A stretch of 62,786 nt of DNA, the filler included, from Choristocarpus tenellus KU-1152 (taxonomy: Eukaryota; Protista; Phaeophyceae), in NCBI GenBank assembly GCA_964200185.2. It is 11 parts of 11 records of this genome, joined end to end, with 100 filler letters (N's around TTAATTAATTAA, not from the genome) between each part and the next. Parts side by side here need not be neighbours in the genome. Positions count along the whole stretch, not along the records: positions 1 to 2,584 come from CAXNAD020026546.1; positions 2,685 to 7,003 come from CAXNAD020015133.1; positions 7,104 to 11,191 come from CAXNAD020016291.1; positions 11,292 to 16,148 come from CAXNAD020012769.1; positions 16,249 to 19,139 come from CAXNAD020023883.1; positions 19,240 to 28,808 come from CAXNAD020003568.1; positions 28,909 to 36,644 come from CAXNAD020005660.1; positions 36,745 to 45,038 come from CAXNAD020004881.1; 3 more parts are not named here. One strand, given 5' to 3'. Below the pieces are notes generated by a model, which was given only the letters and a program-made list of their open reading frames with translations, did not search any database and was not told where the DNA came from. A program made the translations under genes and the position numbers. Positions within the stretch are counted from its first letter, which is position 1. Every line of letters starts with the position of its first letter. Below, piece by piece: positions 1-62,786 of the stretch.

Positions 1-32
1 TTTTTGCTACGAACAGGAGGGGGGTGGGGGGT

Positions 33-65
<33 letters not shown>

Positions 66-182
66 AGGAGCGGTATAAGCACGGAGGGGACAAAAAAAGC
101 ATCATTATGGAAGGCGTTTGTGGTGTATGCCTGACTGACTACAGGGGTGTGAAACAGGTGGTGAAAAAAAGTGGGCAGCCTG

Positions 183-202
183 AGGGTTAGGGTTAGGGTT
201 AG
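183..202 (+). repeat. Short interstitial telomere-like (TTAGGG)n tract
   Basis: AGGG TTAGGG TTAGGG TTAG; shorter CCCTAA pairs also occur at ~3744 and ~50475. Confidence 0.6.
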
Positions 203-255
203 CTCAGGTGACGTGATGGTAGTGATATCATAGGGGCCTCTGGAGTAAGTGAGTA

Positions 256-289
<34 letters not shown>

Positions 290-651
290 CAGAGAAAGTT
301 TCACACAGATCACAGGGAGTTGGTACTCCACATTCAGTAAATAAATGGAATGTAGCACTTCTTTTGCCTGGGAGTTTCTATTTACGATGGAGGCGGGGGC
401 CCCTTCCGTCCCGCCTGCGATTAACGCCTGCAGCAGAGCACTCGAAACAGTACAGAGGTACAAAAAAGAAAAAAACAGCACTATCTGTATGTCCATGGCG
501 GACGGAAAAGATGCTGCTCCAGGACGTGTTCTGTCTAGGTGTCTAACAAAGAAAAAGAAAAGAACGTTAGACAGACACAAAGAGGTACAAAGAGGTAAAA
601 AGAGGTACGTACTAGTGCTTGCGATGGTTGCCTATGCTGACAACATAAATG

Positions 652-733
652 AACATTAACATGGAGATAAACATTAACATGGAGATAAACATTAACATGG
701 AGATAAACATTAACATGGAGATAAACATTAACA
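652..733. repeat. 18-bp minisatellite (AACATTAACATGGAGATA x~4.5)
   Basis: Perfect tandem units starting at 652, 670, 688 and 706, plus a partial unit. Confidence 0.95.
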
Positions 734-1027
734 CGTGCTCTACTTGTAACGGGGATCATTTATGAATCTTAGATTCGGGGAGCGTCGAGATACATCAATG
801 GATATATTCCTCCCCGTCCAATGAGAGTTATAAAAAAAAGGGATGTTGTTGCCATTGGCGGATGGAGCATTGCCGTACCATGCTGAGGGGACATAGTGGT
901 ACATATGTAAGGTGTTAACACATAAATGACACATAAGCGACACATAAACAACACACAAAATACGCATAAATGTGTGTCAGTGAGGTATGTGACACAGTCC
1001 TATGCAGGAAAGACAACGTAAAAACAG

Positions 1028-1203
1028 GGTGTGTTTGTGTATTATAATAATAATTATTATTATTTTAGTAGTGTATGTTTGTGTATTATTAAAATTACTA
1101 TTATTATTTTAGTAGTGTATGTTTGTGTATTATTATAATTACTATTATTATTTTAGTAGTGTATGTTTGTGTATTATAATAATAATAATAATAATTTTAG
1201 TAG
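1028..1203. repeat. ~44-bp AT-rich minisatellite x4
   Basis: Repeats of GTGTATGTTTGTGTATTAT...TATTTTAGTA. Confidence 0.9.
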
Positions 1204-1482
1204 CAGTTTGCTGTCGTTACACCCCTTCCCCCCCTAACGACCCCTCTTCAGGCTGTTTTGTGAGTGATTATAGTCAGCAGCATTTCCAATATTTCAAGGT
1301 AGTATATACATATATGTATATATATATATATATATATATCAGCGTATGCCCAGTATGATTATAGTCAGCAACATGTCTTCCTTTGTTGATGAACCATAAC
1401 AAACACCTCTCTGGTGGTTCTCATCACCTCCCATCACACCAAATAACATGAATCAAATAACGTATTGTTAGTTTTCAAAATA

Positions 1483-1745
1483 GAGTCAAAGTATCTTAAA
1501 GGGTAAAACCACGTATTTGGGGGCCAAAATCCAACGGTGCGATTTTGATGTAATTTTTCCTATTGTATTTGTTAGGAAGTATCAATACCCTTTGTTCTGG
1601 ACAAACCTTTTCATAACGTACACATTTTACCTACTCCGAAACATTTTGGAGTAAGAAAATGTCATTAAAAAAAACAAAACAAGGGAAGCCAAGTCCCAAA
1701 CGGACACACAGGGCAAAACTCGCACCAAATAAGATACTTTCACTC
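1483..1745 (-). mobile_element. MITE family A copy (strand convention: + = long-spacer GAGTG end first)
   Basis: TIRs GAGTCAAAGTATCTTA / TAAGATACTTTCACTC; 3-bp TSD ATA; homologous to 9 other full or partial copies in the window. Confidence 0.9.
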
Positions 1746-2235
1746 ATAAATATATAAATAAATATCTATTAAAAAAAAAAGAGCGAGGGTGTTAGCCAGG
1801 AAGTGTCCAATGCATTCTACATGCAAGTGCAAGTGGAATGCGCAATCAACGCATCTCAACAGTAAATCCACAAAAAAAAATTATCTGCTATCCCAGGGAC
1901 ACTCTCTTCCTTGCCCTTCCTTGCCCTTCCTTGCCCTTCCCTCCCTGCCTCCCTCTCTCCCTCCCCTCGCCTTCCCTCCACAGTACAAACCCCCTCACCA
2001 CGAACACGTAAAAAAATAAAATAATCCAACCCTCTCCTATACAAAACCCCTTACCGCGACAAACAGACGAATACACGTACCACCTACAGAGCACAAACGT
2101 TTTTAACAAACAAAAAATAAAAAATAAAAAATAAAAATAAAGAATAAAAAATAAAAAGTAGGTGTGAAGTAGGCAGGCGAACGCGCAAGGAGGAGTCCAG
2201 ACACGCCAACCTCGATCCCTCTCACTGAGACACAC

Positions 2236-2387
2236 CTCATGATCATCTCGTCTCCAAACACTTCGAAGTCCACACTTCCTCCCCTCGGGAAGGCGTCTGC
2301 GTGCTGGTTGAGCGCATCTTCCGCCTCCTCGTCCCATGAGTGTGGCAACATCGCCACTCGCAACACGCCTGAAAATGGCGCAGTGAC
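2236..2387 (-). CDS. Internal exon of probable glycoside hydrolase family 81 endo-1,3-beta-glucanase (partial)
   Basis: AG/GT-bounded exon VTAPFSGVLRVAMLPHSWDEEAEDALNQHADAFPRGGSVDF resembles the GH81 segment FSG.IR.A.LP.....E..LD......P..G; other exons not confidently located. Confidence 0.6.
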
Positions 2388-2584
2388 CTGTTAGAGTGCA
2401 CATGGGCGGGGCCAGGGGGGTGGTGGGGCCGGGGGGGAGGGCAGACATGCAGACGGGGCAGTGAACAAGCTGACGAGTCTTGAAGTTGATGTCAACCAAG
2501 GAGATGATGCAAACACACAACACCACACAGCAGAGGTGGCCACATCCAACGGGGGGGGGGGGGGGGGGGGGGCGGGTGGCGGCC

Positions 2585-2683
2585 NNNNNNNNNNNNNNNN
2601 NNNNNNNNNNNNNNNNNNNNNNNNNNNNTTAATTAATTAANNNNNNNNNNNNNNNNNNNNNNNNNNNNNNNNNNNNNNNNNNN
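2585..2683. other. Artificial contig linker (N-TTAATTAATTAA-N); same linker at ~7004, 11192, 16149, 19140, 28809, 36645, 45039, 50216, 54603
   Basis: Identical ~100-nt spacer with stops in all six frames, present 10 times. Confidence 0.98.
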
Positions 2684-2696
2684 NCCCCCCCCTCAA

Positions 2697-2736
<40 letters not shown>

Positions 2737-3192
2737 GCACCGACCGGCCCCCCCCCCCCCCCCCCCCCCCCCCAGATGCTTTGAGGCCATTCGTGTCATT
2801 TGCAGTGTAACTGTGGGGTACATGCATTACAGCACAAGGGATATCAGTGGGGTCTCGATAGAGGAGGATGAACAAAAAATCTCCAGCAATGGGGAGAACC
2901 TGCAATTCCCACACTTCCTCTGTTTGAGCATCAGTTCACACAAGATTTTATTAATTTATTTTATTTCTTCTTCCTCAATGCCAACCGTTCAATACTCTGA
3001 CGTTGCAATGAAGGATTCAAATTAACAATGGAAATAAGAACAATAACAAGCGAAAATATTCCATTAAACAATACAGTAAAAAAAAAAACGTGGAACAAGC
3101 AAAACAAAAAACCAAAACCCCCCCCAACCAACCACAGGTGAAACCGCAGAGTATTTATTGATCATCAAGAATCATTTGACAAGGTGCATCAC

Positions 3193-3337
3193 CTGCATGA
3201 TCTCTTCGTAGAGTCGGACACCACCCTTGTTGATACCATCCAGTGTCTTGAAAGGGGCAGAGTTACTCCTTGCAATCAGCACAAACGCCTCTGTGCCTTG
3301 CCTGATTGTTACCCTCATTGATTAGTTGGTTATTTCC

Positions 3338-3424
<87 letters not shown>

Positions 3425-5697
3425 CAAACGCCCTCTATGATTTAGAACACCAAATCAAATTGAGTACTGAGCACACATAAAAGTTTTTTGGACAGTTCAA
3501 TTCATATTCCCCCTCCCCCCCCCCAAATAAAATAAAATAAAATATATACACATACTTTTGGGTATCGAAGTTCAAGTAACAGCAAGGCGCTGTACGGTTG
3601 TGATTCTCTCTGAGCACTTCCTAAAAACACTAAAAAAAATCTCACTTTATTAAATAAAAAGCTCTAATATTATTAATATTAGCAGTAGTAGAGCCAGCGC
3701 AAGGGGTGGGGGTAGTGGGGGGAGGTACACTAGCAAATAACTACCCTAACCCTAAAACGATCTACCAAAACAAAAAAACATAATGAGAAAAAATAAAAAC
3801 TGAAGCAAGGTTGAACACATTTCCTTGATCGTAAATAAGGAGATAACAAAAAACCCCATCATAAGCATCAAACATATATATATATATATATATATATATT
3901 GCTAAAAAGTACTGTACCACTTTTCTTATATTTATAGCAGCAGGAGGGAGGAAAGAGGGGAGGGAGGGGGGGCGAGATCGCCCTTGACATTGACACATCA
4001 TTGACACATCATTGACACATCAAGACACATCAAGACACATCAAGACACATCATTGACACATCATTGACACATCAAGACACATCATTGACACATCAAGACA
4101 CATCAAGACACATCAAGACACATCAAGACACATCAAGACAGAAAAGCACCGTTTTGTACTATTGGGAAGAAACACTGTTAACATTCAGCACTCTCTTCTG
4201 GTTTATTTTATTCTTTTGGTACAGGTGTTATAAAAATGAAAAAAACACACACACAACTATCGGTTGAGTATTACCGAAGTACGTGGAGGCGTTTGTACTA
4301 TGTTACTTGCTATGTTACTTGCTAAAACATTCCTTTTCTAGGATTCTTGTTGTACCATAACAACACAAATCAAATATATCACTGTTCCCACGAAAGCTCA
4401 CAAGGGTTGGTAGAGGGGCCCGAAAAAAAAGAAAGAAATTTACTAAATAAAAATAAAAATATCAGTAATATAATAATATGGAGGCGACAGGGCAAACGTG
4501 ACCATTGACTGAGTATTATTATTATTATTTTGACATGTTAGATGATGTATTTTACTCTCAACTCACAAACAAAAATAAAACAAAATGTATATATATATAT
4601 ATATTTGTGTGTGTGCTATCAATGCCACACCGTGGCAGAGACAATGAAGAAGACCGTCCAGGGACTAAGAACTCCATAGACAGCGCTAACAGGTGGCCCT
4701 CCTAACACAGAGGATCTTAACTGGAGCAGCCTTCCCCACCTGAGACTGATTGTCGTGGAGGAGGTATATACCTCATTGTTTTGGGGGGTCTTCGTCGCCT
4801 ATATATTGATACCAAAAGGGTTTCGGGAGATGACCAGCTCACCCGCCTGGTACCACTGGACCATAGTGCCCCATTCACAGCCAAAACATCAGGTCAACAA
4901 TTCTCTGAGACCACACCGGAGACTCCCACCAACCAATTAAAGGGTACACGGCATGACATCAAAAGGTATACTACGAATATACACAAAAATATATAAAAAT
5001 ATAAAAATACTGTTGGCCTTCCGTGTTTGATTGTTCATACTGTCAGTGGTTACTTTCACAGTCACTTTTTGGTTGTACTGTTCTGCTGATGATACCAGTT
5101 CTATGCACCAGTTCTACGTTTGGTACCTGTACCCTATACCCTGTTGTGGACCACAGGAGCGCCCACGGGGGGGAACAGCATCTCAAGAACCTTGACCCAG
5201 ACAGTGGATGCTGCACTAGACAAAAAAAAGAAGAATTAACAACAGGGGGAAGGAGAGACGCGCCACTGGAGGCGTCCCTCGGACTGGCTCCCTCCACAGT
5301 AGTAGTATCTCTCGTAATCCCTATGTACTCAGTATAGACAACACATAATAAAACAAACAAAAAAAATAACAGCAAAGAGCAAGCAGACGGCAGTAACAAA
5401 TGACAACAGTAATAATCTTTTCATTAATCCATTCCCATAATAGAGTTACCCCCTCTTCATCTCGAGCCTACAGAGTCCAACGGATACAGAGTCAACAAGA
5501 CATCACCTGGATGTCAACGCCTGTGCAAGGTACTTGAGATTGTCGGGGTCACCTCGAATGCCATGCACTAGGACCCAAAGGTGCTTTGCAGGCTGAGAAG
5601 GTCGGTATGCCTCCCTATCTGTAATGAACACAGTGCTGTGCTCACTCCACTCTCCCCAAACCAACTGCCCTCTCTCCAACTCATGCATAGCCCGCAC
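3193..5697 (-). CDS. DUF676 (FAM135/serine-esterase-like) lipase gene, partial; exons 5507-5697 and 3193-3301
   Basis: Spliced in phase: HLWVLVHGIRGDPDNLKYLAQAL...R|QGTEAFVLIARSNSAPFKTLDGINKGGVRLYEEIMQ matches the DUF676 motifs HL.VLVHG..G and N....T.DGI...G.RL..EI; canonical GT-AG. Confidence 0.8.
3339..3424. repeat. Compound (TG)n(GA)n microsatellite in intron
   Basis: Directly visible. Confidence 0.95.
3986..4140. repeat. 10/11-bp minisatellite GACACATCAA / GACACATCATT
   Basis: About 14 interspersed units of two variants. Confidence 0.95.
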
Positions 5698-6858
5698 CTT
5701 AACAGAGGAGCAGTAGATGGAGGTGGTGGGGGCAGACAGGGTTGGGGTTGGGGTTGGGGTTGGGGTTGGTGTGTGGCATAAAACCATTGCCAAAAAAAAA
5801 CAAACGCCTTAAGGGTTTAGGATACGGTATACTTGCATTTATCAATCCACTAAAAAAAATTAATCAGGTCAAGGTTAGGGATATGTTACCATTGGTACTA
5901 ATTTGACAATGAAGCACCTACTACTATCAACAAAAGAAAGTCTTCCACAAGAGTAACACAATGACAACACAACAGTAACATTGCAAGAAGTTTAGCGCTA
6001 CAGCCCTCTACCCATCCCCCCCATCCCCCCACCTCCCCACAACAGGCAGTAATGCTAGTACTTCAACTAATACCTCAACATCCCACAAATCATAAGCACA
6101 AGAGGGCTCTTCATCCTATGATCCGAGTCCGCGCTCCACAGCAAATATCAAATATCAAACAGTGATTCGTAACTATGCAAAAGAGAGCTATTTCAATAGT
6201 CTTTGCTTTATGTTGTATGGATGTATTTAGTAGCGGAGTGAGCACAGCCCTTGGTGGGGTGCTCTCCCTTATATTAATATATTATCTTTTGTGCACGTCA
6301 GCAAACACGTCAAAAACGTGTCAGTGTCAGTCGCACTACGTCAGTCACTTACACTAAACGAAATAAGAAATCAATCCATCGAGACTCGATCCTGCTACCC
6401 AAAGCATATGAAAACAAGTCCTTGACTCTTACTTCACTCAGGCAATACTTCTGTCGTGTATAACTGTTCACTAAACACATAACACTCTATAGACTACCTA
6501 GACTATATTGCAAAACAACCTCACTTGGACATAATAAAACATAATAATAATAAACTACTTACACATAAAATGAAATAAAATAGTGATGATAATAACCACA
6601 ATAATAATAACCACAATAATAAAATGTAGAACCAAAAAACAAACAATAAAAAAAAATCACCAACAATTGCGTATCCATTTCAAGAGTCCTCACAATAAAA
6701 AAAAAAAATCGGTTGGACACACGCTCACCCAACCAACCACAAAAAAAAATCACGGGTGTTTCATTCCGAGCACACAAGAGGCCGCTCTCAACAAAAAATA
6801 AGAAATGAACTAAATAACTCCTTTACCCTCCCCAAATCGGTGCTTTTTTAACCTTTGG

Positions 6859-6963
6859 TTTTAGATAGGTTAATCACCATTTTAGAAAGGTTAATCACCA
6901 TTTTAGATAGGTTAATCACCATTTTAGATAGGTTAATCACCATTTTAGATAGGTTAATCACCA
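6859..6963. repeat. 21-bp minisatellite TTTTAGATAGGTTAATCACCA x5
   Basis: Near-perfect tandem units. Confidence 0.95.
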
Positions 6964-7322
6964 AAACTCTTCACGGCAGAGTTACATACACCAAAAAACA
7001 TCCNNNNNNNNNNNNNNNNNNNNNNNNNNNNNNNNNNNNNNNNNNNNTTAATTAATTAANNNNNNNNNNNNNNNNNNNNNNNNNNNNNNNNNNNNNNNNN
7101 NNNCCATACAACAAACCATCCAGTTAGGTAACCTTCCCATATCCAAAGAAACTCCACCTCGACCTCCCCCCCCCCCCCCCCCCCCCCCCTCTAACATCTC
7201 TCCCTAGCGAGAGCAAGTCAGAGTAGATGTGCCGCTTGCCTCACTGTAGGAGGAAATCAGCAACAGCAGAGACCACACCAACATTACAATTCCATCTCTT
7301 CTAGCAACACACACATTCACAC

Positions 7323-8340
7323 CTGGGGCTTTCATATATCAATGGCAGGCACAGGAGTTGCACAATAGCCAGAATGGGGGTCAACGCAAAGAGCAGGCGC
7401 CACCCATCATCAGTTGCCAGCGGAAAGGCCATGAGGTTAGCGCCCAGGATACCGGTAACCATGGCAAACTGTGTAAGTGTGCCCAGGGTGCCACGCAGGG
7501 TTGGTGGCGCTAGCTCACCAAGATAAATAGGAACAATTACTGTTGCAAACCTGCACAAGAAAAGTGAAGGGTGGGTGTCTTGTTATGTTACGTTGAATGT
7601 AAAAAATAACGGGGTGGTGGGCGGTCTTTTTTTTTTTTTCGCTGTTTGAAGGAGATGTGGAATGCTGGAAGATGAGCAGAGTGTAGCATTTGGGCAAAGG
7701 TTTGGTTTTCCCTTTCATGTGGGTTGGGAGAGATCCGGTGTGCGATCTGATTAATCAGAAGCATTTCCCTGCACTGAAATACGCAACCGTGCTCTCAAAT
7801 CTCTTGACGTAAGGCATGGAAAGAAGAGCTTTTTTTTGCACAAAAAAGTTCATGAGATGCCTCCTGCACCATACTCTTCAAAATCACATCAAAATGTGGA
7901 GAAATCTGGGCTAGGGTTGGAAGTGGATGTGCACATGGTTATCAGGGGGTTAGGGTTATATGTGCGTTTGGAGTGCGATGACATTACAGTAGTTGTGACT
8001 TGAGGAGATTAATGTAGTTTGCTATCGCAAGTTGAGAAGGGTATTGGGAGGAACTGCTTTAGACATCATGTGTACATAGGGAGTGGGGATATGCGTCAGG
8101 GAGGTGTGTCTTGAGACTTGGAAAGAAGGATAGGTTGCCCTGGGTGTAAGGTTGCTGTCATTTCATCAAGTACTCCTAGAAGAATATACTACTATATACC
8201 CCCACAATGATCAGTGGTAGTGAAGGCACAGCTCTTGTAGTTCTAGATTACACTACTACTCTGGGTTGACTGAGCTTCATCAAAAACTAGTACACAGATC
8301 ATTTCCATACTACAAATAGGATCCACTAAGGACAGTCATC

Positions 8341-8379
<39 letters not shown>

Positions 8380-10174
8380 CCCCCCCCCCACCCCGCCCCC
8401 CCCCCCCCCCCCCCNNNNNNNNNNTTTTTATTAGAAACAAAGTCAAACTATTTTTTTTGTGAAAATAGGGATCCAACAGCTTCTTTTCTATCACCCCCCC
8501 CCCCCCCCCCCCCCCCAGTGCCCTTCATCCTCCACATAAAAAAAACAAGATAGGAAGTCTCTCCTTAGAGATACAGGTTGTCGAAGACAAGAAAAATGTG
8601 GCAAAATCACCGGCAATAGCCAATCACTCTTGTGAGAGGGGTAATAAAGAAAAATTCCAATCAGAAAAAAATATGTTCAGCATAGAGTTGAACGATTTAA
8701 AAAAAGTTGATACACAGGTTGAATGTACTTGCAAAAAGTGGAATTCAACATTTACCCACTAGCGAAGCCAATGATTAAGCGAGCTGGAATGAGCCAGTAG
8801 ACTGTGGGGGCAAGGCTGAGTAGGATCCCTCCTGCAAGAAAGATCCAAGCATTGAGGACAATTGCCATCCGCCTTCCACTGGCATTGGAAACAATGCCCG
8901 CCAGCACAGCACCGAATGGACCACCGATTGCGAAGACTGAAACAGCCAGTGACCACTCTGCTGTGGTGTGGTCAGGGAAGACCACTAGCTCGGGGGCATT
9001 CTGAAATCAACATATTGTGATGTTGCGGCAATAGGGGATATTGGGGGGGGATAAGAGAGGTCGGTCTAGAACTCAGATTTGCGATGTGGAGGATGTACAT
9101 TAAAAAAAACCTTGGTCAAACAACTAAATTTGGTTCAAAAAAGTGGACCAAGGTGAAGCAGGGTGTCACAAGGGTGAGGGGGTTGATCAGCCACCATACC
9201 AGCTATTCTTGTGAAGAGCGGGGAGAATTGGCCTGCTACGCAGTTCAATCTGTATTACTCACCATGACAGCGATGTTGTATCCCACCAGGAACTGCAATA
9301 GAACAGCCACCAATACAGCGCACACGAGGGGCCAGGTCATGATGACCTCATCAATCTCCAAATCTTCAAGAAGAGCGGCCTTCTCCGACAGTTCGTTCAT
9401 TTCATCAAGTCCTATCTTAGACAGCGAGCGGGCTATGCTCCTCTCGCGGTGCTGCATGCCGTACACGCTGTCGCGCAAGAACATTGGGCACAAGAAAAGC
9501 GATCGGTTCTTCGTGGGCCTCGGGGAGAGAAGATCTGACTCAATATTATGCTTGATGAACCTAAACCCAAAATCATGCCTGCGGGGGTTGCACTAGCAAA
9601 CTGCGCAATAGTTCCGGAGACAAAAACATAGTCATCTCACTCTCCCTGCATTGTTGGGTACGCAGGTATAGCAGAACAACGCCGTCCTCGGTGCGCAAGA
9701 TTGGTACCACCCCCATACGCATTTAGTAGACCTAATCATATCAATTTGTTCGTAAATTTCTTGAAGATACACAGCCTAAATACGTTCAAGACGAGAAGAG
9801 TACCTACAGGATAAAGCCAGCAACATCTTTGTGGAGACTTACTTGTGATGCTAGTCGGCCTTACCACCTGAGCGAAACAAAGAGAGTACTCCAGACGTTT
9901 TCCATCTTCCTTATGCACTCAGATTATCCACAAACAAACAAAACGCACACAAGTACGCACACCTGAGGAAGGGTAGGTTAACGTAGAGCGCCCTCCTGTT
10001 GCGGTCTACGGCGTTCAGTGTGCTCCCCTTCATCCCCGGGCCCACAGAAGAGCTCCGGTTGAACCTAGCTTGGGCTTGGTCTGCACCAAGCATTTGATTC
10101 ATATCCGGCGAGGACATGGTGCTACCATACCGCTTCTGAGAACTGGTTCCCAACGAGGCAGGAGCAGTATCCAT
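7323..10174 (-). CDS. MFS sugar porter (GLUT/SLC2A-like), 5' part; exons 9963-10174, 9263-9560, 8756-9000, 7323-7550
   Basis: Phase-consistent GT-AG exons give [62 protein letters not shown] and ESPR, all sugar-porter signatures; truncated by the contig end. Confidence 0.93.
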
Positions 10175-11135
10175 GCTTTCGAAAGTGTGGCAACAGCAAG
10201 CCTACAAAATTAATGTAAAATGCAAGCTCCCGGACGACGAATGGCTGGAGGTTCCTTATGATCGATGGTTGCAGTTCTTCCAAGCTCTGTGTGATCCAAC
10301 GTGTGCGGAAAGCTGTACTTGACTTCGCTGGTGATAGTTGCCCTTGTGTTCTGGTAGTAGATAGTAGGCAAACCACCTTGTTCCTTAAGAACCATATATC
10401 GACAAATGTACATATTCGATATACCGACTTGTTCGTTATCTACATTTCTGAAGTTTTCTTGTTCCTCAAAATTCTTGTTTGTCAAGGATTTTGTCGTTTT
10501 TCATTGGTTCGGTAGATGTGACTGCAACAAGAAGACCAATTAATAAAACACTTGTTTAAGCCGTAGTCCATTGGGTAGGACAGTCGTGCCCAGAAGAACC
10601 GACCACTCCGCACATCTCAATATTTGTGTTTTTGTTTGATTTATAGTTTCGTTTCTTCATTTTATGGAAAGTTTGCATGTGCCTTTCCAAAAAATTGTGA
10701 AGGACATGTTTCGTTTACTACTAAAATAAACTATCATATGCGCTGACTGTTTGTTGACACAGACTTTTTTCCTTGATGGACATTTTTTTTTGTAGTGAGG
10801 TATGATTCATACGCACCATTAGCTCGCGTTCATGTGCAGACGATATTGATTGGTTTGTTGTTAAACGAAATCCCACATGGGTTAAGGAACATGATGCTTT
10901 TCGCTTTCAGGTCTCAATCCTCCCTCACTCTCCCTCACGATCCCTCAATTTTATCTCTTTGAACCTCGTTTCTTCTGGTCGTTCTCAATAGTCCCCATCA
11001 GAACAAACTTGACCTCTTTCACACGTCCGTAGTACTTCAAAGTACTTGCTCCTTGCTGGACGTCATGTATCCATAACCTACATCACAGATCACGCACACT
11101 CAGTATCTTCAAAAGAAATAAAGGTGTAGTTGTGA

Positions 11136-11191
11136 GGCTCAAAGTATCTGGGAGGGGGTGGCGGCTGTCCATTTGGGGTCAAGTTTTTCAT
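11136..11191 (-). mobile_element. MITE family B, partial (contig end)
   Basis: GGCTCAAAGTATCTGGGAGGGGGTGGCGGCTGTCCATTTGGGG matches the short-spacer end of complete B copies. Confidence 0.85.
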
Positions 11192-11291
11192 NNNNNNNNN
11201 NNNNNNNNNNNNNNNNNNNNNNNNNNNNNNNNNNNTTAATTAATTAANNNNNNNNNNNNNNNNNNNNNNNNNNNNNNNNNNNNNNNNNNNN

Positions 11292-11341
11292 CCCTCACAA
11301 CCCACCCCCCCCCCCCCCTCCCCCCACAGATACTTTGACCC
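11292..11341. mobile_element. MITE family B terminus at contig start
   Basis: CCCCCACAGATACTTTGACCC. Confidence 0.7.
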
Positions 11342-12129
11342 ATGTGCATGGCTTGGTGGATTCTCTTTTTCTCACCCTGGGTTTTGTTAGTGGTGCATAA
11401 GGCGGTATCAACGAACTCAACAGTTTGTTGTGTTTTGGCACTGGAGACAAGAGGGACATCCTGCTACTTGCATCCCCTCCTTTGACAAATGCCGTTGAAG
11501 AAAAAAAAGGTCACAAACACTGATATATTTATATATATACTCTGGAGTATATAAACAAGAAATGAGTCGCAGTTCACTTGCTCCTCCTGTGTATGCACTT
11601 AGGATGGAGAATCATCCAATGAGAACTCTTCGTGGATCGCCTTGACCAATCAATGCAATGGAGTGAGGAAGGGATGCCAATACTGACAGTAATTATTTGG
11701 ATATCTCTACAATCTTAATCGCAGGGCATATTGATGGGTGTGGGGTCATGGTACCAAAATCAACAATGGCACTACCAATAGCAATAATAACAATGAAATA
11801 ATAGTAGTAGAAATAGTGATTAATAGTGTTAGTAGTGAGTGGAACTAAACAAGAGGTACTCAGGTTTGGGGGATTTGCATTTAAGAGCCAAAGTAAGTGA
11901 AAGGCACCCAGTTTTTGTCCGTTTTTGCAATGTCAGTTTTTCACTCTTTCGCAGTTCAACCCTTATTATATTTCTATGGATGAAGTGCTGAGATTGACTT
12001 GAGAGCGTTGAGTTCTCTGTTATCTTGAAAGTATTTAATAGGATTGAAAAGAGTCTCTTGTAAGCATTTGTACAACAAAAATACAAAACTATACACTGTC
12101 AGCATCCTTCAATTTGTAACCCTAAATTA

Positions 12130-12330
12130 CCTCTTGTTTACTCTTGCTAAAGTAAGAATAGTAACAATAGCAATGACAACAATAAAAATAATGACAGTGT
12201 AGTAATAACAATAATAATAAAAATAATGACAATAATGACATTAACAATGACAATAACAATAAAAATAATGACAAAAACAATACTATTAATAATAACAATA
12301 ACAAACGACAACAACAATGATAAAAATAAT
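12130..12330. repeat. Low-complexity AAT/AAC/GAC degenerate trinucleotide tract
   Basis: Directly visible; gives rise to spurious hydrophobic ORFs. Confidence 0.85.
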
Positions 12331-12520
12331 TGCAGACGTTGCTTGTCACCTACAGTCAATTCAACCCATCTGCCTTCGTATCATCCACCTCGGTCTTGCC
12401 ATAACCCTAGCACTAACCCTAGCCCTATCGCTATGCCCCCTTTTTTAAATAATAATTAAAAAAACAATGAGGGTATGTAAGCGCCATTCAAACGAGCTCT
12501 ATCTAGCTATGACTGCTCAC

Positions 12521-15150
12521 CTTGAGGAGGATGGCTGCACGGTGGAAATTGCTACGGAAGCTCCTTGGAAGTGGAGGTTTCACCTCTTGGACCCAAGTCC
12601 AGTACCTCTCCCATTCTTGTCCATCTTTGAACGGTAGAATGCATTGGATCTCGGAACTAGTATGTAGAGGTTCAAAGGGGGAAGGAGAAGCAAGGGAGGG
12701 AAGCTTATTGACCTAGGAGGGATTTCTGATATGTGGAACTACCATTTCCTTGCTCCTTGAGAGAGTCCACACAGTTGGCTGAGTCAAAGTTATCTTAGAG
12801 GGTAGGGGCGCGTCCATTTGGGGGCCAAAATCCAATGTTGCGATTTTGGTGTAATTTTGGCTATTGTGTTTGTTAGGAAGTGTCCATATCCCCGTTCCGG
12901 ATACACCTTTTCATAATGTATACACTTTACCTACTCCAAAATACTTTGGAGTAGGTAAAATGTCATTTTAAAAAAACATGGGAAGCCAAGCCCCAAATAA
13001 TGGACAAACAGGGCAAAACTCGTACCCTCTAAGATACTTTCACTCACTGGGATGATTGAGGTTTGAGCATTTCAAGGTTATTTTAATATTTAATAGGGTA
13101 GGAGTTTCGCCCTGTTTATCCGTTTGAGGCTTGACTTCCCACGGGTCTTGTGCTCTTCTTCGGTTTTCTGTGTAAACATTTGGATTTCGGAGTAGGTAAA
13201 ATGCACAGAACTATGGAAGGTGTGTCCAGAGCAAGCGTGTTGACACCTGCTAACGAGCACCATAGCCAAAATTCATCAAAATCGCAACGTTGGATTTATG
13301 ACCCTGAACGGACACGACCCTACCCTCTGAAATGATGCTTTGAGGTTTTTGTAAGGAAAAAGTCGAATTTTGTACATATTTGCCAACAACATCCTTAAAA
13401 TGCAACAGCTCTGGGTACCTCTCACTTACTTTGACTCATAGCAATAGTAAAAGTATGCCACAGCAGTGAGCCAGTATGGTGTACATACCCTGCAATCTCT
13501 AGCTCCCTCCCCCCTTCTTCTTGGATTGACTCAGGTTCTGGGACTGCTAGGCAATAGTACGTGGTTTGAACCTAGTATCGATACTGCCATATGGACACCG
13601 ATTTTGCCGTGGAAAGCAAAGATCATAACGGGAAGAAACGGTATGGGGAGATTCAGCATCCTTGATCCGCGTTGCTATTAGATTCTCCACCCTTCGACAT
13701 CATGTCTTTAACAACACTGTGAAAGGTCAATCAAGCTGAAAGCATGTCGAAGCCATGTCCAAACAGAGCGAATACCTCCGCTCAATAACCAGCAGTGCCT
13801 TGGTTGATAGTGTATGGCAGATTTAGTTTTATATTTTCCTACCTCAATTTTGGTTAACAAGCAACGGCACTCCTCAAATTCAAGGGTTTTATTATCCTAC
13901 TAACTTCACTTGTCCACCTTTCTTCTCACCAGCAAACGGGGCACAGATTCCAGCCAGTCTCGGGTTGGACACTAAAGCCTTCCTCCTCACAGCACTTCCT
14001 ACACACGCACTTGTGGGTGCAGGGGAAAAATACGGCCCAGGCCTTGCCCAGCTGGCACACCACACATGCTTGCTGCCCCTTAGGGTCACGGAAGGGAGCC
14101 AAGGAGGCATACTCATGTGCCATCAAAATGTAGTCCTGATGAAGTGGCCGTTTAGTTTGGTTACGACTCATGTAACTTGGGCATTTGCGAAGTGTAAGTG
14201 ATGATTGGTTATTCTCTTATCATGACCCTTGTCTGTGCATACTTATCCAGTTGAGAAGAATTGTGGTATTGCTTTGTGAATCCGATAGCTTGTGTAGGTT
14301 CAAAGGCATCGGTATTGTGTTATCTGACCAAAGAAGAGATATTCTAGGCGTATGGCAGGTCAAGGACACATCTATCTCTAGATTATCCTATGGATGTACA
14401 TAGACATTTGAAGGAAGTGTATAGTTCATTGGCTGTTCAAATCGAATGGTCTCCACTCTTCTATGAACGTAGTCGGCGGTTCTTGACTGAGAAGAAATGT
14501 CTTGCACACTGCGCACCGGGCATATTGCAAGCTGTCCCAACCATGGACATGGTACTCGATAGACTTGGTCATAATGCATCACTTTTTTGCACGATGAAAG
14601 AGGAAACATGTCTGAGATGAGTACAACCCCCTGCTCGGAACAACCTTATACTCCAAGTGCATTGTCGTGTATGTGACTCGGTGAGGTGATGATGATGGAA
14701 GCGCCCAAGAAAACTTGACACGCTCAACTCCCGACTTCGTTGCACCTTTCGCTTGCCGTCGTCATCCTTGTTGGAAGTACTCAGCACATCCGAAGGGTGG
14801 ATAACCCTGGAAGATGACACTGGTATCGCCGCTTTCCCTATTGAGAGATCCACAGGATCCAAAGTCGTATATATCGCATTAGCTCGTCTATCGTGATGGT
14901 TCGTGACCTGTAATTGCTGGCACTCCGCAACTGGTTCTTCCCATGTAGTACACCCCGTTTTCGTGTTGTAGTAGAAGAAGAGCTGCATAGCAGACACCAC
15001 CGAGTTCCTATGTCAGTTTAGACGAGCGGATACCCTCACTGCTTCCACAGGTGAATCGAAAAGTGACGAGATGATGACATGATTTCGTCGCACCTGGGTT
15101 GACGGGTCCCAATGCCTCGTCCAGAATGGGAGGAGTCCATCACCCACCAT
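12521..15150 (-). CDS. WW-domain plus C3HC4 RING-finger protein (putative E3 ligase), 3' partial; exons 15094-15150, from 14982, ending 13930, and 12521-12656
   Basis: Spliced WW LPFWTRHWDPSTQ|LFFYYNTKTGCTTWEEP; RING CVVC...FFPCTHKCVCRKC...CPVC|CSEIQ; downstream exon ERYWTWVQEVKPPLP in phase; structure between ~14130 and ~14900 unresolved. Confidence 0.75.
12781..13045 (-). mobile_element. MITE family A copy (intronic)
   Basis: Both TIRs, perfect internal hairpin, flanks GCT/ACT. Confidence 0.9.
13094..13345 (+). mobile_element. MITE family A, degenerate copy inverted relative to its neighbour
   Basis: Colinear with other A copies; termini eroded. Confidence 0.8.
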
Positions 15151-15689
15151 GTCATTAAGTCTTAATCGCTGGACTCCAAGTCATTGACTCGTAGACTTGT
15201 CACTCGCTGCGTAGCTTCACTGTACAGCGTTGGTGTTGTGAATGAGTGTCCGTTGTCATTCCGTGCTATCGAGACATACGTTACGTCTAGCGCAGAAAGA
15301 AGCGTTACTGAAGGTCGATTACATTTTGAAATTTCAAAAACTGCGTGATCAGTGTTTTTCCTAATAAGCAAGAAAATGGGCAACTTGAAAATGTAGCGAC
15401 ACTGGTACGTTCAATACGAAGAGCTACTACCGTATTTCTAGTATTTCTTATACCAGGGTCAGACCATAACAAACAGTTGGTGGGATGCCCCTCCCTTGTC
15501 ATGGAAGGTGGACTGAGTGAGGGGGTTGCTCAGAAATCAACAGAAATGAGCGAAACAAAGGGCTGTATTTCTCCTGTTCTTTCTTCCTCCTACACACTTG
15601 CTCTTCAACCCGAATAATAGCAAAAAATAATGGCATACTAACAAGTAATTTGAAGTAGAGAAGAGAAACTTTATATAATTTTTAAATAT

Positions 15690-16000
15690 GAACCAGTCAC
15701 ATTGACCTTGGACACACTGCGAGTGACATACCACGTATTTCTCACAAATTTCTACGTTCCCACTCGACGCTCGAGAATTCCCATATTGAACCAATTCCAC
15801 CAGATGAAATCAATTTTTGTTTTGCAGATGGCAGCGCTTTGACCATCATAGGGTTTATCAGGTTTTGTCTTCAATTAGGTGATATTACAATCCCAGTTGA
15901 AGCTTTAGTATTGCCCACTCTAGGACCTGATGACGTTCTTCTTGATAACAGTGTTCTTGATGCTTTTTTAACTTTATCCCAGTCAATTTTGGGTCAAGCC
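15690..16000 (+). mobile_element. Degenerate Gypsy-type aspartic protease relic
   Basis: LDT..SDI..IS...ADGSALTIIGFIRFCLQLGDITIPVEALVLPTLGPDDVLLDNSVLDAF; clearly homologous to ~27560-27870 (-). Confidence 0.6.
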
Positions 16001-16480
16001 CATCCTCAATGAAAGGCTCCATCCTCAATTTTTGAAATCGACTGTTTTTTGGAGCGACATACATATATATATGACTGGAAAACTCAAAGGTTGTCATTCC
16101 AAAAAAGTGCAACTGTCATACCTGCCATTCATCGCACTACCCCTTCTTNNNNNNNNNNNNNNNNNNNNNNNNNNNNNNNNNNNNNNNNNNNNTTAATTAA
16201 TTAANNNNNNNNNNNNNNNNNNNNNNNNNNNNNNNNNNNNNNNNNNNNGGATTTGAGTTGTACATCCTGGAAGGTGAGCATTGAGGGGCGCCTGTAACAC
16301 AACTTCTGCGATTCCCTGCAGTCCTTACATTTGTTCAACTTTAACCTCTCCTCTCGGTTACTATTCGCCTTGGTCCATCTGGTCCGTCTTAGACTGCTGT
16401 TTGCATCGGTATGGGAGGAGAGAAAAGAAAGAGATGGGAGCCTCACACGACCCCCCGTTGCTGAATGTGAGGAGATGGTT

Positions 16481-16746
16481 AAAAAAGAGAAGAGGGGCAT
16501 TATTCATATTACTATGCCCTCTGATATTTTGCAGATGTGTCCGGGAGAAAAACAATGAAAACTATTCACATGTCAGAGAGATCCCTAAGGAAGTAACAGT
16601 TGTCATAAATATGAAAAATATTGATCTATTTGCTATTTTACTACCACCTATGCTGTGCTACTGCCCTCCTGTGTCTCCAGCCTAGCAATTCCTGCACCTC
16701 AGGGTGAGGACCTAGGGAAGCATCCCAAGAATCTAAGAAGCCCCTC
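16481..16746 (+). mobile_element. PPT plus 5' portion of LTR family 'LTR-1'
   Basis: Purine tract AAAAAAGAGAAGAGGGG followed by ~245 bp aligning to ~26680-26150 (-). Confidence 0.65.
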
Positions 16747-16797
16747 CTTCCCCATCTCCCTGGCGACTCAGCTTAGAATGCATGAAACGTCTAGACA

Positions 16798-17234
16798 GGC
16801 TCAAAGTATCTGGGGAGGGGGAGGTCTACACCAGGGTGTCCATTCAGCCCTTGACCAGGAGAAGTGAATTTAGATTATCCATCCAAGTGAAAGTATCTCA
16901 GAGGGTACGAGTTTTTCCCTGTTTGTCCATTTTGGACTTGGCTTCCCATGTTTTTTTTAATGATATTTACCTAATCCAAAATGTTCAGGAATAGGTCAAA
17001 TGTATACGTTATGAAAAGGTGTATCCAAAACATGGATATTGACACTTCCTTACAAACACGATAGCCAAAATTACATCAAAATCGCAACGTTGGATTTTGG
17101 TCCTAAATGGACGCGGCTCTACCCTCTAAGATACTTTGGTTCTCCGACGTATCCAACCAAATCGCCCAAAAATCGCGACATGGAAAAATGGGCCCCAAAT
17201 GGACAGCCACCACCCCCTCTAGATACTTTGAGCC
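16798..17234 (+). mobile_element. MITE family B (complete, hosts a nested A copy)
   Basis: TIRs GGCTCAAAGTATCT / AGATACTTTGAGCC; TSD ACA. Confidence 0.9.
16885..17142 (+). mobile_element. MITE family A nested in family B
   Basis: TSD TCC; removing it plus one TCC restores the uninterrupted B sequence seen near 30390. Confidence 0.92.
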
Positions 17235-17239
17235 ACAGG

Positions 17240-18930
17240 GCCACCTGCGTTGTCGTAGAGACTACTTGTCGTAGGCAGGATTTGATCACCCCTTTCCTGC
17301 CGTAGCCTCCAGTTCCTCTCCCCTACTGCGTGCATAGCTAGCTCATCCAGGAAACTTTCTGCTTGCTTATCGAGGCGCTCAAAACGTTCCACCACGAAGG
17401 TGTTGAAGTTAGAACTACGAGGATCAAAAGAGCCCTCTACGAGGGCTCTTTTATTACAGATAGTAGGTCATGGTTTAGCACCTATTGCTTCTACAAGGAA
17501 TCACTAAAAACGAACACTTACAACACTTGTAGAATGCTCCATCAAGATATAGATATAAAATGTCTCGAACATATAGACATCAAAGCCCAGAATTTATTCT
17601 CTATGAATATCCCTCTAAGATATAAAACATGATCCCGAATGCTTTCGGTTACATATTACTGTAATTCGTACCGTATTCTGTACACTCCCTAATGAGAGTG
17701 GAAGTAAACAAAACAAAACACAGATTGCTTCGACTCTCGCACACTGCATTCATCTTATCAATACAGTGTCTACAAAGTCTATTACCCGCTTCTACCGTAG
17801 TCACTTCGTTAAAATGTCACCAAGATGCACAGCAGTAGGTACGTACTTTCATTACAATAATTACTTGGCTCACGTACTCCCTTGTGCATTTCAAGTTTGT
17901 GTCAACATGCCATGTTCTTCCGTTGAACTCTATGGGTTGTCCCTGCCTGTATTGCAACTTGGTTATCCCCATACCAAGTCGTAACCCCTTGTGGGGTACA
18001 CCAAGTTCCCTCAGGATTCCTCTGATAAATATCGCTTATCTCATCCCTTGTGCCATTACTGTCCACTACTAGCACTGTCCTGACTATGTCATTCACCAGG
18101 CTGGACGTGTTGAGTAGTCCATACCCACCCGTTGGGTGAAGCCCTGTGCCACCAACCTGACCTTGAACTGTTCAATGGTCCCTTCGGCTGTCTGCTTAAT
18201 CTTAAATATGAACTTAGCCTTGACAGGTTTCGTTCCCCATGGCAAAATCCCTCCCTCTACGAATGTTCCCTTCTTTCGTTGTCACTCCATCTCTTTCTCC
18301 ATCGACGATTGCCATTCTCGCGGGTCAGGCCCCGTTAGTGCCTCTGATATAGAAGATGGTTCTGGATGGTCTGGGTTAGTGTTTCCTGCCAGACCGATTA
18401 AACAGTATGCGTCATCGGTGTTTGCCCTGATTAAGTTGATTATATTGTCGTCCAAGTAGTATCTTATCGTCGCTGAACGTAAAATTCTCTGTAGTCCACC
18501 CAGGGTTGCTCGTTCAGCCTGGCAGAGAGTGAAAGTATCTTACAGCGTACGAGTTTTGCCTTGTTTGTACATTTGGGGCTTGGCTTCCTATGGTTTTTTT
18601 TTATGACATTTCCTACTCCAAAATGTTCAGGAGTAGGTAAGATGTATACGTTATGAAAAGGTGTGTACGGAACAAGGATATTGGCACTTACTAACAAACA
18701 AGATTGCCAAATTTATATCAAAGTCTCAAAATTGGGTTTTGATCCCCAAATGGACGCGGCCCTACCCTCTTGGATACTTTGGCTCAGATCTCCGTTTAGG
18801 AGAGTTGTGCTTGGATGCCCATGTTTCTGGTGGGTTGGACTCTGTAACATCGCTGGAGTCCTCAATGAACAACTTTCAGATTCCCCGTCCGTAATGTACT
18901 CGTCTTGTTCAATGTACTCAGTCAGAGAAA
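17240..18930 (-). mobile_element. Degenerate, internally deleted Ty1/Copia retrotransposon (linker, RT N-terminus, RNase H, PPT, 3' LTR from 17684)
   Basis: EPSSISEALTGPDPREWQSSMEKEM, KPVKAKFIFKIK, FKVRLVAQGFTQRVGMDY (RT); IFIRGILRELG, GDNQVAIQ, HVDT, YVPT, GDILTK (RNase H); stops and frameshifts; AGGGAG-TGTACAG PPT/LTR junction. Confidence 0.85.
18527..18785 (+). mobile_element. MITE family A inserted in the Copia relic
   Basis: Both TIRs; TSD AGA; splits the RRS|ARL linker motif. Confidence 0.92.
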
Positions 18931-18936
18931 TATGCT

Positions 18937-18969
18937 GAGTGAATGTATCTTAGAGGGTACGGGTTTTTG
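18937..18969 (+). mobile_element. Isolated family A terminus
   Basis: GAGTGAATGTATCTTAGAGGGTACG. Confidence 0.7.
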
Positions 18970-19239
18970 TTAAAACATAGGCTACTACTCATTTGTTTCT
19001 TGTTAATATGATACACATACTACCAGCTTGTACTGACTGTTGATAGGTGCACTGCACTGGTTGTTAGTGTTTATTTTTTTGTTGCGCATTCCAACTCATC
19101 ATCACATCGATGACAGTAGATAGAAGTATAGCATCGGTTNNNNNNNNNNNNNNNNNNNNNNNNNNNNNNNNNNNNNNNNNNNNTTAATTAATTAANNNNN
19201 NNNNNNNNNNNNNNNNNNNNNNNNNNNNNNNNNNNNNNN

Positions 19240-19302
19240 GGAGCCAAGCCCCACAAATGGACAAACAGGGAAAAATTCGTACCCTCTAAGATAGTTTCAC
19301 TC
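19240..19302 (-). mobile_element. MITE family A partial (contig start)
   Basis: AAATGGACAAACAGGG...ACCCTCTAAGATAGTTTCACTC. Confidence 0.85.
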
Positions 19303-19725
19303 TCATCCAGGCTATGATTGATGTGAAATGTGTACTGGTATGTCTCTCGGTATGTTGTATTGAAGCAGACAGTGATTGTTGTGGAAGTGTGTTTGGTTGT
19401 TCGGTGATTAACACGTTTGGAGACAGGTGGGTGTGTGTCATACTGCATCAAGACACCTGCGGGTTCAGTCTGGTGCGTCTGGCAGTGTGTTTTACTCAGT
19501 CAGTGTATGATTGGTGTGAAATGTGTACTTGTAACTCCAGGAGTATGTTTTACTCAAACAGGCTATGGTTGATGTGAAATGTGTGATCATTCATTGAGAC
19601 GCTCAAATGAAGAAATTCAGCATGTCAACATTCACAATCAGAAATGTGTAGCAGTCCGCAGACAACTTTCAAATCATGTAGATTCTGTTGAAAGCAACAC
19701 TTCCTTGCCAAATTTCTAATAAAAT

Positions 19726-22700
19726 TCACTTGCCAAGATCAACTGGGGAGAGGTCTCCTCCTGCAATGACCTGTGGCACCAAGTCTTTTCCCATGGAAGG
19801 AGACAATAGAGACACATACATACATGCACAGCAGAAGGACGGGCGTTCAAGATGTAAAGCTGCTAGGGAATTGCACTTGAACTAGTAGGAGATAAAGACA
19901 GACATTAACACCAGGACAAGAGGACACTAACAATGCTCAACATTTTGTAGACATCTCCTCTGGGAGTGTTTGTTTGTAAAGCCCATACATTAACATACAA
20001 ATTGATCTATGATCAACGACCTCCAACCTCCTATGTTTTCACCCAGATATTGTGGGGTCACTACTAAGTGCAGAAAGAACATAATCTGAATAATAAAAGG
20101 TCAAGCAAGGAGGGTAAGGGAGGTGTGTGGCATTCAATTGGTCGCACTAACAGAAAAAAAAGTGGTAGATATTAATGAAATAAAACATCATCCAAACGAT
20201 TTGATCTACTGCACTCAAGGTTGGCAAAATACAGAATTGTGTTGGACACTCCCACCTGATGTATATGGTGAGCAATCCCAGCAGCCCCTGTGTTCAAGAA
20301 ACACGTAAGACCACTCAGCAATCCCATTACCAATCCCTTCAATGCTCTAGTTTGGGGATTTTAGCTCAGCACTACCATATTGTGGCAAATTGGGTGGGAG
20401 TTGGACAAAAGTCTGTACAGTCATCATTATGATGCCATCCTATCACCTACCTTCTGCCTTGATCACCCTCAATTGGCCAACCCTGTCATGCACCATAACC
20501 TTAGCCTCCTTAAACCCGTGCTCAGTCAAGAATGTCCTGGCCTGACCAAAGGGAGCATGGAGGTTTCCAAACTGATCGACCTGGATGCAATGGAAGACCA
20601 AAAAGAAGGGAGCAGGACATGGCATCGCATATGGTGTATCTGTGCTGGAACTGCACTGTGAACTTTGGAGTATTTGAGGGGACTTACACCCTCTGATCGC
20701 ACTGCTGCCTTTGCTCGTTTCATCTAACAAGGTTATAATACCACTCCTACCATTACCCATCACCCAACAACTATTGGTTGAAAGAGCCCAGCGGTTAGGT
20801 ATTGTTTGAGTTGGCATCTTTGGCAGTACCCTCTGTGCATTATGTTATCTGAGAGCTTTCAAAGCCTCAACAAACAGGCAGCAAGAAATCAGGCAATGCA
20901 TATATGCATGTACTTGGTGGTTCACTGCTGCACTTCTCTTTTTGCGACACTGTGACAGGAGGTGCTCCTTGAGAATAATCAGACCTATTACTACTAAGAT
21001 TCTGTAGTAAACTGTGGTAGCCTAAGGTCGCATCATTGACGTAAATGCTCTTTTTTCATGTACCAAGTACTTTGGATAGTCTCACGATGCTTCAATTTCA
21101 TGTCCAACCTATTATCACAATCATGAACATGGGGGTACAGCAATGCTTCAGTATAGTGGTACAACACACATGGAATGCAAAAAATATTGAAATATTCTCA
21201 ACCAACCTAACAAATTCTGTGAATTCTGTGGAACAAAGGGAAATTGACCGAGTTTAGGTATAAATCTCAACGACAGGCAGCAAAAAATCACAAGCAAGAG
21301 TTGGGTACTTACATACGAGAGAGGGCAGACCTCAGCAAATTTCACACAAGGGACACCAAACGGCAATTTCCATCAGCAAAACAAGAAGGGAATGATTTTG
21401 GCCCATTGTCCAGAACAACTCTGTAAGAAACCAGCAATGTTTTCAACATACAACTTACACCTTTACTGAATAGATCACACCACCATATCATCCTACCGAC
21501 CCCCCTACTTTGTTTCATCAGTGTACATAGGGGTTTTCCCGGACTAGTTGGTGAAGAGACGAAGATAGGGTTGTTCTGTTCAGCATCAGTTTGAAGTGCT
21601 TGCAGAGTGGTTTTATAGTGCACTGGGAAGGCATTTCTTGCAGCTTCACAGAGGGTGGTGAAGATGAGGTATAGTAGACTTAAGTCCAGTATTTAAAGAT
21701 ATTTTAGGGTATCCTCTTAGTGACCTCTTGCAACACCTCCACAAAAAAATTGAAAATCTTACACATCCTTGTGCATTTGTAACTTGCCCTGCAAACTGTT
21801 TGAACTGATGCTCAAGAGAGCGAGAATGTAGAGTTGGACTCCTTTCATGCCAAAATACTATTAACAGGTTACAATCCTAGCCACTCACACACTAACTAAC
21901 CTCTCGATTGGAGTTCCTACCTACAAGTACCTCTGCATCTATGGCTCATGATCATTAACAAAAAAACACTGTGTACAGATTCTCCTGGATGCATTATTAT
22001 ACCAGTACATAGAGAAAGAGGCAAAAAAACTGGGGTGGCAACACCTTGACAAGTATTTTCATTTCACACAAGCATCCCATCTTGTGTGACACAGAGTGTA
22101 TTTGAATATCAAGCAAGTCCATTCCACGGATTCCAATTCCCACAACAGACATGTATCTTGTTGCTCTTTTTCAGTTTTCACTCTTACCAACTATTAAAAA
22201 AAGGTATTCTCTGTGAAAGAAACGCACTCTTAGCCAGTCAGCAGGAAAATATCGAAGTCACAGTCATCATGATGATGCCTCTTATAAAGCTGGCTTGTCC
22301 TAGAAGTACATATTGTCCGTATCATTGTAGCTGTGACCTGCCCCTAACCCCATTCAAACCAGAATATAGTTTCAAAGTTGGGCTCCAAGTCAAAAGCCCT
22401 GAATCCAGCCCACATGTATTATCTATCAATAGCTATTTAGCCAGCTACAAGATCTATCACCTGCATAAGACATGACGGGTTAACTCCTTCCTTGCGCTTT
22501 TGCATCATCAGAGGGGCCAAAAGCGTCATGGGGTCTAGTGAACCACCATACTCCAGGGCCTTCATCTCATGCGCCACTTCAATGTGTCCATCGCTAAACA
22601 CTACTGCTGCTGCATACCTGAAAGTTATCATAGCGATCAGTAACTTGCTGTCTTAAATCAACAGCCCACCAGCATGACCATACCATATTGCTTGTGCGAA

Positions 22701-24651
22701 GATCACAGAGAATACATCACCACGTCAAACCACTCCTCCATGTGCTAGTATGCACACTCATGTACTAGTATACACAAAGGAAAAAAGAATGCGGTTGATC
22801 ATAGTCGTGGGAATCAGCACCTGATGGGGTGGAGAGCGTCTCGATCATCCTCTGATGTAGCAATCTGTGCCCTCTCATAAGCAGTTGCAATTCCCTTTTC
22901 AAGCCCCAGTGCATCCAGCTTGCCCTCCTGTAAGAGGTCCTCTGACGCCTGGTCACCAACCAAACATCCAATTTCGGATGTTGAGTTCAGAAAACACACG
23001 CTTACGACTACAGAGTAGCAAGGGATGTTCTCCGTTGCTTTTGCCACACAGGGGGCTAGTGCTTGAACTCACAACAAGTGAATGGTGCCTCTAGATACTC
23101 CAATAATACTAACAACAAAATTGAACTAGAAAATCAGCTGTTCAGTCAGGCTAAACGGACAAGGTGTGTAGACCACTCCTAGCAACTCAAGAAAATAATA
23201 AAGGTGTAATGTAACCCTTCAATACTTACTACTGACCATCACCTGCTGGGTCATGAAGCCCAGCCTGAGTTGTTCATTTCTTGTCACAGTCCCGTATAGG
23301 TTAGGGAAAGGGTATAAGTCACCAACCAAGCATCTTTCCAAGCACCATGAGGTGTTCTGCTGATCTTCCCCAACACCAAAACTGGACCTCATATTTGAGG
23401 ACTCTGGGCTAGGGGATAGAGTTTCGTTCACTTCCCAGGAAACCTTGCAATGATTAGGACCTTTACTAGATCCGGCCATGATGACTGGTGTACTTGGAGG
23501 CAGGTGGGTTGACAAGAATTCTCTGCAGAGAATACCTGCCATGAGTTGTTCATCCAATAAGAGATGAAATGAACCGAAGTGTGTTTTGCAAACTTGTACC
23601 ACGGCAGGTATGCAAAGTGCTTTGTATTAAGCCAGATATCAATTACTTTTGCAAAAAAATGCAATTTATATAGGTGTCCCTGTCAGTAAAAACTGTGCGC
23701 TTCTCTAGATCATACTCCGAGTGATGTGGCCAAGTGTAGTGGGTGGTGCGAACAAAAGTCTACATTTGCCCATATTATATTTCTGGTCTATGAAAGGCAA
23801 CTTTGTCCTCGGTGAATAGTCAAAACACAAACTATACAAGTAGCAACACACTACCACCATATGGTTGTAGTGCCACATGTTTTATTGCCTCTAACAGCCA
23901 ATACTAGGACAGAACCCGCTTACTACTAGGACACCAACACACAATAGAGTGTATGGCAGGGATCTACAGTCTATGCCTACTCTGAATTTTTTAGTGGGTT
24001 GGATGAAGATTGGATCTCATCAATTGCTTTGTTCAACACCGTAGAGCAGGAAACCACAGGGAGCCTATTATAGCTGACACTGTATCTAAGGGATATACTC
24101 TACCAAAATGGATGGTGCGCGAAATCAATTTCCTTCCAAACATGTACAATGCCCAAGGATTGAGTAAGTGAAATGTCTCTGGCTTTTATATAATGTCGAC
24201 TCACCAGGGGCAAGTGCACGATCGCTGTCAGTGACCACCACCACCTTGGTCACACGAACAACATCTACCGCTTCCCGCAGCTTGCACATTGCGGAACGCT
24301 CAGCGCAGATCGATGACCCAATGTAGCTTGACTCAGCATTCGTACCTGTTGTTCGGACAACCCACAAAGTGAGGGGATGGTACGCTGTCCTGTCACATCG
24401 ATGTTGTTCCCATCCTGGTAAAGTACCGGTTTTCTCGTTTAGGCGGTGTCATCCCCTGCAGACTTGCCTGTTATAAGGTGTACACCTGACTTGGAGTCCT
24501 GGTACTGCAGTATGCACACCACGCGAAAGAGAGATAAGTGAGGGGGAACCAGTGACGTCCGTATTCCATGTGCTATAGCCACGAGACTTTCGTCCTCTTG
24601 ACCCCTGCCTCCCGTCGTGGGAGAGGGTTGACTAGGTGAACAAGAACACAT
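19726..24651 (-). CDS. Two-domain cytidine deaminase-like protein; exons 24468-24651, 24205-24345, 23243-23535, 22821-22948, 22461-22617, 20451-20580, 19726-19784
   Basis: Spliced: S.FRVVCIL...GTNAESSYIGSSICAERSA...APGILCREFL (CDA fold); second repeat YAAAVVFSDG...ALEYGGSLDP...HAPFGQARTFL; all exons in phase; first intron GC-AG; start codon and last exon less certain. Confidence 0.82.
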
Positions 24652-25082
24652 GGCCACGACACCACCACTTGCAGCCAAGAAAAAGAGGAAGGGTGAAATG
24701 ATACGCTCGTCCACTCTCAGCTGTCCTCTGTCACTGATACATCTCTGTGGTTGACAATGGCAACAGCAATTGGCATTTGAGATGGAATTTCAGTTCACTT
24801 TCATATAAACATTCTTCTATCGTGTGGTGCAGCTTCACAGTTGTCGCGATCGACCGAGCCTCTCACTAATTGAAACAACGCTCATTGTAAGACTCACAGC
24901 ATCATGACTCATTCTGGAGACTGGCAGTAACACATTGGTCAATCTTCGGGTCAGAAAAGTGCGCATTAACATTCCTTGTCAGCATCCACAATCCAGCTGC
25001 TTCTAATCTACAGTATCGATATAGAGTTGTACTGGTTGTGAGATTTGGATGGGGGCATGATATTTGTTGGGGATATATCATG

Positions 25083-25425
25083 TGATCGTTAAGTGAGACA
25101 AAAAAAGTACATTTTGTGTGTGAAATAGGTGGAAAAGGCGGACAGGTTCTTCAGACTGAAGGGGAGCGGGAAGACCCACAGGAGAAAGGGAATTTAGAGA
25201 GATAAGGCTGGAGGATGAGTAATCCCTCAGTAGGTCACTCAGGGAGCAGTGAACAGCCAAACGTCTGGGGGGGGTTGTAAGGTCCGCTCAAACCACCCGA
25301 TATTTACCTCAAGCAGCAAATGCTGATGTCATATGAGATAACAGACTCTGAGGTTCATCTTTCAAGGAAGGGCACTTTAATGGTATCCTTGATCAGAAGG
25401 TGGCTATCATATCCCCCCCCCCCTA
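25083..25425 (-). mobile_element. Putative 3' LTR (25083-25409) with PPT
   Basis: Minus strand AGGGGGGGGGGATA then TGATAG...CGATCA inverted ends; lies downstream of the Gypsy protease relic. Confidence 0.45.
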
Positions 25426-25669
25426 TATGGGCTGATACGTCTACCAGGACAACACCGTGTCAATGGGAAATGGAGGAAGTGCATGCGTAGAAAGAAACTG
25501 ACTTGATCGTTGAAAGAAATGAAAGTCAAAGAGAATTCAACAGAAAATAGAGAAATGTAACTTGTAAATATAGTATAATATGTGCAATTTTGTTGTCTCC
25601 TATAAAAGAAAATATCACGCATCCTAAGGGGAAGATGGTGAGGATCCAACGATGTGAAAATATACATTA

Positions 25670-26680
25670 TCTGGAAGTGTCAAGGATCAAAAGCTCTCTG
25701 CAAAAGGGGGCAATCACAATCATCAGACTTAACTTTTCTTGCACTTCAGAGAGAGGGTGATGATACCGAGTTTCAAAGGTGACACCGAGTTTCACAGGTC
25801 TTCGCCCAACATTCCAAGGTTAGTTGAGGAAATCCACAACAGAACCGAAACCTTAGCCTACAATAAATATCACAGAATGAATGAGCAACGTTACAGTAGG
25901 AAGATGGATCATTCAGAATCGGAATGAATCTTGGTTCTGACAGTACTTCTGACTCTATGGTCAAATCTGGATCTTGTGGGTGTGTCAGGTTTCGTGGACT
26001 GGTCGATATGGTAAGTTCAGTGACGTGGTTGGCGCGCGCGTATGGATATGACTGCGCGCCATATCCACAAAATGTGTGTGTGGGAGATCCCAAAAAAGGG
26101 ACCTACCTGTTGTCCCTAACAATTGTTAAATCAATCATTAATACAGAGAGAGGGGCTTGTTAGATTATTGGGATGCTTCCTTAGGCCCTCACCCTGGGTT
26201 GCAGGACTAAGCTAGGTTGGAGGCACAGGATGGTAGTCGTATGGCATTGCTGGTAGTTAAATAGTAAATAGATTAGTGTCTTTCACATTTACGACTATTG
26301 TTACTTTTTTAGGGGTTATTCTGACATGTGAATGGTATTCAGTGTCATAGTATCTTAGAGGGGAGGGGTTGTTTAGCGCAGGTTGTCCAATTAGGGCTTG
26401 ATGGGGTGTTGTAAGCTGCCCCAGTTTATTGCTCGTATTGCAAGAACTTTTTCTTCGGATTTGGTTCAGTTAGAGGGGTGGAAAAGGAACGTGCGTTCAG
26501 ATGAAGGAACTTGTCCTTAAATCTGACACATTTACCCAGATGACGTGAAAATCAACACAACAGGTTCACACCGGCCCCGAATGGACACCTGACCCCCCCT
26601 CTAGGATACTATGGGTCTTCATTGGTTTTCCCCTGACACATCTGGAAAATATCAGCGGGCATAATTACAATATAAAGATA
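25670..26680 (-). mobile_element. Near-complete LTR of family LTR-1, interrupted by MITE C
   Basis: 5' part aligns to 16500-16746 (+); 3' end aligns to 36571-36644 (-), which is followed by a PBS-like site and gag. Confidence 0.7.
26342..26617 (+). mobile_element. MITE family C
   Basis: TIRs GTGTCATAGTATCTTAGAGGGG / CCCCTCTAGGATACTATGGGTC; 4-bp TSD TTCA; another C terminus at ~45226-45243. Confidence 0.85.
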
Positions 26681-27299
26681 TTTGGAAAAATATCAATTTT
26701 AAACTGTGGACAACACGGGATGGAGTCGGTCATGCACCATCAATGAAATAACTGTTAAACTCAGACCAGTTCTCCTGTTGTTAAAATTAAAACGAAAAGG
26801 GAGAAAATAAATGGGGAAGAAAGAAGAAAAATAAGTGAATAATGAAAAGAAGGCAAAAAAGGAAGAAACAAGTGTGCAAGAGTTATTTGAAAAAATGGAC
26901 TCGAGTCTTCGTCTACACATAACTGGACATGTATGAAAAAAAAATCAACTTGGTATAAGTTGATATTGATCAAGGGAAACATCTGTATTAAAAAATGTAT
27001 TCAATATATATATACTGAACGTCACAACAACCACAAATAATCGAAAGAAACACAAATGTAAATTACAGCACAACTATATATATACACACATGGATCACCC
27101 ATACATAGTATGAAGTCCAATCAAGTATTGAAACTTTTCGTGGAACAGTGTGTTCGTGTTGACTATATCTATTGGGTAGATGTGACCAAGTAGTAGAGAG
27201 TACCTTTGGGAATTGAACTGTTTGTGAAGACATATTAGCAAGTTGTACCAACCCTGAACCATTATCAGCATCATACGCTGTAACTGTTCGAGCAATAGC

Positions 27300-28700
27300 A
27301 ACAAATTGCCAAGGATATTGGCATGTAGTGAATCAATGTCATGAATTGAGCAGATACGTGGTTCTAGAACACTATCACTTATAGCAGGTAAAAGAGTTTT
27401 GCTTCCGGGGGAATAGAAATTTCTCCCTTGAGGCGAAATTGGACAGATTGAACCTTGGCTTGCGTAGCTGCTATTTGAAAAGGAGGTAATGATGAACTCT
27501 CAGAAGAAGAGGTAGTAGTAGTACGATGTATGACAGGTATTCCAGTGTTTCAATTTTGGAATATCACATCTGAGTCTGCCAATCATATTATGTTTCTCCA
27601 AAAAGCATCAAGAACACTGTTATCAACAAGAACATCATCAGGTCCTAACATGGGCAACGCCAAAGCTTCAACTGGAATAGTGATATCACCAAATTATAGA
27701 GAAATCCTGATAAGTCTCATGACGGTCAAGGGACTGCTATCTGAGAAACATGGGTTGATATAAGGTGGTGGAATAGGTTCAATACGGAAACTCTGTAGGA
27801 AGTGTGGGTAGGTAATAAATTGTAAGAAATGCATGAGATGTCACTAATCGTGTCCAAAGTTTGTGTGGCAGGAGGAATAAATTAATTTTCCCTTCACCCC
27901 GAATATGCTTAGAAGATTATTTAAGAGACAAACAATGAGAAGGACAGTGTGACAAGGCACTGGTGAACCATGTTGAAGTAGCAATATGATGAGGGTTACA
28001 GACAGTGTGCACATAAAGGAAAATAAATCGGACGTGAAGCATGCTTATTCTGGATATGCCGAGGAATATGTTTCTTTAGGGGGCGAGGGATATTGAGTGG
28101 TTCTTGAAGGTTTAGAGAGTGGTCAACTGGATGTAGGGGGCACAACCATTATTGGGTATGGCCAAGACAATCTTGAGTAATAAAGATGATGGCGGATAAG
28201 CAGTCAGTGAGTGGGATTATTTCGCATTTGAAGTATTTGCAATTGGGCAGGGGAGTGGCATTCAACATTTGCCCTCCATACTCCGAAAATATAGCATACT
28301 GGCATTTGAAAATAAAATCAGGTAAGTAGGCCATTCAAGCCCAATCAATGGTCGTTTGATCACGTTGTGCATTGTTGAGTTGAAGTGTGACATGCGTACG
28401 GAAACTTGTCGGAAGTGTAGGTACATCAATTGTAGTAGAGGGAAGATATATGTATTTAGGGAAGTTCGCTAACGACATTTTCGGCAAAGGAGTTTGGAAT
28501 AGATGTGGATTGCCTTGCATTCGTCCTGTCTCTCTTTTCTGTCAAGTTCCGAATAAGATCCATGTTTGGAGGACGTTTTCCTCGGCAGCTTCCTTCAACT
28601 CTGCGTTGATAAGCGTGATGTACAAGTCCCCAGTCGACGATGTTGACGGCGACACTGGTGGCATTGAAGAAGGCATCTGCGAAGATGCTGACGGGACTTT
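27300..28700 (-). mobile_element. Degenerate Gypsy-type gag/protease region
   Basis: LDTISDISCIS...SPLTVMRLIRISL*FGDITIPVEALALPMLGPDDVLVDNSVLDAF; many stops; upstream part unassigned. Confidence 0.55.
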
Positions 28701-29968
28701 TTAGGTCTAGCTAGGTAACAGGGGGTGATAATGGTAAGGGTTGATAGTGTAACTTTAAACGACGATACCTATTATGCTTCAATACAATTGCTTATTGATG
28801 ATTCGATANNNNNNNNNNNNNNNNNNNNNNNNNNNNNNNNNNNNNNNNNNNNTTAATTAATTAANNNNNNNNNNNNNNNNNNNNNNNNNNNNNNNNNNNN
28901 NNNNNNNNCTCTAGCACCACCATCAGCACCGGCCGAGGGGGGTCTGTGCCTGGGGGGTAAAGAGAAGGAGAAACTCCGCCAGGTAGGAGTCATGATGCTC
29001 CATCAGCACCACAAGGTCAGGGGCAAGGGGGGGCTATGCCTAAGTAACAGGGGCTACGTGTGCCAGGGGGGATCTACGCCTCGCTTTGGAGAAGAAGACA
29101 TACAACCTAGCAAAATGTAAAATGAATGTGTGTAACGGTGGGGTATGTGCTACAGTGGCAAACAAAGGGCTCTAATTTGAAAGCTACTAAATGCATCACA
29201 GATCGTTGCCTTGCCAGACACAATAAATCAAAATTTATCCCATTCTGTACCGATTATCAGCGAAATTATCGATGTCACACTGGGTCAATCCGATGCGATC
29301 AAACATTATCCTAGGGCAAGAGAAACTCAAGAACAAACAGCCCCTAAAGGAAGACAGTGAGAAAAGCAGCATTCAGCGGACAGTGATGAATGTACATAGT
29401 TGTGCTCAGACCTGCTTGGCTGCCTTTAGCTGCTGCCTTGTTGTAAATATACTTCAGTTGTTACAGCTTCCATCATATGCCACTCGCTCTTTCTTGGTCT
29501 TTGTACATTCAACCAAACAGTAGAAACACTTCTTGTGTTGTTTTCTTGCCCTTGTAATCCATCCGTCCACTGTGATCCCCCCAAATCCCCAAGACCATCT
29601 TGCTGACACATCCATCAGTTCCTCTCGTATCCACATTGATTCCGTTTTCCACCTGCAGCTTCAATAAACATCAGGGTGAAGTGGGACACAATTCCGCGAA
29701 GGTTGAAGATTGAAGGTTCCTGACATTCAAAAATACATCTAGAAAAGGACAGGTCATAAATGATTCTTAGTGAGTGTATTTCTATGAGTGGGTAAAACAG
29801 AAACGAATAATATAAAAATTGTCCTCTACTTGCAAGATATCACTTCAATACTCTGGTAAAATTTGGAGCCAGACCAGAACAAACCGGTGGAGTGACCCTC
29901 TGTTGTCTTAAGGGTTTCTCTTTGCTACTCTTATAGATACTTTTCCCCCCTTCCATTTTTCCTCTCAT

Positions 29969-30140
29969 GAGTCAAACCAATCGAGAGCTAGGCAGGTTTG
30001 TATCCTTTTGCATTCTAAGCTTCCTTTCTTTACCTGTGCAATACACTCTGTTTCATTGCTTAATGTGCTCAATAGTGTACGCAAAATTGACATGCCCTTT
30101 CCACACACAGAGTGACGCCACAACTCAGCAAAGGCTCTTT
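29969..30140 (+). mobile_element. MITE family D, partial
   Basis: GAGTCAAACCAATCGAGAGCTAGGCAGG terminus; aligns with 30538-30710. Confidence 0.75.
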
Positions 30141-30317
30141 CTGTGATTAGCTCTGGTCCCCACCCCTGGGCTCTTCTGTGCGCTCAAGTATCCTCGTTCC
30201 ATAAGAAAACCTTGTATAAAACTTGGTCATCAGCACTGGTTATTTGGATCCCCTTCACAACATACCGTATATTTTCTGCTCTTACAAACCTAACGGCTCC
30301 GTAGTAGAGTTGCTTCT

Positions 30318-30496
30318 GACCCAAAGTATCTGGGAGGGGGGAGGGATCTACACAAGGGTGTCCATTTGGGTCAAAATCAGGAAAAGTGCATTTACAGCAA
30401 CCATCCGACGCATGCAACCAAATCATCCAAAAATCGCGACATAAAAAAATTGACCCCAAATAGACAGCCGCCACCCCCTCACAGATACTTTGAGCC
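30318..30496 (+). mobile_element. MITE family B (complete, ~180 bp)
   Basis: TIRs GACCCAAAGTATCTG / CAGATACTTTGAGCC; flanking direct repeat TTCT. Confidence 0.9.
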
Positions 30497-30537
30497 TTCT
30501 CTTAATTTTGACTTGTTTGAACATTGAGTCCTATTAT

Positions 30538-30791
30538 GAGTCAAATCAAGTAAAGGGTATGCAGGTTTAGATCCTTCTGCATTCTAAGCCATCATTCTTA
30601 CCCTGTTCAATACACTCTATTTCAGTGCTTTTTGCGCGAAATAGTGTACACAAAATTGATTCCCATTTTCTCAGACAGTGTGACACCACAATTCAGCAAA
30701 GGGTATTTCTGGATTTGTACAAAGTGGCGTCTTTCTGCTCTTTCTTGGACCCCAAAATGCAATCCTGCCTCCATCTCAATTGGTTTGACTC
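30538..30791 (+). mobile_element. MITE family D (complete)
   Basis: Imperfect TIRs GAGTCAAATCAA...GCAGG / CCTGC...TTGGTTTGACTC; flanks TTAT/TTAC. Confidence 0.8.
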
Positions 30792-31390
30792 TTACACATC
30801 TCTACATAACCTACATCCTACACCTTACCATTCTACTTCACCTCGTTACTATTACATAGTACGGGTTGTTGTCCTTGCACTCACGCATGGTTGTTTTAAA
30901 AACGAAAACCTAAAATGAATAGAAATCCATGCCAAGACTGCAGCGTTATACATAGCCTGTAGGTGCTGGCTTTTCATCTCTCATGTATGTACCAAGTAAA
31001 AACAAGTAACTCTTGTCCATCCACCGGTTTCTCTGTCTGTATGCTCCAGCACCGGCTCCATACTGTTTTTCTCTCTGCAAGTTATTTAAAGTAGTATTAT
31101 TAAACTACATACTAAGTAGTAGAATAGTTCATATGTAGGTCAGATGTAGATGCAACACCTTGGCTTCAACACAACAAGCTCCCTTGCACACAAAGATGCA
31201 AGGTCTCACATCAGCTCCCTCCTCTCCTTTCTCTGACGTGTAACCCCTGGCGTGTCCAGGTCCTCCCAGAAGGTCCTATTTTCGTGATTTTCTGATTCCT
31301 TAACAAAACAGAAGCAGTTTCCCGAAAGGGACCCTTACGATCTTTTGGGCTCCTCTAGCGTACCTATCGTGTAAGGGCATTAATTCCTCT

Positions 31391-31647
31391 GAGTGAAAGT
31401 ATCTTAGAGGGTACGAATTTTGCCCTGTTTGTCCGTTTGGGGTTTGGCTACCCGTAATTTTTTTTTAACATTTTCCCACTCCAAATTTTTTCGGAGTAGG
31501 TAAAATATATGCGTTAGGAAAAGGTGTGACTGGAACAAGGATATTGACACTTCCTAACAAATACGATGGCCAAAATTACATAAAATCGCAACATTGAATT
31601 TTGTCTCTCAAATGGACGCGGCTCTACCCTCTAAGATACTTTGGCTC
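31391..31647 (+). mobile_element. MITE family A copy
   Basis: Both TIRs intact; no TSD (flanks TCT/AGA). Confidence 0.9.
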
Positions 31648-32514
31648 AGAGGCCATGCCTATTTCTACCCAGGAGTACAGTAAACAAACAGTGGATAATT
31701 TAGAGAATATTGGTGAGATGGCTTTGCGCAACGAGTCCAAGGCCACTGAACACACCATTCCTATTTATGAAGTTGGTGCTAAGGTGTGGCTACATAAACC
31801 CCACACTTCCGCAGACGCTCCTAACCCTAAGTTACTGTCCCCGTGGAGAGGACCATATGAAGTAAAAGAGAGGATAACTCCGGTAGTCTACCGTGTGAAG
31901 GCGCAGGCTGACCGTCGAGAAATCACTTTGCATATAGCACGACTTAAACCACACAAAGAGGGCCACCCTCCTGAACCAAACATTGACTCTCTCAATTCTT
32001 TATTTCTGGGCAGAATATACCTGAACCAGATATAGAACAAGGTTCGAGCGTTCAACCAATTTTAGGGTCATACTTTGTTGAGGGCATTGCATACAATAAA
32101 CCTGGAGTGGGTCGTAAATCCCCACATAACTATTCATACCGGCTTAGTTTTAGAGGTTTTGCTCCAGCTAGTGATGTCTGGTGGAAAGCAAAGGAAATCC
32201 CTCAGTGTGCAGAGATGATTAAAGCATACAGATTACGACATAATCTGGATGTTTCTCCTGACCAAAGTGTACCGACACTAATGTCTTCAAAAACTCCCTG
32301 TGACCAAGGTATACCGATGCCAGAGTCTTTTCAGTGTTCTCCACCACCCTCTGCCACAATAGCCAACGAACCATCACACTTTTCACAAACACACCTGGCT
32401 CAATCAATTGCCGCCATTGTCGTCGAGAACATTCAAGATGCTCTTGCTTCAAACCCTCAAGGTGATGTCCTTGTGGCTACATCTACTACTCAACACAGTG
32501 GGTTTCCGGCCTGA
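31648..32514 (+). mobile_element. Gypsy integrase C-terminus (GPY/F module) plus chromodomain, frameshifted
   Basis: YEVGAKVWL...KLLSPWRGPYEVKERITPVVYRV...LHIARLK; then YFVEGI...YRLSFRGFAPASDVWW...IPQCAEMIKAY. Confidence 0.85.
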
Positions 32515-32909
32515 TACAACATCAGATTCCACTAAAAGAAGTAGAGATGAAGGTTTGAATTCTTTTTCAAGGCGAACTCGTGGACGTTTTAACTGCTAAG
32601 TTGTTGACGTTTTCCCTTAATAAGTACACATATTTTTTAACCACACTCACATGGATAATTTGATGGGTCCATACACATATGGGGTGGTCAGGGCTTTATC
32701 CCTTTTTTGTCAAGTTTCGAATGGAAGAAGATCCCCATGCACCTCTTTTTGCATCTCCAAACTTGTTTTCACCATACCCGCAAAAAGAGTAATTGATGTG
32801 AATACTCGGGATGGTTATTTATAGGTTTGAATCCTCTATCTTAAGCAGTAAATCGTTGAGATCCCTCGGTCCTCTCAATGGTTTGCCCCTTAAGCAAATA
32901 AGATTTTGA

Positions 32910-34450
32910 TTAGAGCTCACCCAGTGGGAGGTAACTGTGTTCCTCGTAGGCGAGCACACGGTTTCTGCTCCACATAGTCCAAAAGATTGGAACTGGAAGA
33001 AAACTGGACCTCATCACTCCAGAACTCCGGATATAAGGGTTATTAACTATAATATTTGAAGGTGAGAAATCAAGTGATATCGTGTGGGGATGAAGGTGGT
33101 CTTGAGCAAGTGGTGTTGAGTGTTTATGGGGGTGGTCTTGGGCAAGTGATGGTGTATGTGGTTGCTTGTAAACACGTGGTCGATGTTGTGGTAGCGTGGT
33201 GTGGACATGGGTGCGGCTCCCGGAAAGTAAGATGGTTAGGGCTGGGTCTGTGATGCGGTGTGGGCAGGGTGAAAGGGTTGCCTGAGTGTGGAGTTTGTTG
33301 GAGGTGCTAGGGAGCAGTGAGTGAGGTGGGAAATGGTATGGAGGGTAATGACGGTTTGGTGGATGGTGTAGGGATAGGTGTGATTGGTGGGGGCGTAGGG
33401 TCAATGGGAGAGGTGAGTGGGGTAAGGGTGGGAGTAGGTGGTGCCGGGAGGGAAGGTGAACTTTGGGTGTCAGTTGGTCGGTAGAGTGCGTAGGTAAAGA
33501 CGGAAGGGCAGGTGTGGGAATGTTGTGGGTGAGAAGGTGGCGGGTTGGGGGGGAGGGGACACGGGGAGAAGTCCAAGAAGTACAAGGCATCCAAGCTCCG
33601 AAATTCGTGTCTGGCCATTGTAATTCAGTGTATGTGGGTGTGGGTAGTCACTGTAGCCCAGCCTGTAGTCGCCATAGCACAGGTGCAGTACACAAATGGC
33701 GGCTCGAACCAGGTACCAGCAGGACAATGAAGGACAATAAGACAGGTGATGACGAGTGTTGCTGCAACAACAGTCTAGTGATGGTGGCTTGCCAATTTGT
33801 AGGGAGATGGAGGTTCCCAGTGCCGGGGGCACTGATGGGGTGGGCAGGGGTAAAAAGGGTGTGACAAGAGGTGGTGGGTGGTGTGTTTGACAGGAGGGAG
33901 TGGCCAGGGGAGGATCTGTGCAGCCAGGGTGAGGTGTGATTGTGGTGAGGTCGGTTGTTGGTGCGTCTTGTACAGTGAGTGTGTGCTTGGTCGTGATGGG
34001 TGAGGGGGTGGGGGCATCGGGTGGTGGTGGGGTGGGGACAGAAGGACAGTTTGGAAAATGGCGCAGGTGGTTATCCAGGTTGGTGACAGCAGCTGCAGTG
34101 GAGAGAGCTAGATCAGTAGGAGTAAGCCTGAGGGGTCCCCGACTCAAGTTTAGTCTTGTGGAGGCGCATGAGACACTGGTCGGGGGTATTGCCCCCTGCT
34201 GGAGTCCAGGAAGGTCTTGCGCAGGTCTGTGGCAGGTAGCAATGAGACTTCGTAACAGCTTGTCGTCAACTTCTTCGTATGGGATGGTAGGTGGGGTAGC
34301 AGTGGTGAAAATATGAGAAGCGCACTGGATCAAAACTCGCTGGGCCCAAAGGGTCCACACAGCTCCAGATGCTCACGAAGCAGAGTTCGAACGCGGTTCA
34401 AGGGGGAGTCATCGGCAGGGGAAATAGGTGGTATTAGCTTCCGTTCCATG
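32910..34450 (-). pseudogene. Degenerate Pro/Thr-rich ORF fragments, possibly retroelement gag/protease
   Basis: Overlapping broken ORFs with weak gag- and protease-like patterns; no decisive motif. Confidence 0.3.
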
Positions 34451-35263
34451 GCGGTACAGTGGGTTTGTCTAGTGTGTATTTGGTGAAAGTACAAGAAAAG
34501 GTCGGGCAAATGTGTTGTTGTAAATTTCGATCAAGTGTTGAGGCTCATAACCTGTTGAAACCTGGATCGAATGCATTGTATATATATGTAACTGAGATGC
34601 GTAGACTACGAGTGAAGAGGAATCAGAGTGTCGTAAAGCACTAATCAGTAGAACACGTAGTCTATATTATGTATAGGTGTGATTGTGCTGCAAAGCACCG
34701 ATGTATTTATTCTGTTGTAACTGAGGTATTTGATCTCTCAGTCAAGAAATATGCAATGTGAATTCAGTATTCTTTCATGTAATACTCAACGAAAGAAGTC
34801 CATGCTCTGTGGAGAGGCTTGTTACCTTGGCTGGCAAGGGTTTCCGCGGATGGTTTTAACTCTGATTATATTAAATCCATATGTGTGTTTTATACACAGT
34901 TTGCAGAGTGGCGTTGATGCAATTTGAGAGATCAATATCAGCCACTAAAGAAATAATAATCAGCCATCAATGTACAACTGTCATCTTCTCCTGATAAGGA
35001 GATAGACTGAAAGAAAAACAAACAACAGAACAACAGAACAACATCAAAACGATATGTGATGCAACTAATGTGACGTACACTACACTATACTATTTGTGTG
35101 GAACGCAGAGCGACTGTTCTGTACTAAGGTGTTCTGATTGTAGTTGATCTGTGATGACGAACTAGTGAAAACAACGTCCAGAACGTAACAGACGAATCAA
35201 CAGTCAGTGTTGACTGGTAGAACTGTATCCTATCAACAAACAAACAGATGAGTAACCTATGTT

Positions 35264-36524
35264 TTAGCATAAATTTCCCAAGTTATCCACAGATATGCTA
35301 GAGGTCACTACATGAGCAAACGATCCTCTGTCTAGACTCGACATAACAGATGCTTGGCCAATTACTGCATCATCTAGGGTTGCGATGTTCTCGTAACGCT
35401 GAGGGTTCGGACGTAAAACTCCTAGAAAAGCAGGTAATACACCGGTACCGACATTGAACGCACAGTATCGGAGTCTGTCTATGAGAAGGGAAATCAGGGC
35501 GGTGGGGGTCAGGTTAACGGGGTCGAGGTCACACCTGTCATGTGGGTGGACTCTCAATTCACGTACAAAGGAATCGATTGACTCAATTACCCTTCTTGCA
35601 AACGCCCAAACATCCTCCTTCGGTTCCTGCCGAATATCAATCATATTGCGGGATGTTCTGTCTAAAGGATTTAGTACGTACGGAAAATTCCTTCAGGCTT
35701 ACCGCAACAAATTCCTCCCAAGAAGCTACATTCAACGTTTCATAAAATGATCGAACACTTGCTTGGTCGGGACTGGTACCTCTAGGAATTTGATGTTGGA
35801 CAAGGCGCATACACATATCTCCAAGTATTTCTTCGTATGTAGCAATCTGGTTTGCTTCCACCGACGATCTATTCACCATAGCGATAGCGCCTACTCGATT
35901 TTTGAAGATCATGAGTAACTTCCCAAAATTGGCTACAGGGGGACAACCTTGCTCTTGAACGTTTGAAAAGCGCATTGGAAGTAAATCCTTACTCGGGAGA
36001 TATTTTCTAACTAGGGGGTTGCCGTGGGTGTAATCAGAAGCAGGTGGGTTGGTTGAATCTGCAAACGAATTACTCATTTTCATGTTCAGCATTTGCATAG
36101 CCGCAGCCACCAAACCTTGATCGTACGGAGTCCCCTCCATAGCTTAATCAACAATCTTCTTGGCATAGACGGGCTGGCGGTTCATGTATGTCTGGATGTC
36201 GAATGTCACTGCCGCACTGTCTTCGTCTTTCTCTTCATGGTCTTCTCCTAGCAAGCTGTACCGGTTCAGGCCCGGATTATGGGCAGGGCCTTCCTTCAGC
36301 CTCTGCGCCACCATCCCTTCCTGCTCTAGCGAGCCACCAGGGATGCCTCTGTCTACAGACGTAGACGCGGGACTCGGTTGAGGTTGGGTGTCCCTCATTA
36401 CCTCCTTCCGTTGGCGTTGCATAGGTCGTCTTCTTCTTCCCTTTGCGTGTCGCTGACATATCTCCTTGGTACTGCTGCTGGTGTGAGCTGTTGCAGCAGG
36501 TGTGGGAGTAGTAGTGTCATACAC
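35264..36524 (-). mobile_element. Gag-like ORF of the LTR-1 retrotransposon (one stop, one frameshift)
   Basis: Three consecutive ORFs; IRQEPKEDVWAFARRV resembles the gag Q...E.V..F..R motif; directly downstream of the PBS and LTR end. Confidence 0.65.
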
Positions 36525-36551
36525 AATGTGCGTGAGTTAGCCCCCCTTGAA

Positions 36552-36644
36552 CACTAGGCGTGAGTACCACTGTGGAAGTGTCAAAGGTGCCAAGTTCTCT
36601 GCTCAAGGGGGCAATGACAATCACCGGACTGAAACTCTTTCACC
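36552..36644 (-). mobile_element. 3' end of LTR-1 5' LTR (36571-36644) and putative PBS (36552-36569)
   Basis: ...GACACTTCCACA-G-TGGTACTCACGCCTAG; LTR part aligns with 25670-25745. Confidence 0.65.
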
Positions 36645-36744
36645 NNNNNNNNNNNNNNNNNNNNNNNNNNNNNNNNNNNNNNNNNNNNTTAATTAATTAA
36701 NNNNNNNNNNNNNNNNNNNNNNNNNNNNNNNNNNNNNNNNNNNN

Positions 36745-37950
36745 GTGTTCCCTGTCAGTGTGCTTGGGTCCACCCCCACTGTTGTTGTAACACCAGCTGT
36801 GGTACCCCCCCCCCCCACCGTTGCCCCCGTAGTACCGGTCGCCCCCAACGTTGTAGCACCAGTGGTAGCCGTAGAACCAGTGGCAGCCGTAGAACCAGTG
36901 GTAGCCGTCACACTCGACGTGGCCGCTCCAGTAACCGTTGTAGACCCTGTAGCCGCCGTAGTCGTTGCAGTCGCCCCAGTAGCTGTTGTACCGCCTACTG
37001 TGGCCGCAGTGGCGGTAGCGGTGGTAACAGTTGAAGCGGTCGTGGCCGCTGCAGTTGCAGCTGTTGCTGTAACCGCCGCTGTAGAGGTCACCGTGGCCAC
37101 CACAGCCGTCGTAGCCACTGCCGCGACCGCCACTGTAGCGACAGTTGTCGCTGTCTCCTCCACCACCTCCTCAGTTGCCGTCTTGTTCGTCTCTTCTGTG
37201 ACGTTGCTGAGTGCTTTGGTCGGAGACGGTGTGAGTAAGACAGGTGAAGGTGTAGGACTGTAGGTCTCACCAATATCCAGAGGGGGTCGGGTTTCAACCA
37301 TTGTAGGAGGAATGGTTTCAGGTGTCAAAGTGCTTGGTGGCCCAGTTAACGGAGTAGGTGAGGGGGTCAGCCCAATGAGCGTTGGAGCTTGGGTGGGAGA
37401 ACTAGTCTCCAGGTTCTGGGATTCTCATTTTGCACAGAGAGAACCAACGAGGGCCCGCGATGATAAAAAAGGATGAAGCCCAGATGTCCCATCCAATCCG
37501 GACACAATCATATAGAGGAACAGTGGGATGGCGGGGCAGGGGGGTAAGGAAATACATTCTTAAGAAAAAGACTGGAGGGTGAAGGGACGGGTCGAGGACA
37601 AAGAACAACTGAGACATTGAGAGCTTCTGACACTTGCAGAGGGAGGTGGGTAGAAGTCCGATGTGGCAAAACAGTGTGTGACAAAAGAGTCACTTGGGAG
37701 GCGATGTTTCCCACAGAGGTAGATGAGATACCGCTATACAAAATCAATTCTCTTATATATTTTAGATGGTTAACTCCCTGTAGATTTCCAAAGCGGTCAC
37801 ATTGTGCAGCTCTCACCGCCGTGAGATTTGGGACTCGACAACAACACTACCAGCTGCCCAGTTGCCCACAACTAACATGAGGCAGGAGACAGCGAGCAGA
37901 CGCGCGTGATATTGAGGGCCGATAATTCCGTAGTCGGCTAGAGTTGGCAT
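36745..37950 (-). CDS. Thr/Ala/Pro-rich mucin-like surface or cell-wall protein, 3' partial
   Basis: More than 210 open codons of TPSPT and TATAAT repeats (36745-~37415); candidate first exon 37818-37950 with a hydrophobic signal-like stretch; exon linkage uncertain. Confidence 0.6.
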
Positions 37951-38391
37951 ATAGCCTGCAGTGAGTGAGTCAGCTAACTTCAAAAAAGAACTATCAGCAC
38001 TACTAGCTCTGACCAAATTGGAGCCCATTTAGAGTTTACGGCGCCAGCACACACAGAAGAAAGAGACTCCGTGTTGGCGATGTGCAGAGGACAGATGAAC
38101 AGACAGGTGGACATACAGAGAACTATAGTAAGTGTGTTGCCAGTGCCCACAACCCATGTTACGGCAGGTTCAAGAATCGAAAGAGCAAGAGCGTATGTTC
38201 ACTCTTGATGCATCAGAACAATTGGCAGCGCAGCCACTCCATTTGACCTCCACTTGCTCACTTCCCAAGCGCGATTAACAGTCGTCTTCGCCATGTCCCT
38301 CGTCGGGTGATCCTCGCAAAACTGTATACTTTCAACAAAGTCGACTTTCACAATTGACCCTCGAGGTACACTCTCCATACCGCGCACACAC

Positions 38392-38850
38392 CTGCATTCT
38401 CCGCTGGTTCTCAAATGGCAAGGGCTCTGACTCCCCTGGCACCAGCTTCACAACATGGCTCTCCTCAGGGTCCTTCCACTCTGTAGTCCCATTAGGCAAC
38501 ACAGGCTCTGGATCGGCTCCCTCTCCCAGCCCACCACCAATCCACATGAAACCCACTCCACTTTCTTTCATGTTCCAAAATACAGCAGGTGCTAGAAGGT
38601 CCCCAGAGCCTCCATGGACCCCACCCCCCTCAGCAACCCCGCTCTTTTCTGCTCCTCTCTTCTCGTCCTTAGCTATGGCTGGGTGGGACTGATCTTCTAC
38701 CTCACAACTAACCACAGCTGATCCTCCCGCATCAAATCCTGCTCCTGCACCTGCCCCAGCTCCAGTCCCTCCCTTGAATTCAAGGGATTGTACTCCTGTG
38801 GTCAATGACCCTCGGAGTGCAGAGTGCTCCAGCGCAACAGGTGTAACCTT
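38392..38850 (-). CDS. Probable exon of a hypothetical Gly-rich protein
   Basis: Long open frame ending at a CAG|GTGTGT donor; no recognisable domain. Confidence 0.3.
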
Positions 38851-40402
38851 TTTATATGGTAGAGGTGAGAGTGGGTGGGTTTGCAAGAGTAGACTCAGGG
38901 TGGCCAGCAGAGAACTCAATTATTTCAGGGTAATATTTATGTATATATATATATATGAGTTGCAAATATCAACTGCATACAGGAGGGCAGAGTTGGGTAG
39001 TGTAGGGCTATTATATCGGCAAGAAAGACCATCTCTTCATCACATTGTATGCATAGAGGTCAAATTTATCATAAAGAAGATAACAGACTGCAGTTGTATT
39101 TTATCAAGACAACATCACCAGGGAAGCAGTGGTGCTTGTAGCCCAGGGTCACTCATTCACACACATAAGAGGAACAGAAAAACAGTAAGAAAATACGCCT
39201 CCAAGGTAACAGTATTGCTCTACTTGATCTCCGCTCCCCTTCTCTCAATACCTCTCTCCTTCCCCCTCATTTCACTCCCATGGGCCTGTAACAGAAATGA
39301 AATGATTGAAAGGCATGTTTAATTGTGTCTCACCTCTTCACAGGCATTCACATTTCCAGTGGCAGTAAGGAGGCATAGCACTGTCCTCAGAATCTCTTTT
39401 CCTGTTGGCATGAGATTAGACAGTGCCTACAGTTGATTTCTTTCCTCCTTCCCCTTCTTTGCAAGGGTAGAAATTTACCCAATGAAGGGGAAGAAGGTGC
39501 CTTGATCGACACCTGTCTAGCAGCCCAAGTGCCTCTAACAAAGGTGTCTTGTATATGCCACTGGCCTCAAGCCCAATCTAGGAGCCTGTTCAATGATGAG
39601 AACAGAAACAGTCCCCAGGTAGGGTATGGACAGGGATGTGATGGATAGAGAGTAAGCAGACACAGTGGTCTGATTTTCTAAAAGCAATGCGGTCTACCTC
39701 TATCCCATTTAATTTCTGAAATTGGCTCGGCTCAATGGAAGGGGGGGTATGGGGAGGACTAGTGATAGTCTGGCGCGGCAATAACAATGACCCAAACAAA
39801 ACCACCCAGAACATTACGTCGGTTTTGAAACCAAAACCCTCCCATGGGAATGGGGACCCTGCGATGCACAGACATGCAACCGCACCAATCACAGCTATGT
39901 CAGCGCGCAAGTCTTCACTACCTGGAATGTTTCTCTTCAACCTTCGAAAGCTCAACGTACACTAGTGCCATTACACAATCCAATCGTGATAATCGCTATT
40001 TCAATCGCCTTATATCATCCTGTGTGAGGGCCGGTTGAGTCAACATGTTCGAAGAACTAGGACGGGAAACTTGAATAACAAAACCCCCCAAACACCATCC
40101 ACTACCAACATCAATTGGGTTCTGGGCAGCAGGGGAGAGGGTGAAATTCAGGGCTACTTGATTGCAATCGCATGAACCAGTGTCGAGAAGACGTCACATT
40201 TTCACACACGGGTTATATTATCCGTGTGTCATTCTTGTTTCTCTACCTAATAACTGAGCAGAAAATAATCCCTGGATCAACTTTCCTGAGTCCTAATAAT
40301 AGCACATTTTCAAACAGTTGTTCATCTAAACGGACTCAAGATAAGAAAAACCACCAGGCTTAAGGTCACTCCCAATACAGAATCTTTTGGTGCTCTTTGC
40401 TG

Positions 40403-40640
40403 AGGTTACATTTTAAGGATCCCGAGAAATGGCTAAAAGGCGCCATATTGTACGATTGCAGAGAGAGACTCAATTGTGGTGTCACTTTGTGTGTGGAAAG
40501 AGGAAACATCAATGAACATCATTTTGGGTACACTGTTGTGCCCATAGAGAAAATTGAATAGGATGTATTACACAGGATAAGAAAGATAGCTTTGGATGCA
40601 AAAGGGCGCAAACCTGCCCATCTCTCAACTGCTTTTGCTC
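40403..40640 (-). mobile_element. MITE family D, diverged copy lacking one terminus
   Basis: Aligns to the reverse complement of ~30540-30765. Confidence 0.7.
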
Positions 40641-43223
40641 TGAACGGTCAAAGGATCCCCCCCCAAGCCCCGAACACTACTATACTACTGAGCTGAAACA
40701 GAAGCACCCTAGTGTGCGATACTTGGTTCTCTTTTACAGTTACATCCTGCTCAATAGTTACCTACCAGTCAACCTTGTTTACTGGGTGTTTCACCTGCGT
40801 CTGGTGTCCTGCCTCAAAGCGGACTTCTCTCACGTCTCTCTTGAAATTCTCCCCCCCCTGAAACCTGAAGGGTGTGCGTGTTGTTGTTGCTACTTATCTT
40901 CCTTAGGATAAATTTCGCCTGGACCTTCCTCTTCCCCACCCACAACTCACAGATCACGATAGCACTTGCCCTCTAATTGTCCTTCTTCACCAATACTAAC
41001 AGTACAAGTTAGTAGTACGTCCTCTCTTTGGACACACCTTCTCCATAAAACACAGCAATTGGTAGAACGAGGAAAATTATTTCAAAATCTTGAAACTATT
41101 CCAGATTTCGAGAAAGATCTATCAAACTAGAAAAGAACTAAAAAATACTACTGGATTGTATATAGTGTCAGCTTGGTTTTATACAAATACACTATTATGT
41201 ATAATATTATTTTAAAACTTTTTTCCCATGTCAAAAGATAACAATAAAAGTAGTGAGTAGTAAGGAGTGAGTTGTCCCTTTTGAATAGAACCTTAAATAA
41301 GGCGAGGTGAATATCGTGATGTATTATATTTGTGATACAATTGTTTTTTTTAATTTACTACCAAAGTAATATAAGGCGTGTTTGGACCATATTTCATACA
41401 CTCAACTTGAAGTGATCAGGCATGGTTGTCAAGGGTAGTCACAACCCTGTTTGTTTGTGGTTGCATCTATGTAATTACTATATAGTAATACCTTGTGTAT
41501 ACTTCAGCCATGACCTTCAACGAAACATTGCTGTGTCATTCCTAGCATGACTCCCAGATCAATATACGACTTCACTGGGATAAGTATCAGTGTGGATGCT
41601 ACCTCCATAGAATTTGCGACATATTGGACTCTATTGGAGACAATCAAATGAAGAGGTTGCGGTTTGATTGTCATGCTCCAAATGAGTATACTTCTGAGGA
41701 AGAGAAGAATGACGAGTCCAACCGTCATGATGACCCCGTCATTGTCTCAGTGCTTTCCTCCAACTAGAAATAGCCTTGTCGCCAATGGCAAGTTGCAGCT
41801 GTCTGGTACAAGGCTGGCTTTTGGGAAAAATTTCGAAAACACAGTTGGGAGGCAGTGCCTTCTCAAGCACAGGAAAGGAACAGGGGAAGCGCAAGGACAA
41901 CATGCAGGTGGTGCCGACAAAAGGAGGCAAACATCTTTGGCTTTAAAAGGTGATTTGGTGAACTTGCTATTGGTAGACGATGTATTACATTGATATAATC
42001 AAGCGACAAAGTGTTGTGTGAGGACCATCTCAATAATTCAATCCTGTGAGGAGGAGATTGGGAAGCAACTTCTTGACAGTGGAAAGGGCAATGAAAAGGC
42101 GGTTAGGAACCACAACACCTAGAGGTAAGCTCTTACTAATGCGATCATATCTGTGTGTTATGGTACTACTCATGAACATGACAATCTTTATATCCTTTTT
42201 CAAAACGGTCCACTTTATGGCGTGTCAGGTCCAATATGTTAAAATTCATTGTAGAAAAAGACAACAGTTGTTGGTAGTGGACTTTCACGAATAAGGCGAG
42301 TTGATGTGACATATGTTACTCAGAATAGGGAAGACTAATAACATTTCACCAACCTTTAATATTGTATGGTTTTATGTTGATCTTTATAAGTGTCAAACCC
42401 ATCTTCTGAAGAAGGTATACCTTAAAGGTAACTTATCTTGAAGAATTTGATATTCATAGGACATTTATTTATTGAACATGTCTACTAAAATCTCCAACGA
42501 ACTACTAAATCTTTGAGGAAATCGATTGGATTTTATGACAAACAGCTGACAGTAGTAGCTGCTTACATCATTCTAGGATATGTACTATTTTATTCTAATA
42601 AAATTTGGATTAGATGGAAACAACCGTTCTAACAGATATAAAATCAGAAAATCTAGACTGACATCTGTTTCCTTTGCCCTGAATATTCTTGTGGTGTGTA
42701 GAAAGGAATTGATATACACTTTATACTTCTTTTCTTGACATTTGCCCATTGATGGATTGATTTGGTGAAGAGCAGTTCCGTTGATAATGCTCCCATTTAC
42801 ACATAGTTTGATAAATTAAAGGATTTTTGTACAATACAGTGTTGGTAGTCACCTCCTGCATCAACTTTGTCGTGTCATAACTTTTGATCAACAACGATTT
42901 CTTTCATGATAATTCGTTTGCTGAAATCGCGTCAGCATGGTTAACCTTATTGATGGGTCTCGGTTGGTCAACTTGGAGTAATCGTGAGAAATACAGGACC
43001 ATACTTAAATCAAGTAGTTCGCGCAGGAGTGCCACGCGGCGCCTCGAACCGCGCATTTAAGGATGATTTTGACACCAGAAGAGGCCATCTTCACCTGGAG
43101 AACATGCTCGTTGTTGTCCCTCCATTATCTTTCTATTACTTCCCGTTGATGCAATGCTGTCCCCTGCTGACTAAGGCTCACTCATGAGAGCCTGGACAAT
43201 TGAAACACGCAATCCATGCCAAG

Positions 43224-43523
43224 TCAATTGAGGTATTCTGAAGGTGCAGGCCTCCTCTGGGACTTAAATGTCTCGTACACCCTGTCCAATTCGGTGCACT
43301 CCATGCCTTTATCGTTGGAATATATCAGGCAGTAAGCAATACTCATCCTGAAGAACCTCTCCACAAATACTCTGGATAGCCCCCCTTCCTTCTTAAGACC
43401 GACAGGAATGTTGGCTCTCATTCCAGGCAACGTGTAGTCACAGTGGTCTCGTACATAGTGCTTCGCCCGCCCCCAGACCATCTCTATCAGATTCAATTCA
43501 CAGTGTCGTGTGAGGGGCAGGCG
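43224..43523 (-). mobile_element. IS630/Tc1-mariner-type DDE transposase C-terminal fragment
   Basis: HCELNLIEMVWGRAKHYVRDHCDYT...FKSQRR matches the HCELNPIE..W...K...R..C.Y / YKSHRR pattern; N-terminus absent. Confidence 0.8.
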
Positions 43524-43619
43524 ACAACTCGGAGCTCATTGGGCGTCACAGTGTCCTGTGAGTGGCTTAAGCAGTATTAAGCCGAGGTCCCCCCACGTAC
43601 TGTTTTGGCGGTTACCAAT

Positions 43620-43921
43620 CTTGTTATTTTTGAAAAGGTTGCCCAACGAGCTGATCGACGATCATTATATCCAATGAAAGCTCTGGATCTAGGATATCGA
43701 TTTATGCAAAGGCATTCTTTCGGAAAAATATGTTTGGTCATGATAATTCATTCCGAAACATTTTCAAGGTTGTGCCGAAAATATTCGGTTAAATTTAACC
43801 TTGCCAAACCATTTTTCCGAACAAATTACTTTAAGGAAATCGATAGCTTAGATCCATAGCTTCCATTCGATATGCTGATCGTTGTTTAAATCGTTGGGCA
43901 ACCTTTTCAAAAAAAAACAAG
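43620..43921. mobile_element. ~300-bp foldback (palindromic) element
   Basis: Imperfect inverted arms of ~145 bp (TTTTGAAAAGGTTGCCCAACGA / TCGTTGGGCAACCTTTTCAAAA etc.), short loop, flanks ACCAAT/ACCAGT. Confidence 0.85.
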
Positions 43922-44299
43922 ACCAGTCTGATCATATAGGTCATTACTACATACAAGCCTTGTTGAAAGGGATGCTACAGGGTCACACCGAGAACAGCAT
44001 AGGGATGGAGAGAGACTGAAGATCCTTGGCATTAGGCTTGCCAGTGAAGGGAATGAGTTTATGTACTTCAAAGGGAAAAGGGTGGTGGTAGTCTGGATGT
44101 AATTGATGTTGCCATATTCTTGTTGTGCAGAGCATCTGAGCCTTTTGAGGATGAAGAGGGAGGTGAATAAGAGATTTCTGGTGAGAGTATATGTGAGGGA
44201 AAGGGGACAGAAAAGGTCACGTGGGACAGAAGGGAGGAAGTAGACTGGGTAGATTTCTTGTTCTGAAGGGGGAAACAGACCAAAAGAGGGAGGAGGAAT

Positions 44300-44858
44300 G
44301 TGGGGAGGAGAAATGTTACAAAAAAACATCCGCAATCTTACCATGATGGGATGTGTAGGTCCAATCCACAAGACTGTATGTCGATGATCTGCTACAGGCG
44401 AATAGCGCGAATATTTCTTCCCACGCTTCAACCGGCGCGAGCAGTGTACGCGCGTGGGGAACCCCAAAAGGGAGAACTCCGATTTGCTAAAAAGTTGCAG
44501 AATAAGATATATAACTCGGGAAAGTCGCAAGGGTCCCCAGATGGAAAGGTCGCAAGGGTTCTCAGATATATTCTGATGTTTGTATAAACCAAAGAAGCCC
44601 CAACGATAAATGATGATAAGAGATTCTGAAAACGGCTCCAAAATGCTCAGTTCGGTTCTAAAGAGATCCACCTAAAGCACTCTCTACATCTGATATCGTA
44701 AACGTTTCTTATACATATTGGTTCATTGAGAGTACCCCTGTTCTGCTCAGCTGACGTTCGTCGTTAACCTGTGGAATTAAGCTACCCATCCTCTGGAGGT
44801 AAGTTTCTGGAGCGTGCCTGTAACATTGGGGTCCTACCGAGACTTCCACCCTGTAACA
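44300..44858 (+). mobile_element. LTR (44314-44825) preceded by a PPT and followed by a tRNA-Gln-type PBS (44827-44842)
   Basis: GGGGAGGAGAAA-TGTTACA...TGTAACA-T-TGGGGTCCTACCGAGA; resembles the known tRNA-Gln PBS TGGAGGTCCCACCGAGA. Confidence 0.7.
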
Positions 44859-44969
44859 GATCAGGTTCGTAGAAAGCTTTATAAAGGAAATGCCGACAAA
44901 TATGTTGGATCTCTCAAATCGATTAATAACTTTATTGTTTTCGAAGGGGTATAAATAGGAATGAATAAG

Positions 44970-45038
44970 GGCTCAAAGTATCTGGGAGGGGGTGGCGGCT
45001 CTCCATTTGGGGGCCATTTTTTCATGTCGCGATTTCTG
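44970..45038 (-). mobile_element. MITE family B partial (contig end); another B terminus at 50148
   Basis: GGCTCAAAGTATCTGGGAGGGGGTGGCGGCT. Confidence 0.85.
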
Positions 45039-47303
45039 NNNNNNNNNNNNNNNNNNNNNNNNNNNNNNNNNNNNNNNNNNNNTTAATTAATTAANNNNNN
45101 NNNNNNNNNNNNNNNNNNNNNNNNNNNNNNNNNNNNNNAACAGACCAACCATCGCCCTTTTCCCACCCCCCCCCTCCATCCTTTTTATAGTACCCCCCCC
45201 TCCCCCCCCCCCCCCCCCCCCCCCTTCTAGGATACTACGGGCGTTTACACTTGTATTTTTGTTACTTTTTAGATTTCAGTTCTTGACAGGGACGTCTATG
45301 TATTGAACGACAGTTTCCTGTTTTACGTGTTTTAGTGACCCTTCATGTTTTGTTTCTTTGTAAGGACGAGGCGATCTTTGTACTCCGGAGTATGACAACA
45401 CCTTGTTTTAATCTTTTTGTGATCTTTTTTCTTGCTTTATGTTGAAGGTGAGAGTCTCTGAACGCGCTGCCTTCAGTTTTTTGCTAATATTTGATGTTCA
45501 GGGAAAAGTCTCTCATGGACAGTATACATATAGTTGGGATCACGATGTGCTTGGATTGTCTTATTGAGGGTTAAATCAGATGCAGGATGAACGCCATAAG
45601 GTAGGAGTATCATGTTAGCATATCTGTCACTACAGAACTGCTGGAAGATCACGTTTTCGTCGAGTTTCCTCCTCCCCTGGATCCTAAATTGTTGCCTGTT
45701 CTTGATTATATGTTTGGACCCGGTGGTCACATTCAGTTCGCATCTGCTACATTGAATTTTCAGGATGATGATAAGGAGAGTTGTCTCATCTCCTTCTCTT
45801 GCCTGATGATAGCATTGAAACTGTTCTGCCTTTTCTCCACTTGTTGTGACAACGTGTGTGAACCCCTCTTTGACATTGGGATTAATCGATCATAGGGCAG
45901 GACAATGCCAGTCACTAATAAACAAATCACGCTCTGGTTCAACCTTTTCAACACTTGTCACGGCTTGGGGTAAAGGCGGTCTCGGGGGAAGTGGCGACAA
46001 GAGCTTCCAGTATTTCTCACAAATTAGTCACTAGCGACAGGTAGAACTGTCTTCCTTTGCTCGCTGGCATTTTGGAGATGTTATCATCATGAGGGAAACA
46101 ACGGCAGAAGATCACAACTAGTACCACATAATTTGTATGCACATTTAGTACTGCTCTACAGCTCTACTTACAGCAATTGTTTCATCAGCACACCAAAAAA
46201 TAGTCAGAACGGGGTGTTGTAGCGGTTAGAAATACTCACGCGTGTAGGTTCTTGTGAGTACTGACAATAATCTTATTAGACCAGACAGTACTTTGTACTA
46301 CTGTAGCGCTCTCTAATAGTATTATTTGGTTCTAAGCGCTCTCTACAGTGCAACAGATCCCTAAAGAGACGTAGCCAGCTTACTATAAATATGCCAGAGT
46401 CTGCACTACCAGCTTCTAGTGGTCCATAGTATCGCAGCAGCATATTGAAGAATTGTGCCTAAGCAATAGCCTCATCCAGGTAAGCACAGCTGGAATAAGC
46501 ACACATGCATTGTGGACTGGCCGCTCCTCTACTCCCTCACTTTATTGTTGTATATTGAACGTGACCAAAGCAGATGCCAGTCTCTCCTGACACAATAATA
46601 AAACCTCACATACGTGCACACACTGTGTAAACTCACATGGTAGTGACCCAAGCACACACAATACTACATAAACGAGCAGAAAATATCAAAATAATATAGT
46701 AATCTTGCACCCCAATTCATTGGGCAGGGGCTGCTGCAGGCAAGTTTGTCTTCAAGGCTGTACTCATGCACAGATTCGATTTTTGGAAATAGTACCTGTG
46801 CTCGCTGCCTTCAACTCTGTAAATCGTCTGTACCCAATACACAATCTTGAGTACTCCATGCTTGTCAAATACCTCAGGCGCGAACTATGTTGGAGGGGTG
46901 GCATGTCAGTAGAGAGGACTTGAACTCAGCATTCCTTAGCTACTTGAAGTACAGCAGGAGTCGGATCATCTAACCCAGTATGCATACAGTCCACACCTTC
47001 TACTGGAAAACATCGCACAATGCAATCTATCCCTTTTCATGCATGTACTAACCTCTCTAATACCATCCATCTTAATCACCTTGTCAAGGAGAGCAAGGTG
47101 GAAGCGTAAGGGTCCTCACCTTGGATGGTTTACTTAATCACTACCCTACCTCAGCACTCACAAGAAATTCATCTGGAAGACCAACATGAATGCACGTACA
47201 TGTTGATACAGGTGGAAGCCAACCAGCTACCACCAAAGGAACCTCACAACTGGTTGAGCCACTACTAACCCCCTCTTCAAGGGTCGGTCCCTTTCGCTAA
47301 TGG

Positions 47304-49194
47304 TCACTTGTCATCATAGTCCATCCCATTCTCGAGCATGAAGCGCTCCAACCTTGCCTCGAGGATGGAGGCAGAGTCATAATCCTTGGCCTGAACCTGT
47401 TATTCTTGTTTTTGTTAGAATGTAAGTGCTATGTATCGAGGAGTGGGGGGGAGAGGGCGGGGGGGCCCGCAGTGGCATGATGAAGAGCTTGGTTGGCCTA
47501 GCCCGCCAAAACTAAGCATATGGTCTGTGAACAACATGTGCTTGTGTTGATACCAAGAAGTCACACTCATATATCTACATCATCTTCTGTTGGAAAATCG
47601 TCACCTTCATCTCACCACAAGGGGGGGTACTGCCATGCGTACTGGAAACATGGTACACACTTAAAGGAACACCTACAATTCTACCTTGCTAACATACTTT
47701 GCTCCATAGGAACCTAATCTGTTATCGAGCACTGCAGGTGTGGTGTAGGTCATAATATACCACCAGGATTCAACACTTGACAGCTACTGACACTCATTGG
47801 AGTTGAACAAGTCCTTGCTTCCCTGTTGACCACAAGTCATCAAAGCAAAAAAATGAGGGGATTAGGAGATTGTGATGCAGGGAGAAAAGCAAACTGATTG
47901 TGCCACCCACAAGAATCTCAAACTGTGTGCCCCTAAACGAAATAGTTAGATGGCTGGTGTGCCCATTCCCTACTTTGTACGTTCCTCATCAGACTTGCAG
48001 AGGCCGGAGGACAACGGTAGGTAGGGGGTGTAGCAGGTGAGGTTGCACAAAACGCTGAAGATTTATTTTACAATGACTGGTATAATAACTTGAAAATAAT
48101 ATGAAATATCCAAGAGCTGCACAGGATAGTGCTTGAATCAAAAACCTCAGCATACATTTTATTGAGGCACCACTACCAGACCCATTTTGCAGTTCTTTGG
48201 AGCACATACAACATAACACATATTATAAGCAGTACATGCTACGGCATGATGCTGTCTCTAACTTTAGGAAGCCCCAGGGACAAAAACTTTCCATGCCTAC
48301 AACAATATCCTTCCCTTATCCAGCACTATTGCTCTCACCGCCTCTAGTAGCTGTGACCGGATCGAATCTGCCTCAGCCACAATATCCAACTCCTGCTTGG
48401 CCCCCATATCCTGCAGCCATGGCATCCACGGGGTAGGGATGGATAGGCAGTTGTAGGTATATATATACCCTCAATGGGCATAAAACCCCCTGATAAAATA
48501 TAAATAGAAGTACTTGAAGAGACTAGAACGTTCACCACACAAGGTTCTGCCTCGCTGTAGGATTAGGGGGAGCACACACAGGAAAAAAACACAACATACC
48601 CACCAAGCAATAGAGTAGTTACCCAAAGGTTCCTTACGCCCTTACCTACTACGAACAAAACTGTGATATTGGCACTAGAAATAGAAACATGAAAAAAAAT
48701 CAATCATAGAACAGAAGAACTACAGACTCTTGCTTCCCCTGTTTCACAGTAGGCAAGACAGATGAGGAGGGTGCACAACTGTGCCTCGTGTGCCTGCCTC
48801 TCTGCCTGCCTGACTTTGTGTGTGTGATGTGCTTGTGCGTGCAATGGGATTTAGGGGAGTTGAAAGGGAGCAAGTGCTGCTTGCTGTTCCCCTTGTCCAA
48901 ACATGTTGGAGGCCTCTGATGTCATTACTTGCGTCTAGATGAGTATAGACATTGACATCAACCTATTGCAATCTGTAAAACACAGCTGGCCAGGATTTGC
49001 CATCCACCTCTCACCAGGCCAGCGTCTCCATCAAGGTTGCCATTACGCTGTTCCTGCTGCTGCCTGCCACCTTCTTGTAGGCTCGGCTGGGACCTTCGAG
49101 TGGGTTGGTTATAGACCTCCACGAAGTCCAGATCAGGTAGCCGGACCTTGTCCAAGATGCTGTTAGACTTGGGTTCAAACTTCTTCATTGTATT
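47304..49194 (-). CDS. 3' part of a gene with a UVR-like C-terminal helical hairpin; exons 49015-49194, 48339-48410, 47304-47396
   Basis: Three phase-0 AG/GT exons ending in TGA; IRSQLLEA|VQAKDYDSASILEARL resembles the UVR consensus L..AV..EDYE.AA.L...L. Confidence 0.6.
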
Positions 49195-50385
49195 CTAAGG
49201 CAATAGAAACGCAAGAGATGGAGAGGCCCGCAGAGGCAAAGATGAGGGCATGTTTGCTGCTAGCGTAATGTCAATGATACTAAATATACTCCTATGAAAG
49301 AAACTATAACTATGTTAAATACAATGTTTTCTGGGTTAGATGTTGAGTTGGTAGAATAAAGCAACATGGTCAATGGAGATCCCGTCACCTCTATGCTGAA
49401 GTTCTGGCACACTGTGTTCACCTATTAATACAATTGAGTTAACATTCTTTCAACATCCCCCTGTCCTCAACCCTGTTGAGAGCATGCCTTCCTTTTCGCG
49501 CAAAAAGCAAAACAAGATCCATCTAGGCAGAGGTGTGTCGTACTAGGCAAGTAAGATGGAAGGGGCAACAGGCAACAGGGAGGGGTTCAAAAGAGGGAAC
49601 TGAATAAGAGAGCTTCCTCATCATCACCAAATGCTGTGTCTTGTTATGGAACCACACTAGACCAATGTTGAGGCAATTGTGGGGTGATACACTTGAGAGT
49701 GGAGCTTTACAGGCCACAGTTGGGTTTTTAGGCTATATCTTGTACCTACTACAAGTAGAGAAAAGCAAGCATGCTGCATGATAGAATTTCTTGTAATTTA
49801 AAATACTTCAAAATGCTTCTGTGTTGGTAGTGATGGATAACGTTAGGGGGATAAGTGAGATACTTTGATGTTTTTCAAACATTGTCTGCTGGATTATAGT
49901 TGAAGTGCTCGTCTCAACATTGCAGCGAAAATGGATACCTGTTACAAAGTTTCATGTTGTATGCATTGACACCCATGCACATCACTAACAGTGTACACTT
50001 CACCCTTTGAACAGAGTTTTCAATTGAAGCAGAATTAGTATCCAGACACTGGCAGTCGCCTAGTCCTCATAACCTTAGATGATACAGAATCTGGTCCCTT
50101 TTTTGTTAATAACAGAGTACTGCAGTGCCGACAAAACACACACAAGGGGGTCAAAGTATCTGGGGGGGGGGGGGGGGGGGGGGGGGGCGGACGTTTTTCT
50201 CCTTTTTTCTTTTTTNNNNNNNNNNNNNNNNNNNNNNNNNNNNNNNNNNNNNNNNNNNNTTAATTAATTAANNNNNNNNNNNNNNNNNNNNNNNNNNNNN
50301 NNNNNNNNNNNNNNNCCAGCCTCTTCCCTCCCCACCTAACCTGTCCCTATCCGGCACAAATGTTCTCGGGCTACTGCTGAGGTAG

Positions 50386-52163
50386 GTGGCTATCGACGTG
50401 GAGCTGCTGGGGTTCATCTACTTTTGGGATCTTGAGATCAACAGCATCACTGGAATAGGTGCAGGCTTAGTTAGCCCTAACCCTAATCCCCTCAACCCAC
50501 ATTGGTGTACATCTTTGAGGTTAAAGAGTTTTTCCCTGTTGTTTTGCTTTTCATTGCCTGCGATCTAGAAGCTCTACAACATGGAAGGCGTGCATACGGA
50601 TTGCTTCGTGCACATGTGATTCGTGTGAGAAGCTGTCGGATGCAGTGCTACTGTCAATTGAAGAGAGGTTGAGTGAATTTTTATATTCCTCTCCCACCCC
50701 ACCCTCCTCCTCATCTTTTGTCTGCCCTCTCCGCTATGCACTCGGTTCAATTCGGTGATCTGACCCTACAGAGCTGATCATGGCAGTGGGCCTTGTGGTA
50801 GACTACATGGTGCATGTCCTCCACTTTTTCCTGCACCAGGTATTGATCCTCTGAGTTACTGCCAATACTTCTGCCCCTTCTCTTATCTTCGAGGTTCTGC
50901 GTAGCTGAGTTGTAGCTATTGAATGGAGTCCCTGAAGCAAGTTGACATGCCCTCTTGACAGAGGATCCCTCCCCCGGCCCATGACCAGGCTTTGAGTACA
51001 CTTTGCAGTGTCATGTACTGAGGAGGGTTGCAGGTTTGATGATGGCAGTGTGATTTAGTTGGTTCTCTCATTGTTGTCCTCTCATTCCCCGTCCCTATCC
51101 TCCCTATGTATCCTCCCCCATCTCATAGAACCCGGCCCTGTCAAAGCATGACAGGATTGTATTGGCGCTAGGAGAGATTGGTCCCTCCGTCTTGCTTGGA
51201 GCAAGCACAACGTTCATTGGTATCATCCCAATGGCCTTTGCTTCCAACACCATCTTCAGAGTGTTCTTCCGCATGTTCCTGTGCATCATCACCTTTGGGG
51301 TAAGGGACGAGCTGATACGATTTTGCTGTCTAATCCCTTCAACCTTCCCGATTAGAGCGGGTTGTGATGTAGTTCTCAAGGCCCTTGCGGTTCATTCAAG
51401 TCTGCAAATCCCTTCATTCCTGCCTTACCCAATCTGGCATGCAGCCTGCTACCGTCAATTCCATGTTTGATGTACTCCACTCAGTGGGTCGATATGCACA
51501 CAACCTGTCCAGATTGCTCACTCTCTCCTACCTTCTCCCTCCTTTGATTCCCTTTGTTGTGCTCTACTCCTCAGGTATTCCACGGCCTTGTGTTTATCCC
51601 TGTGGCTATATCCATCTTACCTGACACAAACAAGGCCCCCAAGGAAATCAGTGCCAAGGTGTGCGGGCTTTGTTTCCCCCCACATGTTGCTCCTAACTTC
51701 AGAGTACCCCTTTGCTTCCAGGCATGCAAAGGCAATTGAATACAAGCTATCTTCACCATGTTGCTTGTCCTTTTTGACATTACTCTCCTGTGATGCCTCT
51801 GGCGTTGCCAGGGGCGGCTGTTGGCCTGTGTCAAGGAATGTAACAATTGTGGAAAGTAGCAGGTACTCTGAAGTATGTACACAGCAAATGCACACACTAA
51901 TCTACTTCGAATTGTGGTCAAGAAGGTGATGGTACGTCACTTGATGTAATCGTTCGTTTCTCTCTTTTTCTTTTGCTCCTGTTACGGTACTGAAGGCAAG
52001 TGAGAAAATTCCCCTACAGGGGACACAGCAAGGCACCTCTGTCCCTTCACAGCTCACATATGTTCAACCCGCCCTTACTAATACTTCTTCTTCTATGCAT
52101 CATGTGTTCGTGTTACATTAGCAGGTTGTGGAGGGAGAAGCCAATGGTACCGGTATAGCATGA
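50386..52163 (+). CDS. Patched/NPC1-family (sterol-sensing RND) membrane protein, C-terminal part; exons 50386-50458, 50772-50839, 51129-51299, 51575-51658, probable last exon 52125-52163
   Basis: LLGFIYFWDLEINSITGIELIMAVGLVVDYMVH (GxxVD), ALGEIGPSVLLGASTTFIG, IFRVFFRMF, FHGLVFIPV. Confidence 0.9.
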
Positions 52164-52703
52164 CAATATTAAATCAGCAGAGCAATGACATACTGCTCAA
52201 CTTCTTTCTCGGAATGAGACCTTTTTCAGCTCCAGTTTGCTTAGGAGAATATGGGTATATTTGATGAGATTGATCTCTGACTTTGATTATGCCGGAACAG
52301 AGGCTGTAAATAGTTCATGGTATTACAGTTAACCTGCTTCCCTTGCACCACAGTGCAGTTGAATATGTTGAACAGATAGTGTAGGTATTTTATTCTAATA
52401 TTAAAGATTTTGTACCCTTAAAAAAATTTCGATTGGGAGGTCGCTAGGCATACCTCCTTCCCTGCTCCCGGCACTGGCCGCATCCCAGTTTTCCTTGGCA
52501 TTGCTCGCCATGTTGCACATCCCCTGGAGAGCTCTTGTGTACTATCAGTTGTACTCCTAACTGTCTTTTATGGCAAGTTATTAGTATGCATTTCCTATCC
52601 TTCTCGCATCTTCCCCCTTTTTGTATTCATGTTGATTCTTTACAAAAATTTGACCGCAGACCTGGGACACCTCAGATTAATTGTGGGACGTGGAAGTGGA
52701 ATT

Positions 52704-52960
52704 GAGTGAAAGTATCTTAGAGAGTACGAATTTTTCCCTGTTTGTCCATTTGGGGCTTGGCTTCTCACGGGTCTTTAACGACATTTAACCTACTCAAAAA
52801 TGTTTCGGAGTAGGTTAAATGGGTATGATATGAAAAGGTGTGTCCGGAACAAGCATGTTGACATTTCTTAACAAACACGATAGCTAAGATTTCATCAAAA
52901 TCGCAACATTGGATTTTGGCCCCCAAGTGGACACGGCTCTACCCTCTAAGATACTGACTC
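52704..52960 (+). mobile_element. MITE family A copy
   Basis: TIRs; TSD ATT. Confidence 0.92.
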
Positions 52961-55087
52961 ATTAAGACTCATCACAATGTGGCCCTTGTTCTTGTTTCAA
53001 GTTGGACGTTTGGACTCGTCCAAGTTCATAAGCTTTTGTTTCTGCAACATTCACCCAATCCAGTCAGTGGTTATTTTGCCATATGTGCAACAGTTTCCAT
53101 TCTCCATCTTCACTTCCTTGAACTGCTTGCATCCACTCCACCCTTCGTTGTAAGAGTTAGCAATGATGCTTTGGATTTTACCACTGGTCTACCTATCTCT
53201 AGTGCACTTTGCATTATTGTCCTCACTATTCCTTTCTTCTATGGCCTCCTTTGACCAACAGCATCTTAATATATCCATGTACGAAGATGCTTTGCAGGCA
53301 TGATATGGGCAAGGTGGGCACAGTCAACTATGCCTCCACAATGTGTTTGAGGGGGTATATTAAAGCTTCCGTTATCTGTGCTAGAGGACGAAATCTTACC
53401 CGCTCAGTTCCTACTACTGGATGGCACTTTCTTCTGTGTTCTAATCAGCCATGATGTTGATAATCGATCTCCCTCCCACACTAAAAAGTTCCTTTGCGAG
53501 TGATATAACTGAACACACAATGTGGGATCGGCATATTGCCAAGACATTGGACGTCAATTCTCCTGTGTCTCGTAGCACCATTGCTCTTTCAAAGGACTTT
53601 TTTTGGTCGAATTTTCCTGAAATGCTGAATTGACTGACTCAGAGTTATTGCTGTGCTAGAGCTGTAGAATACTAGGTTTGTGCATGTACACGAGTATGTG
53701 GTTGGACATACACATCATGAGCGGTTCAATGACTTTAGGCAATAGGTAAACCAACCTGATTTATATCCTCCGTATACCCCAATTCCAAGTGCATGCTCCT
53801 CCCAAATATATGTCAAGTAACCCCAATGCATTCCATACAACTTACCGCAGGGCAACAATACACTCTCATCCCATGTTTCTTATTGCCCAACCAAGTCATT
53901 TCGTTGATCTCGAGTATATCCCCCATAACTTGAAAAAATGCATCAGTGCAAAAAAAAAAGAGGTTAATCATACCTCAGTAGTTGATGGAGGCTGTTCCTT
54001 ACATTATTGTTATTGGTTCGAACCCTATCAACACTAGACTCCTTTTCAGGTTTTTATGGAAACCAAGTTTTGATGGTCCAAAGTTCACCTGGTAAGTGCA
54101 GCTGATTGTAAACCCTTTTGGCTCTCCTATCTGTCCCCGTACCACAAAAACGTCGGACCAAGAGTAAGGTGGCAAGACTTCATTTCAAAGCAACGCCAAG
54201 AACAGCCTCTCAGCAAAATTGAGGATGGAGCACACTATGGAGGATGGGTTTGACACAAAATTGTCCTGGTAAAAGTGTCGATATGTTCTTTTTTTGTAAA
54301 TGTTGTGGCACTTTTTAAGAGCCCCTTTTTGAACGGGATATATATTTTGTTCAAAACTATTTCGGTGCTTGTGGAGGGCACTGCTACGATTTGGAAGCGA
54401 CCTCGAACAAGCCAAAGGTATAAGGACAGATGGACCCTCCCGGGGGGGAGCTGGTAACGGTTTTGGTATTCTTATATGTATGGTACACTACAGATTGTAT
54501 TATACAATGCATACATACGTCTTGTTCTACTAGTTATAAATATCTGTTCGAGTGTTAACCAAGTCGACAAAGAAGAATGAACAGATGTTTCACTCTATAC
54601 ATNNNNNNNNNNNNNNNNNNNNNNNNNNNNNNNNNNNNNNNNNNNNTTAATTAATTAANNNNNNNNNNNNNNNNNNNNNNNNNNNNNNNNNNNNNNNNNN
54701 NNAATTAACAAAATTTTCTACCCCCACAAAGGAAGAAACCCGGTATAAAACCCTCCCCCCCCCCCCATCTATTAAAGGTATATATTCCAATATACTACCG
54801 AAGAGCCAAGGTAATTCAGAAGTAGGAAATGTTGCATTTTAAGGATTCCGAGTGGTGGAAATAGGACACCACTTGTACAATTCCAAAAAGAGTCTTTGCC
54901 GTACGGTGGTGTCAGTGTGTGCTAGGAAAAGGGGAAAAAAAAATTGCGTACACTGTCGTGGACATACAGCAATGTAATACAGTTTATTGCATAAGGTAAG
55001 ACTGATGTTCTAGAATGCAGAAGAAGGGCCCAGACCTGCCTACCTCTCCATCTCTTTGTTTCAGAAGTGTAAACTATATGGACATAC

Positions 55088-58000
55088 CTTTCTTTCATCT
55101 TGCCACCGGTATATTGACCGAAGATCTGATGAGGTAGGCGGGTTCCAGCTTTCGACACGGCCAGTGATGCTGCAGATACCACCTTCATTTATCGCATGCT
55201 CTGAATTTTGGTCCCTTCCTCCACTGTCACCTGCATCCCACTTTACAGCCTGACCCCTGGCAGCATTGTTGAGAAATTTCTTCCCCTTGGCCCCATCCTC
55301 ATTACGATTCTTGTCTAGATTTGTGGCGAGTGTTGGGTTGACTCCTTCTCCTTTCTCGTTCTCTGAATCCCAAAGAGGAGCATGTCTGGCAGACTCAGAT
55401 TTAGCAAGGGGAAGCAAGCATCGTGTTGTAGGGCAAACACCTCTGTTTTAGACAGGAAGAGGGTGGGGAATGGTGTGGTGAAAGTGCAAAAGAAAATAGA
55501 GAAGGTCTCTATTGCGGTAATGCCCTTTTGATCCTTGCTGTTCCCATGTCCTGCCAGTAATAGCACTTCTTTCGTCACTGCAATGATATCCCCACTTCCA
55601 GCTCTTCAATGTCTTAGTTTGGTTTCTTAAGTTATGTACAACGCTTCTTGATTACACTTTCCTGCCCTTCCCCAGTTCAATCCTCTCCAAATCACTGGAG
55701 TCATCCTGTCCACCTTGGAGGATACTCGGCTCTCATTTGGTATTGCAATTTGCCGTTCTGGTCATCATAGTGGTGTAGGTGTCTGTGTATGCATAATATG
55801 CTAAACAGAATGGTTCATTCTGCAACCCATGACATCAATTTGCCAAGGAAGACCACCAGGTGGAGTTTATCATAAATTTGTTAGAGTGAAAGTATCTCAA
55901 AAGGTACGTGTTTTGCCCTGTTTGAGGCTTGGCTTCCCATGTTTTTTTTTATTTTGCTACACCGAAATGTTGCAGAGTAGGTAAAATGTATGCATTATGG
56001 AAAGGTGTGTCTGGAACAAGGGTATTGACACTTCCTAACAAACACAATAGCCAAAATTTACATCAAAATAGCAACAATGGAGTTTGCCTGCATACGGATA
56101 CGGCTCTACCCTCCAAGATACTTTGACTCTTTTCTCTCTACCTTACAAGCTCTCCTCATTACCATAACCGCCGTCACCCCCAACCCCTACATATTGGCTG
56201 GCCATCACCTGTTGCGATGTATGTTGTTGTGATGGCCAATTCGTGCTTCAAGGTCCTCTTTCCACTCAACCAATCTTCGAGCTTCTTCTGCTGCCTCCTC
56301 TTTATTGGCTTGCTCATGACCCTGGAAGGGTTTTTGTGTAAGAAGTTGTTTTAGGACATGTATATATGTACATGTCACAGTCTTTGACTGTGTGCATGTG
56401 TATGTTCTGGGGGTTTATGAAGCCATCTTTTCAACAGAGTAAGTCACATTGAATAGTTGTGCTTAAAATGAGGGTGGAATAGGTACTGCGATATCACTAC
56501 AGTGGTGTACATTGTGGGAGAGAAAAGAGGTCTTAGAGGAGTGATTTGAAGGTGTGGAATGCACCTATGATAAGTCGAAATTCTATTTTTATAGAAATTG
56601 CAGGCGATTCTCACTAGTGACAGACATACTTTCAGCATTATATCCAGACACATTTGCTCACAAATGCACTAGAAGATTTACCCAATAGTAAAGTAATTTA
56701 TTCGGAAATATTTGTACTGCTGCCAAGATTATATAAACTGAAGCGCATTAGAACCTTGGATTCTTACTCACTGTACTCTCTTCCTGTTGACTTCCCGCAT
56801 ACCCTGGAGAAGTGGAGGCACCTATGTTGATACCTTCTTCAGCAACTACTGGAGAAGTCTTCTTTTGAGGCAACTGACTGGACTCATGCAGCTCCTCCTT
56901 CCTTGTGACGTCTGCTCCAGGACTATTTACAAAAGGATGACTAATGCTGATTGTATCAGGTTGGAGGCTACTCTCTGTAGGGGAAGACTCCATAGTCAAG
57001 GACTGCGGTGAAACCTCCCTCTTCATTCGAACAGGTGGATTAAGGGTTAGACCCCAACGAGAGGCCAGGTATGCTGCCACTTCCTGATACTGGAAGTCGC
57101 TGAGAGGCTTGTCAAACACAAGCACCTTTGCTTATGTTGCAATCAATCAATGCCAATTGCCCCCCCATCCGGAGATTATATAGAGGTGTAGGGGTGCATG
57201 ATGTGCTTTAGTGTGGGTATCAAAATGTTGAAAAAATGAAATTAATGGGCATGTGGATAGAATTGGAAGAATACAAGGAAGGTAGAACAAGAAAAGTTGC
57301 TTTTTACATGTGGAGGAATATTCGTTTTCTCTTCTTTGGAAGTAATAATACCTACAAGTGTCATATTCAGGTCTTTCGAACTTGGCACAGAGATTGAGAA
57401 GATGCCCATCTAAAGCCGAATCAAGGTAGGGCTTGTTTACCTTCAATGACATCAAACTTATGATCAAAAGTATCTCAAATGATGAGTTGATGATTCTTAA
57501 AAAAGTAATAAACAAGGAACAACTGCACTATGTTCAAGAGTATATTGACAGTTGAGATGCTGTTCTCTGAATCCTTGGAAGTGTTTCAGAAACAAATGTG
57601 TCTCTCCATCTAGAACTCCACCTTTACGAGTCAAAACCAGCTACACCAACTCAACAAGAACACGGTAGGATTTTGAGGTTTTCGTGATAACAAGGAGAGA
57701 AGTTAGGAGGGGGACTAGTGAAGGGACTGGAATGGACTCCCTACCTCGCCAATACCTCCAGCAAACCCGCAGCTGCCCGGTTCAACTCCACCCAGACATA
57801 ATGGGGCACTATCACTGAACTCAGAGATGCCACTGGCAGCCTCTATAGTTGTTCCACGCTTACTCAGTGCAGTGATCCAGTCTCCTCCGGCAAGGGCTAC
57901 CTAAGATAGTAGCCAGAAACAATTCCGTGGTAGGCTAAGCCAAGAGTGTACTGTGGAGGAATGTACTTGTTTTGGCATTCAAAACCTTGAAGGGCTATAT

Positions 58001-61000
58001 ACTTGAAGCATCAGTAAGGTATCTCTAGGGGGTTTACAACCCTTTCTAATATTTTCTGGGCTACAGTGTAGTGCTGAGTTTGGGCCATAATAGGTAGAAA
58101 AGAGAAAGCTAGAGTGAAATTGCATTTGTGTGTGATTTACAAGAATCCTCAGTTCCACTAGAAACTCACTATTGTTATCTTCTTAAGAGAAAAACTTTGA
58201 AAAAGATACAGGCGGGTCCATCAACTTCTTGATGACCGCAACAAAGCTCCTTAGTCTGAGTTCCAGCAGTATTACAAACCTACCCACAAACTGACTCACC
58301 CAAAGTTTGCTTAAGGCTAACTGCTGTGTTCCGAAATCTGTTGCAGCTGGAAGCACCTCAACGTGCCCCATGTTTTCAAGGAGCCATGATCCAAGGGTAT
58401 CAAAAGATAACTGACAGGCTTTATCAGTTGTCCAAGCCCCAAAGAGGCCCTTACAAGTGGATATAAATAACTGCCTGCTATGGTGTGTAAGGATTTATCT
58501 CGTAGATGTAATAGAATCGTTGCATTGCAGCTCTATGGTCAACTTGACTCCCACATTTCCACTTGACTCTGATGTCTGACCTGCACTCCTCCGTCGATCT
58601 TGTAGGACAAAAGCTGCAGCTTTCCCTCTGCTAGTACTGCTTCCTCACTTTCTGAAGTGAAATCTCCTGACCTGTTTGGGCAGTAGAAATTGACTTGCAA
58701 TGAATTTGTGACAAAATAGAAAATATCGCAAGATGGATGATGATAAAGTGGGGAGTTTCAATTGCAGCTCATATTAACAATACTCAGTTCCAATTGAGAC
58801 ACATCTTGCACTGATATACATCATGTCCGATATCATGTTTAGGTAATAGCTAAACCCTCTTGGCCTGTCGCTTTGTTTGTTGACTGAACAAGAATTAGTC
58901 TTGTATATATTTTTTCAAGATTTATTTTGCAATTTGTTACTAGGAGCCTGGGGGGTGTATGCCAGACTCTTAAAAGATGGACATCAGTGATGTGATCCTG
59001 TGATGCAATACAACTCGACAAATACACCATTTAGACAAGGTGTGAGGATACACGCAGATGATGACACAGTTTGTTTTATCTGTGTTACTTTGACCTGACG
59101 ATCATGAGAACTTCCACAGGATGAACGAGGGCGTGGGTTGGTGATAGCGGTGAGGGTTGGACATATTCAGATCCTCCAAAAAAAAGATGATTGGGCAACT
59201 CTATTGGCCTGCCTTAACCAATCAACCTAATCTATATCCTTCCTTTGCGATGTTAGTACATACTAGTCGATCTCTAGCTGACATCAACTCTCTCCTAATT
59301 GATAAATTTGGACTATGTATCGGATGTCACAGGTGCCCAGCCAAGAAACGATCCTTGTAAACCTTAGATTGCCCTGGTTGCATTTATTAGTGTTTTAATT
59401 TCTCCAATTGTCTCCTGCTAAAGCATTTTGTGAATGGTGCTGCAGAAAAGGAAGAGAAGCGATAGAGCTCAATAGACAGATTTGCTGTGTACATTTGAAC
59501 ATGTTCTACGAAGTCTATGTCCCTAGAAAATAGAAATATTGGCATACGATACCTTTTTTTTCGGGCTATATGTGACTGATTCATGTTCTGATTCTTGACT
59601 TGACACCAGGCAGGAGGTACATGCACGTAGATATAGCAGTTGCCATATCTGAATAGTTGATATAAGCCGAGCTTCCACATATATATAGAACTATAGAGCT
59701 TTATGTAGCAAGCCTTGATTTTTGATATTTGAAATATTGAATTTTATTGCTGTGTATTGCTCTATGGTGTACATCTCTGGAAACATTAAATTCCTATTGC
59801 AACCACTACACCAATGATTAGAGAGTAGCTCCTTGATATCAAATCAAAAATCAGTGCACAAACCAGCCAGGTATAGCCCCCAAAAAATGTTCCCGTATAC
59901 CTGTATTTGCAACTATTTGGGGAAAAGGTTTTCTTAACCATAGGAGGCGACCTTTGGGGACCACAGTGTGATAGTGTTGTATAGAGGGGATAGGGGAATT
60001 TCAAGATGAATTCTTCTCTTGGCTCAAATGCAAAAATGTGAATTTTCGTGACATGTCTGTCCCCTACTCCAGACTATTTTGTTCTTATATTTTGTCCCTA
60101 TGGTTCAGTATTTCATAGCTTCATGTTCAGCGTGCATCCCCGTCTTATATTTCAATATTCCATTACCAGAACAGGAGCAAGGAAATACTGAGTACTGGAG
60201 CAGCACTAGAGCTCTCTGTGCTTAACCTCTAGGGGGCTCTCTCTGAACAAGATTTCAAGCAGGAGCATCTTACTGGGGGCAGTATACCATTCCACTCGCC
60301 TGTGTGTGAGAAGAGTTAGAACCAAGAAAAACCTGGCGGCACTAAAAGGAAAAGCTTGAGATTATTATCAACCAATCAGTTCAGGATTCCGACCGTGTGG
60401 CACAAGCCTTTACATTTTGCATGTTGATAAAAGAGTAAAAGTAAATGAGAGGTACCCAGAGTTACAGTTCAACGATGCTGGAAAATAGGTGTAAATATGT
60501 CTTCTTCAAATGTATGATGGATATTTTCTGACTTGAGTAAAAAAGATTCGAACAATACAGATCTCAACGCTCTTGAGTCACTCTTAGGTTGTCATCCATA
60601 GAAATAAGGAGGAAATACAAAATACTGAAAAACTGGATGCAAAACAAAAATAACGTCCAATAACTGGATTCCTCTCGATTATTTTGACTCTAAGTCATGC
60701 AGTGTACAATCAATAGGGAGAGGAGGGCACATGTTCAGAAACTTCAACTCTTGTTTGAACGAGTCAATATTTGTTGCAATGTTCAGCCTTTCTGATCCTT
60801 AGCCCAATCTAATCGATGCTCTATACTTGGACTCTCATCATCAACGCAATCTAAGTATCAATTCCAACAACCCACTGACAAATAGACTGTGCTATATACT
60901 CACCTGAGGTGGAGGCTAGGGTGACCGTCCAATAGGCGCATCTGCCCGTTGGGATACGTCCCGAAGAACCGTTGCCCTGGGTGATGCACCCCTTGACCCA

Positions 61001-62719
61001 AGAAAGCAGGCTTCATTACGAAAAAGAGAGTCATTCCGTCTCCCAAGGTCATTCTACACAGAAAAATGATAATCAAGAGGAGCAAAAAGGTAAAATAATA
61101 GGATGAAACGAGACTTGAAGGAGAGGAGGGGAACCTACAAGGAGGGAGATCCCACGTATTTTTTTTTTCAGTTATCTCATGCTAGGACTGAGCCCTAGTG
61201 ACAGACTGTGGTGAATGTCTTGTTGTCAAGTACTTTACTACTTGTGTGATGGAGCAGAGTGGAAGGGCAATGATGTCTTTACAGATCAAACCTGGGCCAA
61301 GATTGGAGTTTGGGATGGATTTATTGGATAACAGGGGTATTGAAGGCATGTTGAGAAGTCCTCTCCTGTGGGGTAGTTCATACCAATGGGCAATGAAGAA
61401 GCAGCCATGTGTAAATGTTAGGAATAGGTTGGGGGGAAGAATTAACTGAACAACCAGTGCAAGATTAATTTGCAATGGGTGGCTCGCTCATACCACAGTG
61501 AGGTGAACTAGCTGATAGACTTATTCAAAACTCACTACTACATTGTACTTTAGGTTGATCTTACTCTGCCGTTTCATAGGTAGACAACAAAGCCTTTTAT
61601 CAGGAACAAATTGGCATTGAGAAATGGCAGAGGTGAGGTACATTCCAGATTTTTTGTGTTGGCTTTGGTACTACTCTTAATTACTCAACAGCTACCTTGT
61701 AGTGAGACTGTTCTAGTACTTTGTCTGTGCCTATTTACCCAGCTGGCTCTCTACAGACCACTGTTGGTCAAATGCCAGAACCACTACTCTAGGGTACAAA
61801 GTATTGGGGAAAGTTGTGACATTCCTGGGTTTGGTACCTTTTTAGGTGTGAAGAAGAGAGCTCTATATATGAATAAGGTTCTTTGTACCCATTGCTGTGC
61901 TTTCAACAGCCGATGATATCTCAGGCGTTCCTCACATGCTCTTGCCAAATTTACTAAATAAAGAAGGGGGGGAGATAAAATTAGGGGGCTGGATCGCACC
62001 CGTTTGATGCTGTCATCACACATGGAAAATGGACAAGAGGAAGTGTCCTACCCCCCGGCATAACCTTGTGGGTTTGAACCAAAGGACTCCAATCAAGTAT
62101 AGGTCCACCAATCTCTCCTGCTTTTAGTCCTGGAGGAAAGGGAGAATTTCCGATCTCTTCCTCGAAATCTGTTTCAGGTGTGTATGCGCGCGCGCGCGTG
62201 CGTATCTATGCATTAGATCAAGTTTCTTGGGTCGATGAGGGTGAGACAGCTTTAATCATTTTGAAGCTTAGGAGAGAAGGGAACCACGGAATTGGATGAT
62301 ACTGTTGTGCTTCTACCAACCCTCCCCCAAAAAAGCCACTCGGAAGCTTTCCAACTGCGATATTGCTCCTTGGTGTGGTGTGGTGTTGTGAGCTACTGAC
62401 TCCTAAGTTGTATTTTGACTCTTTGGTCTAATGATCAATGCATGTACTTAATAGTATTCAATGCTGATACGAAACACATGGAAAACGCCATCTAATGTCC
62501 CCACCACAAAACACAGGTTGTAATGTTTTTTTTTGGCTTGGGTCACCTTTAAGGTCCTCTTGCCATGCTTTCCATGAAGTTGTGGAAGCTTCCAATCCAA
62601 GTGCTTCGAAGTCATTACCACTGCCGGACTGGTCTGTCCACTTAGACAAGGTTCCCTTTGTTCTATGTTGCTCAACTCCACGATCAGATCTAAGCCATAA
62701 GGACAACCTTGATGCCAGT
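55088..62719 (-). CDS. LamG/concanavalin-A-like jelly-roll domain protein, partial; exons approx. 62547-62719, 62052-62129, 60904-61053, 58581-58671, 57745-57900, 56772-57125, 56209-56321, 55088-55442
   Basis: LSLWLRSDRGV...LSKWTDQSGSGND, MTLFFVMK, LGG...FAGGIGE|VLVFDKPLS...VAAYLASRWGL follow the LWL.AD / W.D.SG.GN / F.G.I.EV..Y...LS...V..YL..KWG pattern; one small exon probably missed between 62052 and 61053. Confidence 0.7.
55884..56129 (+). mobile_element. MITE family A copy (intronic)
   Basis: Both TIRs, small internal deletions, flanks TTA/TTT. Confidence 0.88.
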
Positions 62720-62786
62720 CTGCAAAGCAAGAGAGTTCAACAGTTCAACAGTTTAACAGGGAGTACGGGGAGGGCCAAGAGAAACC

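What the first reader, a model, noticed from the sequence alone, without database searches (positions are those of the whole stretch)
1483..56129. Four MITE families share asymmetric bipartite ends offset by one helical turn (12/23-like geometry)
Seen: about 20 copies of four families with largely unrelated interiors (A ~260 bp, B ~180 bp, C ~276 bp, D ~254 bp). All begin G(A/G/T)NN(C/G)A(A/T)A and carry a second inverted box inside the TIR. Counting from the terminus, GTCCATTTGGGG starts at position 31 on one end and 41 on the other in A (e.g. 31391-31647) and in B at 16798. It starts at about 31-32 versus 43 in other B ends and at 32 versus 44 in C. Family D has a different TIR core yet places TGCATT at exactly 31 and 41 (30538-30791; position 41 also at 29969). 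Known: asymmetric spacers govern synapsis in RAG/Transib RSS (12/23) and piggyBac ends, but these termini and TSDs fit neither. Inference: a diversified DNA-transposon lineage whose transposase reads an outer and an inner site and pairs one short-spacer end with one long-spacer end. The spacing has been kept while the sequence diverged. No autonomous partner is visible in the window; PIF/Harbinger, Zator and Sola2 are only candidates based on termini and TSD length.
Basis: partly seen in the sequence, partly recalled or inferred. Interest (0 to 1): 0.85.

Follow-up and report, generated by a model that had tools for sequence, protein, structure and literature searches.

The report
Brown-alga MITEs with unequal ends
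Five related families of short jumping-DNA copies in a brown alga carry an inner inverted box about one DNA turn (10-13 bases) farther from one end than from the other; this likely lets an as yet unidentified transposase tell the two ends apart, a design already known from P elements and antibody-gene joining signals.

Summary
In family A the spacer between the 23-bp terminal repeat and the inner box is 17 nt in 8 of 9 long ends and 7 nt in 7 of 8 short ends. Offsets between the two ends are 10-11 in B, 12 in C and 10-13 in D. A fifth family, E, fits only partly. Contigs from three runs show sharp ends, very high abundance of A and B, and almost no listed spacer indels.

Corrections: D's 'exact 31/41' is 30/40 in A's register. 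A, B and C share short-side subterminal sequence, so there are about two lineages (ABC, DE), not four independent ones. TSDs are 3 bp (A) or 4 bp (C), both fitting empty-site comparisons, with no fixed sequence.

The host is the brown alga Choristocarpus tenellus or a very close relative. No transposase was found. Sola-2 is the best guess (about 0.45); the TWA/ANT rule of Harbinger fails.

Unequal terminal-repeat-to-binding-site spacing is published for P elements (9/21 bp, likened to 12/23) and piggyBac. An obligate short/long pairing rule is untested. Verdict: a real, new variant of a known design; interest moderate.

The parts
1483..1745 (-). Family A MITE, complete; 3-bp TSD ATA; short-end box has a 2-nt deletion
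12781..13045 (-). Family A MITE, complete; spacers 17/7; TSD GCT/ACT
13077..13346 (+). Degraded A-like copy (about 70% identical); spacers still 17/7
16798..17234 (+). Family B MITE (box 41/31, TSD ACA) carrying a nested A copy
16885..17142 (+). Family A MITE nested in B; 3-bp TSD TCC, matched against an empty site in B 30318
18527..18785 (+). Family A MITE, complete; box 41/31; TSD AGA
18937..18967 (+). A long-end fragment, interrupted by another repeat
19242..19302 (-). A long-end fragment at a contig edge; box at 41
31391..31647 (+). Family A MITE, complete; box 41/31; no TSD (flanks are reverse complements)
52704..52960 (+). Family A MITE, complete; spacers 17/7; TSD ATT
55884..56129 (+). 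Family A MITE with an 11-nt deletion across the long-end box; TSD TTA/TTT
30318..30496 (+). Family B MITE, complete; box 43/32; 4-bp TSD TTCT
11136..11191 (+). B short end at a contig edge; box at 32
44970..45038 (+). B short end at a contig edge; box at 32
50148..50190 (+). B-type end running into a G-tract at a contig edge; spacer not measurable (likewise ends at 11341 and 2787, - strand)
26342..26617 (+). Family C MITE; box 44/32; 4-bp TSD TTCA, matched against an empty paralogous site near 16520-16585
45200..45243 (-). C-type end fragment with a G-tract at a contig edge
30538..30791 (+). Family D MITE; TGCATT box at 41/31; TSD TTAT/TTAC
29969..30148 (+). Partial D copy; long end, box at 41
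40406..40640 (-). Partial D copy; long end, box at 41
54803..55062 (-). Diverged D copy; box 44/31; TSD CGAA/AGAA
60433..60690 (-).
11885..12148 (+). Family E copy; long-end box at 42; other terminus degraded
13356..13437 (-). E/D-like short-type end; box at 34

Best explanation
These are non-autonomous cut-and-paste transposons (MITEs) of one lineage in a brown alga, with a 23-bp terminal repeat and an inner box 10-13 bp farther in on one end, likely moved in trans by a DDE transposase (best guess Sola-2-like) that would read both sites. Shown: TIRs, 3- or 4-bp TSDs, high abundance, fixed 7/17-nt spacers in family A, and turnover of long-spacer sequence between families. Inferred: the catalytic core engages the terminal repeat and makes a 3-4-nt staggered target cut; a separately tethered DNA-binding domain binds the inner box; an offset of about one helical turn keeps the box on the same DNA face at both ends, so the paired complex is asymmetric, with the long end bent or looped as proposed for P element and RAG complexes. 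Spacer length, not sequence, would then be under selection in the master copies. A preference for short/long pairing is likely; a strict rule is untested.
For: Spacers of 17 nt in 8 of 9 long ends and 7 nt in 7 of 8 short ends of A, including a 70%-identical degraded copy (the interrupted end at 18937 was left out). Offsets of 10-13 in all 4 complete B, C and D copies plus D54803. Long-spacer identity between families only 3-11 of 17-18 positions. Perfect 3- or 4-bp TSDs in 7 of 13 complete copies (P about 2e-9); empty-site comparisons fit 3 bp for A and 4 bp for C. Contigs from 3 runs of one study: 41,097, 27,939 and 7,252 laid on 29940-31680, sharp ends at 31391 and 31647, none of the 12 listed indels in an A, B or D spacer (21 rows hidden). 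For C, 611, 374 and 113 contigs, and 1 of 12 listed indels in a spacer (0.3% of depth in X1, 6.5% in X3; 35 rows hidden). Precedent: P element 9/21-bp spacing likened to 12/23 (PMC7776569 passages); piggyBat LE/LE and RE/RE donors inactive (PMC11707139 passages). Sola-2 occurs in Ectocarpus with a 4-bp TSD (PMC12477816 supplement 3); Dictyostelium Sola2 ends begin GAGTG/GAGCC like family A and have AT-rich 4-bp TSDs (PMC3627910).
Against: No transposase was found: no DNA-transposase Pfam hit in 262 ORFs; six collection scans gave 0, 1 (chance-like), 0, 0, 0 and 0 loci. Only about two lineages exist (ABC share the short subterminus; D and E are related), so shared offsets may be inheritance. 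Offsets spread from 10 to 13, and E fits in 2 of 4 ends (31 and 42 fit; 34 and 50 do not). Family A makes 3-bp TSDs whereas Sola is described with 4 bp. Only the first 5 bases match Dictyostelium Sola2 ends, and Ectocarpus Sola2-1 starts GGCGG. Laid contigs need 80% identity, which filters out spacer variants. B long ends are far less covered than B short ends, so B's long spacer is poorly tested. The 4-bp TSDs could also be a 3-bp TSD plus one extra terminal base.
Confidence: 0.55

Rival explanations
1. Permissive phasing. The transposase binds the inner box but accepts it at either n or n+1 helical turns. An ancestral 10-bp insertion was tolerated and inherited, and short/short or long/long ends would move as well.
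For: All copies descend from a few masters in about two lineages. The spread of 10-13 suggests loose geometry. B short ends carry a degenerate second box 11 bp further in (3 of 4 ends), as expected of a periodic array of sites. Symmetrized piggyBac ends work with an engineered transposase (PMC11707139).
Against: No symmetric family among the five in the window. No internal opposite-strand joint among the 15 joints shown for A/B/D (679 hidden, so weak).
Confidence: 0.3
2. A PIF/Harbinger (PHIS)-derived lineage with a relaxed target rule. The inner box would be the site of the Myb/SANT-like accessory protein (recalled) and the outer repeat the transposase site.
For: Ectocarpus Harbingers have GGGTC/GACCC termini with 35-43-bp imperfect TIRs; 4 of 38 ends here start GGGTC or GACCC, and the short end through its box spans 42 bp. 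Family A has 3-bp TSDs. Several D/E flanks are TNA.
Against: TWA in only 4 and ANT in 3 of 38 flanks. In one search the base outside A's right end is A in about 41% of loose ends (387 of 939 in X1, 286 of 715 in X2, 117 of 282 in X3), which fits neither TWA (0%) nor ANT (100%). 4-bp TSDs occur in B, C and D.
Confidence: 0.2
3. The inner box has no function in transposition; it is a relic of a once longer TIR, broken by a 10-bp indel on one side.
For: No binding data exist. TIRs often decay inward. Individual copies have lost or damaged the box (1483, 55884, 56129).
Against: The box core is better kept across families than the spacer that lies closer to the end, which neutral inward decay does not predict.
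Confidence: 0.12

Closest known systems
Drosophila P element ends (PMC7776569, passages read)
   Same: TIR plus an internal transposase site at unequal spacing (9 vs 21 bp), already likened in print to 12/23 RSS; non-autonomous derivatives.
   Different: P has 31-bp TIRs and an 8-bp TSD; Ectocarpus P-like families have CAAGG termini and 7-bp TSDs. Here the termini start with G, TSDs are 3-4 bp and the offset is 10-13. Works like P; not a member.
RAG recombination signals (12/23) and Transib (details recalled)
   Same: Outer and inner motifs separated by a length-conserved, sequence-variable spacer that differs by about one turn.
   Different: No CAC heptamer, no nonamer, no 5-bp TSD; an obligate pairing rule is not shown here.
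Sola-2 (Sola2-1_Ec32; DFa-1/2/3, PPa-1/4/5)
   Same: G-starting termini (25 of 38 ends GRG; the GRG rule is recalled), first five bases GAGTG/GAGCC as in DFa ends, short imperfect TIR (26 bp in Ectocarpus), 4-bp AT-rich TSD as in C, D and one B copy; present in brown algae.
   Different: Family A and one B copy have 3-bp TSDs; bases 6-11 do not match DFa ends; Ectocarpus Sola2-1 starts GGCGG; no transposase linked. I saw no description of a bipartite asymmetric end for Sola in the papers read.
PIF/Harbinger of Ectocarpus (Harbinger-5, -N4, -N7, -N8_Ec32)
   Same: GGGTC/GACCC terminal pentamers; TIR extent of 35-43 bp; 3-bp TSD length.
   Different: TwA/TnA/AWT target rule not met; 4-bp TSDs occur here; the Ectocarpus non-autonomous elements are 0.8-1.3 kb against 0.18-0.27 kb.
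piggyBac and piggyBat ends (PMC11707139, passages read)
   Same: Internal binding sites arranged asymmetrically from the tips; both ends needed together in piggyBat.
   Different: TTAA target and CCC termini; TTAA at only 1 of 38 flanks here.

Membership tests
MITE (non-autonomous TIR DNA transposon) | Short, TIR-bounded, no coding capacity | tested here: met
   179-276 bp, 23-bp TIR core, no Pfam hit in overlapping ORFs
MITE (non-autonomous TIR DNA transposon) | Target-site duplication | tested here: met
   Perfect 3- or 4-bp TSD in 7 of 13 complete copies, one mismatch in 5 more; two empty-site comparisons
MITE (non-autonomous TIR DNA transposon) | High copy number with uniform ends | tested here: met
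   Summed depth up to 1.6 million over A against 12-30 in flanks in X1; sharp ends. The tool warns that depth is no copy number.
Sola-2 | Sola-type DDD transposase in an element with the same ends | not testable with these tools
   No genome held; no long element found
Sola-2 | 4-bp TSD | tested here: inconclusive
   4 bp in C, B30318 and D (one mismatch each in 2 D copies); 3 bp in A and B16798
Sola-2 | Terminal positions 1-11 match a known member with at most 1 mismatch (Repbase rule, PMC4455052) | tested here: inconclusive
   Fails against the DFa/PPa ends read (only the first 5 match); only 5 bases of Sola2-1_Ec32 were readable; other Sola-2 ends were not available
PIF/Harbinger (incl. Pangu) | TWA/TNA or ANT target duplication | tested here: not met
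   TWA 4, TNA 8, ANT 3 of 38 flanks; loose-end counts
PIF/Harbinger (incl. Pangu) | Autonomous partner with transposase plus a second gene | not testable with these tools
   No partner found
Zator | GG termini and 3-bp TWA duplication (recalled) | tested here: not met
   7 of 38 ends start GG; TWA 4 of 38; 'Zator' has 0 occurrences in the main text of the Ectocarpus survey
P element | CA termini and 7-8-bp TSD | tested here: not met
P element | Unequal spacing between TIR and inner site (functional analogy) | tested here: met
   7 vs 17 nt in A; binding itself untested
Transib/RAG RSS | CAC heptamer, nonamer and 5-bp TSD (recalled) | tested here: not met
piggyBac / Sola-3 / Kolobok | TTAA target | tested here: not met
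   1 of 38 flanks
Tc1/mariner | TA duplication | tested here: not met
   No perfect 2-bp duplication in 13 complete copies

The most novel reading that the evidence does not exclude
An unclassified brown-algal DDE transposon lineage, with a variable 3/4-bp target stagger, has evolved on its own a strict RAG-like short/long pairing rule, with spacers one helical turn apart kept across five families and very many copies.
Probability: 0.15. Interest if true: 0.75.

Novelty: new variant of a known kind. Interest (0 to 1): 0.45.

Why it matters
If the spacing is functional, this is a compact natural system (180-270 bp, five families) for asking how often one-turn end asymmetry evolves outside RAG and P elements. 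If the partner is Sola-2, it would give a cis-architecture clue for a superfamily for which I recall no biochemical work. The families cover 7.5% of this window and many contig edges fall in them, so they matter for annotating and assembling this genome. If phasing is merely permissive, it is an ordinary MITE radiation with an inherited indel.

Tried and rejected
No whole genome is held, so no genome-wide histogram of spacers or TSDs and no search for long elements was possible.

Pattern scans: A terminal repeat in viral contigs, 0, and in prokaryote genomes, 0. Bipartite pattern in metagenomes, 1 hit; L001 lacks the terminal motif and I judge it chance. Bipartite pattern in viral contigs, 0. 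B terminal repeat in viral contigs and genomes, 0 and 0.

Pfam scan of 262 of 263 stop-to-stop ORFs of 68 aa or more: no DNA transposase; frameshifted or shorter remnants could be missed. The only transposase-like remnant (43227-43535) has Tc1/DDE_3 clusters as weak leads (0.87-0.89, family share 18-28%, recognition below threshold); rejected as partner because Tc1 duplicates TA.

No RNA holder was listed. Earlier findings: four look-ups returned nothing.

Literature: the founding Sola/Zator paper is not held, so its terminal rules are recalled. Searches for prior description; none listed these families or an asymmetric Sola end, but the library lacks most subscription papers. The Ectocarpus TE FASTA supplements could not be read and may hold relatives with this end structure.

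Rejected: 'exactly 31/41 in D' as an independent coincidence (register shift of 1); assembly artefact (three runs hold the ends); a fixed TWA, ANT or TTAA target.
Full report
Setting. The window is a chain of short contigs joined by ten N linkers. No whole genome is held. Exons of a sugar-transporter gene at about 7300-10200 match a protein labelled Choristocarpus tenellus letter for letter within the exons, and a Discosporangium protein at 72-86%. The host is therefore this brown alga or a very close relative.

Observation. Each end has a terminal repeat of about 23 bp, a spacer and an inner box with the core T(C/G)CATT. In family A the spacer is 17 nt in 8 of 9 long ends scored; the ninth has an 11-nt deletion, and the interrupted end at 18937 was left out. 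It is 7 nt in 7 of 8 short ends; the eighth has a 2-nt deletion. This includes a degraded copy only about 70% identical to the rest. Box starts are 41/31 and 43/32 in B, 44/32 in C, and 41/31 and 44/31 in D, with two more D long ends at 41. A strict two-part pattern gave 17 matches at the expected distances against 0.63 in 100 shuffles; the pattern was derived from the copies. A looser pattern was mostly noise.

Corrections. D's box aligns with A's one base in, so D is 30/40 in A's register. Offsets span 10-13. Trimmed interiors are unrelated in 9 of 10 pairs, but A, B and C share the short-side subterminus and D and E align weakly throughout. That leaves about two lineages. Long spacers share only 3-11 of 17-18 positions between families, so length is better kept than sequence.

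Beyond the window. Three runs of one study hold this DNA; one may be the source of the assembly, so they are not independent support. Laid on 29940-31680 at 80% identity, 41,097, 27,939 and 7,252 contigs matched. Summed depth in X1 was 0.55-1.6 million over A, 0.09-1.4 million over B, 2,700-12,300 over D and 12-30 in most flank bins. This is no copy number, but it points to very large A and B families. Ends are sharp at 31391 and 31647. None of the 12 listed indels lies in a spacer, with 21 rows hidden. For C, 611, 374 and 113 contigs matched; the right end is at 26617, two near-full matches span 258 and 262 bp, and 1 of 12 listed indels lies in a spacer at low share, with 35 rows hidden. The identity filter would hide strongly different spacers. 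B long ends are much less covered than B short ends, so that spacer is poorly tested.

Target sites. Of 13 complete copies, 5 have a perfect 3-bp TSD (4 A, 1 B) and 2 a perfect 4-bp TSD (1 B, 1 C). Five more have one mismatch (2 A and 1 E at 3 bp, 2 D at 4 bp), and A31391 has none. Empty paralogous sites fit 3 bp for A nested in B and 4 bp for C; a 3-bp TSD plus one extra terminal base cannot be excluded for the 4-bp cases. There is no fixed target: TWA in 4, TNA in 8, ANT in 3 and TTAA in 1 of 38 flanks. About 41% of loose ends outside A's right end begin with A. The adjacent base is A or T in 34 of 38 ends (P about 1e-5).

Partner. No DNA transposase was detected in 262 of 263 ORFs. A remnant at 43227-43535 leans weakly to Tc1/DDE_3 and does not fit these TSDs. 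Six collection scans found one chance-like match. No search seeded with a Sola transposase was run, so whether this genome encodes one is open.

Mechanism. Shown: non-autonomous TIR elements, TSDs, nesting, abundance, and conserved unequal spacers. Inferred: a trans-acting DDE transposase holds the terminal repeat with its catalytic core and the inner box with a tethered DNA-binding domain; a one-turn offset keeps the box on the same helical face and gives an asymmetric paired complex (0.55). The main rival is permissive phasing with an inherited 10-bp insertion (0.3). Short/long in every copy cannot separate the two, because copies inherit both ends. B short ends carry a degenerate second box 11 bp further in (3 of 4 ends), which suits a periodic array of sites.

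Comparison with what is known. The P element review states that the ends differ in spacing between TIR and transposase site, 9 and 21 bp, reminiscent of 12/23 signals (PMC7776569, passages). piggyBac carries identical palindromes placed asymmetrically, piggyBat LE/LE and RE/RE donors are inactive, and engineered piggyBac works on symmetrized ends (PMC11707139, passages). The design is therefore known; these elements are not members of those families. In the Ectocarpus survey (PMC12477816, passages and parts 2-3 of supplement 3), Sola2-1 has GGCGG termini, a 26-bp TIR and a 4-bp TSD. Several Harbingers have GGGTC/GACCC termini, 35-43-bp TIRs and TwA/TnA TSDs. No listed family combines G termini with non-specific 3-4-bp TSDs at this size; the FASTA supplements were unreadable. 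Dictyostelium Sola2 ends share the first five bases with A and have AT-rich 4-bp TSDs (PMC3627910, passages and supplement 11), but fail the Repbase 11-base rule (PMC4455052, passages). Passages of PMC5753468, PMC5199201, PMC12973397 and PMC11071193 gave no terminal rules. The GRG rule for Sola-2, TWA for Zator and the Transib features are recalled. My odds for the superfamily: Sola-2 0.45, PHIS-derived 0.2, Zator 0.05, unclassified 0.3.

Verdict. The feature is real and well conserved, a new variant of a known asymmetric-end design in an unassigned MITE lineage. The strict 12/23-like rule is an untested possibility (0.15). Interest 0.45.

Noticed in passing
window 31386-31652: The A copy at 31391-31647 has no TSD; its flanks are 5-bp reverse complements (CCTCT/AGAGG), and the right flank runs into a Gypsy-type integrase C-terminal remnant (PF22938, PF24626). 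Possibly a mis-join or a rearrangement.
   Followed up: partly
window 43227-43916: Transposase-like remnant on the - strand (weak Tc1/DDE_3 leads), next to an unrelated foldback element with 106-nt arms at 43624-43916.
   Followed up: partly
family A interior, e.g. window 12927-12957: Family A carries an internal inverted repeat of about 10 bp with a short loop, kept in most copies of alignment A1.
   Followed up: no
window 30496-, 17234-, 44970+: B short ends carry a degenerate second copy of the inner box 11 bp further in, at the position the box has on the long end.
   Followed up: partly
window 16513-16746 and 26150-26663: A further two-copy repeat (about 80% identical) that hosts the C insertion; unclassified. 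A D-like box motif lies at 16771-16782 (- strand) beside the B insertion.
   Followed up: partly
window 2787, 11191, 11341, 19242, 45038, 45243, 50148: Many contig edges fall inside these MITEs, often in G-tracts, so the families likely fragment the assembly.
   Followed up: no
all 38 element ends: The base next to the terminus is A or T in 34 of 38 ends against 56% expected, a weak target preference.
   Followed up: yes
window 7304-10174: Intron-containing sugar-transporter gene (PF00083) whose exons match a Choristocarpus tenellus protein; used to place the host.
   Followed up: yes
window 13929-15012: RING-finger (PF13920) and weak WW (PF00397) matches on the - strand, probably exons of a host gene.
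   Followed up: no
window 50300-51700: Exon-like stretches resembling a Patched/NPC1-type membrane protein (recalled likeness; no Pfam hit at the cut-off used).
   Followed up: no
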